A stretch of 54,625 nucleotides of DNA from a virus (IMGVR_UViG_3300033485_000017:1-54625); one strand, 5' to 3'. Shown: positions 1-54,625, counted from the stretch's first letter. Program-made: numbers and translations. The notes: generated from the letters alone by a model not told the origin.

Positions 1-150
1 CGCCGCCGTGCCACACGCCGCCGCGCCACACGCCGCCGCGCCACACGCCGCCGCACCACTCGCCGCCGCGCCACACGCCGCCGTGCCACTCTCCGTCGCG
101 CCACTCGCCGCCGCGCCACACGCCGCCGCGCCACTCTCCGTCGCACCACG
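1..150. repeat. Ten tandem 15-bp units, consensus CGCCGCCGCGCCACA (coding repeat on the minus strand)
   Basis: Units start at 1, 16, 31 ... 136. The reverse complement reads W-[RHC]-[GD]-G-[VE] in each unit. Confidence 0.95.
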
Positions 151-247
151 TCACATATCTGTATTGGGACACGCTCACATCCGCGTTACTGGTCTGTGCG
201 TCCCGGAGCCACTGCGGGCACCGGTCGCCCAATTCATCGATTGTCAA
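1..247 (-). CDS. Trp-Gly pentapeptide-repeat protein, truncated at window edge, absent from the ORF track
   Basis: GGAGG at 258-254, TTG start at 247: MTIDELGDRCPQWLRDAQTSNADVSVSQYRYVTWCDGEWRGGVWRGGEWRDGEWHGGVWRGGEWCGGVWRGGVWRGGVWHGG, open to the edge. Confidence 0.85.
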   Translation of the reverse strand, partial: MTIDELGDRCPQWLRDAQTSNADVSVSQYRYVTWCDGEWRGGVWRGGEWRDGEWHGGVWRGGEWCGGVWRGGVWRGGVWHGG

Positions 248-312
248 GTTGCACCTCCATCCGGCCCCGCCCCTGCTGTCAGTGGTGGGGTCGAGTTGAG
301 GGGCGGAATCTA

Positions 313-771
313 TCAGCCTCGGAGTATAAAGCAGTCCTCACACCAGGGCTCGGTGCTGACGAAGACCGCGTCTACGTGCTCAATCACCGCTCCGCATTTG
401 CAGCAGCGCACCGGATGCTCGATCTGCTCAAATCGCCGAGCAATCTTTGCCTTCGCCTCATCACTGAAATGGATCACCCTTCGAGTCATTGGCTTCCTCC
501 CGACGCGGCCCTTTCCGCGTTTCGGCCCGCGCTCATCAGGGGAGGAGCCGCGGCAGGTGACAGGATTGCTGTTGCCGTGCGAGACCCCAGCACAAATCAG
601 GGACCACAGGCTGTCCTCGCGGTCCTTGTCGTCTGGCTGCACCCCATACACGAGAGCGAATAGCCGCTCCAGCTCGGCGGGCTCCGTGGCCACATCCTCG
701 CGGCCGGTCTCGATGTATTCCCGCACATCGTCTTCCGTGCGGACCCATGTCGTGTCAGCGTATTGCGTCAT
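313..771 (-). CDS. Hypothetical early protein with C-terminal CxxC..CxxC zinc ribbon; possibly two cistrons
   Basis: RBS-like GGAGG upstream. CCKC and CEDC motifs. Internal GGAGG plus ATG at 489. Confidence 0.65.
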   Translation of the reverse strand: MTQYADTTWVRTEDDVREYIETGREDVATEPAELERLFALVYGVQPDDKDREDSLWSLICAGVSHGNSNPVTCRGSSPDERGPKRGKGRVGRKPMTRRVIHFSDEAKAKIARRFEQIEHPVRCCKCGAVIEHVDAVFVSTEPWCEDCFILRG

Positions 772-971
772 TTCGCGTTCCTCCGTTCCTGCCGCTCCAG
801 GTCCCTGATTTCCCGTCCCACAATCGCCCGTTCGAAGTCCATGTGAAACTCGGGGTCCCTTGCCACAACTCGCCCCGCGTCAATCGCTTCCAGCACGCGC
901 GCCCCCGCCACCAACCGCTCAGCTAGGGGGAGCGTGATGATCGTCTGTACCATCGTGTGCATTGCCGTCAT
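768..971 (-). CDS. Hypothetical early protein
   Basis: GGAGG just upstream of ATG at 971. Stop overlaps the next start (ATGA). Confidence 0.65.
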   Translation of the reverse strand: MTAMHTMVQTIITLPLAERLVAGARVLEAIDAGRVVARDPEFHMDFERAIVGREIRDLERQERRNAK

Positions 972-1149
972 GCCTCCTGTCCGTCTGTCCGTCCGCCTGT
1001 CCGTCAGGCCATAGCCGATTGAACTCGGCCACTGCCGCGTCGTAGTCATCCGCGTTCCATGCGTTCCGGCCAGCCTTGCGCATACTGCGGTTGCCCGCAT
1101 CCTGCGCAGCAGCACGTGCCAATTGCCGCGTGAGCGTGACTCTGGGCAT
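919..1149 (-). CDS. Hypothetical early protein (MPRVTLTRQLARAAAQDAGNRSMR...)
   Basis: Start reassigned to ATG 1149, directly downstream of the 1163-1444 gene. Confidence 0.65.
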   Translation of the reverse strand: MPRVTLTRQLARAAAQDAGNRSMRKAGRNAWNADDYDAAVAEFNRLWPDGQADGQTDRRHDGNAHDGTDDHHAPPS

Positions 1150-1162
1150 CGTGCGTCCGTCC

Positions 1163-1444
1163 CTACGCAAAGAATCTCGCCAGTGGGTACAGTGCCCGCA
1201 CCCGCGCCTTTGCATCCTCCCGGTCACTCGCCCGCACAAACCCATACACCGAATCATCCTCGGCTGCGTACCCATACAGCCGTTGCCCCACGCCCCAGTA
1301 CGCCCCGCCCGAGTCGTATCCACCGCGATCCAGCCGGATGTGGCGCAAGTACATTCGCCCTGCGTACAGTGCCGTGTTGTCATCCCACGTGCGGCGCCCC
1401 ATCGGAGCACCGAACTGGCAGTTGCATTGTGGTGTCAGGTCCAT
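1163..1444 (-). CDS. Conserved small phage protein (LDRGGYDSGGAYWG motif)
   Basis: GGAGG RBS. Motif recalled from phage early regions; function unknown. Confidence 0.75.
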   Translation of the reverse strand: MDLTPQCNCQFGAPMGRRTWDDNTALYAGRMYLRHIRLDRGGYDSGGAYWGVGQRLYGYAAEDDSVYGFVRASDREDAKARVRALYPLARFFA

Positions 1445-1453
1445 GACCGCCTC

Positions 1454-1732
1454 CTAGCCCTTATCCAGCCACTCGAACATCCTCGGGTGAATCGCCCGTG
1501 CCAACCATTCGGGAATCCGCTTGCACTGAGCCAAGAACTCGCGGGATGCGCTCGTGCTTGCTATTGGACTGTTCCGCTCATTCAGGATCGCACCCAGCCC
1601 GTCTACCAGGCCGTCGTGCTGGTCCGGGTAGAACGCCGCGAATACGTTCCCGCAGTGTCCCTTGTTCCACTTCCCCGACCGCTTTTTCGTTCGCACGTCA
1701 GGGAACTCCAGGTAGAATCTTACGCCTTGCAT
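1454..1732 (-). CDS. Hypothetical early protein
   Basis: GGAGGAGG before ATG 1732 (MQGVRFYLEF...). Confidence 0.7.
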   Translation of the reverse strand: MQGVRFYLEFPDVRTKKRSGKWNKGHCGNVFAAFYPDQHDGLVDGLGAILNERNSPIASTSASREFLAQCKRIPEWLARAIHPRMFEWLDKG

Positions 1733-2175
1733 GGTGCCTCCTCCTGCCGATTGTCCCAAATGCATGCTTGCCTCTTTGCCCGCTTCAAGCGGCAATAGTC
1801 GCCTGAGGATTCGAAGTACCAGCCATGGTAGAGGGTGCCGAAAATCCGGCACGAAACCGCGCGCCGATAGGCCCCACCGAAGCCCACATAACGGCGTGGC
1901 CCGACACTGGCGCAAGTGTCAAGGTCAAATCCTGTCCACGTGTGGACTACACCACGGCAATTCAGCCACGGCGTAGGTTCCATTTGCACAGCGCTGTGCA
2001 CTAACTCGACGTACAGAAACGCGTGCTCTGGGCCGGTCTTGAGGTGTGCAAGTTCCTGTGCCTCTACCAGCCGATTGTATGTGTCCGCGTCCTGTGCCGA
2101 GAGTGGCACCCCCGCTGTGTCCCTGATTAGCCCGTCCGGGCTATAAGCCTTGCCTTCGTGCACGATTGCGTACAT
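1720..2175 (-). CDS. Hypothetical early protein, first gene of the leftward operon
   Basis: GGAGGA before ATG 2175; downstream of the promoter at 2293-2265. Confidence 0.7.
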   Translation of the reverse strand: MYAIVHEGKAYSPDGLIRDTAGVPLSAQDADTYNRLVEAQELAHLKTGPEHAFLYVELVHSAVQMEPTPWLNCRGVVHTWTGFDLDTCASVGPRRYVGFGGAYRRAVSCRIFGTLYHGWYFESSGDYCRLKRAKRQACIWDNRQEEAPCKA

Positions 2176-2264
2176 GGTCAATCCTCCATCCGTTTCCACA
2201 CCGCTGTCCTGTCCAGTCGTGGTATCGAGCGTTGCGGTTGCTATTGGATTCCCTTTCCATCCTT

Positions 2265-2293
2265 ATGCTATCGTTTCACCTTGAATAAGTCAA
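2265..2293 (-). promoter_or_regulatory. Sigma70-type early promoter with operator-like motif in the spacer
   Basis: TTGACT-N17-TAGCAT on minus strand. Spacer contains TTTCACCTTGAA (2274-2285, plus strand). Confidence 0.75.
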
Positions 2294-2406
2294 GCACATT
2301 ATTAAACCTTAATAGTAAGCGTTAACTCTAACCTCCATCTGGCTACCCAGCGAGGCGATAACACGCCGAAGGTGTGGTATCTCCGAGCCCCAGGTAGGCC
2401 GTAAAT

Positions 2407-2462
2407 ACATAAGTGAGCACTTGCTTACATTCGTCCACATAAGTGAGCAAGTGCTCACATTC
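2407..2462. repeat. Two direct repeats (period 30 bp), each containing a GTGAGCA-N2-TGCTYAC palindrome; putative protein-binding sites
   Basis: ACATAAGTGAGCACTTGCTTACATTC at 2407 and ACATAAGTGAGCAAGTGCTCACATTC at 2437. Confidence 0.85.
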
Positions 2463-2509
2463 ACCAGGTAGCTAGCGATCGGGGGGTGTGCTGTGGCATC
2501 ATATGGTCG

Positions 2510-2701
2510 ATGCCAAACGGTCAGCGCGATGACGATTGGAAGTGCCCAAAGTGCAAGCAGTGGTCACGGCACGAGAGGCACGTCTGCGGGCATTGTAAGA
2601 CACCCGCGCCAATGCGCCGCACAGAGACACGCAAAGCACTGAGAGAGCAGGCTCTAGAACGTATGCACGAGCACACGCTCCATCGCTTCGGTCTCACCTA
2701 G
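2510..2701 (+). CDS. Small RanBP2-like zinc-finger protein
   Basis: WKCPKC-x10-CGHC spacing; start reassigned to ATG 2510. Confidence 0.65.
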   Translation: MPNGQRDDDWKCPKCKQWSRHERHVCGHCKTPAPMRRTETRKALREQALERMHEHTLHRFGLT

Positions 2702-3051
2702 ATTGTTGATTCCAAAGCCCCCATTATCAACACGTTAGCCGTTATGCTAATAGTCATTGGCGTAACCATACCAGCGTTGCGTGCCGTACCATGCCTAGCC
2801 ATCTATGCCACGCCAGCGCCAACCATGCGCCGGCCGATTGTCCGCAGCGCCAGCCCATTGTTGAGGGGGGAGGGGAGGGGGGCCAGCGGCAGCCGATTGG
2901 GCGCTCCCATCTGCATAAAAAATTGCTGATTCGGCCTTTCACCTGGAAGTCTGGGGTCACTGTCGAACTCGCGTCTGTCCTGTCTTCCTGTGTCTTGTTG
3001 GACCGCTTCGCGCTCCAAAACGATGGCTTCCATCTGCCCTGTAGGCCAAAA

Positions 3052-3064
3052 TTCCGACTCGGAA
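3052..3064. repeat. Dispersed palindrome TTCCGA(C/G)TCGGAA, copy 1 of 9
   Basis: Other copies at 9763, 13358, 21128, 30744, 33452, 42163, 45999 and 53279. Confidence 0.95.
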
Positions 3065-3146
3065 TCTTCACCGCCCAGGCATCCCGGCCGCCCCCGCCCC
3101 TGGATTTGTCCCAACCTGTGGCGCCCGCCGGTATACTGGATGTGTT

Positions 3147-5378
3147 ATGCGACCAACAATCTGCCGTTACGCCGCATTTTTGTCCGTTCTGCTGCTTGCG
3201 CCTTTGTCCGCACTAGGCATGAGCCGGGTTCAGGTCCCCTGCACGGTTGGAGGCAAGGTCGTTGTCTCGGGCGTCACCGCTTCCTCGACCCGCGTCATGG
3301 CGTCCTATCCTCAATGCACCGTCACCGTCTACAAGTCTGGCCTTCCTCACATCCCCGCCAACCTGGCAACGCTCTATTCTGACAACGGCACGCCGCCCAC
3401 TCCGATGGCCAATCCCTTCACCGCCGATGTGAACGGCTTCGGCTGGTTCTACGTCGCCGACGGGATTTACGATATTCAGATCTCCGGCGGCTCGGCACCC
3501 TCACTTCCCGCGCCCTACACCTACAGCGCGGTCAATGTCATGGATGCCTATGTGTTACAGAATGCTTCTGGAGCGGTGCCTTACCTGAAGGACACCCGGA
3601 TGAAGGAGAGTCCGCACGTCGGGGACTTTGGCGCTCTGTGCAACGGCGCTGCCGATGATACGGCCGCATTTATTGCTGCTGGGGCGTGGGGCCGGTCGTT
3701 CTTCGTCCCTTACGGCACATGTTTGGTCAAGTCCCAGGTTGTCCTGACGGGTGTGGGGCAGCAACTGAACTGCGCTGGAATGGGCGGAGTATTCGGCGGC
3801 GCTTCCCAAACGGTCATCAAAGCCGCCGCTGGAGCCGACGCGACAGTCACCAATGCGACGACCGGCTCCATCATCAAACTATCCGAGGATGGCCAGTCTG
3901 TCAGAGGATGCGAGGTTGATGGCAACAGCATCGCCGCTTACGGCATCCTCGCCCAGAATGCCGCGCGCTCTGTCGTCGAGCATACTTACGTCCACAACGC
4001 TGTCTATGACGGCATTCTGCTCTATGCCTCCAACCACCTGGATAACAACAACTTGTTCACTTACATCAACACTAACTCGTCTTACAATGGCCGCGACGGG
4101 TTCTCGCAGACCGCCGAGACTAACTCCGGTAACCAGGTCAAATATCTGAATGTGGATGCGGTCGGAAACGGGCGTGACGGACTGCGCGTGGACGGCTACG
4201 GCGCAAGTATCGATGGCGGCAACTTCGCTGCAAACACCAACTGCGGCATTACCCTTGGCACGACTGCCGCCTCGCCCGGCGCGACTTCGCCCTTCATCAT
4301 GAATCCGACCGTCGAAGCCAACACTGTCGGCCAGATCTGCGAGGGCGGCGCTGGATTTGGCAACTCCCACGGCATCATCTTCACTTACAAGAACAACCAG
4401 CCGACCGACTTCTACCCTAACAACAGCCACTACAACTGGTTCATGTCTGACTACGGCGGCGTCATTATTCAGGTCGGCTCCTCCTACAGCCCAACCGACA
4501 ACATGTTCACTGTCCAATCCAACACGAACTCCGATCCTAGGATTGCCGTCAATTACGAGGGCCGGCTGAAGCTGTACCCCAATGCCACGACTGGCGTCAC
4601 TGCCGACGACAATGCTTACATCTACCCGCTGAAGGGCGGTGGCGTGTTCCCCTACGATGGCGGCTTCGGCGCCCTGGTGCTCCAGTCCCGTTCGAGTGCC
4701 GACCGGCCGATCCAACTGATTACCGGTTCCACTCCCACTGCCGCGCTGACGGCATTCGGAACCGGCCGCGTGGCTATCTCCCCAACCTCCCAAACGGACA
4801 ACGGTGCTAACTTACAAGTGACCGGCACTGGCACTTACTCGGGCGATCTGAGCGTCGGCGGCACGGCGGTCCCCGGAACCCTCAACAGCGCTGCCCGCGT
4901 CCTGGAGATCAAGGGCTCTGGCAGCTCAGCCGCGACCCCAGTCATGCTGCGCCTCTGGCCCCGCAGCGGCGGCGGATATGACGTTGACTCCCCGGCAGTC
5001 ATTTCGACATTCCTGACCGGCTTGCGGGAAAATGAGATATGGTCTAACTCCAACTACTTACTAGGGGTGACTAAGACGACCGGTGGCGTGACTTACACTC
5101 AGTCCAACTTACTGGCCAATAACGCGCTGTTAGTAACAAGCGGCGGCCGTGTCTTGGTTGGTACTGGTCTATCCACGGATTCCGGGGCTGTGCTGCAAGT
5201 ATCCGGCAAATATGCGTTTTCGATGGTCGGGGACACGTCCGCCAACTTGGGCCTCCCCCCTGGCGACACGACTATTACGTGGTGCACCAACTGCGCCCCT
5301 AGCACCAACCCCTGCACGGCCGGTTCTGGCGCGCTTGCTATTTCAAATGGCGCTGGTTCAAACTGGAGATGTCTATGA
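3147..5378 (+). CDS. Tailspike/depolymerase-like protein (pectate-lyase-like beta-helix) with N-terminal signal-peptide-like sequence
   Basis: NPFTADVNGFGWFYVADGIYDI head-binding-like segment, DFGALCNGAADDTAAF motif, Asn/Gly-rich beta-helix repeats. Confidence 0.8.
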   Translation: MRPTICRYAAFLSVLLLAPLSALGMSRVQVPCTVGGKVVVSGVTASSTRVMASYPQCTVTVYKSGLPHIPANLATLYSDNGTPPTPMANPFTADVNGFGWFYVADGIYDIQISGGSAPSLPAPYTYSAVNVMDAYVLQNASGAVPYLKDTRMKESPHVGDFGALCNGAADDTAAFIAAGAWGRSFFVPYGTCLVKSQVVLTGVGQQLNCAGMGGVFGGASQTVIKAAAGADATVTNATTGSIIKLSEDGQSVRGCEVDGNSIAAYGILAQNAARSVVEHTYVHNAVYDGILLYASNHLDNNNLFTYINTNSSYNGRDGFSQTAETNSGNQVKYLNVDAVGNGRDGLRVDGYGASIDGGNFAANTNCGITLGTTAASPGATSPFIMNPTVEANTVGQICEGGAGFGNSHGIIFTYKNNQPTDFYPNNSHYNWFMSDYGGVIIQVGSSYSPTDNMFTVQSNTNSDPRIAVNYEGRLKLYPNATTGVTADDNAYIYPLKGGGVFPYDGGFGALVLQSRSSADRPIQLITGSTPTAALTAFGTGRVAISPTSQTDNGANLQVTGTGTYSGDLSVGGTAVPGTLNSAARVLEIKGSGSSAATPVMLRLWPRSGGGYDVDSPAVISTFLTGLRENEIWSNSNYLLGVTKTTGGVTYTQSNLLANNALLVTSGGRVLVGTGLSTDSGAVLQVSGKYAFSMVGDTSANLGLPPGDTTITWCTNCAPSTNPCTAGSGALAISNGAGSNWRCL

Positions 5379-5701
5379 GAACCGTCTCAGCAATAGCCTT
5401 TGTCTTCGCAGTGGTGGCCTTAAGCTTCTGCCAAACCCCTGCCCCATCCCCCGCCAAGCCCAAGCCTATCCCAATCGAGCGTCAGGAAGTTCTGTCCCGC
5501 CTCATGATCCGCTACCAGGCCCTTCAGATCGACGCTCTGCGCATCGAGCGCGACCTCGCCGCGGCGCAACAGGCGGTCCAGTCAGAACTCGAATCCCTGC
5601 GCCGGGAATACGACGCCCCGAACTGTGAACTGACCATCCATAAGGTTTGGCAATGCCCTGCCCCGGCCGCCGCGCCCCTTCCGGCCAAACCTGCAAACTG
5701 A
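5375..5701 (+). CDS. Signal-anchored coiled-coil protein (spanin-like or fibre chaperone)
   Basis: ATGA overlap with the upstream gene; hydrophobic N-terminus, heptad region, Pro-rich ends. Confidence 0.6.
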   Translation: MRTVSAIAFVFAVVALSFCQTPAPSPAKPKPIPIERQEVLSRLMIRYQALQIDALRIERDLAAAQQAVQSELESLRREYDAPNCELTIHKVWQCPAPAAAPLPAKPAN

Positions 5702-5750
5702 CTTGCCCAGCCGGATTTTCACGTATAATATCTGACTGAGGAGTGACTTC

Positions 5751-6275
5751 ATGATCGATCCGGAACTAGCCAATCGGCTCTCACTGATTTTCGGTGGCCT
5801 CACGGCCCCTTTCGCCTTCATCTGGAAGGAAACCGGCTGGCCTGGGTGGAAGCACCTGGACTACAACGGCGAAGAGTACCTCCAATACATCGACCCCCTG
5901 ACTGGCCGCGTTTTCCAGGGTGTCGGCTACACGCGCATCTCTGCTGCCGTGCGGGATTCGAGGAGCTACGCCTGCCTCGAATTCAACGCTGGAACCGCCC
6001 CCGGCATGATTTCCCTACAGCACGTTGCCGTGGACGCACGCGGCGAAATCACCGGCGTCTACACGACCGAGAATGACTGCCCGACGCTCAAGCCTGGCTG
6101 GCACACGCCGGCCGAAGTGATCCAGGATGGGATCGACCGCGGCTACGGCCAGTTCGGCACCAACCGCCTGGAATCGTTCAAGAAACTGGTCCCCACAGCG
6201 CTCCGTGTGCGTTGGGACCCGGTGACGGACACCTTCAACGCACCGGTCGAGCCGTTGCCGCTGCTGCCGTTCTAG
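5751..6275 (+). CDS. Hypothetical protein
   Basis: TATAAT at 5724-5729 and GAGGAG RBS upstream. Confidence 0.75.
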   Translation: MIDPELANRLSLIFGGLTAPFAFIWKETGWPGWKHLDYNGEEYLQYIDPLTGRVFQGVGYTRISAAVRDSRSYACLEFNAGTAPGMISLQHVAVDARGEITGVYTTENDCPTLKPGWHTPAEVIQDGIDRGYGQFGTNRLESFKKLVPTALRVRWDPVTDTFNAPVEPLPLLPF

Positions 6276-6299
6276 CGGCTGACAGGAAAGGAATCTCAC

Positions 6300-6551
6300 A
6301 TGAATTTCAGACTTTGGATGAAATGCTTGGGTGCAGCAGCGGCCGGTGGGGCGTTCTCCACCGCGTCCCAACTGGTGCTCAACCGGTCCATGCAACAGCC
6401 GGGCGCTCCTCCGATCACCGGTGATAACCTGTGGCAGACAGCGCTGATCGGTGGCGTGATTGGCGTGTTGGGCTACCTGAAGCAATCGCCGATCCCGACA
6501 ACGCCCGTGGCAGATGTGGCCCAGAACCAGGCGGCCCCTCCCAAGCCCTGA
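6300..6551 (+). CDS. Putative holin (two hydrophobic segments, YLKQSP tail)
   Basis: 83 aa, two Gly/Ala-rich hydrophobic helices, near the candidate endolysin. Confidence 0.6.
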   Translation: MNFRLWMKCLGAAAAGGAFSTASQLVLNRSMQQPGAPPITGDNLWQTALIGGVIGVLGYLKQSPIPTTPVADVAQNQAAPPKP

Positions 6552-7282
6552 TGCCCAAGCCTTCCAAGACCGGCTCTCCGCCTGCTTCCTTGGAGTTGGT
6601 GAAGGAGCCCCATAGCCCGCGCGGACTAGTCCCAGCTAGTTCGTGCGGGCGCTTGGACACTGCCTATAATGCCTATCTGGACTCGCTCGAACTCCGCAGC
6701 GATTCCCCCAAGTCCAAGGCTGTCGAGTTCGCTCTCGCATCCGCCCGCGATGAGCGCTTCCGTGTCTTCCTGGAGCGGCTGTCCAGCCCACTGTGCAAGC
6801 GCTGGTCCCTGGCTACAATCGCCAAAACGTGCGAGATTTCCCTTCCTGAGTGGGCCGAGTTCTGGCAGAAGGCCACCGTCCAGCGTGCGCTCGCCAAGGC
6901 CCAGGACGCACTGCCGAATCTGGCCGATGATCTGATCGAGGATGCCAGGAGCCGCATTGTCGGTTGTGAGCGCTGCGGCGGCCGTGGCACGCTCAAGGCT
7001 GAATGCCCGGTCTGCGCCAATCAGGTGACCGACTGTCCGCACTGCAACGGCAAAGGCATAGTCGAATCCTGCCCGGATTGTGATGGGACTGGTAAGCAGC
7101 GCAAGCCGGGTGACGTGGACGCGCGCCGCATGTTACTGGATATGACGGGGTTGGGTGGCCGCAAGGCCCCTGCCGTGCAGATTAACCAGACGTTCTCCTC
7201 GGGGATTGGCTCGGCGATGGACAAGATGTCCAAAGTGACGTTTGATGTGGAAGTCGAGGCCGAACCGCAGACACCGGATTAA
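6551..7282 (+). CDS. Putative terminase small subunit with DnaJ-type zinc finger
   Basis: Start overlaps upstream TGA. HTH-like SLATIAKTCEISL; CERCGGRG, CPVC, CPHCNGKG and CPDCDGTG; C-terminal AVQINQTF; upstream of the large terminase. Confidence 0.55.
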   Translation: MPKPSKTGSPPASLELVKEPHSPRGLVPASSCGRLDTAYNAYLDSLELRSDSPKSKAVEFALASARDERFRVFLERLSSPLCKRWSLATIAKTCEISLPEWAEFWQKATVQRALAKAQDALPNLADDLIEDARSRIVGCERCGGRGTLKAECPVCANQVTDCPHCNGKGIVESCPDCDGTGKQRKPGDVDARRMLLDMTGLGGRKAPAVQINQTFSSGIGSAMDKMSKVTFDVEVEAEPQTPD

Positions 7283-7325
7283 GTTTCCAGGTGAAACCTC
7301 CACTTTTCTGTGATACAATCCGTTC

Positions 7326-7565
7326 GTGCTGCGCCTTCTGCTGTCCCTCATCCGGCCCCTGTCCCACATTGCCCAGGAACTCCGCATCCTCCGCGAACTC
7401 TATGAACTCGACCTCCAGTCCCGCGTCCCTCCCATCTACCGGATGACCGAGAAGCCGTCCAAGGCCGACACCGAAGTCTCTTACCAGGGCGTGGATGAGA
7501 AGACGCCATTTTGGAAGCGTGTCCCATGGTTCAACGACGAGGAGGACAAAGACGATGCGAGTTAA
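7326..7565 (+). CDS. Hypothetical protein, probably leaderless
   Basis: TGnTACAAT (7311-7319) 6 nt before the GTG. Confidence 0.65.
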   Translation: MLRLLLSLIRPLSHIAQELRILRELYELDLQSRVPPIYRMTEKPSKADTEVSYQGVDEKTPFWKRVPWFNDEEDKDDAS

Positions 7566-7941
7566 AGCCACCCGCGAGGGTCTGGTTGGACAAACGACAG
7601 CCAGCGGCTACGTGGTGGACCGGGTCGTGCCGTTCGTGGCCCTTCCGTGCCGCCAGGCGCTCCACAGTTTCATCCGGATCAGCAATCCGGCTAATGGGAA
7701 ATCCTGCCTCGCCATTGTCCTCGATGTGGGGCCGTGGAACACGGCGGACGAGGAATATGTGTTTGGCGGGAAGCGCCCCCAGGCGGAAACCGGCATCGAT
7801 GTGACCGGACGTAAGACCAACCGGGCGGGGATCGACTTGGGGGAACGTGTCTGGAAGTTGCTTGGGATGAAGGACAACTCCTGGGTCGAATGGGATTTCT
7901 TCCTCGGCGTGGTTGTGGATTCCAAACATAAGACGGACTAA
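7555..7941 (+). CDS. RlpA-like double-psi beta-barrel lytic transglycosylase, candidate endolysin
   Basis: GGAGGA RBS. TASG, ALP, VLDVGP and IDL...LG motifs follow the RlpA/DPBB pattern. Confidence 0.7.
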   Translation: MRVKATREGLVGQTTASGYVVDRVVPFVALPCRQALHSFIRISNPANGKSCLAIVLDVGPWNTADEEYVFGGKRPQAETGIDVTGRKTNRAGIDLGERVWKLLGMKDNSWVEWDFFLGVVVDSKHKTD

Positions 7942-7944
7942 GCC

Positions 7945-9219
7945 GTGTACGATTCCTCCATTGTCGAGCGGCGCTTGAGCCAAGCCAAGAAGGCCGGCTT
8001 CAAATACACCCGCCTTCCTCGTGACCGGTCGGTCGATACCGCTGCCGCCATACACCGATTGAGCCTGGACCAAAATGGCCTGCCCATCCCAGACGGCAAA
8101 CTCTCCCGTTCCCTGAGCCGCCCCGAGGAGGAATTCATCGCCAGCGAACTCCTCATCTGCAAGTGCGACTTCCTGTACTGGGTTGAGCGCTACGCCCACA
8201 TCGAGATCGACCCCGGCGTCGGCACCGACCCCAGCGGCGCCATGGACATCAACAAGATTGGCCCCACGCTCTACTTGCCTTCCCAGCGCCGGTTCCTTCA
8301 ACTGGTCGGCCGCCGCGAGGCCGAATGCCATGCTGAGAAGCGCCAATACGGATTCACCGAGGGCATCCGCATATACGCCCACAAGGTCCGCCAAGTCTGC
8401 ATCACCACTACTTGGCTCCAGATGATGCTCCACCGCATGTTATTCTGGACCGGCACCCGAGCCCACGCTGCCTCCCTGGATGACAAGCGCACTGGCGAGT
8501 TGTTCAAACGCTACCACATCATGCTGGACCACCTTCCATTCTGGATGAAGCCGGACGTGTACCCTGACGTGAAGGACACCGAGATCGGGTTCCGGCCGCC
8601 GCTGTCCTCCCGCCTCTCGTTTGAAAAGGAGAACGCTGAGACTGGCATTGGCACGGGCTCCCAGAATGACATCAGCGGCCTCACTGAAGTCGCGCTTTGG
8701 ATGCACCCTTATCAAATTCGGTACAGCTTTGTCCCTTCGATCCCCAAAGCGATCACCACCCTGCACGTCCAGGAGAGCACTTCTAACGTCAAAGGCGATT
8801 ACTGGAATGAGGTCACCGAGTCCGCCCGGCACAAGCGCCGCGGCTACGAAACCTGGGTCTACTGCTTCATCCCCTGGTATATGAATTTCATGAAATACCG
8901 GGCGAACGTGCCGGACTCGTGGACGCCCGAGGAGCACACGCAGAAGCACGCAGACCTGATCGAGCGCACGTCGCCCGAGTGGTTCGATGGGCAGACCATC
9001 CACCCGACCCGTAGCCAGTTGTACTGGTGGGAAACCACGCGCGCGGAGGCTGCACATAACGGCGAGCTGGCCGGGTTCCTGGCGTCTTACCCAGCCACGC
9101 CTGAGCAGAGTTTCCAGAATGTGAATCAGGGAGCGCTGCCCGTGGAACTCATTGAGGCTATGGAGCAGGAAGTTGTATCCGGATCTCCGTACGAACTGGA
9201 ATTGGCGGCACAGGAATGA
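7945..9219 (+). CDS. terL: Terminase large subunit, ATPase half
   Basis: Walker A variant HKVRQVCITT, Walker B variant GLTEVALW, coupling motif ESTSN, FIPWY and YPATPEQSF. Confidence 0.85.
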   Translation: MYDSSIVERRLSQAKKAGFKYTRLPRDRSVDTAAAIHRLSLDQNGLPIPDGKLSRSLSRPEEEFIASELLICKCDFLYWVERYAHIEIDPGVGTDPSGAMDINKIGPTLYLPSQRRFLQLVGRREAECHAEKRQYGFTEGIRIYAHKVRQVCITTTWLQMMLHRMLFWTGTRAHAASLDDKRTGELFKRYHIMLDHLPFWMKPDVYPDVKDTEIGFRPPLSSRLSFEKENAETGIGTGSQNDISGLTEVALWMHPYQIRYSFVPSIPKAITTLHVQESTSNVKGDYWNEVTESARHKRRGYETWVYCFIPWYMNFMKYRANVPDSWTPEEHTQKHADLIERTSPEWFDGQTIHPTRSQLYWWETTRAEAAHNGELAGFLASYPATPEQSFQNVNQGALPVELIEAMEQEVVSGSPYELELAAQE

Positions 9220-9719
9220 TCTTTGCTTACGCTGATCCTCCCTATATCGGTCTAGCACATCGCTACAATTGCCAGGAACTGGACCACGAGCATCTGGTCA
9301 AATCAATCCTACCCAAGTACGACGCTTGGGCTCTTTCCTGTTCCTCCCCTACTTTGCTTGAGGTCTTGTCTTTGTGCCCCAAGGACGTACGTGTGGCAGC
9401 TTGGGTAAAGCCATTTTGCATCTATAAGCCTGGTGTGAATCCAGCTTACGCATGGGAACCAGTCATCTTCTGGGGAGGTCGTAAGCGCGGTTGTAGAGAC
9501 CTAACTGTGCGAGATTGGGTTTCTGCGAACATAACGGTAAAGAAGGGCCTGTGTGGGGCCAAACCGGAGGAATTCTGCCTTTGGATATTCTCTCTGCTGG
9601 GGGCATTGCCGAACGACACGTTTGTGGATTTGTTTCCTGGTACGGGCGGGGTCCAATTGGCTTGGGACAGATACCGTGCTTCCCGATATGCTGACGACGT
9701 GACGAAGGAGTGGGCATGA
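9216..9719 (+). CDS. Small amino (N6A/N4C) DNA methyltransferase, beta-class motif order
   Basis: N-terminal DPPY and C-terminal DLFPGTG; visibly lower GC than flanks; ATGA overlaps at both ends. Confidence 0.8.
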   Translation: MIFAYADPPYIGLAHRYNCQELDHEHLVKSILPKYDAWALSCSSPTLLEVLSLCPKDVRVAAWVKPFCIYKPGVNPAYAWEPVIFWGGRKRGCRDLTVRDWVSANITVKKGLCGAKPEEFCLWIFSLLGALPNDTFVDLFPGTGGVQLAWDRYRASRYADDVTKEWA

Positions 9720-10618
9720 TTACACGACCTTTTCACGTCTCCGGCAACTCCCTGCTCCCATTTTCCGACTCGGAAGAATCACTCCAGGCCGACCCTCGGG
9801 GCATTGTCTGGATGTTCGAGGAGCCCATTCCCCAGGCCCAGTACATCATGGGTTGTGACGCTTCTGTCGGCATTACCGGCTGGTCCCGCGCTACCTCCAC
9901 TGACGGCGACCACAAGATTGACAACGGCGCCATCGAGATTTTCCGTGTTGATGCGATCAAACGCCTATTGACCCTCAAGGACGGTTCCCCCGACATCGAC
10001 CCTGTGACCAAGCTCCAGAAACACATCTATCGGGACTTGCAGGTCTGCGAGTTCGCCGCCCCTGTCGATGCTGTGGACATCGCCCGTGTCGCCAATGTCC
10101 TCGGCCGCATCTACGCCGGTAACGCCGAAGACCAGTGTGAACTCATCTTGGAGTCCTACCCTGGCCCTGGAATGCTCACGCTCCAGGAATTAATGCGACT
10201 GGGGTATATGAACCTGTGGCAGTGGGAGCGGATCGCCGATGGAGTGGCTGAGCAGACGCCCCGGATCGGCTGGTACTCAGGCCGGGAAACGCAGAAAATT
10301 CTGTGGTACCGGTCGCGCCGCCACCTGATGGAGCGGAAGGCCAAAGTCCTATCTCCCTGGCTGCTGGATGAGTACCGCTCCGCTGTCATCGACATGAGCA
10401 AGTTGCGCGGCGTGGCCGGCGGTGGCGCTCACGATGACCGGATGCAGGCAGCAAACATGGCCTTCTGGGCAGGGCATCAGTGGACCTACGACCCCGAGCG
10501 CACGAATGAGCCCGTCACCCTATCCCCGGCAATCGAGCCCCAGCGCATGGCACCCGTCCTGGGCGAGTACAAGTCCTATAGGGATGCCTGGGTCGATGCG
10601 GTGGAGGAGTGGGAATAG
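9716..10618 (+). CDS. terL: Terminase large subunit, RNase H-like nuclease half
   Basis: YIMGCDASVG, ILESYPGPG and HDDRMQA acidic motifs; ATG 9716 overlaps the MTase stop. Confidence 0.8.
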   Translation: MITRPFHVSGNSLLPFSDSEESLQADPRGIVWMFEEPIPQAQYIMGCDASVGITGWSRATSTDGDHKIDNGAIEIFRVDAIKRLLTLKDGSPDIDPVTKLQKHIYRDLQVCEFAAPVDAVDIARVANVLGRIYAGNAEDQCELILESYPGPGMLTLQELMRLGYMNLWQWERIADGVAEQTPRIGWYSGRETQKILWYRSRRHLMERKAKVLSPWLLDEYRSAVIDMSKLRGVAGGGAHDDRMQAANMAFWAGHQWTYDPERTNEPVTLSPAIEPQRMAPVLGEYKSYRDAWVDAVEEWE

Positions 10619-10625
10619 TTTCGGC

Positions 10626-10655
10626 TTGACACCCACACTTCTTCACTTGTAAACT
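10626..10655 (+). promoter_or_regulatory. Sigma70-type promoter
   Basis: TTGACA-N18-TAAACT, 7 nt before GTG 10663; spacer contains CTTCACTTG. Confidence 0.65.
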
Positions 10656-10662
10656 GTCTTCC

Positions 10663-10962
10663 GTGAGTATCGCCAAGCGCAAAGTTGAGCCTCCGGGCAT
10701 GGCCGCCGAGTCCTACCGTGATTCTCCCTCGGCCGTGCCCACTTTTTCCGGCCCTCCGGACTCTGAACTGATCGACCCCAATGCCGATTACTCGACTGAG
10801 TTCTGCGCCCTCACGATCCGGCCGGACGGCTGCGGCGAGGCTGTGGTCCTCATCCAACCGGAGATCCTGAAGCGCATCCTGTCCCGTGCTCAAACCCGCG
10901 ATCCCGCTGTGTACTTGTGGGAGAACATCCTCCGGGCTGCTCTGATTGGCCACGTTTACTGA
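10663..10962 (+). CDS. Hypothetical protein
   Basis: ORF directly after the promoter; phage-typical codon use. Confidence 0.65.
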   Translation: MSIAKRKVEPPGMAAESYRDSPSAVPTFSGPPDSELIDPNADYSTEFCALTIRPDGCGEAVVLIQPEILKRILSRAQTRDPAVYLWENILRAALIGHVY

Positions 10963-10969
10963 GGTCCTT

Positions 10970-11356
10970 ATGCCCTGTGTGTCCTGGATCTGCGGTAACT
11001 GCCGTTCCATGCATCCCGGCTCCGTCCCCTCCTGCCCTAAGTGCGGCTTGTCCCGGCGCGAACTGCGCCACTCCACCAAGGCCGTGGTCTACCGCAACCC
11101 TGCCACTGGCGAGCACCGGACCCCCGCCCGGAGCGACGTTCCCATGCCCGAGGTCTACGCCTGCCAGGGCTTCGTCCGGGAAGAGATCGACAACATGAGC
11201 GCATTCGAGCGGGAGACCGGCCTGGTACACGAAGCCTCGAATTACAACCAGGGCGGCGCGACGGCTGAGAGGGACCTGGCTGCTCACTGCGAACCCCTCC
11301 CAATCAAGGGCCTCGACGCTCCCTCTAACACTCCTTCCAGCTCCCCTGACGTATAA
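10970..11356 (+). CDS. Zinc-ribbon protein preceding the portal
   Basis: GAGG RBS; WICGNC-x10-CPKC. Confidence 0.7.
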   Translation: MPCVSWICGNCRSMHPGSVPSCPKCGLSRRELRHSTKAVVYRNPATGEHRTPARSDVPMPEVYACQGFVREEIDNMSAFERETGLVHEASNYNQGGATAERDLAAHCEPLPIKGLDAPSNTPSSSPDV

Positions 11357-11380
11357 TCATCCCCAGAGGCTGCGGACTTC

Positions 11381-13330
11381 ATGCCCGACTACTATAGCGA
11401 TTTGCCGCCCGTCAAGACGATGGACGAGGCCAAGCCCGGCTCTGTGGACTACGCCATCCTCGAATGGTGCGAGTCCCGGCTATCGGACGGCCGCCGGTTC
11501 GTCGAGTCCTCCGTTGGCTACGACCGCATCTCCCGCTCGCTCGATGCCATCTTCGACGCTGAGCGCGAGTCCGGTTCCTCCTACGTTCCCACCCCCAAGC
11601 CCCTCTCCCGCACCCGTGCCAATTTCGTGGCCAAAACCGCCGAAGATGTGACCGCCCTCCTCACCGACACGCGCGTCTTCTGGAACTATTCCACGAGCAA
11701 CCCGAAGTACGAGCAGCAGGCCCGACTGGCGAACAAGGATGCGGAACTGTGGTATACGTCCCGCCTCATCGATCTGCGCCTCGCCGATGGCATCCGCCAC
11801 TACACCACCTCGGGCTCCGCTGTCATCCACCTTTACTATTCGCGTCGGCTGAACGACATGATGGTCGAGGCGGAGGACCCGCGGCACGTCTTCCCCATCG
11901 AACCCATCTCCTACCATACGTTCCAGGACGCCCTCGGAGTCATCATCCGTAAGGCCCGCACGCCCACGTGGGTACGGAACGAGTACGGGAAGGACGTGAA
12001 GCCCGACATCGGCGACCCCGGCATTTTTAGTTGGTTCACGCGCACGCTCAGTGGCAAGCCCAAGCATTCTGGCCCGCTGTCCAAGCGTCACGGCGGCGAA
12101 GAGGCCATCCCTGCCACTCCCACGGTCTTCGTCAACACGATGTATTTGGATGACCGCCGGACCAACAAGACCAACAAGGTAGTCATGATGGGTGAGTTCA
12201 GCGAGGATGGCACACCCAAGAACCCCTGGTCGTACCTGGTTCCCCCCGGAGCCCCCTTATACCCGTTCAAGCGCTTGATTGTCTGGTGTTCCGGCGTCCT
12301 CCTATACGACGGCCCCTCGCCCTACTGGCACTCGATGTACCCGGTCATGAAGCTGACGCTCAACCCGTGGCCCAACTCGTGGCTCGGCAAGGCGCCGCTC
12401 TGGGACGTGCTCCCGCTGAACGAGAGCCTGAACTCCCTGTTGCGCATCATCGACGACCATGCTGCCCAAGTAGCCCAACCTGGCGTGATTGCCGACCGGA
12501 ACGTCTCCCGCGCCGAACTCAACAAGTTCAACTCTCGTGCCGCCGGTTACCAGATTCGCACCAACTTGGCTTCCGGCAAGGGCATCCAGGTGGTCAATCC
12601 TCCTCCGCTCGACTCTGCCCTTTGGCCCCACATCGATAAGATCCTCGAATTCATCCGGCAACTATCCGGCACGGCCGATGTGTCCCAGATCTCCCAGCTT
12701 GCCCAGATCCCCAGTTCGGACACAATCGACACGATCATGAAGGCGATGACGCCGAACATCCGCCTCCGTTCCCGCATCCTCGAAGGCTTCATGAGGGAAC
12801 TGGCCGAGCAATACCTATACTCAGTGGCGGAATTCGACACCCTTGCCAAGCGCATCGCCAAGTTCGGCCCGGCCGCCGTCACCCCCGAGGACTTCGACTA
12901 CAACCCCCGGACGTTCATCCCCGACGACATTCCAGACGGGGACCCCGGCGACATTGCCTCGATGGAGAACGCGCTCGGGGAAGGCCCGCGGCCGATCTAT
13001 TCCCGTGCGAAGGCCATGCTGCGTTCGTTCAGTTACAACTACAAGCGTGGCTCGCTGCTCAACTCGGCCGCTCAGCAGGATCTGATGGAGGATCTGTTGT
13101 TGGCCAAGATGGGATACCTGAGCGTGTTCACGTTGATGGAGCGCATGGGCCGCATGAACTTTGCCCCACCCTCGGTCCAGGTGCCTAACTCGGAGCTGGA
13201 GCGGCTCCAGCTTCAGCAGCAGCTCGGCATCGGGATGATCGCCAACGCTCAAGGCAGGAAGGCCACCAACCAGGAGCCTCCCCAAGTGAGCAACGACGGC
13301 GGCGGGGATGTGACGCTTCAGACCAGTTAG
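11381..13330 (+). CDS. Portal protein (P22-like size and position)
   Basis: 649 aa after the terminase; LNESLNSLLRIIDDHAAQVAQPGVI and IRQLSG portal-like segments. Confidence 0.85.
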   Translation: MPDYYSDLPPVKTMDEAKPGSVDYAILEWCESRLSDGRRFVESSVGYDRISRSLDAIFDAERESGSSYVPTPKPLSRTRANFVAKTAEDVTALLTDTRVFWNYSTSNPKYEQQARLANKDAELWYTSRLIDLRLADGIRHYTTSGSAVIHLYYSRRLNDMMVEAEDPRHVFPIEPISYHTFQDALGVIIRKARTPTWVRNEYGKDVKPDIGDPGIFSWFTRTLSGKPKHSGPLSKRHGGEEAIPATPTVFVNTMYLDDRRTNKTNKVVMMGEFSEDGTPKNPWSYLVPPGAPLYPFKRLIVWCSGVLLYDGPSPYWHSMYPVMKLTLNPWPNSWLGKAPLWDVLPLNESLNSLLRIIDDHAAQVAQPGVIADRNVSRAELNKFNSRAAGYQIRTNLASGKGIQVVNPPPLDSALWPHIDKILEFIRQLSGTADVSQISQLAQIPSSDTIDTIMKAMTPNIRLRSRILEGFMRELAEQYLYSVAEFDTLAKRIAKFGPAAVTPEDFDYNPRTFIPDDIPDGDPGDIASMENALGEGPRPIYSRAKAMLRSFSYNYKRGSLLNSAAQQDLMEDLLLAKMGYLSVFTLMERMGRMNFAPPSVQVPNSELERLQLQQQLGIGMIANAQGRKATNQEPPQVSNDGGGDVTLQTS

Positions 13331-13477
13331 CCCCTGCGCGTGGCTCCCGGCCCAAGATTCCGACTCGGAATATTCCCCCTACTTTCCAAACTTTCACCTA
13401 GAAACTCCTTCCCCTTCTAGGACTTACGTTGACATTCATGCTACCATCCACTGTGAAGGTAGGTTTTGTAAAGCAGC

Positions 13478-13657
13478 ATGGCCAAAGAGAAGTGGATTGC
13501 CGGGGCCATTAAGCATCCAGGGGCGCTGCACAAGCAACTTGGCGTCCCCCAGGGCGAGCGCATCCCGGAGAAGAAACTCTCTGCTGCTGCCAAAAAGGGT
13601 GGGACTCTGGGCAAACGAGCCCGTCTGGCTCAGACACTCAAGGGCTTCCACCACTAA
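13478..13657 (+). CDS. Conserved small basic phage protein (59 aa, below the ORF-track cutoff)
   Basis: MAKEKWIAGAIKHPGALHKQLGVPQGERIPEKKLSAAAKKGGTLGKRARLAQTLKGFHH. Confidence 0.85.
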   Translation: MAKEKWIAGAIKHPGALHKQLGVPQGERIPEKKLSAAAKKGGTLGKRARLAQTLKGFHH

Positions 13658-13671
13658 AACCTTAGGGACCT

Positions 13672-13863
13672 ATGGCTGCCGACACACAGGTCGAGTTCAA
13701 ATCCGGTCTCAAGGGCCTATCAGCGGCACGTAAGGCGGCCAAGTTAGGCACTTCAGCAATCTCGATGGCCAGGAAACGCGAGGAAGTTCCGGGGAAACTG
13801 GGTAAGCAGTCCTCCCTATCCGGAGCCCTCTCCAGTCTACGCAGGAAAGGAGCGGTCAGGTAA
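13672..13863 (+). CDS. Small Lys/Arg-rich protein
   Basis: 63 aa; stop overlaps the next ATG (TAATG). Confidence 0.65.
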   Translation: MAADTQVEFKSGLKGLSAARKAAKLGTSAISMARKREEVPGKLGKQSSLSGALSSLRRKGAVR

Positions 13864-13997
13864 TGGCAAAAACGTGCATGGCATCGGGCGGCGGAAAGTC
13901 CCAGCCCGGCTTCGGACGCAAGACCAAGGGTTCCGCCTCGCTCGGCAAGAGCACCGGCAAGGCGTTCGGGAAGAGCGCGTCTCCAGCGGGGAAATAA
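13863..13997 (+). CDS. Small Lys/Gly-rich protein (44 aa, not in track)
   Basis: AAGGAG upstream; MAKTCMASGGGKSQPGFGRKTKGSASLGKSTGKAFGKSASPAGK; abuts the next ATG. Confidence 0.65.
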   Translation: MAKTCMASGGGKSQPGFGRKTKGSASLGKSTGKAFGKSASPAGK

Positions 13998-14429
13998 ATG
14001 GGCGGCTTCACTGCCAATCCGGGTTCGTCCGCGGCGGCCTCCCCTCTTCCACCGCTGCCCAATTTGCCCGCCGCACCGGCTGCCGGGGGTCAAGGCTCCG
14101 CCAGCGCCCCAGCCCCCGGCTCACCGGACTTTCTGGCATCCATCCTGTCGGGCATCGCGCCGGTCAAGATGGCGGTCGATCAGATCCACTCTGCCTGTCA
14201 GCAGATTGTCCGCAATGGCATCAACCCGGAGGCCGAGCAGATCTGCGGCCAGATCGTCGCGCTGGCATCTTCCCTCTTGCCCATAGCCGCGCAGCAGGCG
14301 CTGCAACCCGGTATGGGCGGCGCTGGCGGTGGCATGAACATGCTTCCTCCTCCCGGACCCCCGGCCCCGGTAGGAGGTGTTCCTCCTGGCGGAGGAGTCA
14401 TTCCGGGGATGACAGGACAGGCGGGCTAA
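13998..14429 (+). CDS. Pro/Gly-rich head-assembly-region protein
   Basis: Helical core with low-complexity ends; lies between portal and scaffold. Confidence 0.7.
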   Translation: MGGFTANPGSSAAASPLPPLPNLPAAPAAGGQGSASAPAPGSPDFLASILSGIAPVKMAVDQIHSACQQIVRNGINPEAEQICGQIVALASSLLPIAAQQALQPGMGGAGGGMNMLPPPGPPAPVGGVPPGGGVIPGMTGQAG

Positions 14430-14433
14430 CGAC

Positions 14434-15252
14434 ATGACAGCACAGGAATTGTTCAATTATCTGATTGGCGACGCGGGGCTGGATGAAGCGACTGCCAAGG
14501 CGGTGATGGCGGCGGCCAGTAACGAGAAAGTGGCTGCCAAGGCGGGGACGCTGAAGCAGCAGCAGGAATTCGACGCGATTCAGGCGAAGACGGCCGAACT
14601 CCAGGCGAAACTGGATGGCACCAAGGACAAGCCGGGCGCCTCGGCCTACGAGCAGTGGTACCAGAAGAACTGGGCATCAATACAACAGTTGCAGCAGACT
14701 GTGGCCCGGTACCAGGAGCGCTATGGAGCCCTCGACGAAGGCGGGGCGGCCGGCGCAGGCGCAGGGGCTGCTGGTGCTGCCGGAGCTGGCGCCGCCGCGG
14801 GAGCCAAACCGATGACCAAGGAAGAGATCGCCACAGTGGTCAACGAAGTGATCCAGGGCAACTACGGCCCCCGGTGGAGCACGCTGCTGACCTCGACTGG
14901 AACCATCCTGGAGCGCCACATCCGCGCAGGCCGCAAGAACCCCATTGACTGGCAGAAGCTTTCCCAGATTGCCGAGACCAAGGGCGGGGACGTTGCGGCG
15001 GCATACGAGGAATGGGACAAGCCCGAGGCTGAGGCTTCGGCCAAGGCAGCCCAGGACAAGGAAGTCGAGCGCCGGGTCAAGGAAGAATTGGCCAAGCGGC
15101 AGACGCAGGCTGCGTTCCCGGCTGGTGCCGACGCGACCCCGAGTGGAAGCGCCGGAATCACGCGGGGCGGCGCCCCGGCCAAGTACGACCGCACCAAGGT
15201 GATCGAGGCGGCGGTGACCGGCAAGTATGACGGCAACCAAGCGGCTGCCTAA
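14434..15252 (+). CDS. Putative capsid scaffolding protein
   Basis: Coiled-coil, Ala/Glu/Lys/Gln-rich, directly upstream of the capsid gene. Confidence 0.7.
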   Translation: MTAQELFNYLIGDAGLDEATAKAVMAAASNEKVAAKAGTLKQQQEFDAIQAKTAELQAKLDGTKDKPGASAYEQWYQKNWASIQQLQQTVARYQERYGALDEGGAAGAGAGAAGAAGAGAAAGAKPMTKEEIATVVNEVIQGNYGPRWSTLLTSTGTILERHIRAGRKNPIDWQKLSQIAETKGGDVAAAYEEWDKPEAEASAKAAQDKEVERRVKEELAKRQTQAAFPAGADATPSGSAGITRGGAPAKYDRTKVIEAAVTGKYDGNQAAA

Positions 15253-15292
15253 CGAGTAGGGAGTTCAGTACGAGCAGACAGGAGACGTTCAG

Positions 15293-16408
15293 ATGCCTGA
15301 CAACTTGACGCAAATCGAGGTCACGACTCGCCGATACATCGACGAGCAGCCGAAACTCCGTGACCTCGTCTTCAACAAGGACCCCCTGATGTCCTTTCTC
15401 GATGAGAACTGTCTGGACGAAGTCCCCGGCGGCTCGTCCTGGAATGACAACATCGAGTACGACGTTCAGGACGGCGGGTCCTACTCCAAGGGCCAGGATC
15501 TACCGGCCGACCAACGCCAGATCGAGCAGCAGCTTCGCTTCGATCCGAAGTACCAGACGGTCCTGATCCCCTTCTACAAAGAGGACATCAAGGTCCTCAA
15601 CACCGGTCCGCTCGCCGTAGTGAAGCTGGTCGAGGAGCGCGTGGACTCGGCCTACATGCAGCTCGGGGCGCAGACCGCTCTCCAGCTCTACATGCAGGGC
15701 CAGGCCGGAAATTACATCAAGCAGATCAACGGACTGGACGAGGCGCTCTCGGACGGCGCGAACAATGGATGGCAAGGCGCCACCTACGCCACTTACGGGA
15801 CTCTGACCCGCGCCCTGTACGGCGGCCGTATGCTCGCCCCCGCTCCGGTCAACTTCGCCCACGGTGCCATCACCCTGCCGCAAATCGAGGCGATGTATCA
15901 GTCGGTCAACTACGGTTCCGGCGAGTATGAGCCCAACATCATCCTGACCACCGCCCGCGGCCTGGGCTTTATCCGCAACAACTACCAGACGCAGCAGAGG
16001 TTCCAGAACGTGACGGTCGCCAAGGGCGGCTTCCGCGGCCTGGAATACAACGGTGCTGTCATCCTGGCTTCCCGTTACGCCCCTGGCCAGTACATGACCG
16101 GACCGGCGCTGGCTGGCACCAACGACCGTGTTGCCGTGCGGTACCTGTCCTACACGACCCAGGGCAACGTCGTCGCTTACCCGGCTGGTTCGCTGGGTGC
16201 CAACGACGAGTCGATCTGGATGCTGAATGCCCGCAAGCCGATGATTAAGTACCGCATCTCGAAGCAGGCACCCTTCAACGGCTCCCTCGACGACGACGGG
16301 TTCATCCCGTCCGCCGGAAACACCAAGCTGGTAGGAAAGATCCTGCTGGCTCACAACCTGAGCGTCCTGCCGGGCTATCATTGCTACGGCTACGGATTTA
16401 CGTCGTAA
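15293..16408 (+). CDS. Major capsid protein
   Basis: AGGAG RBS, 371 aa, strong codon bias; INGLDEAL, PNIILTT and GFRGLEYNGA segments typical of HK97-fold capsids; position. Confidence 0.85.
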   Translation: MPDNLTQIEVTTRRYIDEQPKLRDLVFNKDPLMSFLDENCLDEVPGGSSWNDNIEYDVQDGGSYSKGQDLPADQRQIEQQLRFDPKYQTVLIPFYKEDIKVLNTGPLAVVKLVEERVDSAYMQLGAQTALQLYMQGQAGNYIKQINGLDEALSDGANNGWQGATYATYGTLTRALYGGRMLAPAPVNFAHGAITLPQIEAMYQSVNYGSGEYEPNIILTTARGLGFIRNNYQTQQRFQNVTVAKGGFRGLEYNGAVILASRYAPGQYMTGPALAGTNDRVAVRYLSYTTQGNVVAYPAGSLGANDESIWMLNARKPMIKYRISKQAPFNGSLDDDGFIPSAGNTKLVGKILLAHNLSVLPGYHCYGYGFTS

Positions 16409-16435
16409 CTGGCGGAGAGTAGAGGAGATACTAAC

Positions 16436-17017
16436 ATGCAAGTCTATAAGCGGATCGCCAATCCGTACATGCCGCAGGGGACACCGAATCTGACCAATTC
16501 CCCTAGCTACCCACCCCACATCTCCGCCACGTCGGGCCTGACAAACTTCTACGCCCCAGGCGAGATTGGGTGCCGGTTCTCGGATGAGAATCGCGGCCGT
16601 GAGTACCACCGTGTCATCGTCGATTCCGGTGCCACATCAGCCACCCCCGTGGGCGCGGTCGCTGCCAACCAGCTCGCTTTCTGGAAGCAGCGGCCTCTGC
16701 TGGTCACCAATGACAAGCGCTTTGCCGAATCCGGACCGACCGCTGCTGTCAACCAGGTCGCCGGCATCTTCCAGGTGGCGGCCACGCCAGGCTACGTGGT
16801 TGACCTGTGCACGGGTGGCATCAACGTCAGCGTCGCCTCGGACGGCTCCGGTACGCCGGGCTGTGCCGTATTCTCGGATGCCACGGCCAACACCGCCCGT
16901 GTTGTGGCCGCCGCTTCCGTTGTCACTGCGCCGCTCAGCCAGAAGCTCGGCACCCTCAAGACTGCTGGTGCCACTGCCCTGGTGGATGTGGCGATTGGTG
17001 AATTCCTTGGTATGTAA
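16436..17017 (+). CDS. Putative capsid decoration/cement protein
   Basis: GAGGAG RBS; Ala/Gly/Thr-rich; follows the capsid gene. Confidence 0.6.
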   Translation: MQVYKRIANPYMPQGTPNLTNSPSYPPHISATSGLTNFYAPGEIGCRFSDENRGREYHRVIVDSGATSATPVGAVAANQLAFWKQRPLLVTNDKRFAESGPTAAVNQVAGIFQVAATPGYVVDLCTGGINVSVASDGSGTPGCAVFSDATANTARVVAAASVVTAPLSQKLGTLKTAGATALVDVAIGEFLGM

Positions 17018-17025
17018 GGAGGCTT

Positions 17026-17292
17026 ATGGCCGACGTGACGATCAACAATACGCCCACCCGGCACGTCTGGGGCGACCTAGTAGTCCGCATCTTTGACGTG
17101 TCCGGTGCCTCCGGATCGATACTTCGAACCGGCATGGGGAGCATCCTGCTGGTAGGATGGCAGCCGTGCACGAGCGCTGGTGCGGCTTCCATTCTGAGCA
17201 CGTACTCGGAATCGGCCGGAGTGTTGACCCTGATCACTACGGGAGCCGCGATGGTCAACGAAGTGGTCTTTGTCGTTTCCCGCACGGGGTAG
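17026..17292 (+). CDS. Small virion protein
   Basis: AAGGAGG RBS; beta-rich. Confidence 0.7.
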   Translation: MADVTINNTPTRHVWGDLVVRIFDVSGASGSILRTGMGSILLVGWQPCTSAGAASILSTYSESAGVLTLITTGAAMVNEVVFVVSRTG

Positions 17293-17310
17293 CCTCGGTG
17301 GAGGTGCCCC

Positions 17311-18567
17311 GTGCCAGACGACTTTGTCACTCTCTCGAACCGTTTGCTGAACCGCTGCCCGGCGGCTGGTATTGTCCTCTGTGAGCAGTTTGTCAATGAT
17401 GCCTGGAAGACGTTGCAGTCCCGGCGGGAGTGGAGCTGGAGGCGCCGCAGTAGCACCTTTGCCCCTCCAGACATCTACGCCACCGGTTCCGTCTCTACCA
17501 ACGTGGGCATCGGTCAGCCCACGCTCCTGACTGGCATAGGCACTGTCTGGACTCCCTCCATGATTGGCCGTCAGATCCGCGTTGGTGGCGTCCTCTACCC
17601 CTACTACACCATCACAGCCTGGCTCTCGGCGACCTCCATCCTGATCGACCAGCCATGGGCCGGGCCGGACGTGACGCTCAAGCCCTATCAGATGCTCCAG
17701 TGTTACTTCACAGTCCCCGCTGATTTCGGCTACTTCCTGGTCGTGGTTTCAGTCAAGGACGGCTACCGCCTGTGGACCAACATGACCCAGACGGACCTGG
17801 GTTTGATGGACCCGCAGCGAGTCAACACCGGGCAGACCTACGCCACCGCATTCCGGGATTACCAGCAGCAACTCAGTGGCACGGTCGGGCCTGTGATCCC
17901 TGTCTCCGCCACTGGTGCCTCCCCGGTATCCACCACATCCCTTGGCTTCTCTTACGTCGCTGATGCCACCTACATCATCCGGGTGGCCACGACCGGAGTC
18001 TCAGGGGCTGCCACGTTCTCCTGGATGCGCTCGGGCCAAACCGGTTTCACCGGCCCCATCCTCACCGACATAGCGGCGGCCGATCTGATGGATGGCGTGC
18101 AGGTCTACTGGCCGGCCGGTGGTGCTGTCTACACTGCCGGAGACCTGTTCATCATCAATGCGAGGGCCGGGTCGGTCTCTGGTTCCGTGCGCTACGAACT
18201 GTGGCCCGCGCCCACCACTTCGGCCTACCTGTACCCGTACCTGTACCTGGCACGGGAGTACGATCTGACGGTGGGCCAGCCGCAGCTTCCTTATCCTGTG
18301 GCGGCGCGCGGCGAGGTGCTGCTGGAGATGGCGCTTGCATCCTGTGCCCGCTTCCCCGGCCCGGACACGGACCACCCCAACCCATATTTCAACTTAACGC
18401 TTGCAGTGCAACACGACCGGCGGGCACTGGAATTGATTTATGATCTGGAGCGCAACGACGAAGAAACCGGCGTGTCGAACGTGAGTTACCAGGAGTACCC
18501 GTTCTACCCGGCCCCGTGGCTCGACGGGCACTGGCAACAGAGCCACTCGCCGTTTCTTAGAGGTTAG
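17311..18567 (+). CDS. Head-tail adaptor-like virion protein
   Basis: GGAGG RBS; FVNDAWKTL..RREWSW and ELWPAP motifs typical of adaptor/tubular A proteins. Confidence 0.65.
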   Translation: MPDDFVTLSNRLLNRCPAAGIVLCEQFVNDAWKTLQSRREWSWRRRSSTFAPPDIYATGSVSTNVGIGQPTLLTGIGTVWTPSMIGRQIRVGGVLYPYYTITAWLSATSILIDQPWAGPDVTLKPYQMLQCYFTVPADFGYFLVVVSVKDGYRLWTNMTQTDLGLMDPQRVNTGQTYATAFRDYQQQLSGTVGPVIPVSATGASPVSTTSLGFSYVADATYIIRVATTGVSGAATFSWMRSGQTGFTGPILTDIAAADLMDGVQVYWPAGGAVYTAGDLFIINARAGSVSGSVRYELWPAPTTSAYLYPYLYLAREYDLTVGQPQLPYPVAARGEVLLEMALASCARFPGPDTDHPNPYFNLTLAVQHDRRALELIYDLERNDEETGVSNVSYQEYPFYPAPWLDGHWQQSHSPFLRG

Positions 18568-19009
18568 TATGAGTCTCTCTTTTGGCTGCCCTACGAATAG
18601 TGCTCCGGTGAACTCCGAACAGATCGGCCAGCCGTCTGGTGACTCCGTAAGACTGGTGGCCCTTAACCAGCCGTCTTATGATCTGAATTTGTGCACAACT
18701 AAGACGTGCAGTGTTTCCTCGCATCTTGCTGGCCATGTCCTGCATGTTTCCGCTCCGCGTTGCGAGAAACAAATGGTCTGGTCGCACACAGGCCGGGTTA
18801 TCACAGTGGTGGCACACATCCATTCCGTATGGTATCGAGCCATAAGTCATGCGGTAGGAAAAACGGTGGGCGTACTCTTCCCGGCGCGGGTTCCTGAGAC
18901 GAATGACGCCGTATCCCTTGTTGTTCCGGCGAGCGGACCAGATCCAACACGAGTTGGTCTTTTGGACCTTTTCCAAAAAGCGTTCAATTGGGTTTCTAAT
19001 TGCTGGCAT
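18557..19009 (-). CDS. HNH homing endonuclease with C-terminal HTH
   Basis: CWIW, AHRFSY and VCHHCDNPACVRPDHL motifs; antisense and lower GC; own TGaTATAAT at 19023-19015. Confidence 0.9.
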   Translation of the reverse strand: MPAIRNPIERFLEKVQKTNSCWIWSARRNNKGYGVIRLRNPRREEYAHRFSYRMTYGSIPYGMDVCHHCDNPACVRPDHLFLATRSGNMQDMASKMRGNTARLSCAQIQIIRRLVKGHQSYGVTRRLADLFGVHRSTIRRAAKRETHTNL

Positions 19010-19133
19010 GTGGAATTATATCACGGTGGCAGCAGTCACGCGCCGTTCATGCGAGGTTAGGAGTTTCACAGTGCTGTCTGGACGTTTACCGAATAACCCG
19101 GTGCAATTGACGGGTAAGGAAGGAGACCGGCTA

Positions 19134-19472
19134 ATGCAATCAGTAGAGGCCATAAACGAGCGGCAAGTCGAGATGCTGGAGCGGTTGGTGGCGATTGAGA
19201 CCCTGCTGAATCAGATCTCCGACCACCTCCGCACGCTGAACGGGAAAACCGACAAGACGGTTGACCGGGTTGTGGCGCTCGAAAAGCACCCCGGATCATG
19301 TGAAGCCAGGATGGCTGTCGCGCAACTGATGGCAAGCAAACTCACCGAGGAGCGGATCGCGTCCCGGTGGGAGCAGCGCCTGAAACCCATCATGTGGATG
19401 GTGTTGATCTTCGGTATTGGCGTGATGCTGGGCCACAGCGAACTCATTCTGAAGTTGCTGGGTGCGAAGTAA
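19134..19472 (+). CDS. Coiled-coil protein with C-terminal TM helix (holin/XhlA-like)
   Basis: AAGGAG RBS before ATG 19134; LNG motif; one TM segment. Confidence 0.65.
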   Translation: MQSVEAINERQVEMLERLVAIETLLNQISDHLRTLNGKTDKTVDRVVALEKHPGSCEARMAVAQLMASKLTEERIASRWEQRLKPIMWMVLIFGIGVMLGHSELILKLLGAK

Positions 19473-19489
19473 GGAAGCAAGGAGGAACT

Positions 19490-19699
19490 GTGAACACTGC
19501 GATGTGGAAACTTTGGACTCTGTGGGCTCTCGGGGTCATCGGGGAACGTCTCAAGGATGTTACCGGTGCTGCCGAGCGGATCGAGTGGCTCAAGCATCAT
19601 GTCGGGCCGGTAGTCACCGTGAACGACCCGATAGTCGTGCTGGACGACGGGAATACGCGGGAGCCCCCGCCTCCGCCGATCCTGCCTCCGAACACGTAG
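19490..19699 (+). CDS. Small peptide with hydrophobic N-terminus and DDGNTREPPPPPILPPNT C-terminus
   Basis: AAGGAGG RBS before GTG 19490. Confidence 0.65.
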   Translation: MNTAMWKLWTLWALGVIGERLKDVTGAAERIEWLKHHVGPVVTVNDPIVVLDDGNTREPPPPPILPPNT

Positions 19700-20309
19700 C
19701 CCGCCGTAACAAGCAGAATTGGATTAGACAGAGGGAGGCCAACATCCGGAACAGAAACCGGCGGTTGGCCCAACTCTCCAGGCTTAGCGCTCCAGAACCG
19801 GTGATAGCTGCCACCGCTGCATAGAACCCAAACAGGCACCTGGACCGGTACACCCCCGGAGCGAACCTCTTAGGCTTCCACAACAAGCAGGCTGACTCGA
19901 CCAGCACAGCCACGGCTACGGCAATCCATAGCCACTCCCTCAGCACGACGAACTCCCTGTACCACCCTGGAACTCCCGGTCCCATTGCCTTAGTCAACAC
20001 CAACACCCCGTCCGGGAAGACGAGGCTCGCAGTCACAGCCCCTAAGACAGCCTTCCAACGTGCGATCCCTATTGCCGTTGCCGCCGCCATGGCCATGACC
20101 AGACACTCGACTGGTAGCCACACGTACAAGGTCCACCATTCGGACGGCCGGCCGTCCCATCCTGCCATGGTCACCGACATCGCCTGCCCTGCGGACAGCA
20201 TGACCCAGACAGAAAACGCCGGAAGGGACTTCCACAACTTGAGGCGCGTGACAGTCCACGTCGCCCAACCCCATGCCAGGCAGAACAAAATTGAGGCCAA
20301 CAGTTCCAT
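19614..20309 (-). CDS. Polytopic (~7 TM) membrane protein
   Basis: Start reassigned to ATG 20309 (MELLASILFC...), 6 nt after TATAAC; seven hydrophobic segments counted by eye. Confidence 0.75.
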   Translation of the reverse strand: MELLASILFCLAWGWATWTVTRLKLWKSLPAFSVWVMLSAGQAMSVTMAGWDGRPSEWWTLYVWLPVECLVMAMAAATAIGIARWKAVLGAVTASLVFPDGVLVLTKAMGPGVPGWYREFVVLREWLWIAVAVAVLVESACLLWKPKRFAPGVYRSRCLFGFYAAVAAITGSGALSLESWANRRFLFRMLASLCLIQFCLLRRATCSEAGSAEAGAPAYSRRPARLSGRSR

Positions 20310-20345
20310 GAATCGGTTATACTCGCATTGGGAGGACGCGACAAT

Positions 20346-20513
20346 ATGGCCTTGACCAAATCCGGCATCGAAACGCCGTCCGAGCCGCCGAAGAAACCCC
20401 TGGAAGCCCCGGTGAAGGTTTACCCTGGTAGCAGCAAGATCGGCAAGGGAGGCAGCTCTGGCACCGTCGAAGGCCCAGCCAGCGACGGCTACAAGGGCCG
20501 CGGGCGACGGTAA
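20346..20513 (+). CDS. Small basic Gly/Lys-rich protein
   Basis: TATACT at 20318-20323 and GGGAGG RBS. Confidence 0.65.
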   Translation: MALTKSGIETPSEPPKKPLEAPVKVYPGSSKIGKGGSSGTVEGPASDGYKGRGRR

Positions 20514-20528
20514 CCTGGAGCTGGGCGT

Positions 20529-21857
20529 GTGGCCTACAACCAGTACAGTCTCGACGCACTTTCCCTGAAGATTGCCTCTCTGTTTGACGACCTGTCGGAA
20601 CTGTACTGGACCCGCACGGAGAAGTATTACGCCATCTGGGAGGCGCTGCGCGTCTGGGGTGCACTCACCTCCCACTGGCGGACACGCGGCACCTTCAACC
20701 TGGACCCCACCGCCGCCACTCCCTATTACGACCTGTCTGTCATTTTCCCGCTATTGCGCAGCCGCTCCTGGACCCTCGACCGTCTTGTCCGCGACATCCA
20801 GTACATGATGCTGGAGGCCGCGGCCGGCATCTCGGGCACTGGGATGAGCGGCCAGGTCTCCATCGCCTCCATCCTTGACGCGCTCCGCCGCGCTCGCAAC
20901 CGGTTTGTCCTCGACGCCCGTCTGCCAGCGACAGTGGATTCCGTCTTCGCCAGCCCTGCCCCACCAGACGGCTTGGTCACCTATGACCAGTCCTCCATCT
21001 ACATCCATCGCACGGGATGGCAGGACTCCTATTCTGGGGTTTGGCGGACACTCTGGCGGCAGGATGCCTGGGAAAGGGACCACGGGGACCCGACTTGGAC
21101 GCTCTCTCCGGGGATGCCGAGGGCTTTTTCCGAGTCGGAATGTTCTCCTCTCAAGCTCCAACTCTGGCCCCCGCCCCTCAATCCTGGCATCTTGGAGGCC
21201 GTCGAAGTGTCCTCACTCCTGATTAATACGGCGGACCCGAACGCCACCTTCGCCATCCCCGACGAGTGGGTCCATGCAGTGAAGTACCAGGCACTGGAGG
21301 ACATGCTGTCTGCCGAGAGCCAGAACAAGGACCCGATGCGCGCCCAGTATGCCGCTCTGCGATACAAGCAGGCTGTAGACCGGGCTACCATGGTCCGCTC
21401 GATCCTGCGAGTCATGCTCAACGGCGTGCCCCTGCCGCTCGACTCCCTGGCTGCGCTCGATGCTGCCAAGCCCTACTGGCGCAATCAGGTGGGCCGCCCC
21501 TCGATGGTGGCAGTCATCGGAGACCTGCTGGTGTTTGACTGCACGCCCGATCAGGCTTACGGCATCACGGTCGATGTTGTGCAGACGGCCCCTCTCCCCG
21601 TGGCCGGGACCGACTTCCTACAGATTGGTGCCGAAGACATACCGAACATTGTGGACTATGCCACGCACCTGCTGACGTTCAAGTGTGGCGGCAAGGAATT
21701 TGAATCCACCTTCCCGCAATACGATGCCTTTCTCTCCGCGGCTGCCGACCGTGCTGGGATCAACCGGACTCAGATGAGGTATCTGGCAGCGACGATGGGA
21801 CAGCCGGAGAAGGAACAAGCCGAACGTCCTGTGTACACGGGGGCTCGCCGTGCCTGA
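20529..21857 (+). CDS. Virion structural protein (adaptor/tail tubular-like)
   Basis: LQLWPPP and IPDEWVHAVKYQAL adaptor-like motifs; position. Confidence 0.65.
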   Translation: MAYNQYSLDALSLKIASLFDDLSELYWTRTEKYYAIWEALRVWGALTSHWRTRGTFNLDPTAATPYYDLSVIFPLLRSRSWTLDRLVRDIQYMMLEAAAGISGTGMSGQVSIASILDALRRARNRFVLDARLPATVDSVFASPAPPDGLVTYDQSSIYIHRTGWQDSYSGVWRTLWRQDAWERDHGDPTWTLSPGMPRAFSESECSPLKLQLWPPPLNPGILEAVEVSSLLINTADPNATFAIPDEWVHAVKYQALEDMLSAESQNKDPMRAQYAALRYKQAVDRATMVRSILRVMLNGVPLPLDSLAALDAAKPYWRNQVGRPSMVAVIGDLLVFDCTPDQAYGITVDVVQTAPLPVAGTDFLQIGAEDIPNIVDYATHLLTFKCGGKEFESTFPQYDAFLSAAADRAGINRTQMRYLAATMGQPEKEQAERPVYTGARRA

Positions 21858-24800
21858 CATTTTGCGGATTCCATACCGGTTGGACTGTGCGGGCGGCATC
21901 GATCTGGTCTCCCCGATTGACCGCCAGCCGCCCGGCTGCTTCCCCTTCTATTCCAACATCCGCGTTGTGTCTGAGGGGAGGATTGAGGCACGGCAGGGCT
22001 ACACGCGCTACACCCCAGCTTCCATCGGTGCCGTCAACATCCATTCTTTCCGGCGCCTCAATGACGCAACCGGCTACTACGTGCCAAGCTACACCTACTT
22101 GGCTGGTGTGGGTTCCCAGTTGTGGATTGGGCCTGAGACTGCCCTAAACCTCCTGGACACGGGCTACAGCGGAAACCCACTGTCTCTGCTTCCCTTCCGT
22201 CCGGAGAACTCGCCAGTCGCCTGGATGTACGTCTACGACGTGAACAAGCAGGAGAAGGTGCGGCCGGATGGAGTTGTCCGCCCTATTGGGACCGCGCCCC
22301 CGACCGGCGCTCCGGCAACTGAATACGGCGTCCCGGCCATGGTGACCATCACGGATGGGGATGACGTGACAGGCTGGGTGGCGTGGGGTTCGGCGTCGGC
22401 TATTGGCGTTCTGGGGGATCGGACGAACGCGGCTGCTCCCTCCACTTACTCCGTCCTGTACAACAGCGGGAGTTCTGGCTGGGCTTGCATGAGGCCGAAT
22501 CCGGGTGCTGGGTCGTTCTTCTGGGCCTCGCCCCGTATGAGGATCACGCTCGATCCCGGCGGCGGCAACGAAGAGAAGGACGTTCTAGTCCGGGAGATCC
22601 ACCCGGCCATCCCGGCAACCACGATCTCGGCAATTGCCTACGACTCTGGAGCGACCGGAATGTGCTCCGTTGTTCTGGCCAATCCATCCGCCGATCTGGC
22701 CCGCAATTCGCTGCTCCTATTCGATTCGACTGAGCTGGTGCGCGTCTTGGCCGTCGTACTTTCGCCAGATGGGCTGACGTATTCGGTGCGCTGCTCAACT
22801 ACCAACACGTTCACTGCCGGGGTTGCCGTAACTGGCATGGTGTCTTGGTACATCTACACGCTCCAGGCCCACGGAAGCGGCGAGACCATTTCCCTCAATT
22901 ACGTGCCTGTCACTCAGATCGTTCAGGGGAAGGGGTATGCATCGAAACTGGTGACTGTTGATGCGTCGAAGGCCGGCGGACGCCCAGTATCCATCTCCGA
23001 CGACTACTTACACTTTTCCATCTTCCTTCAGAACCCGCAGTTTGTGACTTCGATTGAACTGAAAATCGATATAGATTCCAGTACCAGCACAGTGGGCGCG
23101 GTCGGGGATGCCTTCACGCGCAACTACTTCACCTGGACCATCACGCCTGACCAACTGAACCAGTTCGGCCCCACGGTTGGCGGCGGCGGGTCCGGGAGCG
23201 CCACACTTTCGAGCGACCAGCGAGCGGCCATCGAACAGACGATCGCCTCCCTGGAGCAGAAACTGGTGGCTGCCCAGAACGGCACTGGAGACTTCGCGGG
23301 CATCCCGGATGTGGCCCGCACCAGCGTTGTCCAGAGCATCCAAAGCCAGATCTCTTACCTACAAGGGCAGTTGAGCCAAACGCCTGCCGGAACAGGCGGC
23401 TCCGGCGCCTCGGCCACTCCGCCCTACACCATGGTGGGAGACTCCTGGACGGACATGGTTATTCCGCTGGCCTCGATGGTCCGGTCGGGGCATGACCAGA
23501 CACGCACGCTGGCCGACATCAAAGCAATCGAGGTCATGGTCGAGTCGAGTGACGCCTGTAGTTGGGGGTTCGACTGCTGGTACCTGTTCGGCACTTATGG
23601 TCCGGTAGTTCAGTCCAACTCCCCAACCGGCATCTATTACCTGTCGAGGGATCGGGACTCGACTGCCGGTTCTCCTTCCATCCCCGGTCCGCAGACACGC
23701 TACGGCTTGTTCCCCCTACGTGAAGCCATTCTTGTGACTCCGCAAACGACGGCAGCCAGTGGCGTGGACAGCTTGGACATCTACCGGCTGGGCGGCTCAT
23801 TCGATGCCTTCACTTACGTTGGCACGGTCGAAAACAATGTCGGTTCCCCCAAGTCCTTCACCGACACCCAGCCCGACACCGTCCTCTCGGCCAACGAATC
23901 CCCCGATCCGACGCTGATCCAGCCCTGGCCGGTTCTGGATCTGCCCTGGGCAGGCACGGTCAACGTCGTTGGCACATCGGTGACACAGGTTGGTGGGGAT
24001 GCCTTCAAGACTGCGCTCCTGCCCAACACGGTAATCCTGATTAACGGCACGGCCTACCAGTTGTACGGGCAGCCTTCCTCCACCACCAAGCTGGAGATCT
24101 CTGCCTCAGCCGGTGTGCAGACTGGCGTTGCATACAAGGTGGCCTCACCGATGTTGGCTGGGCAGCCAATGCCCTTCGCTTTCGGCCCACTGGAGGGTCC
24201 CTTCGCGCCGGTCATCTTCGGCCTCGGCGACCCCCTGAACGCCGGATCTCTGTATTACACGAACCCGTCCAATGCCGATGCTTGTGCCAGCGCGAATAAG
24301 ATGGAAGTCTGCTCCCCGAGCGAGCCCCTTGTCTCCGGCGCCGCTTGGAACAGCCTGGCCATTGTCGGCTCCCGTGACAACGTCTTCGTCGTGCGTTACT
24401 CATTCCTCCAGACATTGGAGACTACCGGCAATGTGATCTTTCAGTTCAGCCGCATACCGGCGGACTCCGGGATGTGGTGCCGTTGGGCCTGCTGCCGTGG
24501 CCCGGACGGCATCTATTACCTGGGGCGTGACGGGCTCTATCGGGCGACCGAACAAGGGGCCGAGAACGTCACCGATGTCAGGATCTACCCGCTGTTCCCG
24601 CACGCCGGCCAACCCGCTGCTGGAGCTAATGGCCTGCTCCCGGTGGACATGTCCAAGACGACGGAATTGCGCTTGTCTGCCGGTGACCAGAGCATCTACT
24701 TCGACTACACGGACACGGGCGGCGCGGCCCGCACCTTGCGCTACGAGGTGCCTAAGAAACGTTGGTTCCCACACACCTACGGCGACTCGATCTCGACCCA

Positions 24801-25560
24801 TTACATGGACGAGCTGCCGGCCGCCTCGGCCAGTCCGATGCAACTCCTTCTGCTCTCTCGTGCACTCGGCCTCGTGTACGTATCTGGTGGGGATACCGAC
24901 AGCGGTGTGGCAATCAGTTCGGTGCTCCAGCTTCCGACCCTGGATGGCGGGGACCAGCGCGGCCAGAAACTCTTTGTAGACCAGATGCTGGACGCGGATG
25001 GGACTGGCACATTCACGGCCCTGATTGAGTACAACAACCAGACGGTCAACGGCCCCACTCTTGCAGCCTCTTGCTCTGGTGTGCGTGCACAGTTCCTGAC
25101 AAACATCGACTCGCTTGCCGACCTGAGCCTGTACCGCAACATCTCGACCCGGTTCACCTGGACCGGCGGACCGAGCGGCCCACGGTTCTACGGGGTTGAG
25201 CCCTCGGGCTACGTACAGCCCTACCTCTCGACCTTCCTGGTGACGCAGTTCCTGAGCTTGGGGTACACGGGCTGGAAACACCACCGTCGGATCTACGCCG
25301 GGCTCATCTCCACCAGCGACGTGCTGTTCACGATCAAGACGCAGGACGGCCGCACGTTCGGACCCTACACCATCCCGTCCACGGCCGGGCAATTCCGTGT
25401 CTTCCCGCTGATTGTGGACCACGGATGCAAGGATTTGGCCTTTGCCTACCAGCTTGACGGGCAGGGCCATACGTTTGCCCTGTTTCCCGAGGCGTTCACT
25501 CTGGAAACCAAAGCGTGGTCTGAGCCCAGCTACATTCCTCTGGCTGTGCTGAAGACCTGA
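21850..25560 (+). CDS. Large tail nozzle/stabilisation protein with inserted domains
   Basis: 1236 aa; N-terminal GGIDLVSP..NIRV..GRIEARQG and C-terminal propeller-like GIYYLGRDGLY pattern. Confidence 0.7.
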   Translation: MPDILRIPYRLDCAGGIDLVSPIDRQPPGCFPFYSNIRVVSEGRIEARQGYTRYTPASIGAVNIHSFRRLNDATGYYVPSYTYLAGVGSQLWIGPETALNLLDTGYSGNPLSLLPFRPENSPVAWMYVYDVNKQEKVRPDGVVRPIGTAPPTGAPATEYGVPAMVTITDGDDVTGWVAWGSASAIGVLGDRTNAAAPSTYSVLYNSGSSGWACMRPNPGAGSFFWASPRMRITLDPGGGNEEKDVLVREIHPAIPATTISAIAYDSGATGMCSVVLANPSADLARNSLLLFDSTELVRVLAVVLSPDGLTYSVRCSTTNTFTAGVAVTGMVSWYIYTLQAHGSGETISLNYVPVTQIVQGKGYASKLVTVDASKAGGRPVSISDDYLHFSIFLQNPQFVTSIELKIDIDSSTSTVGAVGDAFTRNYFTWTITPDQLNQFGPTVGGGGSGSATLSSDQRAAIEQTIASLEQKLVAAQNGTGDFAGIPDVARTSVVQSIQSQISYLQGQLSQTPAGTGGSGASATPPYTMVGDSWTDMVIPLASMVRSGHDQTRTLADIKAIEVMVESSDACSWGFDCWYLFGTYGPVVQSNSPTGIYYLSRDRDSTAGSPSIPGPQTRYGLFPLREAILVTPQTTAASGVDSLDIYRLGGSFDAFTYVGTVENNVGSPKSFTDTQPDTVLSANESPDPTLIQPWPVLDLPWAGTVNVVGTSVTQVGGDAFKTALLPNTVILINGTAYQLYGQPSSTTKLEISASAGVQTGVAYKVASPMLAGQPMPFAFGPLEGPFAPVIFGLGDPLNAGSLYYTNPSNADACASANKMEVCSPSEPLVSGAAWNSLAIVGSRDNVFVVRYSFLQTLETTGNVIFQFSRIPADSGMWCRWACCRGPDGIYYLGRDGLYRATEQGAENVTDVRIYPLFPHAGQPAAGANGLLPVDMSKTTELRLSAGDQSIYFDYTDTGGAARTLRYEVPKKRWFPHTYGDSISTHYMDELPAASASPMQLLLLSRALGLVYVSGGDTDSGVAISSVLQLPTLDGGDQRGQKLFVDQMLDADGTGTFTALIEYNNQTVNGPTLAASCSGVRAQFLTNIDSLADLSLYRNISTRFTWTGGPSGPRFYGVEPSGYVQPYLSTFLVTQFLSLGYTGWKHHRRIYAGLISTSDVLFTIKTQDGRTFGPYTIPSTAGQFRVFPLIVDHGCKDLAFAYQLDGQGHTFALFPEAFTLETKAWSEPSYIPLAVLKT

Positions 25561-25597
25561 TACCGGACGCTTGTATGATGGAACGAGGAGGCACAAG

Positions 25598-25930
25598 ATG
25601 ATCGCTTCATATTTGGGCTTGACGGTGACGCTGACGCTGGCCAATACTGCCTACGACCTGTACGCCCTGTGCGTGGCTGTTGACCCTACCTGCCCCACCC
25701 GCTGTCGCGAGTTGACGATCCAGTCCCGTGCCGGTAACACGGCCGTCGTGGCGATCGGAGACAAGAACATCTCGGCATCGCGGCAAGGGTGTGCGCTAGA
25801 GTTTGGCTCAGGCGGGCTCACAGGGGCGAGCCGTACCTATCGAAACACGGCGTCCAATGTGCTGCTCCAAGACCGGTGGGTGTTCTCCACTTCGGCAGGG
25901 CAACAGTTGAACGTGGAGATTGACACATAA
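25598..25930 (+). CDS. Small virion protein
   Basis: GAGGAGG RBS before ATG 25598; TATGAT upstream. Confidence 0.7.
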   Translation: MIASYLGLTVTLTLANTAYDLYALCVAVDPTCPTRCRELTIQSRAGNTAVVAIGDKNISASRQGCALEFGSGGLTGASRTYRNTASNVLLQDRWVFSTSAGQQLNVEIDT

Positions 25931-25941
25931 GGAGGTACATC

Positions 25942-26403
25942 ATGCGCAAATTCTGGCCGCTAGTTATCGGCTTTGGTGTTGTCCTGTTTGCCTTCCTGCT
26001 TCCCAGCCAAGTGTTTCCTCCTCCTGGTGGCGGTGGTGGGGGTAGTGTGACTGCCTACTCCAGGGATCTGAACATTGACGCACCTTCGACGGTGGACACG
26101 AACAAGTATCAACTCACCTTTCCGGCGGCCGTCACCATTAACCGGGTGCATTGTTCGACAGACACGGGCACGGTCTCGATCAACTTGGACGTGCGTGCGA
26201 TTGCGACTCCGAATGTGGCGGGTACGGACGTGCTGAGTGCCGTGCTGGTCTGTGACAACAACACGCAGTCCGCGTGTGCGTCGGGATGTGACGTGAACAC
26301 GATCACGGCGGGTTCGGCTGGTGCGCATTTGCCAGTGAATCTGCAAGTGTCGGCGACGGCCAGCGCGCCAAACGTGGTGCGCATCCACGTGGAGGCCCAA
26401 TGA
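25942..26403 (+). CDS. Beta-sandwich protein with signal-peptide-like N-terminus and PPPGGGGGG linker
   Basis: AAGGAGG RBS; MRKFWPLVIGFGVVLFAFLLPS. Confidence 0.7.
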   Translation: MRKFWPLVIGFGVVLFAFLLPSQVFPPPGGGGGGSVTAYSRDLNIDAPSTVDTNKYQLTFPAAVTINRVHCSTDTGTVSINLDVRAIATPNVAGTDVLSAVLVCDNNTQSACASGCDVNTITAGSAGAHLPVNLQVSATASAPNVVRIHVEAQ

Positions 26404-28355
26404 GGCACTGGCTGATCGCGTTGCTGGTGGTGTTGCCGCTAGCGGCTGCGGACCACTACGTCAATTCGACCTGCACGAATGCGGGCGATGGTACGGCATC
26501 GGGCTGCGCCGCGGCGCCCGGCGGAGTAGGCGCGTGGAAAACGCTGGCTTCTGTAAGTGGCCACACCTATGCGGCGGACGATTTTGTGTACTTTGCGCGC
26601 GGCGGCTCGTGGGACGAGGGCCTTACCCTAGGGCAGTCTGGCACCTCGGGGCATCCCATCACTTACACGGCCTATGGCACGGGAGTGCTGCCGAAGATCA
26701 ATGGCAGTCTGTACGTTTGGGCTGTTAATACTTCACAGAGTTACATCACCCTTCGGTACCTCCACATGGGCAGGAGAGTAAATTTCGCGGGGGGGACGGG
26801 CAATATCGTAGAGCATTGCCAGATAGGTCCGACTCCGTCCGGATCGACAGGGTACGGTCTGAGTCAAGTTGGAGGAGACACTCTTGTATATCAAACCCTC
26901 ATTGTCAACACCTATACGAACGGCATAGTGATTACTGGGACTGGAAAGGTCACTCTGCGCAACAGCATTTTGCTTGCCACCGGGGTTAGTGAGTCATTTG
27001 CTTACGGAGTGTCAGTAGAAGCTGGGTCTGAACTGGACTACGACTACAGCCTATTGTCTGGGAACGGGCGAGTGACAACAGGAAACGTCTATGGGGCGGG
27101 TACAAAGACGGACGGCGGCCACAATGTGCTTGACGCACTACCGGGAATCAAGCAGTGGATGAACGGGAACATCTACGTCTCGATCACGATTGACGGCGAG
27201 TCTCATGATGTGGCCTGGTGGCACACCCTCGCGGCGAAGCTACCCGCTGGGGTTAAGATCAGCCTATTTGTGATTCCCAGTACCATCACCGAGGGAGAAA
27301 AGACGACCCTAGTGCATCTTAGAGATGTCCACGGGTGGGAGGTTAATGGTCATTCGTGGGCTAACTGCGTACTGGATAGCACAACCGCATTCACTATATC
27401 CACAACAAATACAGGCACTAATACTATCGTTGTTGATCACGATGCAAAGACGCTATCATTGACTTCTACAGGCAACCCCGAGCATAACGTGGTTGTAGAT
27501 TGGAACGCGGCCGACAAGACTATAACGGATCTCAAGGCCGCCGTAGCGGGAAACCTCTGGACCGTCTCTACTGTTTCTTACGCCATCGGTGACGCCATGC
27601 GCCTGAAGGCGCTAGATGCGCACACGACGACCACCTTCCCGGCAGCAGTACCTCTGAACTCTACCTATTTCCTAAATGAAGAAGTGGACGATACCGTAAC
27701 GTGGCTTACTACACTACTCGGAGTTGCGCCGACCACAATGTCATACCCAAATGGTGTGACCAATGCGACGGTACAGACATATCTGAAAGATGTCTCCGGC
27801 CTATTGGGCGCTCGCGGAACTGTTGGCGGTTCTATAACGCTATCAAGTCTTAATGTGTACAATGTTTTCTCGCTCGGGGCCATTACTATGAAGGGGGATG
27901 GGTCTGAGGCTGCTTTGAGGACAGGGGCGCGGCATGTCTATACGATGGTCAAGAGCATCGGTGGTGTGTTGACAATATATTTGGATAGTACGTTGGACAT
28001 GTCTGATGATCAACTCTTGTGGGTAATTGACGAGTGGCAGAAATTGGGTGTAACGTTTAGCTCGTTTGCAGAAGTGGTTGCCGGAATTCGTGCTGACCAC
28101 TCCACTGCGGACGGCCTGACTTACACGAAGACCTACACGGACCTGAGCGACTTCCGTCCGGATAAATGCCGTGGACCTGATTCGGATGCCGTGCAACGGT
28201 ACTTGACGTGTTACTCGGGTGTGGACTTGGGTTCTGGCTACGTGCTGGGTCTCGATCCCAGGAGCGCCACTGACGTGCAGACACTCAGCCGAACTCTATT
28301 CGGATGGGACCCCGGCCCGTTCACGCGGATCAAGCGGAAGGCTGTTGGAAACTGA
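26400..28355 (+). CDS. Signal peptide + beta-helix + degenerate polysaccharide deacetylase (NodB/CE4) domain protein
   Basis: MRHWLIALLVVLPLAAA; AWKTL..VYFARGGSW..GTSGHPITYTAYGTG; SITIDG, EVNGHSW and SYPNG motifs. Confidence 0.75.
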   Translation: MRHWLIALLVVLPLAAADHYVNSTCTNAGDGTASGCAAAPGGVGAWKTLASVSGHTYAADDFVYFARGGSWDEGLTLGQSGTSGHPITYTAYGTGVLPKINGSLYVWAVNTSQSYITLRYLHMGRRVNFAGGTGNIVEHCQIGPTPSGSTGYGLSQVGGDTLVYQTLIVNTYTNGIVITGTGKVTLRNSILLATGVSESFAYGVSVEAGSELDYDYSLLSGNGRVTTGNVYGAGTKTDGGHNVLDALPGIKQWMNGNIYVSITIDGESHDVAWWHTLAAKLPAGVKISLFVIPSTITEGEKTTLVHLRDVHGWEVNGHSWANCVLDSTTAFTISTTNTGTNTIVVDHDAKTLSLTSTGNPEHNVVVDWNAADKTITDLKAAVAGNLWTVSTVSYAIGDAMRLKALDAHTTTTFPAAVPLNSTYFLNEEVDDTVTWLTTLLGVAPTTMSYPNGVTNATVQTYLKDVSGLLGARGTVGGSITLSSLNVYNVFSLGAITMKGDGSEAALRTGARHVYTMVKSIGGVLTIYLDSTLDMSDDQLLWVIDEWQKLGVTFSSFAEVVAGIRADHSTADGLTYTKTYTDLSDFRPDKCRGPDSDAVQRYLTCYSGVDLGSGYVLGLDPRSATDVQTLSRTLFGWDPGPFTRIKRKAVGN

Positions 28356-30202
28356 TGCGTCCTCCCTTCACCCGCTTAGACCCCGGCCCTGGCACCACAC
28401 CAGGGATGATGCAGGTTATCCAGGACCTCTACGACAAGCTCTCCTCGATGGCGGCCTCAAGCAGCCAACCCGTCTCCGTCCCTGCTTCGGTGACCAACAT
28501 TTACGCCACCGGCTCTGGCCAAGGCGGCTCCACCAGTTCCGCCACGCCGGCTGCCTCCATTGATGGAGCCTCAGGCCGTGCCGCTACCCCCCAATATCCC
28601 TTCCTTCCTTGTTTGACTGCACTCCCTTCCAACAACCCGTCCCTCGGTCAGCCCTATGCCCAGGATGGCATGTTGATCGAGATCAGCACTGCCACTTCCA
28701 AGCCCGGCCTCCTATACCGGTATTCGCGCCCAGACCTGGCATGGGTTGGCCCCATTGGCTTCGCGGTCATCGTCGATACCCACGCAAACCGGGCAACTTA
28801 TCCAGCAACCAATTACCCAGCCGGTACTTGTTACTGGGAGACCGACCGTCGCATTCTCTACATCGTGCAGGATACGGGAGGAACTAATCACTGGTGGTAT
28901 GCACTGGGAACAATGCTCGGAATCAGTTCCGACCGGCCTTCCGATCTGACGGGAAGCTACGATTACGGGTTCAAGTTCAAAGATTTGACGACTGGCCGAA
29001 CCCAATTGTGGAACAACACGATGTGGGTGACGCAGACCGAGTTGGGAGTTGCATACTGCGGCACACATAGTGAGCGGATCGCGCGGGGCAGGTGTAACTG
29101 CACGGGCGGCGGATCAACAACGGCAGTGGCACGCACGTCGGGCACGTCTTTCTCCACATCCTGGATTGGGCGCTATCTTCTGATTGCCGCCTTGGGCGAG
29201 ACGGGGTCGTTACGTCTGTACCGTATCAGTGGCGTCAGTGGTCCGGACGATCTCACGATCGAGGGTGTGACTACGGAAGCAAACTCTGCTTTCGCCTTGT
29301 GGGATTCATCTACACTGGCCTATCCAGATGGCGTGCATTGGTGGGAGACGGATTATGAGGTTGAGTATACTGCGGCGGACGCCACCGGCGTTGTGGACAC
29401 GAACGGCACGGCCGTCTCGTGGCAAAGCGAAATGAAGTTCGATGAGGCCTGGAGAAACCAGACTATCTACATCAACTCGGTGCCCTACACCATCGGTGGT
29501 CTGGTTTTCGATACAGCTATTGCTCTAACCGGTTCAGCAGGTGTCCAGACTGGGGTTCCGTACCGCGTGGCTCGCGGCCGGTGGAAGCCGATTGCCGGGG
29601 AGTATTTGGCTCCGCTTGCCAGCCTGCCCACCGACTTGATCTCTACCGATGTTGGATTCCCATTTACGGCGAGCGATTACCTGCATACCTGGATCTGGAA
29701 CGGCACGGTGTGGCACCTCAAACCCGGTTGCTGCTCGCCTGGAGAGGTTGTGGCATCGGTGGATGCGTCGGCCCCGCGCGGTGGGCTGTGGGCGGCTTGC
29801 AATGGCGCTGCTGCGACGATTTCCGCGGACGATGCGTCAACCTCGTCCATCACCACGCCAAATCTTACCGGTGACCGGTTTATCACGGCCGCCTACCGCA
29901 CCGCGCAGGCGGCCACACGCGCCACTTGGGAATCGGATGCCAAAACGAACGTGGAAGCGGCGCATACGCATTACGTGGACGGCTACACAGAGAATGCGTC
30001 GGGGATCACCAGCACGGACGCCGCCGCCGGCGCGATCCTGGATCTAACCCCGCAGCACAGCCACCAGGTTCAGATCACTTCGGATGCTGGTTCAGCACAC
30101 CAGCACGTGTTGGCGGACGCGACCGCTCGGCTGAAGCTGTTCGATGAGACCAATGGTGGTCTGCCCGCGCGCATCGGCCTGGCATTCTTCGTGCGGCGCT
30201 AG
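28355..30202 (+). CDS. Tail fibre-like protein with internal repeats
   Basis: ATG overlaps upstream TGA; duplicated WETD and DxGF motifs; collar-like GLWAACNG..TPNL and His-rich HTH/HSH/HQH tip. Confidence 0.7.
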   Translation: MRPPFTRLDPGPGTTPGMMQVIQDLYDKLSSMAASSSQPVSVPASVTNIYATGSGQGGSTSSATPAASIDGASGRAATPQYPFLPCLTALPSNNPSLGQPYAQDGMLIEISTATSKPGLLYRYSRPDLAWVGPIGFAVIVDTHANRATYPATNYPAGTCYWETDRRILYIVQDTGGTNHWWYALGTMLGISSDRPSDLTGSYDYGFKFKDLTTGRTQLWNNTMWVTQTELGVAYCGTHSERIARGRCNCTGGGSTTAVARTSGTSFSTSWIGRYLLIAALGETGSLRLYRISGVSGPDDLTIEGVTTEANSAFALWDSSTLAYPDGVHWWETDYEVEYTAADATGVVDTNGTAVSWQSEMKFDEAWRNQTIYINSVPYTIGGLVFDTAIALTGSAGVQTGVPYRVARGRWKPIAGEYLAPLASLPTDLISTDVGFPFTASDYLHTWIWNGTVWHLKPGCCSPGEVVASVDASAPRGGLWAACNGAAATISADDASTSSITTPNLTGDRFITAAYRTAQAATRATWESDAKTNVEAAHTHYVDGYTENASGITSTDAAAGAILDLTPQHSHQVQITSDAGSAHQHVLADATARLKLFDETNGGLPARIGLAFFVRR

Positions 30203-30246
30203 GACCGCTTTGCTGCAATGGCGTAAGATGTAGGGAGGAGACCATC

Positions 30247-30798
30247 GTGTCCACCTCCAAGAACCCGGCTATCGAGTTTCTGCCTCCGCCAGATGCAACC
30301 CCCACAGACGCCCCAGAGGAATCCGAGAATTCCAGCACGGCCCCTGTGCAGTACCGTGTCCTGACCCAGGAGGAGGTTGCATCGCTGGTGCCTATATTTG
30401 ACCAGTTTGGCGGGTCCATGCCCGACCCGAACTCCTCGTTCTTCCTCGGCGCCGTGGCTGGCGGGGAAGTGGTGGGATTCCTGGTGGTCCAGTTGGCTGT
30501 CCATGCCGAACCTCTGTGGGTGCGTGCGGACTACAAGCACATCATGCGCCCGCTTATCCGTGCCACCGAGGAGCAGATTGCCCGGAATTGCGGACCGGGC
30601 AGGCATGTGGACGTGTTCGCGTTCGTGCCGCCGGGCAATGTGGCACGGACGGTGCAGGAAGTGGCATCGATGCGGGTTGAGCCGTGGATGGTGTTGTCCA
30701 AGCGGGTGGGGATGGAGCTGGTCGAGCCCAAGGTGGACGAAGATTCCGACTCGGAAAAACCGGAAGCTGGCGGAGATCCTGAGACGAGGGTGAACTGA
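30247..30798 (+). CDS. GNAT-fold-like protein between tail and ejection genes
   Basis: GEVVGFLVVQLAVHAEPLWVRADY pattern; GGAGG RBS. Confidence 0.55.
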   Translation: MSTSKNPAIEFLPPPDATPTDAPEESENSSTAPVQYRVLTQEEVASLVPIFDQFGGSMPDPNSSFFLGAVAGGEVVGFLVVQLAVHAEPLWVRADYKHIMRPLIRATEEQIARNCGPGRHVDVFAFVPPGNVARTVQEVASMRVEPWMVLSKRVGMELVEPKVDEDSDSEKPEAGGDPETRVN

Positions 30799-31478
30799 TG
30801 CCATTTGCAGCGTTGGCCATTCCTGCGGCTATTTCGGCTGGATCGGCGATCTATGGAGCGGTCAAGGGCAGCCGGAGCAATCAGGAGAAGGCCGCTCAGA
30901 ACACTGCCTCCGGGATTGGTAACCTTGGCATAGAAGCCCAGAAGCAACTGGCAGGGATGGGCACGGATGTCTACGGCCGTGGGACCAACCTGTTTGGCAC
31001 TGGGGCAGGGAACACCGCGGCCGGGACCGACTACCTGAGGACTATCCTTCGGGGGAATGCTGCCGACACGGCTGCCGCCATGGCTCCCGATGTGAACCGC
31101 ATTCGGGCTGCCAACCAGAATGCCGTGCAGTCCATCTCAACCATCATGCCGCGTGGTGCCGGGAGGGAGGGCACACTGTTCAGTGCTTCTTACGCCCCCA
31201 CGTCCCAGATCCAGAACTTGTTCAACACCACTCGGATGCAGGCTGCCCCGGCGCTGGCAGCGGTCGGGATGCAGCAACAGGGGTTGGCCAACAACCTGTT
31301 CCAGACCGGCGGTGGGCTGTACGGAGTGGGAAATCAAGCGCTCAACACTGGGCTGAACGCACAAGACGCCCTGCTGAAATATGGCCTGTCGAACCGGCAG
31401 CTCATGAACCTGCTCTACGGGCAGGCTGGCAGTGCTCTGACTTCGTTGGGCGGGTCGTTCTTCAAGCCCAATACCTAA
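30798..31478 (+). CDS. Putative DNA ejection/pilot protein
   Basis: Hydrophobic Gly/Ala N-terminus, Gln/Asn/Gly-rich helices; position. Confidence 0.65.
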   Translation: MPFAALAIPAAISAGSAIYGAVKGSRSNQEKAAQNTASGIGNLGIEAQKQLAGMGTDVYGRGTNLFGTGAGNTAAGTDYLRTILRGNAADTAAAMAPDVNRIRAANQNAVQSISTIMPRGAGREGTLFSASYAPTSQIQNLFNTTRMQAAPALAAVGMQQQGLANNLFQTGGGLYGVGNQALNTGLNAQDALLKYGLSNRQLMNLLYGQAGSALTSLGGSFFKPNT

Positions 31479-31489
31479 GGGGGTGACAA

Positions 31490-33400
31490 ATGGCTGGTGC
31501 AGACTACGGGGCCAGTTACCTATACCAGATGCGGGAGCACCAGCAGCGGGAACTCGACCGCTGGGAAGCGCACAGAACCGCACTCTCGGACCTCATCTCC
31601 ACACGCATTGCGCAGACGAGCGACCCGGTGCAGCGGGCCAACTTGTACAGTTTGGCGATGGGGTTGCACGAGGCCCGGCCGGGCAAGTTCGACCCCAAAC
31701 TGATCCAGTCCATCAACGAACAGTTGGCGGTCGCCCCCGAGTACAGCAAGGCCATGGACGCGGCGGAGGGGGCTCAACGTCCGAAGCCTCCAGCAAACCC
31801 CGTGCCCACCGGTACGCCGGTCCGCCCCACGACGCCCTATGTGCCTCCTGTGGGAGCCCGGCCGTCAGTCCCTCAGACCCAGTCTTCCTCCCTGACTCAA
31901 CCCATATCACCAGTCACTGCCCCAGCCGCCCAGTCAGGCGTCAATCCGATCCAGGGTGGGGCACAAATACAGGTTCCCCCAACGGCCCCGCCTCCGGCTG
32001 CTTCTGCCAGTCCCATCCCAGGATTGATGGACGTAGCCGGTGCACTGGAACATGTAGCGCCTGCTATGCGCCAGGCTGCCAGCCCGTTCGTTTCCAACGT
32101 TGCCGAACTCGAACGACAGAAGCAGTATTACCAGTTCCAGAAGGACATGGCCAAGCAGGGCATCGAGCAGATGAAGGCAGAAGGAGTGTGGGACAAGCTC
32201 GCCCCATGGCAGCAGGCTGCCTATATGGCGCAAGCGTCCGGGCTCCAGAGCGTGAACATGCCGTTTAGTGCCATCAATCCAATCCGCACGGATTCGGTGC
32301 CGGGCTCCAGCGCTCCCGAGGGACAACTCGATTACTTCGACCACCCTATTGATCCTCAGGGGTTCTACGACGTGCAGCGGTCCAAGGTGGCAGGACAGAA
32401 GGATGTGTGGGTGCCCACGGCCAAGTCGAATGCCTTCCTCACTGACGCTGGTGGCAACATTGTTTCGGTCAGCCGCTACGGGAAGCCTGGAGCCCCTACA
32501 GGCGCGGTGACCCCTTCCCTGGCTGCCCCAACCAAGATCACAGATGTGACTGGCCAGCAGTCCTGGCAGTCCCCAGCACGGGCTGCTGTTGGAGCCGCTC
32601 CGATCCCCGGCGCCGGCATCAACCCGGCTATGGCTGGAACGGCCACTACTACGACACAGCTTCCCAGCGGAGGGTCGGTGTCTGAACGTAAGCGTACGGC
32701 TCCTGGTGCTCCTGGCACTCCCAGCGTTCCCGGTGCTCCCGGCGCTCCCTCCAAGACCACTGCACTCCCGGCGCGCGTGCCTCCGTTCAACCCGTCCAAC
32801 CGAGTGGACAACATCGTGGCTGCCATTGGCCGGGATGAAGCCAATTGGAAGATGGCCACCAACGCGGCCGACAAGTTCCAGATCACCAACCGCATGGCCC
32901 AACTGGGGATTGACACGAACAACGTCACAGGCTCCATGAGGGAGCGGGCAGCCAACGCACACCTAATTCTGGACCACCTGAGCGATGTGCAGAAAGTCAT
33001 CGATGAGGCAGACAAGGCCGGGGAGTTGGGCGTGGTGGCCACGCGCTGGAACGATTGGCTCACCGGCAGGCTTGGCGTGGACCCCACCAAGGGACAAGTC
33101 TTCGCCAAGCTCAGTTCCAACCTGGCCTTCCTCTCGACGGCTGTAGCTATGGCGCATGGCGGTCTGCGCGGCGGCGGATCTCCCCAGATGGTCGAGCACT
33201 GGGAGAAGGCCCTCTTTGCCACGGACCCTGCCACGCTCAGGCAGAAGCTGAACCAGGCCAAGAGTTGGATGGAGGGGTATGCGAAGCTGGTGCCTCGCCG
33301 GGGTGAGGAATGGCTTAAGGCATTACCCGGTGCCACGGCTGGGAGCACGGTCGAGAGCGTGGTGGATAAGCTGGTGCAGAAATACGGAGGCAAGAAGTAA
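31490..33400 (+). CDS. Putative internal virion/ejection protein
   Basis: 636 aa, helical with Pro-rich linkers. Confidence 0.6.
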   Translation: MAGADYGASYLYQMREHQQRELDRWEAHRTALSDLISTRIAQTSDPVQRANLYSLAMGLHEARPGKFDPKLIQSINEQLAVAPEYSKAMDAAEGAQRPKPPANPVPTGTPVRPTTPYVPPVGARPSVPQTQSSSLTQPISPVTAPAAQSGVNPIQGGAQIQVPPTAPPPAASASPIPGLMDVAGALEHVAPAMRQAASPFVSNVAELERQKQYYQFQKDMAKQGIEQMKAEGVWDKLAPWQQAAYMAQASGLQSVNMPFSAINPIRTDSVPGSSAPEGQLDYFDHPIDPQGFYDVQRSKVAGQKDVWVPTAKSNAFLTDAGGNIVSVSRYGKPGAPTGAVTPSLAAPTKITDVTGQQSWQSPARAAVGAAPIPGAGINPAMAGTATTTTQLPSGGSVSERKRTAPGAPGTPSVPGAPGAPSKTTALPARVPPFNPSNRVDNIVAAIGRDEANWKMATNAADKFQITNRMAQLGIDTNNVTGSMRERAANAHLILDHLSDVQKVIDEADKAGELGVVATRWNDWLTGRLGVDPTKGQVFAKLSSNLAFLSTAVAMAHGGLRGGGSPQMVEHWEKALFATDPATLRQKLNQAKSWMEGYAKLVPRRGEEWLKALPGATAGSTVESVVDKLVQKYGGKK

Positions 33401-34911
33401 TGCCGGACGTGAAGGGATTGCTCTCCGATCCGGAGTTTCAGCGGCTCGATCTTCCGACTCGGAAAATGGCCTTGGGGCGGCTCGACCCGGAATTGGGTAA
33501 GTTGTCTGACCAGGACTTCCAGGCATTCAGCCAACGTCTGTCCGGACCCCCGCAATTCGGCCTAACCCCTCCCCCTGGATACGTGCCTTCCAAGCCCGAC
33601 CTCCCTCCAGACCTGCCGCAAAGGGTCGGCCGCTTGGCAGTTCGGGCGCTTCCATATGCTGGTGCTACAGCGGCGGCCCTTCTGGCTCCAGAAGTAGTTG
33701 GCCCGGCTGGGATTGGGACGTGGTTGGCAAACATGGCCATCCCAGTTGCGGCAGCTGGTGTTGGGGCTGGGGTAGGGTCAGGTCTGGAGCGCGGTGTCCG
33801 TTCCATTGCAGATATGCCACCTCCCGATACGACAGTGATGGAAGATGTGGTGCAGAAGGGCGTGCTGCCCGAGATGGGAGGGCGGATTCTGACCTCGGCT
33901 CTAGGAAAGATCTTCAATCCGATGCTCAACCCCAAGCGGATGTACCAGTCGTCCCTCAAGCCGGTGGGTGCCCCCGAGAAAGCAGAGCGCGCGGTCCTGG
34001 CCGGATTGGAAGAGGGGATCGTCCCTGGCGAAGCTGCTGCCAACATCGCGCGTGAGCGCATCGGTAAGCTGAACACGCAGATCGAGGGCATCATTTCTGG
34101 AACTCCATCCAATATTCCTGCCACCCAGTATGTGTCGCGTGTGCAGGGGAAGTTGGACAATCTGCGCCGGGTTTGGGGTAGAGATGCAACGCACGGCGCA
34201 GATTTTGTGGATAAGATCGATGACCTGGAGCGCCGGTTCTTGCTGGATCATGGAAATGTTCCTCCTGCACGAGTCCAGACTCCTACAGGCACTGTCATTA
34301 TCAAACCGGAGGACATGTCTCTTGCCGAGTTGCGGGCATCCGCTCAGCCTCTGTCGGCCGCGGATGCCCAAGCGATCAAGAAGCAAACTTATGAGACGAT
34401 CCGGACCGGCAATGCGGGAGCATGGGAATCTGGAGCGCACCCAGGACTTTCCGTACGCGTCAACAAGGAAGTGGCAAAGGCGTTGAAGGAAGAACTCCAG
34501 CAGATCTATCCCGAGATCGCTGGACTAAACGCTCGGGAGGGGGCTCTCATTGGGTTGGAGGGGCAGTTGCAGCGCTTCACGAAACGCGAGATGAACCGCC
34601 AGGTCCTCCCTTACTTCATCTTCCCTACAGCGGGGGCTTTGGTTGGCGCTGCCGGTCATGGTCCCAGCGGTGCTGCTGGAGGAGCGGGTCTTGGGGCCGT
34701 GGCAGGGCATCTGCTGCGCTCTGCACTTGAAGATCCTGGGGTGAAGGCCAGGATAGCGATTGCCCTCTACCGGACTTCTCAGAATGCCGTGATGGGAACG
34801 GCCGGCAGAGCGATTCGGGTCTCGTTACCGGCCGATATACGGATGACTGAACTGGGACTGAGAAAAGAACCGGAACCAACCCCTATCCAGCCTGTTCTTG
34901 CTAGACGCTGA
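33400..34911 (+). CDS. Putative internal virion/ejection protein
   Basis: Gly/Ala hydrophobic stretches near both ends; last gene of the + arm, overlapping the convergent stop. Confidence 0.6.
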   Translation: MPDVKGLLSDPEFQRLDLPTRKMALGRLDPELGKLSDQDFQAFSQRLSGPPQFGLTPPPGYVPSKPDLPPDLPQRVGRLAVRALPYAGATAAALLAPEVVGPAGIGTWLANMAIPVAAAGVGAGVGSGLERGVRSIADMPPPDTTVMEDVVQKGVLPEMGGRILTSALGKIFNPMLNPKRMYQSSLKPVGAPEKAERAVLAGLEEGIVPGEAAANIARERIGKLNTQIEGIISGTPSNIPATQYVSRVQGKLDNLRRVWGRDATHGADFVDKIDDLERRFLLDHGNVPPARVQTPTGTVIIKPEDMSLAELRASAQPLSAADAQAIKKQTYETIRTGNAGAWESGAHPGLSVRVNKEVAKALKEELQQIYPEIAGLNAREGALIGLEGQLQRFTKREMNRQVLPYFIFPTAGALVGAAGHGPSGAAGGAGLGAVAGHLLRSALEDPGVKARIAIALYRTSQNAVMGTAGRAIRVSLPADIRMTELGLRKEPEPTPIQPVLARR

Positions 34912-35680
34912 ACAGCGCCTCGTACTCCGGCGTCCCCGGCTCACACCCGTATGCCTTCCTGAACCGTGCCCTATTCATGGCCGCTCCCCGCTCGATCTGT
35001 GCTCTTTCCTGAGGGTTGGCACTCCTTAGCGTAGACCCGTGGTGGTGCAGGTACGGCAGCGCTACCGACACCGCTTTGATCCCTGCACGGTGCAGCCTGA
35101 TGTGGTAGTCACTGTCCTCGCAATAGGCGGGGAAGTAGGCTTCGTTGAACCAGCCCACTCTGTCAGTGACTTGGCGCCGGATGAGGAAGCAGGAGAAGTC
35201 TGGGTGAGGGCGTTCCCCCCAATCGTCGATGTGCTCGACTGGGCTCCCCACCAGACTTGGCTTGTCCACAGCCACACACGTAACGAGCGGTCCGCCGTGC
35301 GCAACCAGGTGCCGGTAGGTGTCGGAGCGGATCTCCACATCGTTGTTGAGCACCAGCACGTGCTCCCGGCCGGTCTTCCATGCAAGCTGGATGATGATGT
35401 TCCAGCAGGCAGCCAAGGAGCATTGTTGGTGCAGCGTGGCATGGACAACGTGCCGGTTCGAGGCCGACCATGCGACCGTACCATCCGAGCTGGCGTTGTC
35501 CAGTAGCAGCACGTCCACCCCTAGTGCATAATCCTGCCTCAGCGCCGATAGCAGCGCTCTCTGGCTTAAGTGGACGTTGTTCCGGAGGACAATTCCGATG
35601 AGGCCGCGGCCTGTTGCCTGAGCCACTTGTCCACTTGCTTGGCAACCTTCCTGACCTGTTCCTTGCGTTGCTTTTTGCAT
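34901..35680 (-). CDS. GT2-family glycosyltransferase
   Basis: LLDNASSDGT, LVLNNDV, CFLIRR and FPAYCEDSDY motifs. Confidence 0.9.
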   Translation of the reverse strand: MQKATQGTGQEGCQASGQVAQATGRGLIGIVLRNNVHLSQRALLSALRQDYALGVDVLLLDNASSDGTVAWSASNRHVVHATLHQQCSLAACWNIIIQLAWKTGREHVLVLNNDVEIRSDTYRHLVAHGGPLVTCVAVDKPSLVGSPVEHIDDWGERPHPDFSCFLIRRQVTDRVGWFNEAYFPAYCEDSDYHIRLHRAGIKAVSVALPYLHHHGSTLRSANPQERAQIERGAAMNRARFRKAYGCEPGTPEYEALFSV

Positions 35681-35705
35681 GCCTTTCTCCTTTTATCCCT
35701 TCCCT

Positions 35706-37157
35706 TCACTTTACTGCCTCCAATCCGAAGAACCACCAGTCACGGGCCGCTACATCCGCCCCTTCCAGTTTCCGCCAGTCGAACGGCCGCACATCCTTGA
35801 ACCACTTCCCCAGCACTGCCTTGAGGGTCTGCGGCGTATAGGCTTGCTTGTGCCGGTCGCCCTCGTGTCCCATGTAGGCGCCGTAGACCGCGGCTTGGAA
35901 CAGTTGGTCATTCATGCGGCCGTCCTTCCACCGCTCCGTCAGTGCCCACATGTCCGGGGCGATCACGATGACAGAGCCTCCGGGCTTCAGCAGCCGGTAG
36001 CACTCGGCCAACAGCTTGTCCCGCTCGGCAGGGTCAAAGTGCTCGATGACGTGGTGGAGCATGATGAGGTTGGTGGAGTCGCCAGAGAACATGGGGAGGG
36101 AAGTCCCATCGGCGACGATGTCCGGGTTCCACTTTGGGTTGACATCGATGTTTTCCCAGAGGTGGCCGAAGGGGCGCTGGCCGCTACCAATATTGAGATA
36201 GACAGGGCTCGTGTCTGCTTGTTGGATTAGGCGGAGCGTCTCCTGCCGACCTTCCTCGTCGTCGAAGTTGGCCCGGTCGTCATGCCCGTCGATCAGGTAC
36301 ACGGCCTCTCCGTCGAGGATGAAGTTCCACGGCCGCACGTCGCCATGGTGCTCGGCAGGGAGGGGGAAGTCGGAGACCCACTGGGAGATGAGGTTCCTGG
36401 GGGGCCACACACCACCCAGCTTGAGATAGGTCTGGAGGTTGATGCCCTGGACCCAAGGTTGGACTTTGTCGTCCCCACTTTTCTTGTGGTTAATAGCGCA
36501 ACAATTCTGTCTGAGAGCGGCTCTTTCAATGTCACACTGGTTCTGGTCCTCTCCCAGGAAAGGTCGCGTCTGCCGTGTGGGTGTACCGTCTAGCACGACC
36601 ATGATCCGTTCATGGGGGCTCGTGTGGGATGCAAACTCCCCTATCCGTTTGGCATTCCTAACCCGGTCGAAGATCCCCGCCAGTCGTTCCTGTCCGCACG
36701 CTCCCTCGTCATTCCAATGCGGCGTCTCGACGATGACTTGGTCGGACATTCGCAGGAAGTCATTCAGAACCCGTTCCCACTCGTCAAAGTGATGCAGCAC
36801 GTTGAGTGCCAGCACCACGTCCACGCGCTCGACCTCGGCCAGCCGCTCCACGTCCTCGACCGAGAACCTGCGCTCCAGCACGATCAGCCTGGGCGTGTTG
36901 CTCTGACTGACGATGCGCTTGAGCCGGTGGTCACTGTCGCACATGACGGCAACACAGTCCGTCTCGCGGGCGGCGCGGATGCTGAAGTAGCCCTGTGCGG
37001 CGCCAAAGTCCAACATGGTGAAGCGGCGCCGGTAGTAACTAAGCTGCTTGAGGATGGCCTCGTATCTGGCAGCACAACAGTCACGCACACCCTTGACCTC
37101 GACGCCGTTCGGCCCTAGCACGTCTTGATAAATCTCATTGTTGCCGTCTGTTCTCAT
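35706..37157 (-). CDS. Methyltransferase + kinase-like + second methyltransferase fusion (WbdD-like N-terminal architecture)
   Basis: LDFGAAQGYF..LNVLHH; HGDVRPWNFIL..YLID; LNIGSG..HVIEH..RLLKPGG. Confidence 0.8.
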   Translation of the reverse strand: MRTDGNNEIYQDVLGPNGVEVKGVRDCCAARYEAILKQLSYYRRRFTMLDFGAAQGYFSIRAARETDCVAVMCDSDHRLKRIVSQSNTPRLIVLERRFSVEDVERLAEVERVDVVLALNVLHHFDEWERVLNDFLRMSDQVIVETPHWNDEGACGQERLAGIFDRVRNAKRIGEFASHTSPHERIMVVLDGTPTRQTRPFLGEDQNQCDIERAALRQNCCAINHKKSGDDKVQPWVQGINLQTYLKLGGVWPPRNLISQWVSDFPLPAEHHGDVRPWNFILDGEAVYLIDGHDDRANFDDEEGRQETLRLIQQADTSPVYLNIGSGQRPFGHLWENIDVNPKWNPDIVADGTSLPMFSGDSTNLIMLHHVIEHFDPAERDKLLAECYRLLKPGGSVIVIAPDMWALTERWKDGRMNDQLFQAAVYGAYMGHEGDRHKQAYTPQTLKAVLGKWFKDVRPFDWRKLEGADVAARDWWFFGLEAVK

Positions 37158-37426
37158 TCACGATCTCCAGGTCCGATATCACCAGTCTCTGACTGACCGT
37201 GACTTTCAGCAAGGCATTGCCGCAGATAGACGCACAGATCCAACGCCTCTTGGTAGGCATCCACGAGTGCATCGCGTCCGTTGTGTGCCTGGAGTGGCGT
37301 CCCGTACTTACGGCGCCCGGCGTTGTCTCGGTCCCGCATGTCGTCGATGACCAACTCCCAGATCGGCCGCGAGTCGTTTGGGACCGGAGCCTGTTCTGGT
37401 TTGCTTCCGAACTGCTGATTGGGCAT
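37154..37426 (-). CDS. Small all-alpha protein, possible MazG-like NTP pyrophosphatase
   Basis: GRRKYGTPL..NGRDALVDAYQEALDLCVYLRQ; GGAGG RBS before ATG 37426. Confidence 0.55.
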   Translation of the reverse strand: MPNQQFGSKPEQAPVPNDSRPIWELVIDDMRDRDNAGRRKYGTPLQAHNGRDALVDAYQEALDLCVYLRQCLAESHGQSETGDIGPGDRE

Positions 37427-37431
37427 GATTC

Positions 37432-38112
37432 CTATCCTCCCAATGCTGGGTCCGGTACGTGCTCCACTGGTACAAAACTCAGCCCTGGCCGCCAGAACAA
37501 TGCTACTCCATGCGGAGTCCGGTACTGCTTCCACGACCAGCCCAAGTCGCGCAAGTAACTGACTGCCCGCTGGACCGGCTGGAGGACCGTGTCATGCAGG
37601 AAGATGATGCTGGAGCACTTAGAGGCGCCAATGGCGTCCAGGCAGGGCGTGTCACCATCGTGGTCTCCGTCTATCACGACACCAGAGTAAATGGAGAAAC
37701 TACACGAAAAGAATGCGTGAGAAGTGCATGGGATGAGGTGCACGGCATTACGGCACCCGGATGCCCTTAGGTTAGCAGATGCCCGTTCAGCGAACTCCTT
37801 GTTCCCGTACATTGGATCGATGGATGTAACTTGGCACCCGGCATGTGCTAAGTGTGCCGCCGTCCACCCCGTAAGACCTCCAATATCCAGCCAGAGGCCG
37901 TGGACAGAGGACGCCGTGTTGTACAGGATGGCCGCTTCGTCGTGCGTCCAGAACCCGCAGTTCTTGTAAACTCCGAACACTGGGTCATTGTCCGGTTTGC
38001 CGGCAAAGTCCCGGATTACGTCGTGGCCGCAGGAATGTGGCATCGGACCGGACACAGTGTAATGAAAATGTTGAATCAAATCCGGTGCTGATAAGTTAGA
38101 TCGGTAAATCAT
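37432..38112 (-). CDS. Class I SAM methyltransferase (Methyltransf_24-like)
   Basis: WLDIGGLTGWT, VVIDGDH and FLHD motifs. Confidence 0.8.
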   Translation of the reverse strand: MIYRSNLSAPDLIQHFHYTVSGPMPHSCGHDVIRDFAGKPDNDPVFGVYKNCGFWTHDEAAILYNTASSVHGLWLDIGGLTGWTAAHLAHAGCQVTSIDPMYGNKEFAERASANLRASGCRNAVHLIPCTSHAFFSCSFSIYSGVVIDGDHDGDTPCLDAIGASKCSSIIFLHDTVLQPVQRAVSYLRDLGWSWKQYRTPHGVALFWRPGLSFVPVEHVPDPALGG

Positions 38113-38137
38113 CTTGTCTCCTACTCACGCTTCCTAC

Positions 38138-38737
38138 TTACTCAGGCGAGAACCAGCAGTCCCTGCATGGCAAGGGCAGCGTCTCGATGCGTTCCCTCCA
38201 GTGCTCATCCGGCGCGAGTGACAGCACTCCGTCAACCCCCTGCCCGACACAGCACCCATAGATCCGCCCATTTGAGTACATCACCGTCTCTGACGTTCCA
38301 CGCTCACACGGGGCGCCGGAGCCGCGCCTGAATCGGGGGATGTGGTTTGAGTTGCGGATGATTAAGTGCTTCACCCGGCTGTTGAGCCACCATTCAGCAG
38401 GTCCGTTGCCCTCGTATCTGGTGAAGTAAACCGTGTCGAAATAGGGCAGGACATCCTCGTACTTCTCGATCCAGGCTCCGTTCGTGTCAGTAGTCAGGTA
38501 CCGGCAGTCAAAGAGTGGCTTGAACTTGGGCACGAACTCCCGGAATTCAGGGTGCATTGTCGGCTCCCCACCGGTCAGATGCACATACTTGATGCCCTGG
38601 AACCAGCGGGCGGCCTCCTCAAAGTAAGACCAAGGATGTGCCACGGCCGGCCGGTTGTGGATGTTGGCGCAGCAGTGGGGACAAGCACGGTCGCACAGAG
38701 TCGTGATCTCCAGGTTGACGCGCTCGATTGTCCGCAT
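38138..38737 (-). CDS. Radical SAM enzyme with short SPASM/twitch-like C-terminus
   Basis: CDRACPHC, TGGEPTMHP, DTNG; C..GRIYGCC..CRDC. Confidence 0.9.
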   Translation of the reverse strand: MRTIERVNLEITTLCDRACPHCCANIHNRPAVAHPWSYFEEAARWFQGIKYVHLTGGEPTMHPEFREFVPKFKPLFDCRYLTTDTNGAWIEKYEDVLPYFDTVYFTRYEGNGPAEWWLNSRVKHLIIRNSNHIPRFRRGSGAPCERGTSETVMYSNGRIYGCCVGQGVDGVLSLAPDEHWRERIETLPLPCRDCWFSPE

Positions 38738-39429
38738 CAGAACTTTCTCCAGCCAGTGCGGTCGGTCGTCAGGATGGTGCGCTCATCGTATGGGAATCCC
38801 TCGTCTGAGAAGTACTCGGGAGGGACGGTCAGGTTGAGCCCCATCCTGTGCACCAGGACCGATGCGGCTGTCTGATCGTGCCGATGCCCTTTCACCCGCG
38901 GATCGGACGACGCTTCCCCATGTTCATTCGACCACGGCCCGGCGAAGGCCCCTGCCAGGGCGAGATCCCGCCAGCGTGACAGGAAGTCTTGGGCGACCGG
39001 CTGCCTGAGATCCAGTCCAAACGATGTTGCGACGATCTGCGGGATGCCGAATGCTTCCTCGCGGGTGATGCCGAGGATGGGCAGCGATGCGTCGGAGGCC
39101 CAGTTGCCAGTGCTGTAGTTGTGGTTGCGGCTGAACCAATAGCCCTGCTGCTCGATCAGTTCCCAGATAGGGGCAAGGGGCTTCAGGATGATGATGGAGG
39201 AGTCGAGCCACAGAAGTACATCGTGGTGCAGGCCCTCTGAGCGGGTGAGCACGGTACGGAGCGCCCAGACCTTGAAAGCATAAGGGGCCTCCTCGTGGCT
39301 GGGACTTTCCATTGGGAGGTATCCATCCCAGAAAAAGAAATTCTCCCCGAGTGCAAAAACCTGATCCGTAAGACGGGCGAGTTTTCCACGATGATTCCCC
39401 GTCCCGACACTTACAATGCAGCGGCTCAT
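38737..39429 (-). CDS. GT-A-fold nucleotide-sugar transferase-like protein
   Basis: PYAFK, LLWLDSS and HRHDQT motifs. Confidence 0.7.
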   Translation of the reverse strand: MSRCIVSVGTGNHRGKLARLTDQVFALGENFFFWDGYLPMESPSHEEAPYAFKVWALRTVLTRSEGLHHDVLLWLDSSIIILKPLAPIWELIEQQGYWFSRNHNYSTGNWASDASLPILGITREEAFGIPQIVATSFGLDLRQPVAQDFLSRWRDLALAGAFAGPWSNEHGEASSDPRVKGHRHDQTAASVLVHRMGLNLTVPPEYFSDEGFPYDERTILTTDRTGWRKF

Positions 39430-40115
39430 CTGTTGGGGTCCTTTCCCATTGACGGGAACCCAAGTGCCCGGCGCGCGCCCAGCACTGCGAGCCCCTCTTC
39501 CTGCCCGTCCAACTGCTTACTGTAAATTGCATCCTGTGGCACGCTTGTCCCAATCCAATGCTTGTGCTGGAACGTCAGGTGCCGCGCGTCCACAACCACA
39601 CCATCCCGCCGCGCTACCTCCGTGAACTCCACATCCGAATACCAGCCGTCGTAGTCAGGGTGGAACAGGTAGCCCTTACGTTCATAGTACGGTCGCGTGA
39701 CGAAGCTCTGTAACATTAGCCGGAACCATTCATCGTCGGCTGGGGATGTGCCGGACTTCACTTCAACCACGTATTCTCCATCCAGGTCGGGGATGACCTT
39801 GAGTAGTTCGGTGTCCCAGTGGGGGCACGGGTAGAGGTCGTCGGCAATGTTGATGAGGAAGCGGCCGGTCGAGGCGGCGGCGGCTGTGTTCCACGCGGAG
39901 ACACAAGAGCGGCCTTGGTTCAGGACGAAGCGGATGTCTGGGTCTAAGCGGTTGAAGATGACTGGCCACTTGTCCCTGTCTACTTTGTCCACACACAGGA
40001 TGTATTCGACCTGCTGCCAGTTGTCACAGTTGGACTGCCAGGCACGGAAAGCGTCGAGCCATCCGAGTGGCACTCGGGCGGTGGCATGGCATAGGGAGAA
40101 GGTGGGAATGCTCAC
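39426..40115 (-). CDS. GT2-like glycosyltransferase
   Basis: SAWNTAA, INIADDLYP and WYSDVEF; GTG start overlaps the upstream stop. Confidence 0.8.
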   Translation of the reverse strand: MSIPTFSLCHATARVPLGWLDAFRAWQSNCDNWQQVEYILCVDKVDRDKWPVIFNRLDPDIRFVLNQGRSCVSAWNTAAAASTGRFLINIADDLYPCPHWDTELLKVIPDLDGEYVVEVKSGTSPADDEWFRLMLQSFVTRPYYERKGYLFHPDYDGWYSDVEFTEVARRDGVVVDARHLTFQHKHWIGTSVPQDAIYSKQLDGQEEGLAVLGARRALGFPSMGKDPNR

Positions 40116-40624
40116 AGGATCTCCGGGATGGGAATTCGGCCTAATACCACAGTCCAAGGGGATAGAAGTTTAGATACGGCTTGGTACTGATACAGTCTCT
40201 GTGCTGTGTCCACTCCTGGGCGAACGTCGTAGGCATCGTAATCGTGGATGACTACGTAATCAGTGGTTGCCCAAAACAGCTCGGCATCCGGTCCGCGGCG
40301 AGACCCAGAAGGGCCGTGGTCCAAGAACACGACACTCCACTGATGGTTTGCTAGTTCGCACAAGTTTGACCAATCAGGAGAGTGCACGAAAAAGTGCCTG
40401 CTGCCAAGACGACCGTAGGATGGACATAGCTTGTCGAACCAATCTCGGTCTGATTCAGCACTTATCAGGAATCGGTTCTGGGCTTCGCAGACCGCGTGCA
40501 GGACCGGCGTCGAATAGTTGCCGATGCCAACCTCTAACACCGGTCCGCCCGTCGCCGCCACGCACGCGAGCAGCGCCGGGAGGTGTGATCCGTAAGGGTC
40601 CATCTGGGTCGGCAGGTTACTCAT
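40112..40624 (-). CDS. SAM methyltransferase-like protein (resembles polysaccharide O-methyltransferases)
   Basis: VLEVGIGNYST, VVFLDH and VVIHD motifs. Confidence 0.7.
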   Translation of the reverse strand: MSNLPTQMDPYGSHLPALLACVAATGGPVLEVGIGNYSTPVLHAVCEAQNRFLISAESDRDWFDKLCPSYGRLGSRHFFVHSPDWSNLCELANHQWSVVFLDHGPSGSRRGPDAELFWATTDYVVIHDYDAYDVRPGVDTAQRLYQYQAVSKLLSPWTVVLGRIPIPEIL

Positions 40625-41333
40625 ATATAACTCCCGCTTCCCTCGGCTTCAGTTCCGCTCCCGGCGCCAGGTTGCCATCCGATTGGGTGATGGAGCAGTC
40701 CAGAACAACATGTGGGACTACGACTCCGATACGGCCACCAGCAGCGCGGAGGCGCTCGGTGAAAGCCCAGTCCTCACCCTTGCAGACGCCAGGAGCAGTA
40801 CCGGTAAGAGGACCAAACTTGTCCCATGTGGGCCAGCGCATGAGCCAGGAGGTTCCAGCAAGGCAGTCATGCTCGCTGAGGGTAATGGGCAATCCTGATC
40901 GGGAAGCGTATCCCACCCAGCCAATCGAGTGGTGGAATGGATGGGCTTGGCCGCCCCAGATAGCGAATGCCGGGTTGAGGTCTTCCGAGTATGCGGCCAA
41001 AGAAGTCAAGTACGTGAGCCAGTCCGGCTTGAAGTACACGTCGTTGTCCGAGAGATAGAGCCAGTTGCCACGACCCCAGTGCTGTTCACTCCAGTAGACC
41101 CCGAGATTCTTGAGGGTGCTCAGGATGTGGTGGCTGTTACGGACGCTCAGGATTGTGGAATTCCGTTTCAGGTTCGAGACCTGTTCGAGCACCTTGACTG
41201 TACGGAAATCCTCGCTACCATCGTCCACAATGGTGAGGGTGAACGCATTTGGCGGCGTGCTCTGGTAGAGGGATTCCAGCGCCTGCTTGGTCAGCCGGTA
41301 CCGGTCACGGCAAAGGAAAACGATGTTGGTCAT
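40617..41333 (-). CDS. GT2-family glycosyltransferase
   Basis: IVDDGSED, YLSDNDVYF and GEDWAF motifs. Confidence 0.88.
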   Translation of the reverse strand: MTNIVFLCRDRYRLTKQALESLYQSTPPNAFTLTIVDDGSEDFRTVKVLEQVSNLKRNSTILSVRNSHHILSTLKNLGVYWSEQHWGRGNWLYLSDNDVYFKPDWLTYLTSLAAYSEDLNPAFAIWGGQAHPFHHSIGWVGYASRSGLPITLSEHDCLAGTSWLMRWPTWDKFGPLTGTAPGVCKGEDWAFTERLRAAGGRIGVVVPHVVLDCSITQSDGNLAPGAELKPREAGVIYE

Positions 41334-41587
41334 TGGTGGTTTACCGCCTCTGCCACTAGGTTACACAGATCCTCATTTGTGGCATCACGCAGGTACTTGG
41401 CACTCGCCCTGTGGCATGTGAAACATAATCCTGGGTTCAGGTGGTCCTCGGCATAGAGGGTCTCGATCTCCGTCCCCAAGCAATGACTGGACTCATTCAG
41501 GTAGAAGTTAATGTCCTCCGCGGTGGATTGGTCACCTACGTGGATGACCATTTGGACTATCAATTCGATGACTACTGGCCGGGGCAT
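41330..41587 (-). CDS. Hypothetical protein
   Basis: Coupled to neighbouring genes in the operon. Confidence 0.6.
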   Translation of the reverse strand: MPRPVVIELIVQMVIHVGDQSTAEDINFYLNESSHCLGTEIETLYAEDHLNPGLCFTCHRASAKYLRDATNEDLCNLVAEAVNHQ

Positions 41588-42348
41588 TTTACCTCTAGTG
41601 GCAGCACATCCCTATATTCGTCCCAGATCCAGCGATGAGGCCGGATGTGGTCCTCTTCGCGCGTCCCGCCCTGCAACCAGGCGGCCTTCTGGTAGGCCGG
41701 GCTCGTGCTCGACCGGCCGCCGTGGTGTGTGCAGCTTGCCCCTACCATCCAGGTTTCCTTGCCCCTCCGAGCGGCCTCGCAGGCAAGCCACAAATCAAGA
41801 CAATGATGAGTTAGGTGCCCAACTGGCCAGCCTCCCACCTGTACCAGGAAGTCCCTCCGGATGGCCATGAAGAAAGCGTCCAGGACGGCCACTTGTTTGA
41901 ACCCAGTCTCCCGCGCGCCGTGCACTTCGGCGTCCGTCTGGTTGGACATGTAGCCGCCGCGGGCCATGTTCCAGATGTTGAAGGGGCGCTTGTAGAGGTT
42001 GGGGTGGCCAAGCGCTGTAGCACCGCCAAGACCCACGGCCACAATGTCTCTGGGTACGTATTCGTGCCCTGGGCCGAAGATGCGTCCAAACAGTAACAGG
42101 ACCATCTTTAGCCAGTTGGGGTCGTGGATCGTTACGTCGTCGTGGACATAGATCAGCACATCTTCCGAGTCGGAAGATTCTTCAAGTGCCTGCTGGTAAG
42201 CTTGGCAGGGGGAGAGGTGGTTGTCGCGGTTGTCGATGGTAGTGAAGAATGCTGGATTGCTGTCACGGTAGCTGTAGTAGTCAAGGATATGGACCGGCAA
42301 TTCTGGTCCAGGTCCTCCGCAGAGCACAGAGACCAACTTGAAGGTCAC
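41572..42348 (-). CDS. GT2-like glycosyltransferase
   Basis: IYVHDDV, AVLDAFFMAIRR and HHCLDL motifs; GTGA overlap at the start. Confidence 0.82.
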   Translation of the reverse strand: MTFKLVSVLCGGPGPELPVHILDYYSYRDSNPAFFTTIDNRDNHLSPCQAYQQALEESSDSEDVLIYVHDDVTIHDPNWLKMVLLLFGRIFGPGHEYVPRDIVAVGLGGATALGHPNLYKRPFNIWNMARGGYMSNQTDAEVHGARETGFKQVAVLDAFFMAIRRDFLVQVGGWPVGHLTHHCLDLWLACEAARRGKETWMVGASCTHHGGRSSTSPAYQKAAWLQGGTREEDHIRPHRWIWDEYRDVLPLEVKCPGQ

Positions 42349-43526
42349 TGGAGCCCTCTCAGGAACCACTGCTTCCACACGTGCTGCAACCTGTCCCACC
42401 CCAGGTGCTCAACCTGTGCCCGCATCCTCTCTGCCACGCCTTCCCGGTCGGCCCGCTTGCGCTCGATCTGCTCCTTGGCCGCGACAGCGAACGCATGTCC
42501 ACTCAGTACAGCCCGTAGCACGTCATGGATGGTGTCCACCCGGAACGCTATCGGCCTCACCCTGCATTCCTCTTCTACCAGCTCCGGCCCAGCGGCATAC
42601 CCGGTCACCACACAAGCCACTCCACAGGCCATGCTCTCGGCAATGGGGTAACCAAACCCCTCCCCGGCCGATGGCAGGATGGTGACATCACATCCCGAGT
42701 AGTGCAGCGCGAGTTGCTTATCACTGGCACTCAGCGTGATCTCGATGGAGTCCTCCAAACCGTAGTCGGCTGCGAGTGCTTGGAGGCTCCAGTAATTGGT
42801 GAGTTGGTCGGTGTGTGCCCAGAACAGGAGCTTGTTCCCATAGTATTCCTTCAGGTCTGCGCAGCACATGAACGCCGCAGCCCAGTCCTTGCGCTGCTGG
42901 TTGGCCATGTTACACCCAACCACCACACGGTCCGCCCATCCAAGCAGTTCACGCGCGCCCTCGACAGGCTTCCATGCGTCCATCCACATGCCATGTGGCA
43001 TCCAGTCCGCATCTGGCCGGCCCGACCTGGCCAAGACTCCCTGCCCCCACTCGCTTGCTGCCGCCACGCGGTCATACCCGGACACCGCCGCGGCCATCCC
43101 CAGTGGCAAACTCTCGCCATTTGGACCGGTCGAGTCCACTGGGAAGTAGCCCCATTTCAGGAAGTTCCTCCCAGGGCCGAGGAAGCGCTGGAGGTCTTCC
43201 GGCAACCCTACAGGTTGGGCAAACCACAACCGGCGGCTCGCATCGTCGATAGTCAGGATGATGCCCGGCTCGCCGCCCGAGAAGTCGGTCCAGGCAGACG
43301 GCAGATAGTCCTCGCCCCAGCCGCCCAACTCCGGGTATTGGTAGGAGGTCCATGGGTATTGCCGCCGCCCCATGCCTCCCCGGCCCAAGTAAGCAACGCG
43401 GAACTCGGGCATGGAACAGAGCAGGGTGGCCAGGTCCCGGCCGTCACGGGCCAAGCCGGTGAGGAGTTCCGGGGCGTCGGACGTAATCAGGATCGGGTTG
43501 GCGAACTGTTTGAACTGTAACTTCAT
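42345..43526 (-). CDS. GT4-family (GT-B) glycosyltransferase
   Basis: SDAP..TGLAR, NQQRKD and PSAGEGFGYPIAESMACG motifs. Confidence 0.9.
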   Translation of the reverse strand: MKLQFKQFANPILITSDAPELLTGLARDGRDLATLLCSMPEFRVAYLGRGGMGRRQYPWTSYQYPELGGWGEDYLPSAWTDFSGGEPGIILTIDDASRRLWFAQPVGLPEDLQRFLGPGRNFLKWGYFPVDSTGPNGESLPLGMAAAVSGYDRVAAASEWGQGVLARSGRPDADWMPHGMWMDAWKPVEGARELLGWADRVVVGCNMANQQRKDWAAAFMCCADLKEYYGNKLLFWAHTDQLTNYWSLQALAADYGLEDSIEITLSASDKQLALHYSGCDVTILPSAGEGFGYPIAESMACGVACVVTGYAAGPELVEEECRVRPIAFRVDTIHDVLRAVLSGHAFAVAAKEQIERKRADREGVAERMRAQVEHLGWDRLQHVWKQWFLRGLQ

Positions 43527-43765
43527 ATCCGCTCCTTCTCGGTTGCGCAAGCAAGGCATTGCCGCTTGTTCGCTGAAATGGTCTTACCACAGCCGCACTT
43601 GCTGGTGCCGTTTAGTATTCGGCTGGCTACTCGTGGTGCCGGAGTCGATCCTGGTTTCAGGAGTTTCGGATCAGGTAAGGGCAAGGGCGAGAAACTAGGT
43701 GAGTAGAGACCGGCTCTCTCAGATCCCAGAGTAGAGGCCAAGGCCAGTAGAACGTCCATGTTCAT
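43523..43765 (-). CDS. Small zinc-finger protein, first gene of the glycan operon
   Basis: CGCGK..CLAC; ATGA overlap with GT4. Confidence 0.6.
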   Translation of the reverse strand: MNMDVLLALASTLGSERAGLYSPSFSPLPLPDPKLLKPGSTPAPRVASRILNGTSKCGCGKTISANKRQCLACATEKERI

Positions 43766-43772
43766 GCCTTTC

Positions 43773-43812
43773 TTCACCTAGAAAGTCTGTCACAAATCTT
43801 GGGTGCAGTCAA
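43773..43812 (-). promoter_or_regulatory. Promoter of the glycan operon with operator-like motif over the start site
   Basis: TTGACT-N17-CAGACT (with TG extension), followed directly by TTCTAGGTGAAG. Confidence 0.65.
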
Positions 43813-44069
43813 GGGGAAAATCCAGGGGCAATCTTCTGGATGAGGGGGCAGCCGAGTTCTCTCAAGCGCTTCTCGACGCGCATTTCATGAGAGCGGGCCT
43901 CGCGGTTGAAGGCGATTCGTTGGACGAACTGGACGGACAGACCGAACTCGCGTGCAACAGAGGAGAGGACCCCGTGGTTGGACTTGACCCACTGCCGCAC
44001 GCGCCGCTCGGCCGGACTCAATTCCCGCTGGCGGCGCTTCATGGGCTCGGCCTGTCCTTGTCCCAACAT
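43809..44069 (-). CDS. Small helix-turn-helix regulator
   Basis: LSSVAREFGLSVQFVQRIA HTH pattern. Confidence 0.7.
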   Translation of the reverse strand: MLGQGQAEPMKRRQRELSPAERRVRQWVKSNHGVLSSVAREFGLSVQFVQRIAFNREARSHEMRVEKRLRELGCPLIQKIAPGFSP

Positions 44070-44079
44070 GTATACAGAG

Positions 44080-44109
44080 ATTCTACTAGGTGAAGGTGGG
44101 TCGAGTCAA
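44080..44109 (-). promoter_or_regulatory. Promoter of the HTH gene with operator-like motif in the spacer
   Basis: TTGACT-N18-TAGAAT; spacer ends CTTCACCTAG. Confidence 0.7.
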
Positions 44110-44150
44110 GCCGCCCACCTCCTGTGGAACTGCCACGCCGCCGCCCGTCC

Positions 44151-44324
44151 TTACTTCTGGCGCTTGGACATCTTCCCGTATGCCTTGCCGCCCAGCCGGT
44201 GCTCCGCTTTCTCGAATGAGGCAGACTCGCGCCGCTCGTGGGCCATGGACTCGGAGCGCTCCGGGCTGGACTTGGCAAGATGGCTACGGACTTGGGCGTC
44301 GGACTTGTACTTCAACTTGGCCAT
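44151..44324 (-). CDS. Small basic protein (57 aa, not in track), probably leaderless
   Basis: MAKLKYKSDAQVRSHLAKSSPERSESMAHERRESASFEKAEHRLGGKAYGKMSKRQK; TAGAAT 6 nt upstream. Confidence 0.65.
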   Translation of the reverse strand: MAKLKYKSDAQVRSHLAKSSPERSESMAHERRESASFEKAEHRLGGKAYGKMSKRQK

Positions 44325-44354
44325 GGCCCCATTCTACCGCCTTTCCTCCAGCCC

Positions 44355-44717
44355 TCAGCCGCTGATGACCGGAAGTTCGCACATCCAGAACCCTTCCCCT
44401 TCCTTCGTCCCTGCCTCGATCTGCGCGGCCGTGACCCCTGCCTCGACCAGCAGTGCCTTGTCCAGCATCTTCCTTCCACCCTGCCAGCGCACGATGCTGC
44501 ACAGATCCCCAGACCGGACTCCCATGTTGCCCTCGGAGGCCAGCCCTTCCTGCTGCACCATCTCGACGATCTCCTTCTTGACTGCCTTCAGCCGCTCCTC
44601 TGCCTGCTTGAGCGAGTGGGCCTCACGCAGAAGGGCTGTCAGTTTGTTGCGTTTGTCCGCCGCCAAGTCATCCACGTTGGGCAGCGTCAATAGTGTGTGG
44701 TCACTTCGTTTTGCCAT
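44355..44717 (-). CDS. Hypothetical coiled-coil phage protein
   Basis: AAGGA upstream; 120 aa. Confidence 0.7.
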   Translation of the reverse strand: MAKRSDHTLLTLPNVDDLAADKRNKLTALLREAHSLKQAEERLKAVKKEIVEMVQQEGLASEGNMGVRSGDLCSIVRWQGGRKMLDKALLVEAGVTAAQIEAGTKEGEGFWMCELPVISG

Positions 44718-44759
44718 AAATCCGTTTCCTTTCCTTACTCCAACTAAATCCGCTTTTCG

Positions 44760-46265
44760 TCATTTACTCCACCTCTTCATCAGTCCACCATCCGACTTTA
44801 TGGGCACTCTGCAATAAGACCTCCCGGTAGCCTTATCTATCAGCACGTTGTTCATGACCTCTTCAAGTAGTGCTTCCACCGTATCCCCGTCGTCTTCAGG
44901 GCATTCTATAAGTAACTCATCATATATTGACATTTCTGGAAAAGCAGAAATGCCGTACTCCTTCATTTGCTGGAGCCGCTCCCCGGATTCCCCCATCGCC
45001 AGTTTCATGATGTCCGCGCTGTAGCCCTGAATGCCGTGGTTTGCCGCCTGCCTGACCCCAGCCTCCTGAATGTAACTGTGGCAGGACCTCACCTCGGGAA
45101 CCCGCCTCACACGCCCCGCGGCGGTCCAGACAATTCCGAACCGCCGGGCCTTCTCCTCCTCGGCACGGAGATACTTCCTGACCCGCGGATAGAGGGCAAA
45201 CCACTTCTCGATAAACTCATCACACCACTGCTCGGTCATGTAGTCCGGCATGGGTGTGTTGGCTGTAGCGAATGTGACTGCCATTAGGTCCAGCAACCCA
45301 GCCCCGGTAATCCCGTACGCAGTCGCAAACGTACAATTTTTCGCTGGGGCACGATAGAGCAGTTTGCCTGGACCTTTGGATACTTCCTCGACAGTGACTC
45401 CGGGAAACACGCCTATTGCTGTGCGCACGTGCACGTCTCCATCCTCAGCATAGATCTGGATTAGGGTTGGATCGCCCGACCGGTCGGCCATTAGCCTGAC
45501 CTCAATTTGTGCCCAATCCCTCTGTGCGATGACGTGGCCTTCTGAGGCGATGAACCCATTACGGATCTCCTGCCCCAGCTTAGTCCGAGTGGGGATGTTG
45601 CCTAGGTTCGGGCTCTTGCTGGCAGTCCGCCCAGTCGCCGTTCTGGTCGTAAGGAGTTGGGTGTGGACTCGCCACTCGTCTGTCCAGTGGTGACGGCCGC
45701 AGAGTGGGCAGTCCTTGCCGTGTGGGTGGAACCGGGCCTGGCGTGGCATCGACCGTGCATAGGTCCCATCCAACTTGGAGCACTCCCGGTATTCCAGGAT
45801 CAGCGGCACGACCGGATGTTCGCGCTTCAGTTGTTCGAGCGTCTTCTTTCCAGTCGAGAGCCTCTCGCCGCCCTTTGTCTTCTTGACCTTGACACCCTTG
45901 GTGAACTGCAACCCCAGCACATCGTAAAGTAGTTCGGCGATCTTGGCACCGGATTCGACGTTGAAGGGAACGTCCTCGGTGGGGGGAGTGAGGGAATTTT
46001 CCGAGTCGGAAGATTCATCATCAGGCGGGAGGGAGACCTCGACGAACCGGTCCAGACTTTCAGGAGGGATCTCGTTCAGAATGTCACAACGCAGGTCGGC
46101 CATCCGGGATTGGAGCTTGGAGGACAGGGCTGCGAAATAGGGAACGTCGATCCGCATTCCGAACCGCATCATCTGGCGCAACATGGGAACCTGGAGCAGG
46201 TCGAGGCGCCGGATGTTCTCGGGGTCGGGGCGGTCCGGGAGGGTGATGTTGCCGTAGAGGGGCAT
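44760..46265 (-). CDS. polA: Family A DNA polymerase, polymerase domain only
   Basis: TATGRTASKSPNLGNIP; motif A DWAQIEVR; motif B RAPAKNCTFATAYG; motif C IYDE. Confidence 0.93.
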   Translation of the reverse strand: MPLYGNITLPDRPDPENIRRLDLLQVPMLRQMMRFGMRIDVPYFAALSSKLQSRMADLRCDILNEIPPESLDRFVEVSLPPDDESSDSENSLTPPTEDVPFNVESGAKIAELLYDVLGLQFTKGVKVKKTKGGERLSTGKKTLEQLKREHPVVPLILEYRECSKLDGTYARSMPRQARFHPHGKDCPLCGRHHWTDEWRVHTQLLTTRTATGRTASKSPNLGNIPTRTKLGQEIRNGFIASEGHVIAQRDWAQIEVRLMADRSGDPTLIQIYAEDGDVHVRTAIGVFPGVTVEEVSKGPGKLLYRAPAKNCTFATAYGITGAGLLDLMAVTFATANTPMPDYMTEQWCDEFIEKWFALYPRVRKYLRAEEEKARRFGIVWTAAGRVRRVPEVRSCHSYIQEAGVRQAANHGIQGYSADIMKLAMGESGERLQQMKEYGISAFPEMSIYDELLIECPEDDGDTVEALLEEVMNNVLIDKATGRSYCRVPIKSDGGLMKRWSK

Positions 46266-46663
46266 CAGGTCCGATCTATGTAGATCCGTTCCAGGACTAT
46301 CTTTTGCTTGAGGCTAACGAATCCCGTTAAGTTCCACTGCTCCGCCACGCTGTCAATGAATCCGCGTTCCCAATCAGTCAACCTCGTGCTAACTACACGG
46401 ATGTTCTCAATCCACCACGAGACGGTCTCAGCCTCGTCAGGTCCCTTCAAGGAAGATGGCCGTCCTGGGGGCAGGTGTGTATCGACAGAGCGCGTGCCCT
46501 GTGCAAGCTGCTTGGCAAAGGCCCGGCGCTCGGAGCAGAGCGCAGGATGGCGTTTGAGGAACCGGTTCTTGTCTTTCGGTTGGCAGCAGGCTCCGCACTT
46601 GCATTCCGCACTACCATCTGGCTTCACGGTGACACTCATGGTTTTCCTTTCCTTTGCCGTCAC
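46265..46663 (-). CDS. Hypothetical protein (Cys cluster; LTDWERGFIDS..SLKQ C-terminal domain)
   Basis: Coupled to both neighbours. Confidence 0.65.
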   Translation of the reverse strand: MTAKERKTMSVTVKPDGSAECKCGACCQPKDKNRFLKRHPALCSERRAFAKQLAQGTRSVDTHLPPGRPSSLKGPDEAETVSWWIENIRVVSTRLTDWERGFIDSVAEQWNLTGFVSLKQKIVLERIYIDRT

Positions 46664-47094
46664 ACGATGAGGATGCCCTTCATGTAGGGCACGACAGTGA
46701 TATCCAGGTCTAACACCCGGCCGTGGGTTTTAGCGGACTTGATTGTGAAGTCGGCAAATCCCCCAAAGTGGGTGTCCTTCTCCTGTGTCAACCGGAAGAA
46801 ATCCTCCCGGCCTAGATAGACCTTTTTCGGTGTTCGGTAACCCGCGGCGCTTATTTGTTCTCTCGCTTCGAGAATCAAGCGAAATACAAGCAGATCCGGG
46901 TCGAAATGTACTACACGTAATACTGGCTGTACATCGATGAAGGGATGTGCTGCCCGCGTCTGTTTGAGGAACCACCAGCACACTTTCTGAAGCCAAGCCC
47001 ACCGCCCTTTGGGATGGATTTCCCAAGCCGGTGTGGCTACGGGCATCGTGCCAGCCCTTTCCGTGAAGCACATGGACATCAATTGGGGTAACAT
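46660..47094 (-). CDS. Hypothetical protein
   Basis: AAGGAGG RBS. Confidence 0.65.
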   Translation of the reverse strand: MLPQLMSMCFTERAGTMPVATPAWEIHPKGRWAWLQKVCWWFLKQTRAAHPFIDVQPVLRVVHFDPDLLVFRLILEAREQISAAGYRTPKKVYLGREDFFRLTQEKDTHFGGFADFTIKSAKTHGRVLDLDITVVPYMKGILIV

Positions 47095-47114
47095 CGGTCC
47101 TCCTTCTGGGACAG

Positions 47115-47279
47115 TTAGCGTCCCTTAGACAGCAGCAGTTTCCATGCCTGTAACTGGGACTGTGGCAGCAGTGGGTCAACGGCGAAAACTGTCTTACGCA
47201 GCGCCGGTGGCACAGGCTTGGACTCAGGTTTGGGTTTGCGCTTCGGTTGTGCCGGGGCCAGTTGTAACTTGGGCTTCAT
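47115..47279 (-). CDS. Small basic Pro/Lys-rich protein
   Basis: ATGA overlap at 47276-47279. Confidence 0.5.
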   Translation of the reverse strand: MKPKLQLAPAQPKRKPKPESKPVPPALRKTVFAVDPLLPQSQLQAWKLLLSKGR

Positions 47280-47638
47280 GCAGTCCGCCTCCCCGGCGCT
47301 TGCTTCGTCAGTGCCTTCCGCATCTCTGGATCGTTCTTCTCCATCTCCATACCTACACAGAGCCCGATGTGGAAGAATGCCTCCAGGCCGGCACATAGAA
47401 CCTTAGCCAACTTGCACTCCTCTTCCACAAGTAACTCCGGTGCCGCTTCCCCAAACAACAACCTCGCCATATGCGCGGCAACGTTCATCTGGGAGACGAA
47501 GTACTTCTCGTTCTTACGCATGTCCTCGACGAATGGGTAGCGCTCCTCTAAGTCGGCGATGACTTCCTTGGCCTTCTCAAAGTCCGAGGTTATCCTGCTT
47601 CCCACGATCAGATCGAACGCTTGGTCGAAGGTTTTCAT
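47276..47638 (-). CDS. Hypothetical protein
   Basis: Start at ATG 47638, next to the upstream stop. Confidence 0.6.
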   Translation of the reverse strand: MKTFDQAFDLIVGSRITSDFEKAKEVIADLEERYPFVEDMRKNEKYFVSQMNVAAHMARLLFGEAAPELLVEEECKLAKVLCAGLEAFFHIGLCVGMEMEKNDPEMRKALTKQAPGRRTA

Positions 47639-47639
47639 C

Positions 47640-48257
47640 TCATGCCCACCTTTCGTGTTTTGTAAGTACCCTTCGCATTTTCTCCAGAGCTTCTTTGTGC
47701 AGACGGCAAATGGTACTCTCACTGCACTGGTGCACACGTGCGATCTCGGCTATTGTAAGCTGGTCCCAGTAATATTCCTCAATGATTGTCCGCAGCCTGG
47801 GGCGTAGGGAGTTCAATGCGACGGCCGCGTCCTGGTGCTGCTGGGTAATCTCGTCCGGTCTGGGGTTCGGATCGCATTGACTCAGACTGACGTGAAGCTC
47901 CACACTTTGGGGGAACACTAGACGTGCCCAGTCACGTGGTCTCTGTATTCCATGTAGACCACCCGGCCGATACTGGCGCTTGTAATCCACAATGGCCTTG
48001 CGCATCCGTATCCGAATGAACTTAGTCTGCTGGAGCAGTTGGAAACGGCGGTCCAAGCGGGACAATGCAGTTACATACCCTTTCAGAGATTCCGAGATAG
48101 CGTCCTCCCATTCGTTGGGCCGGACATGCAACACACGGGCTAGCATGTGCGCCAGATCCTTTGCCTTATCATAAGGGAGCAATTCCTCGATTGTGTTAGT
48201 GCCATCCCCGTTGGCGGTGGCAGCACAGATAGCAGTGGTAGCAGTGGCAGAACTCAT
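47640..48257 (-). CDS. Sigma70-family (FliA/WhiG-like) RNA polymerase sigma factor
   Basis: Region-2-like RIRMRKAIVDYKR; region 4 LNSLRPRLRTIIEEYYWDQLTIAEIARVHQCSESTICRLHKEALEKMR. Confidence 0.8.
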   Translation of the reverse strand: MSSATATTAICAATANGDGTNTIEELLPYDKAKDLAHMLARVLHVRPNEWEDAISESLKGYVTALSRLDRRFQLLQQTKFIRIRMRKAIVDYKRQYRPGGLHGIQRPRDWARLVFPQSVELHVSLSQCDPNPRPDEITQQHQDAAVALNSLRPRLRTIIEEYYWDQLTIAEIARVHQCSESTICRLHKEALEKMRRVLTKHERWA

Positions 48258-49705
48258 GCGACTCTCCATTCCTCTTCAACAATCCGCTCGCGTTCGCGCT
48301 CCAGCCAGAGCGCCAGCTTTCCGGTCCGGTCGGCATCAGAGCATCCATACCGCACCGCTTCCTCGATGGGCACATGCACAATGCTCTTCCTCGGCATCCT
48401 CCCCACCACCTGCTCCAACCCCTCCAGCCACGGCCTCCCCAGCAGTCTGCACTTCTCCTCGCCTTTCTGCCATTTCGGAGCCTGCCATGGGTCGTAGTCG
48501 GAGCCGTCCGAGAGCTTAGACATGATGCGGCGCAGGACAGCCTCGGCCTCGTGGGGCTTCGTGTGAAGCAGTTCTTTGCGGTGAGACTTGCCACAAACTG
48601 GGCAACCCTTGCCGATTGGATGTGTCACTATGGACTGCATGTGCTCGGAGACGTGGGCGAGGGACTCGGCCAGCCACCCGTCCAGGGCAGCCTTGGAATG
48701 CGGCACCACGGTCTCGTTATAGCTGGTCATCCGGTGGCCAGAGGTGCGGTAAGTGGCAGCTTTCAGACCTTGAGGGAGGTTGCCCAAGTGGTATAGTTCC
48801 TGCATCGTATCGCGGAATTCATGCGGGCTGGCACCTGCCTCTTCCAGCGGCCCCAGATCGGCTGGGGCGTTGTGCAGCGTGCACTTGCCGCCCCACTCCC
48901 ATTCGAAAGCCAGAGCAAAGGCTTCCAGAAGGCGCCGGTCTTTGAACAGGATCATGCGTGCCACGCCCGGCGCTACAGAGTACTGGATGGACCACGGCCG
49001 CCCCTCGTCGCTCTCCGTATCAATAGCCAGATACTCGTACAGGTCAGAGACGGGATGCCGCAGCGAGCGCAGCACGTCGGCTTCGTCAGTCAGTAGCTTG
49101 TAGTCTGTCACCAACAGATCGCTTGACTCCACCGATGGGGGTTGCCACTTACCCCTGAGCCACATGCCAAACCGCTCCCAGTCCTCCAGCAGCGGCGTCA
49201 TGTAGCGCGTCTCGTGCATCCCAGCAGCCGGGTGATACATTGGCACAACCCACCCGCTCCATCCCCCCAACCCTTCGCAGTTCTCCACCCTTCGTGGGAA
49301 CCCGTGCTCCAGCTCCAGGTCCACATCCCCCGCGAGCGAACATGCGACCGCGCCACAGAGGATGATGATTTCCGGCCACACGGCCCAGATCTCTTCCCAT
49401 AGGTGGTTCTTTGCACACGAGGACACGAGCGCCGCCGCCGGCCGCACGTCCACTCCGTTGCGCTCCTGCCTGCACTGGACACAGTTAGTAGCGAAGACCT
49501 CGCCGCGGGTAAGCCCGGCTAAGTGCAGGTACGTTTCGTCGAGTTCCTGCCCGGCCCGGCCGCAGAATGGGATGCCGCTTTTGTCCTCCCAGACCCCAGG
49601 CCCTTCTCCCACAGCCATGATGCGCGCGTCGAGCGGCCCATCAGGAAAAACCTGCCGGTGATCATCGGGGCAATTGGGGCAACGGGAGTAAGTCCAGGGT
49701 TGCAT
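48254..49705 (-). CDS. Family-4 uracil-DNA glycosylase domain fused to a PolA-type 3'-5' exonuclease (N-terminal half of a split polymerase)
   Basis: VGEGPG, PFCGRAG, TNCVQC and YHPAA; ExoI IDTE, ExoII HNAPADL, ExoIII YGCSD. Confidence 0.88.
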   Translation of the reverse strand: MQPWTYSRCPNCPDDHRQVFPDGPLDARIMAVGEGPGVWEDKSGIPFCGRAGQELDETYLHLAGLTRGEVFATNCVQCRQERNGVDVRPAAALVSSCAKNHLWEEIWAVWPEIIILCGAVACSLAGDVDLELEHGFPRRVENCEGLGGWSGWVVPMYHPAAGMHETRYMTPLLEDWERFGMWLRGKWQPPSVESSDLLVTDYKLLTDEADVLRSLRHPVSDLYEYLAIDTESDEGRPWSIQYSVAPGVARMILFKDRRLLEAFALAFEWEWGGKCTLHNAPADLGPLEEAGASPHEFRDTMQELYHLGNLPQGLKAATYRTSGHRMTSYNETVVPHSKAALDGWLAESLAHVSEHMQSIVTHPIGKGCPVCGKSHRKELLHTKPHEAEAVLRRIMSKLSDGSDYDPWQAPKWQKGEEKCRLLGRPWLEGLEQVVGRMPRKSIVHVPIEEAVRYGCSDADRTGKLALWLERERERIVEEEWRVA

Positions 49706-50073
49706 CAGAACGGCACTCCGTCATCTTCCTTCTGGAAAAGGACCCGATCCGGAGGTGGGCGGTGCTTCGGATTGTATCCCGTGAACTTTCCGTCTATCCG
49801 TTTTTGGTTGCAAGTAAGTGCCGAATGGAATGCGGTGGACAGCATCAACAGGTTATCCCCGGAATTGTTGGTCTTGTCGAAGTCTAGGTGGTGCACCTCG
49901 TAAGGCCATGGGAGTAAGATGCGAATGGAGTAAGGCGTCATTGCCACGTTATCCTCGACGACCTTGCGGTGCACATACTGGCCACGCAAGTCCTTCGGCG
50001 AGGTGTAGCGTAGATGCCCGGCTTTAGTCTTCTGAACCCCCTTACCATAGAAGTTCAGCTTCTGCTCTCGCAT
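49705..50073 (-). CDS. HNH endonuclease
   Basis: YVHRKV..EVHHLDFDKTNNSGDNL..H. Confidence 0.8.
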   Translation of the reverse strand: MREQKLNFYGKGVQKTKAGHLRYTSPKDLRGQYVHRKVVEDNVAMTPYSIRILLPWPYEVHHLDFDKTNNSGDNLLMLSTAFHSALTCNQKRIDGKFTGYNPKHRPPPDRVLFQKEDDGVPF

Positions 50074-50825
50074 TGCGTGACCGCCTGCACAATGTTCTCA
50101 GCCGTCTTCTGGCCTATGCGCATCCCCTTGATTCCAAGCCAGCGCTCTACATCCGCGTTGGCCATATCCCTAGCGGACCTGAAGTGCGGCGCCAAGTCCA
50201 ACCACCGTGAGTCAATCCCAGGCAAATCCGCTAGCCATTTCTCCAGCAATGTCGGATCGTGCCGCATCGCCGCCTTGGTTCCCTTCCTGGGCCTCTGCGG
50301 TACCGGTGCATAGATCGACCGGCTGACCGACGTGTGCTCCTCCCAGGGCTTCTGCCACCAGTGGAACCGATCCACCACGGCCGCGCACGTCTCTTCCTGA
50401 TCCTGTGTCCGCCACACGTGCAGGTTGGTCCAGTCCCGTGTTGTGGCCTCCAGCGAACACAGGAACGAATCCACTTCCGAATACCGCACCTGGCCCCGGA
50501 TGGTGTGCCACCCGCCGTTCCTGTACTCCACCATCCCAGACTCGCGCTGGCGCCGCCAGATCCCCTCGACCAGCACATAGATCTCGTCATAGGTCTGGGT
50601 CATGCCAATGAGTTGGGAGCCTGCCAGGCGGTGGTCACGCATCGAGTTGACCAAATCCTGGATCGTCTTACGTTCAACCCCGACGAGGATTGTGCCATCG
50701 GCGCCGCAACCGGTGAATTCGAAGTCCGAGGCCAGTTCGCCATCTGCGATGCGGGCATCGGCTCCCAGATTGCGGAGCCCGTCCAGCAACTCCCGGCTTC
50801 CCGTTCTTGGGTCAACCAGGATCAT
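50055..50825 (-). CDS. ERCC4/XPF-type nuclease with HhH, candidate junction resolvase
   Basis: ILVDPR, DF, GVERKTIQDL; LPGI and IGQKTA HhH segments. Confidence 0.8.
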   Translation of the reverse strand: MILVDPRTGSRELLDGLRNLGADARIADGELASDFEFTGCGADGTILVGVERKTIQDLVNSMRDHRLAGSQLIGMTQTYDEIYVLVEGIWRRQRESGMVEYRNGGWHTIRGQVRYSEVDSFLCSLEATTRDWTNLHVWRTQDQEETCAAVVDRFHWWQKPWEEHTSVSRSIYAPVPQRPRKGTKAAMRHDPTLLEKWLADLPGIDSRWLDLAPHFRSARDMANADVERWLGIKGMRIGQKTAENIVQAVTQCESRS

Positions 50826-51049
50826 GCCACGTGGCCTGTGTGCAGTTGCTGTTCCAGACGGTCGAGCGTGTCCTCGGCTTCCAGGATGACCAGTCCAGGG
50901 TCCACATTCATGCCGCAGCCGGTCCAGCAGCGCATCCGGGCGACCTCCAAGTACCGGCGTAGCAACCAACTACTACCGGCACTGGTGCACCGATTCGCCA
51001 GCCGGTGCACGAACAATACCTCTTCCTGTGTGGTGTAAGGGGGTTCCAT
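50822..51049 (-). CDS. Hypothetical protein
   Basis: AAGGAG RBS; ATGA coupling. Confidence 0.6.
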   Translation of the reverse strand: MEPPYTTQEEVLFVHRLANRCTSAGSSWLLRRYLEVARMRCWTGCGMNVDPGLVILEAEDTLDRLEQQLHTGHVA

Positions 51050-51060
51050 GGGACGCTCCT

Positions 51061-51288
51061 TCAGGCCGGCAGAGGGTTGCCGTCCGGGTCTTCCGGGTCC
51101 AGGAACACGGCACGCTCAACGTCGATATCCCCGACCAGCTCAGAGGCGTGCAGCTTCATCTCTGCCTTGGCTAGTGCCGTGGCGTCAACCAGCGAAGGTG
51201 CCTCGAACGTGCCGCCGTATTCCAGTTCGGCCCGCAAAATGATATGGTATTTGCGCACGTTAGTCCTCTTCCGCCGGTAAGTGGGCAA
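51061..51288 (-). CDS. Hypothetical protein (start may be GTG 51258)
   Basis: GAGGA before the internal GTG. Confidence 0.55.
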   Translation of the reverse strand: MPTYRRKRTNVRKYHIILRAELEYGGTFEAPSLVDATALAKAEMKLHASELVGDIDVERAVFLDPEDPDGNPLPA

Positions 51289-52000
51289 CGTGGTTCGGGC
51301 CTATCTCCGGGTCCACTTCGCGCAGCAGCCCGGCGACCGCCTTTGCAACTGCTTCATCGTGCGTATAGGGGGGCTTGCGGTGCCCCTCTGGGCGCATGGG
51401 GAGATTGTTGAAGTCGATCCCGGCGATGAGTCGGGAAATGACTGACCCGAATGAGTCAAGCGGGATGCGGTAGCCACGTTGGTAGAACTTCAGAATACGC
51501 AGCATGGAGCCGCCCGCCTCCTCCTCCCGTACAGGAGACGTATAGATCAGCCGCTTTGCCGCTAGGTCCGGGTAGAACCTGTTATCACAGGTGGATTTCC
51601 ACAGCGGCAATCCCTCGTGCTGAACCAGGATCGGATCTGCCCAGAAGGCCGCCCTGGAAATGGTGAAGTCAAACGAGTTCAGGGCATTAATGGGATGAGA
51701 GAAGACCCACCTGTGAATGATCTGGATGGGGTACCGGTAGCCCAGCACCGTAATCGCGTTGTCCGTGGGGATGAGCCTCCAGTCTGGATGCTCACTCAGC
51801 AGCTCCCCGGCGTACTGCTTGGCGCTCTCCTTGGATGCCACAAACAAATCAATGTCGTTGATTTCCTCGCCAGAAACCGCAGCCCGAATGAATCCACCAG
51901 CGACAAACACTTCCATGGGATGCCGCTTCAGCAGTTCGAGCACTGACTTGGGGGCAAGGCGCAGTGCCCTGCCTAAGTCATGCCAAGTAAGTTCTACCAT
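51260..52000 (-). CDS. Nucleotidyltransferase, tRNA-NTase/poly(A) polymerase-like head domain
   Basis: VAGGFIR..NDIDLFV..FDFTI..RILKFYQRGY. Confidence 0.75.
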   Translation of the reverse strand: MVELTWHDLGRALRLAPKSVLELLKRHPMEVFVAGGFIRAAVSGEEINDIDLFVASKESAKQYAGELLSEHPDWRLIPTDNAITVLGYRYPIQIIHRWVFSHPINALNSFDFTISRAAFWADPILVQHEGLPLWKSTCDNRFYPDLAAKRLIYTSPVREEEAGGSMLRILKFYQRGYRIPLDSFGSVISRLIAGIDFNNLPMRPEGHRKPPYTHDEAVAKAVAGLLREVDPEIGPNHVAHLPAEED

Positions 52001-52011
52001 TACCGGTCTCC

Positions 52012-52827
52012 TTATTCCCCCGGCCGCAGCAGGGCATGTAAGTTGGAGTAAGTCACCGACGCTCCAGTCAACACGCCCTGCTCGCCAGCCAGCCCGCTGT
52101 TGTCCTGACTCTCATAGATGTCCAGTCCGAACCTGTCCACCCAAGTCTCGTCTTTGCCTAACTTCCTGGTTCGGTCGTGCGTCATCCGCACAAGCGTTGT
52201 GGTCGTATATCCCAGGTGGGGAGGACCATCCGGCTTAGTGAACCCGGTCCGGTTGTCCTGTTTGTACTCATCCCGTTCCCAAAATGTGATGAGAAGGGTC
52301 TTGTGTGAGAGGCCGTCCATCAGGTCGGTCCAGTCCTGTTTGGGCGGCCCCCACACCCGCGACCGGCCCACATCCTGTTTTTTGCCGAAGTGCGCAAACG
52401 AGATCCAGTCCCATATTTGGGTGCCTGTCTCGATGATGATGGGGTCGATCTCCGGCACCCTGCCCAACTCCACCACCGCCTTGAGCAATCTCTGGTAAGC
52501 GGCGGTGTAGATGGACTTGATCTTGTTGTTGTCTCCGTCGCTCTCGCGGTCGAGCGTGGCGATCTGGAGTGACTCAGCTTGGGTAATGAAGTCGTCCTTG
52601 TTGATGAATGGGAACTCGTACCCCAGGTCGTTCGATACTTCCCGGACGGTCTTCCGGGTCTTCCGGTCCCCGACAATCCAACCGGGCCGCTTGCCGCGCT
52701 CGGCAGCCCATTCGGTCGCCGTGGCACAGAGCCGCGTCTTGCCGCTGCCCTCGCCGCCGAAGATGCCGATACAAGCCGCCTCCCGGCCGCTGAAATCACA
52801 GGTGAATCCCGCTGGTGCACTAATCAT
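52012..52827 (-). CDS. P-loop ATPase (AAA_24/Sak4-like)
   Basis: GIFGGEGSGKT Walker A; next to exonuclease and SSB-like genes. Confidence 0.75.
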   Translation of the reverse strand: MISAPAGFTCDFSGREAACIGIFGGEGSGKTRLCATATEWAAERGKRPGWIVGDRKTRKTVREVSNDLGYEFPFINKDDFITQAESLQIATLDRESDGDNNKIKSIYTAAYQRLLKAVVELGRVPEIDPIIIETGTQIWDWISFAHFGKKQDVGRSRVWGPPKQDWTDLMDGLSHKTLLITFWERDEYKQDNRTGFTKPDGPPHLGYTTTTLVRMTHDRTRKLGKDETWVDRFGLDIYESQDNSGLAGEQGVLTGASVTYSNLHALLRPGE

Positions 52828-53443
52828 CGAGAGTTCCTTCCTCCGGTTTCACTTGGTCTTTTGCCTTCTGCAACACGCCCCACCAGGACTCGACTTCGTA
52901 GGTCTCAAATTCAACCACGGTGGAGGTAACTCTAGGCTGGTACGGTCTGCTGTAGTCCCCAAGCACCCATAGAACGTCCCACTGAACCTGAGTGATGCCT
53001 CCACTGAGAGCGCAATAGGCAAGGCCCTGCTTGAGGAACAGCCAGCATTCAGCAACGCTTCGGATCTTCATAGTCGTCCGTTTGCATTCCCAAATGCGCA
53101 TCGGTTCGCAGAGCAGCAGTCCGTCCGGGGTGCCCAAGATCCCATCCCGCTCCCACTCGCCGGGCTGCCAGAGCAGTTCATCCTCGGGATACAGACTGGC
53201 ACAGGACTCCTCCCAGAACGCTCCCAATGCTGGCATCCATGGATAGTTATCTCGGCTGAACTTCTCGAATGGGAAATTTTCCGACTCGGAATCTTGCATC
53301 TTGCCGGCAGCCACTGCTAGATGTTTGTTGATCGCTTGGACGTGCACCCCGGCGGAGCGGGGACAGGAAGGTCTTGGCCTCAATGTCCTCCGCTCCATGC
53401 GGGAAGGAGTCAAGCGCAGTTGTGCCGTCCTAAGGACCCTCAT
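52820..53443 (-). CDS. PD-(D/E)XK exonuclease-like protein
   Basis: GTPDG..WECK..QGLAY. Confidence 0.75.
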   Translation of the reverse strand: MRVLRTAQLRLTPSRMERRTLRPRPSCPRSAGVHVQAINKHLAVAAGKMQDSESENFPFEKFSRDNYPWMPALGAFWEESCASLYPEDELLWQPGEWERDGILGTPDGLLLCEPMRIWECKRTTMKIRSVAECWLFLKQGLAYCALSGGITQVQWDVLWVLGDYSRPYQPRVTSTVVEFETYEVESWWGVLQKAKDQVKPEEGTLDD

Positions 53444-53501
53444 TCGTGCCGTCCAGTCGTCCAGTCTGTCCAACTGCCAGTTGTCAGTCCTGGTTAGGGT
53501 C

Positions 53502-54428
53502 CTACTTCGCCGCAGCCTCGGGGAACGTCACCGTCCCGTTCCACGCCCCGGCATCGTCATACCCACACTCACCACCCAGTTCCGCGACAGCGTTCTGCAC
53601 CCAGTCGGCATTCGTGACCAGCGCCTGGACCGCTGCCAGGTGCTTCGGGTTCATCTTGGCCCGCGTGAAAGCGTTCGTGATGAAGCCCTTGAGGGCCTGC
53701 GCGGACTTGATCGTGTTCTTGGCCCCCGGCTTCTGGGCTGCCACGGCCGCGAGCGCCTTGGAGGCCAGTTGCTCAGGAGTGTCTGCCGCGGACGGCGCTT
53801 CAGGCTTCCCCGCCTCGGCCGCCGCCGGCTTGCCGCCGTTCGCCAGGTAATTGGGGTTGATCCACCGGACCGCCACCTTGTAAGTGATCGGCCGGTCCGC
53901 ACCCTTGTCGTCCTTCATCGGCCGCGTATTCAACCTGGTGCCAAACTTCTCGTTGCATTCCTTCGCTGCAAGGGTCGCCAGTTCGAACTTGAGTCCGACG
54001 AAGTGCGGCGCCCAGGTCTGGTCCAGAACGGCGACTGGGAACCCCTGCTTCTTGAGGGATTCCAGGAATACCATGTACCCGCACGACTTCTGGAACTGCT
54101 CTGCCCCCTCGCAGAATATCGTGTTGCCCTCAACGTCGATCTCCGCGCCCTGGTCGGTGGGGTTGGCATCGTCCGGGCCGCTGCCCTGGCCAGGATGGAA
54201 CGCCGCCAGGCTCTTCTCCCCCATACCGAACCGGATCTCCACGTCATCCGCCCCGCGCACGCGGTCGCCGTCCTTGTCGAGTGGTGCTGCTGTGAATAGA
54301 AGGTGAGGCTGCGTGGCCTTGAAATCGCTCTTGAGGTTCTGGTACTTGGCCCCAGTGACCTCATAGAGCCCGGCTTCGACGCCGCCGCCCTGTTTTGCTT
54401 TCTCCGGGTCTGAACTCGGTCTTGGCAT
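53502..54428 (-). CDS. Hypothetical replication/recombination protein (possible SSB)
   Basis: AAGGAG RBS, strong codon bias, first gene after the promoter; function inferred from context only. Confidence 0.6.
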   Translation of the reverse strand: MPRPSSDPEKAKQGGGVEAGLYEVTGAKYQNLKSDFKATQPHLLFTAAPLDKDGDRVRGADDVEIRFGMGEKSLAAFHPGQGSGPDDANPTDQGAEIDVEGNTIFCEGAEQFQKSCGYMVFLESLKKQGFPVAVLDQTWAPHFVGLKFELATLAAKECNEKFGTRLNTRPMKDDKGADRPITYKVAVRWINPNYLANGGKPAAAEAGKPEAPSAADTPEQLASKALAAVAAQKPGAKNTIKSAQALKGFITNAFTRAKMNPKHLAAVQALVTNADWVQNAVAELGGECGYDDAGAWNGTVTFPEAAAK

Positions 54429-54489
54429 ACTGTTTCGCTTTCTCCTTTTGGGTTGCGGCTTCGATGCCGCTCAAAATAACGCAATTACG

Positions 54490-54518
54490 AGTCTACATTC
54501 TAGGTGAAAGTAGGTCAA
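54490..54518 (-). promoter_or_regulatory. Sigma70-type promoter with operator-like motif in the spacer
   Basis: TTGACC-N17-TAGACT; spacer contains TTTCACCTAGAA. Confidence 0.75.
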
Positions 54519-54552
54519 GAGAAAAATCACACGCGGCCCTAAACTGCTGGAT

Positions 54553-54625
54553 CTATTGGAGTTTAGGCAGAGGGCGGGGGAGGGAATGCTCGGTGCGGAC
54601 CTTGAACCAGGCAGGAAAGTGGTCG
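54553..54625 (-). CDS. Probable 3' end of a gene truncated by the window edge
   Basis: Reads ...DHFPAWFKVRTEHSLPRPLPKLQ*; too short to assign. Confidence 0.35.
   Translation of the reverse strand, partial: DHFPAWFKVRTEHSLPRPLPKLQ

What the first reader, a model, noticed from the sequence alone, without database searches (positions are those of the whole stretch)
3052..53291. Nine perfect copies of palindrome TTCCGA(C/G)TCGGAA spread across the genome, mostly inside genes
Seen at 3052, 9763, 13358, 21128, 30744, 33452, 42163, 45999 and 53279 (gaps 2.7-9.6 kb), with AT-rich flanks such as AATT-core-GATT or AAGA-core-TATT. Seven lie within CDSs on both arms and in more than one frame (SDSE/SESE versus LPTRK), so selection acts on the DNA, not the protein. 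My rough chance expectation is about 0.001 copies per window. The centre is GASTC, a GANTC site. Known analogues: parS, matS, SlmA/Noc sites and mycobacteriophage stoperators; this sequence matches none I recognise. Inference: a genome-wide binding grid for a dimeric protein (partitioning, compaction, protection, or titration of a host factor), possibly methylation-sensitive. The count was made by eye and may miss copies.
Basis: partly seen in the sequence, partly recalled or inferred. Interest (0 to 1): 0.85.

Follow-up and report, generated by a model that had tools for sequence, protein, structure and literature searches.

The report
Phage-wide grid of ParB-type docking sites
Nine identical 13-letter DNA palindromes are spaced evenly along this uncultured phage genome; they are most likely docking sites for the phage's own ParB/KorB-type DNA clamp, an arrangement known from plasmid RK2 that I did not find described for phages.

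Summary
There are nine exact copies of TTCCGASTCGGAA against about 0.0015 expected, and none in 100 shuffles. Selection acts on the DNA: all 6 S[DE]SE peptides in the called genes are spelled by the motif. Synonymous shuffling gives 0.044 copies in coding sequence against 7 observed.

Relatives carry their own 6-1-6 words: TGTAATSATTACA (17-36 copies), TTCCRANTYGGAA (34), TTCTGASTCAGAA (6) and TCCAASTTGGA (5). Some sit at the same codons, with both Ser codons changed symmetrically. Spacing is more even than random.

The word follows a replication/early gene module, not the virion genes. A phage with unrelated structural genes but this module has 25 copies. A complete relative with the same structural genes but another module has none.

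That module encodes a ParB-like protein with no ParA partner. Its AlphaFold model scores pLDDT 89.9, and the best Foldseek matches are ParB, Noc and KorB. Of seven near-complete genomes, six have both gene and grid and one has neither.

The window itself lacks the gene: the contig ends inside the helicase gene that lies next to it in relatives.

Closest known system: KorB with its twelve 13-bp OB operators on 60-kb RK2. Binding is inferred, not shown. This scan has noted similar grids in other phage genomes.

The parts
3052..3064 (.). Palindrome copy 1 (TTCCGACTCGGAA). Intergenic, 83-155 nt upstream of the 3147/3219 tailspike-like gene.
   Evidence: Relatives have a site of their own motif upstream of the orthologous gene: G003 at 18518 and G002 at 8919.
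9763..9775 (.). Copy 2, in codons 16-20 (F-S-D-S-E) of gene 9716-10618.
   Evidence: The same codons in G004 carry TTCTGAGTCAGAA.
13358..13370 (.). Copy 3. Intergenic, 28 nt after the portal gene stop and 22 nt before the promoter-like TTCACCTAGAA at 13393.
21128..21140 (.). Copy 4, in mid-gene 20529-21857 (F-S-E-S-E).
   Evidence: The same codons in G003 carry TTCCGAATCGGAA. Motif-less G001 has CTCCGAATCGGAA there.
30744..30756 (.). Copy 5, in the C-terminal tail of gene 30247-30798 (D-S-D-S-E).
   Evidence: G003 carries TTCCGAATTGGAA in the same tail.
33452..33464 (.). Copy 6, 52 nt into gene 33400-34911. It is read in a different frame (P-T-R).
42163..42175 (.). Copy 7, in the glycosyltransferase-like gene 41572-42300 (minus strand; S-S-D-S-E).
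   Evidence: G004 has its TTCTGACTCAGAA copy (2044, 68 nt into orthologue 1498-2118) where the protein alignment places D-S-D-S-E opposite S-D-S-E. The codon-level regex check found no match for G004 in this gene.
45999..46011 (.). Copy 8, in an acidic linker of the family A DNA polymerase gene 44760-46265 (minus strand).
53279..53291 (.). Copy 9, near the start of the PD-(D/E)XK-like gene 52820-53314 (minus strand).
44355..54428 (-). Replication/early module whose presence tracks the palindrome across phages. It holds a small protein (44355-44690), PolA (44760-46265), a UDG-domain protein (48254-49705), an ERCC4-like nuclease (50055-50825), a PD-(D/E)XK-like protein (52820-53314) and a 308-aa protein (53502-54428).
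   Evidence: In the HMM table the first five families occur in all nine genomes G000, G002-G004, G006 and G008-G011 and are absent from G001, G005 and G007. The 308-aa protein was found only in G000, G003, G004 and G011.
54559..54625 (-). Last ~22 codons of a helicase gene cut by the contig end. In G004 the ParB-like gene lies directly upstream of this helicase, and in L181 1.9 kb upstream of its last codons. In G003 three small genes lie between the two. The ParB-like gene is therefore expected just beyond the window.
   Evidence: tblastn of the G004 and G003 helicases matches only here. Synteny with G004, G003 and L181.

Best explanation
The nine palindromes are the cis sites of a ParB-family system carried by the phage. 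A partner-less ParB/KorB-type protein, encoded in the replication/early module, binds each 13-bp word as a symmetric dimer.

By analogy with KorB on its OB operators and ParB on parS, it would load there as a nucleotide-gated clamp and move onto neighbouring DNA. An evenly spaced set of sites would then cover the whole ~60-kb chromosome.

The word and its reader change together between lineages. The module imposes its word on whatever virion genes it travels with.

Shown here:
- The sites are real and under DNA-level selection.
- They are evenly spaced, and the word is lineage-specific at orthologous positions.
- They are inherited together with the module.
- The module's protein has a ParB/KorB fold.

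Inferred:
- This protein is the binder.
- It clamps and slides.
- The biological output is genome-wide regulation or silencing, or marking of the phage's own DNA, rather than partition.
- The G000 copy of the gene lies just off the contig end.
For: 1. DNA-level selection on a symmetric word.
- 9 copies against ~0.0015 expected.
- 6 of 6 S[DE]SE peptides are spelled by the motif, and 0 of 500 synonymous shuffles reach the observed count.
- The centre is C or G without strand preference: G002 has 11 C and 12 G when oriented by gene direction (my count). This fits duplex recognition by a dimer, not RNA.

2. Lineage-specific variants.
- G002 23, G003 34, G004 6 copies.
- G006 25, G008 33, G009 36, G010 17, G007 3.
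- G011 5.

3. Same codons, different word.
- G000 TCC GAC TCG against G004 TCT GAG TCA in gene family 9716.
- G003 TCC GAT TCG against G004 TCT GAC TCA in family 52820.
- Both Ser codons switch symmetrically while the peptide stays the same.

4. Module swaps.
- G006 (complete) shares only the early module with G002 and has 25 sites throughout unrelated structural genes.
- G008 and G010 have a third structural module and 33 and 17 sites.
- G001 (complete) shares G000's structural genes at 43-83% identity, has a different early region, and has no grid.

5. A ParB-like gene tracks the grid.
- A six-frame HMM search finds it in 8 of 12 genomes. All 8 have grids.
- Of the 7 records that are at least 90% complete, 6 have both gene and grid and 1 has neither.

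6. The protein belongs to the ParB family.
- The A1 profile hits Spo0J 1vz0 at E 1e-6, and Noc.
- The two phage protein groups align at 97% probability, E 1e-10.
- The AF2 model has pLDDT 89.9.
- Foldseek top matches are M. xanthus ParB-CDP 7bnk (E 9e-9), Noc 7ol9, and the KorB-KorA-DNA complex 8qa9 (target TM 0.67, rmsd 3.0).
- HTH_ParB scores 23.5 bits against a cut-off of 22.6 in the G006 protein.
- 10 of 63 homologues carry precomputed PF02195, and four are named ParB-type (Spo0J/ParB/RepB) by their source.

7. Linkage on small contigs.
- L183 has the exact G000 word 660 bp upstream of its ParB-like gene.
- L181, L187 and L190 have palindromes of the TTC/TTG type, and L184 an unrelated CTGGTA palindrome, within 1 kb upstream. 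That makes 5 of 8 contigs with a perfect 6-1-6 palindrome there.
- All 5 TGTAAT-type genomes have a site 108-781 nt upstream of the gene.

8. Literature analogue.
- KorB's OB is a 13-bp consensus (the oligo core TTTAGCGGCTAAA).
- Twelve sites are mapped over ~60-kb RK2, conserved in sequence and position in R751, from a few bp to more than 1 kb from promoters.
- Sources: passages of PMC5577506, PMC11790492 and PMC13768133.
Against: - The window itself encodes no ParB-like protein. Its presence in G000 rests on synteny and on the record being 86% complete.
- Pfam ParB_N is over its curated cut-off in 0 of 12 genomes; the best is 17 bits against 26.3 in G002. For P0009 the HTH_ParB and KorB domain hits are below cut-off.
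- The GERR-type box keeps only one arginine (G-G-x-R), so CTP binding is uncertain.
- Six other gene families track the motif equally well: helicase, PD-(D/E)XK, ERCC4, UDG-fusion, PolA and a small unknown protein. Presence or absence alone does not single out ParB.
- I could not derive a residue-to-base recognition code from the few protein-motif pairs available.
- L180 has a ParB-like gene but no family-type palindrome in 9 kb of upstream sequence.
- G007 has 3 sites but no ParB-like gene on its 51% fragment.
- Sites are not tied to the promoter-like motif. In G000, 2 of 7 lie within 150 bp (P = 0.04); G003, G004 and G011 are not significant. A simple operator model does not fit.
- No binding, clamp or CTPase activity was tested.
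Confidence: 0.62

Rival explanations
1. The sites are bound by a different protein of the same replication/early module, and ParB-like is only a passenger. Candidates are the 308-aa protein 53502-54428, the small conserved protein 44355-44690, a small HTH protein, the sigma-like protein 47640-48257, or one of the nucleases.
For: Six other families show the same presence/absence pattern as the motif. The small protein family 44355-44690 is in every motif genome and has no known fold: its AF2 model has pLDDT 57.8 and the Atlas search returned only viral hypothetical proteins. The 308-aa protein has no family hit.
Against: None of these has a recognisable sequence-specific dimeric DNA-binding domain, except the sigma region 4 protein. 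That protein was found only in G000 and so cannot explain the relatives. The 308-aa family was not found in the TGTAAT-type genomes by HMM. ParB-family proteins are the class known to read 13-16 bp palindromes at many dispersed sites.
Confidence: 0.15
2. The palindromes are sites for a host protein, such as a nucleoid organiser, a Noc/MatP/SlmA-like factor or a global regulator. Each phage lineage would copy the word of its own host.
For: The motifs differ between phages whose G+C ranges from 49 to 61%, which suggests different hosts. The hosts are unknown, so their genomes could not be tested directly.
Against: The word follows the phage's early module, not its virion and adsorption genes. 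The 17-mer AGTGTAATCATTACACT occurs in 43 stretches among 185,579 species genomes, against about 70 expected by chance (my arithmetic). The only contig with more than one copy is a phage contig related to G008/G010. G001 keeps the structural genes and has no grid.
Confidence: 0.07
3. The element works as a nucleic-acid structure or enzyme target rather than as a docking site. Options are an RNA hairpin (terminator, processing or stability signal), a cruciform, a nick or cleavage site for the module's ERCC4/HNH/PD-(D/E)XK nucleases, or a methylation/restriction-related GANTC word.
For: In AT-richer relatives the sites sit between genes, just upstream of ribosome-binding sites. The all-or-none conservation (9 perfect copies, 0 with one mismatch) resembles enzyme recognition sites. 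Nucleases are encoded in the co-inherited module. The centre is GASTC in G000 and G004.
Against: Predicted RNA hairpins are weak: -3.9 to -5.8 kcal/mol for 7 of 9 copies, against a background median of -3.3. No T-runs follow the sites. The central base shows no preference relative to transcription direction. The GANTC centre is missing from TGTAATSATTACA and TTCCAANTTGGAA. No Tet/JBP dioxygenase was found in 0 of 12 genomes.
Confidence: 0.08

Closest known systems
KorB and its OB operators on IncP-1 plasmid RK2
   Same: Both use a 13-bp palindrome. The OB oligo core is TTTAGCGGCTAAA, which is 6-1-6 with a central G (passages of PMC11790492 and PMC5577506); that OB also occurs with a central C is my recollection. 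Twelve sites lie over a ~60-kb mobile genome, the same density as 9 per 54.6 kb here. They are conserved in sequence and position in a distant relative, and most are far from promoters (PMC13768133).
   Different: This is a phage, not a conjugative plasmid. No ParA/IncC partner was found (0 of 12 genomes). No KorA-like partner was identified. The C-terminal domain is helical in the model; that KorB's differs (SH3-like) is my recollection and was not tested. The Pfam KorB domain hit is only E 0.032. The word differs between lineages. Binding and CTP dependence are untested.
Noc and its NBS sites; chromosomal ParB and parS
   Same: These are partner-less (Noc) or canonical ParB-family clamps that read palindromes scattered on a replicon. 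Noc and ParB structures are among the top fold matches.
   Different: NBS and parS are 14-16 bp and belong to cellular chromosomes. parS sites cluster near the origin and work with ParA. Both of these points are from my own knowledge and were not tested here.
17-bp dyad repeats of Cluster O mycobacteriophages (Corndog)
   Same: Corndog has 34 copies of TGTTCGGNNNCCGAACA spread through a ~70-kb phage genome. The arms are invariant. 14 copies are intergenic, 10 lie near 5' ends of genes and 10 lie inside genes. There is no orientation bias and most are not at promoters. The phage also encodes a ParB-like domain protein (gp90) and glycosyl/methyl-transferases, and the function of the repeats is unknown (passages of PMC4351075).
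   Different: The layout is 7-3-7, not 6-1-6. The paper does not link the repeats to gp90. gp90 is only remotely similar to the proteins here (hhalign probability 8%, E 0.004, N-terminal domain only).
Stoperators of Cluster A mycobacteriophages
   Same: Many copies of a 13-bp word are dispersed through a phage genome, often in short intergenic gaps, and are read by one phage protein. This is recalled, and is also contrasted in PMC4351075.
   Different: Stoperators are asymmetric, oriented with transcription, and bound by the immunity repressor. The sites here are perfect palindromes with no orientation.
ParB-dependent phage thymine dioxygenases (5mYOX-ParB)
   Same: A phage-encoded partner-less ParB homologue acts on phage DNA (abstract and section 8 of PMC13229309).
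   Different: Those ParBs lack an obvious DNA-binding domain, and the enzymes prefer trinucleotides. No Tet_JBP family gene was found in 0 of 12 genomes here.

Membership tests
ParB-family protein with dispersed palindromic sites (KorB/OB, Noc/NBS, ParB/parS type) | Short palindromic DNA word in multiple copies on the replicon, far above chance. | tested here: met
   9 copies against ~0.0015 expected. 5 to 36 copies in nine related records.
ParB-family protein with dispersed palindromic sites (KorB/OB, Noc/NBS, ParB/parS type) | Cognate ParB-family gene on the same replicon. | tested here: inconclusive
   Not in the window. The record is 86% complete and ends inside the helicase gene that adjoins the ParB-like gene in G004 and L181. 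The gene is present in 8 of 12 related records, and in 6 of the 6 near-complete records that have a grid.
ParB-family protein with dispersed palindromic sites (KorB/OB, Noc/NBS, ParB/parS type) | ParB/Srx N-terminal nucleotide-binding fold. | tested here: met
   This rests on fold and profile evidence. Foldseek gives E 9e-9 to ParB-CDP 7bnk on a pLDDT 89.9 model, and the profile hits Spo0J at 1e-6. By contrast, Pfam ParB_N is over its cut-off in 0 of 12 genomes, and the GERR box is reduced to G-G-x-R.
ParB-family protein with dispersed palindromic sites (KorB/OB, Noc/NBS, ParB/parS type) | Helix-turn-helix DNA-binding domain of the ParB/KorB type. | tested here: met
   HTH_ParB scores 23.5 bits against a cut-off of 22.6 in the G006 protein. 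The model superposes on KorB in 8qa9 (target TM 0.67) and on the KorB DNA-binding domain 1r71 (target TM 0.61).
ParB-family protein with dispersed palindromic sites (KorB/OB, Noc/NBS, ParB/parS type) | Specific binding of the protein to the word, and CTP-gated clamping. | not testable with these tools
   Needs EMSA, DAP-seq and CTPase or cross-linking assays.
Classical ParABS partition system | ParA ATPase partner. | tested here: not met
   PF13614 and PF01656 give 0 of 12 genomes; both families were found in all 14 control genomes.
Stoperator network (Cluster A mycobacteriophages) | Asymmetric site oriented with transcription. | tested here: not met
   The sites are perfect palindromes, and the central base shows no orientation bias.
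GANTC methylation or restriction-modification target | The GANTC core conserved as the functional part. | tested here: not met
   Relatives' words lack GANTC (TGTAATSATTACA, TTCCAANTTGGAA). ORF 9216-9719 gives only a weak D12-class methyltransferase hit (E 0.0056, below cut-off).
Intrinsic terminator or structured RNA element | Stable hairpin, T-run, and dependence on strand. | tested here: not met
   Hairpins are -3.9 to -5.8 kcal/mol for 7 of 9 copies against a background median of -3.3. There are no T-runs.

The most novel reading that the evidence does not exclude
The grid is the loading lattice of a partner-less phage ParB clamp that coats the entire viral chromosome. Word and reader evolve as a private code for each lineage. 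The code is carried on a mobile early-gene module that rewrites its word into any virion-gene set it joins, even inside codons. Such a code would let a phage mark its own DNA, to silence it, shield it from nucleases or separate it from host and rival-phage DNA. It would act like an immunity specificity between related phages. If general, it would also explain the unexplained dyad repeats of Cluster O mycobacteriophages.
Probability: 0.22. Interest if true: 0.85.

Novelty: new variant of a known kind. Interest (0 to 1): 0.68.

Why it matters
Partner-less ParB-fold proteins are common on phages and other mobile elements, and their roles are largely unexplored (passages of PMC12704722).

This case offers a concrete, testable pairing: a ParB/KorB-type protein and a 13-bp word tiled evenly over a whole phage genome. 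Natural module swaps and symmetric synonymous codon switches show that the word is read in trans and co-evolves with something in the module.

If binding is confirmed, three things follow:
- KorB-style long-range control, or whole-genome coating, would extend from plasmids to phages.
- The several cognate word-protein pairs would form a ready-made set for studying how ParB specificity changes.
- It would suggest a function for the long-unexplained repeats in Cluster O mycobacteriophages, which can be grown in the laboratory.

My literature searches did not turn up a paper describing such a phage grid. Earlier notes of this scan report similar grids in other phage genomes, so the arrangement may be widespread.

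Tried and rejected
Searches that found nothing or added nothing:
- Megablast of 12 kb of the window against cultured phages: no match.
- Portal tblastn: only Tunturiibacter phages, at 21.7% identity.
- The 308-aa protein alone in viral contigs: no relative.
- The wide ParB alignment A4 in viral contigs: only the three records already known.
- A3 in genome contigs: none.
- P0009 against cultured phages: none.

Readings tested and rejected:
- ParA partner: PF13614 and PF01656, 0 of 12 genomes.
- Tet/JBP dioxygenase (5mYOX-ParB reading): 0 of 12 genomes.
- RNA hairpin reading: weak energies.
- Operator next to the promoter-like motif TTCACCTAGAA: G000 has 2 of 7 within 150 bp (P = 0.04); G003, G004 and G011 are not significant.
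- Fur/Zur-box resemblance of the TGTAAT word (recalled 7-1-7 layout): no Fur-family hit appeared among the proteins I scanned, and I did not pursue it.

Inconclusive attempts:
- Fold of the small co-inherited protein 44355-44690: pLDDT 57.8, too poor to search. The Atlas search returned only viral hypothetical proteins.
- Corndog gp90 against the ParB-like profile: probability 8%.
- A residue-to-base recognition code could not be derived from about nine protein-motif pairs.

Integrase: present in G001 and G011, in two pieces in G003 and G004, none in the TGTAAT-type genomes or in the window. Lifestyle is therefore unresolved.

Supplementary files of the papers were not opened. They may hold the full OB site lists.

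Full report
**Observation.** None of 100 dinucleotide-preserving shuffles contained a copy. My own arithmetic from the base composition gives about 0.0015 expected. Allowing two mismatches adds a single place (26201), which is within chance. The copies are therefore all-or-none: nine perfect, none with one mismatch. The window is a complete IMG/VR virus record of 54,625 bp, rated 86% complete.

**Gene context.** I used my own simple gene caller, not a curated annotation.
- A rightward virion arm carries the large terminase, portal and major head protein.
- A leftward arm carries a sugar/methyl-transferase cluster and a replication module. The module includes family A DNA polymerase, a UDG-domain protein, an ERCC4-like nuclease, a Sak4-like protein, an HNH protein and a sigma region 4 protein.
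- Seven of the nine copies lie in coding sequence, mostly near gene ends. Six are read S-D/E-S-E and one P-T-R.

**Selection is on the DNA.** All six S[DE]SE peptides in the called proteome are spelled by exactly the motif. 500 synonymous-codon shuffles gave a mean of 0.044 copies (maximum 1) against seven observed in coding sequence. Gaps between copies are more even than random: CV 0.38, P = 0.007; smallest gap 2.7 kb, P = 0.009.

**Relatives carry different words of the same design.** Portal-protein relatives were found in viral contigs, and five records were read in full. K-mer and palindrome counts gave:
- G002 (49% G+C): 23 perfect TGTAATSATTACA.
- G003: 34 TTCCRANTYGGAA.
- G004: 6 TTCTGASTCAGAA.
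- G001 (complete) and G005 (52% complete): no enriched palindrome.

A scan with the 15-mer of the G002 word found further records: G006 with 25 copies, G008 with 33, G009 with 36, G010 with 17 and G007 with 3. G011 has five copies of TCCAASTTGGA at gaps of 10.6-13.2 kb.

In every genome tested, spacing is more even than random (CV 0.22-0.71). In the genomes with many copies the sites are strongly enriched between genes, for example 18 of 23 in G002 with 14% non-coding DNA, P = 7e-12. They typically lie just after a stop codon and just before the next ribosome-binding site. The central base is C or G with no bias relative to gene direction. This argues for recognition of the duplex by a symmetric dimer rather than a role in RNA. 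Predicted RNA hairpins are weak.

**Positional conservation with a concerted change of word.** At the same codons of orthologous genes each phage writes its own version.
- In gene family 9716, G000 has TTT TCC GAC TCG GAA and G004 has TCT TCT GAG TCA GAA.
- In family 52820, G003 has TAT TCC GAT TCG GAA and G004 has TAT TCT GAC TCA GAA.
- In family 20529, G000 and G003 have their words where motif-less G001 has a one-mismatch relic.

The peptide stays S-D/E-S-E while both serine codons switch symmetrically (TCC to TCT, TCG to TCA). That is what co-evolution of a palindromic site with its reader predicts.

**The word travels with the early module.**
- G006 is complete and has terminal repeats. 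It shares no detectable structural genes with G002 but shares the replication/early module, and it has 25 copies of the G002 word throughout.
- G008 and G010 have yet another structural set and the same word.
- G001 shares G000's structural genes (43-83% identity) but has a different early region and no grid.

Iterated HMM searches show the families that track the motif: helicase, a PD-(D/E)XK-like protein, the ERCC4-like nuclease, the UDG-domain protein, PolA and a small unknown protein. The seventh is a ParB-like protein, linked by profile methods as described next.

**The ParB-like protein.** A 420-440-aa protein of the TGTAAT-type phages (alignment A1) hits Spo0J, Noc and ParB structures by profile (1vz0, E 1e-6). 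The G006 member passes the Pfam HTH_ParB cut-off. A 333-404-aa protein of G003, G004 and G011 is homologous along its full length (hhalign probability 97%, E 1e-10).

A six-frame HMM search finds the gene in 8 of 12 genomes, and all eight have grids. It is missing from G001 and G005 (no grid) and from the incomplete G000 and G007. Among the seven records at least 90% complete, six have both gene and grid and one has neither.

A database search gave 63 homologues, many on ~60-kb contigs. Ten carry precomputed ParB_N, and four are named ParB-type (Spo0J/ParB/RepB) by their source.

An AlphaFold model of one of them, P0009, has pLDDT 89.9. P0009 comes from contig L181, whose replication module is about 67% identical in DNA to G000's. 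Foldseek matches the model best to ParB-CDP, Noc and KorB. KorB in the KorB-KorA-DNA complex 8qa9 superposes best (target TM 0.67, rmsd 3.0).

Against clean family membership:
- Pfam ParB_N is over its cut-off in none of the 12 genomes.
- The KorB and HTH_ParB hits of P0009 are sub-threshold.
- The GERR box is reduced to G-G-x-R.

No ParA family protein was found in any of the 12 genomes.

**Where is the gene in G000?** The last ~22 codons of the helicase are the only match to that gene in the window, and they abut the right contig end (54559-54624, minus strand). In G004 and L181 the ParB-like gene lies directly upstream of this helicase, which lies directly upstream of the orthologue of 53502-54428. 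In G003 three small genes separate the ParB-like gene from the helicase. The gene is therefore expected about 1.5 kb beyond the window. This is an inference.

Independent support comes from metagenome contig L183, which has the exact G000 word 660 bp upstream of its ParB-like gene. Five of eight small contigs have a perfect 6-1-6 palindrome within 1 kb upstream of the gene. L180 is a counter-example, with none in 9 kb.

**Comparison with known systems.** KorB of plasmid RK2 is a ParB-family clamp with these properties:
- It has a 13-bp consensus operator (oligo core TTTAGCGGCTAAA).
- Twelve sites lie across ~60 kb and are conserved in sequence and position in R751.
- They lie from a few bp to more than 1 kb from the promoters they control.
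- Long-range action is explained by CTP-dependent sliding.

These points come from passages and one section of PMC11790492, and passages of PMC5577506 and PMC13768133. The design (6-1-6) and the density match this phage closely.

In phages, the nearest described phenomenon is the 34-copy 17-bp dyad repeat of Cluster O mycobacteriophages. Its function is unknown, and those genomes also encode a ParB-like domain protein that the authors did not connect with the repeats (passages of PMC4351075). That protein is only remotely similar to the ones here.

ParB-dependent phage thymine dioxygenases (PMC13229309) do not apply, because no Tet/JBP gene is present.

A survey paper reports that partner-less ParB-fold proteins are frequent on mobile elements and phages (PMC12704722).

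My three literature searches listed no paper describing a genome-wide ParB site grid in a phage. That is the extent of my claim that it is not in print.

**Host-factor rival.** The 17-mer form of the TGTAAT word occurs in 43 stretches among 185,579 species genomes, against about 70 expected by chance (my arithmetic). The only contig with several copies is a phage contig related to G008/G010 that was binned into a MAG. Together with the module swaps, this makes a host chromosomal word unlikely, though the true hosts are unknown.

**What the sites do.** Most copies are far from the promoter-like motif TTCACCTAGAA, so a simple promoter-proximal operator does not fit. Even tiling, tolerance of positions inside genes and the ParB fold point to loading sites for a protein that acts over distance. 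The output could be long-range silencing as with KorB, or coating and marking of the phage chromosome. It is unknown. Tyrosine recombinase genes in G001 and G011, and in two pieces in G003 and G004, leave the lifestyle open.

**Earlier notes of this scan.** After reaching this reading I looked at earlier notes. Several follow-up notes on other phage genomes describe dispersed palindromes paired with a partner-less ParB and name KorB/OB as the closest system. They are unchecked AI notes on other DNA and are not evidence for this case. They do suggest the arrangement recurs.

**Verdict.** The best explanation is a phage ParB/KorB-type site grid (confidence about 0.6). The binder is identified by co-inheritance, fold and analogy, not by experiment, and its gene lies outside the window.

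Noticed in passing
window 13393-13403 (+), 43773-43783 (+), 54498-54508 (-); one-mismatch copies at 2275, 2938, 7285 (-), 44084 (-): A second conserved word, TTCACCTAGAA, is always intergenic and is often preceded by TTGAC three bases upstream. It also occurs in G001, G003, G004 and G011. Unlike the palindrome, it stays the same between phages, so it is probably a promoter element. In G000 two copies flank the 77-aa gene 43809-44042.
   Followed up: partly
window 1-250: The contig starts in a tandem array of ~15-bp units (CGCCGCCGYGCCACA-like). This probably explains why the assembly broke there.
   Followed up: no
window 47640-48257 (-): A 205-aa protein with sigma-70 region 4 (Pfam E 4e-13) and a weak ECF-sigma match. 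By BLAST it was found only in G000 among the compared genomes.
   Followed up: partly
window 48254-49705 (-) and 44760-46265 (-): A 483-aa protein with an N-terminal uracil-DNA-glycosylase-superfamily domain sits near a 501-aa PolA that lacks an obvious exonuclease part. The pair is conserved in all motif-bearing genomes.
   Followed up: partly
window 9216-9719 (+): A 167-aa ORF lies between the two terminase-related genes 7945-9219 and 9716-10618, which are adjacent in G001. It gives only a weak D12-class adenine methyltransferase hit (E 0.0056, below cut-off). My gene caller skipped it.
   Followed up: partly
window 34901-43526 (-): A run of glycosyltransferase-like (GT2, GT4), methyltransferase and radical-SAM genes, partly shared with G001, G002, G003 and G004. 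Its target (surface glycan, virion or DNA) is unknown.
   Followed up: no
G003 18518-19981 (loci L031 and L022): Six palindrome copies are clustered in a ~2-kb stretch with no called gene, between the divergent arms of G003. It may be a control or origin region.
   Followed up: no
G003 24833-25096 and 25758-25979; G004 16903-17160 and 16410-16631: The tyrosine recombinase matches fall in two separate pieces in both phages, while G001 and G011 have one intact ORF. One G004 palindrome (16341) lies in the C-terminal piece.
   Followed up: no
G002 32779-33462 (L028:12779-13462): A 227-aa phage protein ends in a PEP-CTERM sorting motif (Pfam E 6e-7). This hints at a host with the PEP-CTERM/exosortase system.
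   Followed up: no
L204 and L236 (one 45-kb contig of a MAG whose record title reads Patescibacteria group bacterium): This contig carries 9 TGTAATSATTACA copies in 16 kb, and its structural genes are 50-90% identical to G008/G010. It is therefore a phage contig binned into a MAG, and the MAG's label is weak evidence at best for the host.
   Followed up: partly
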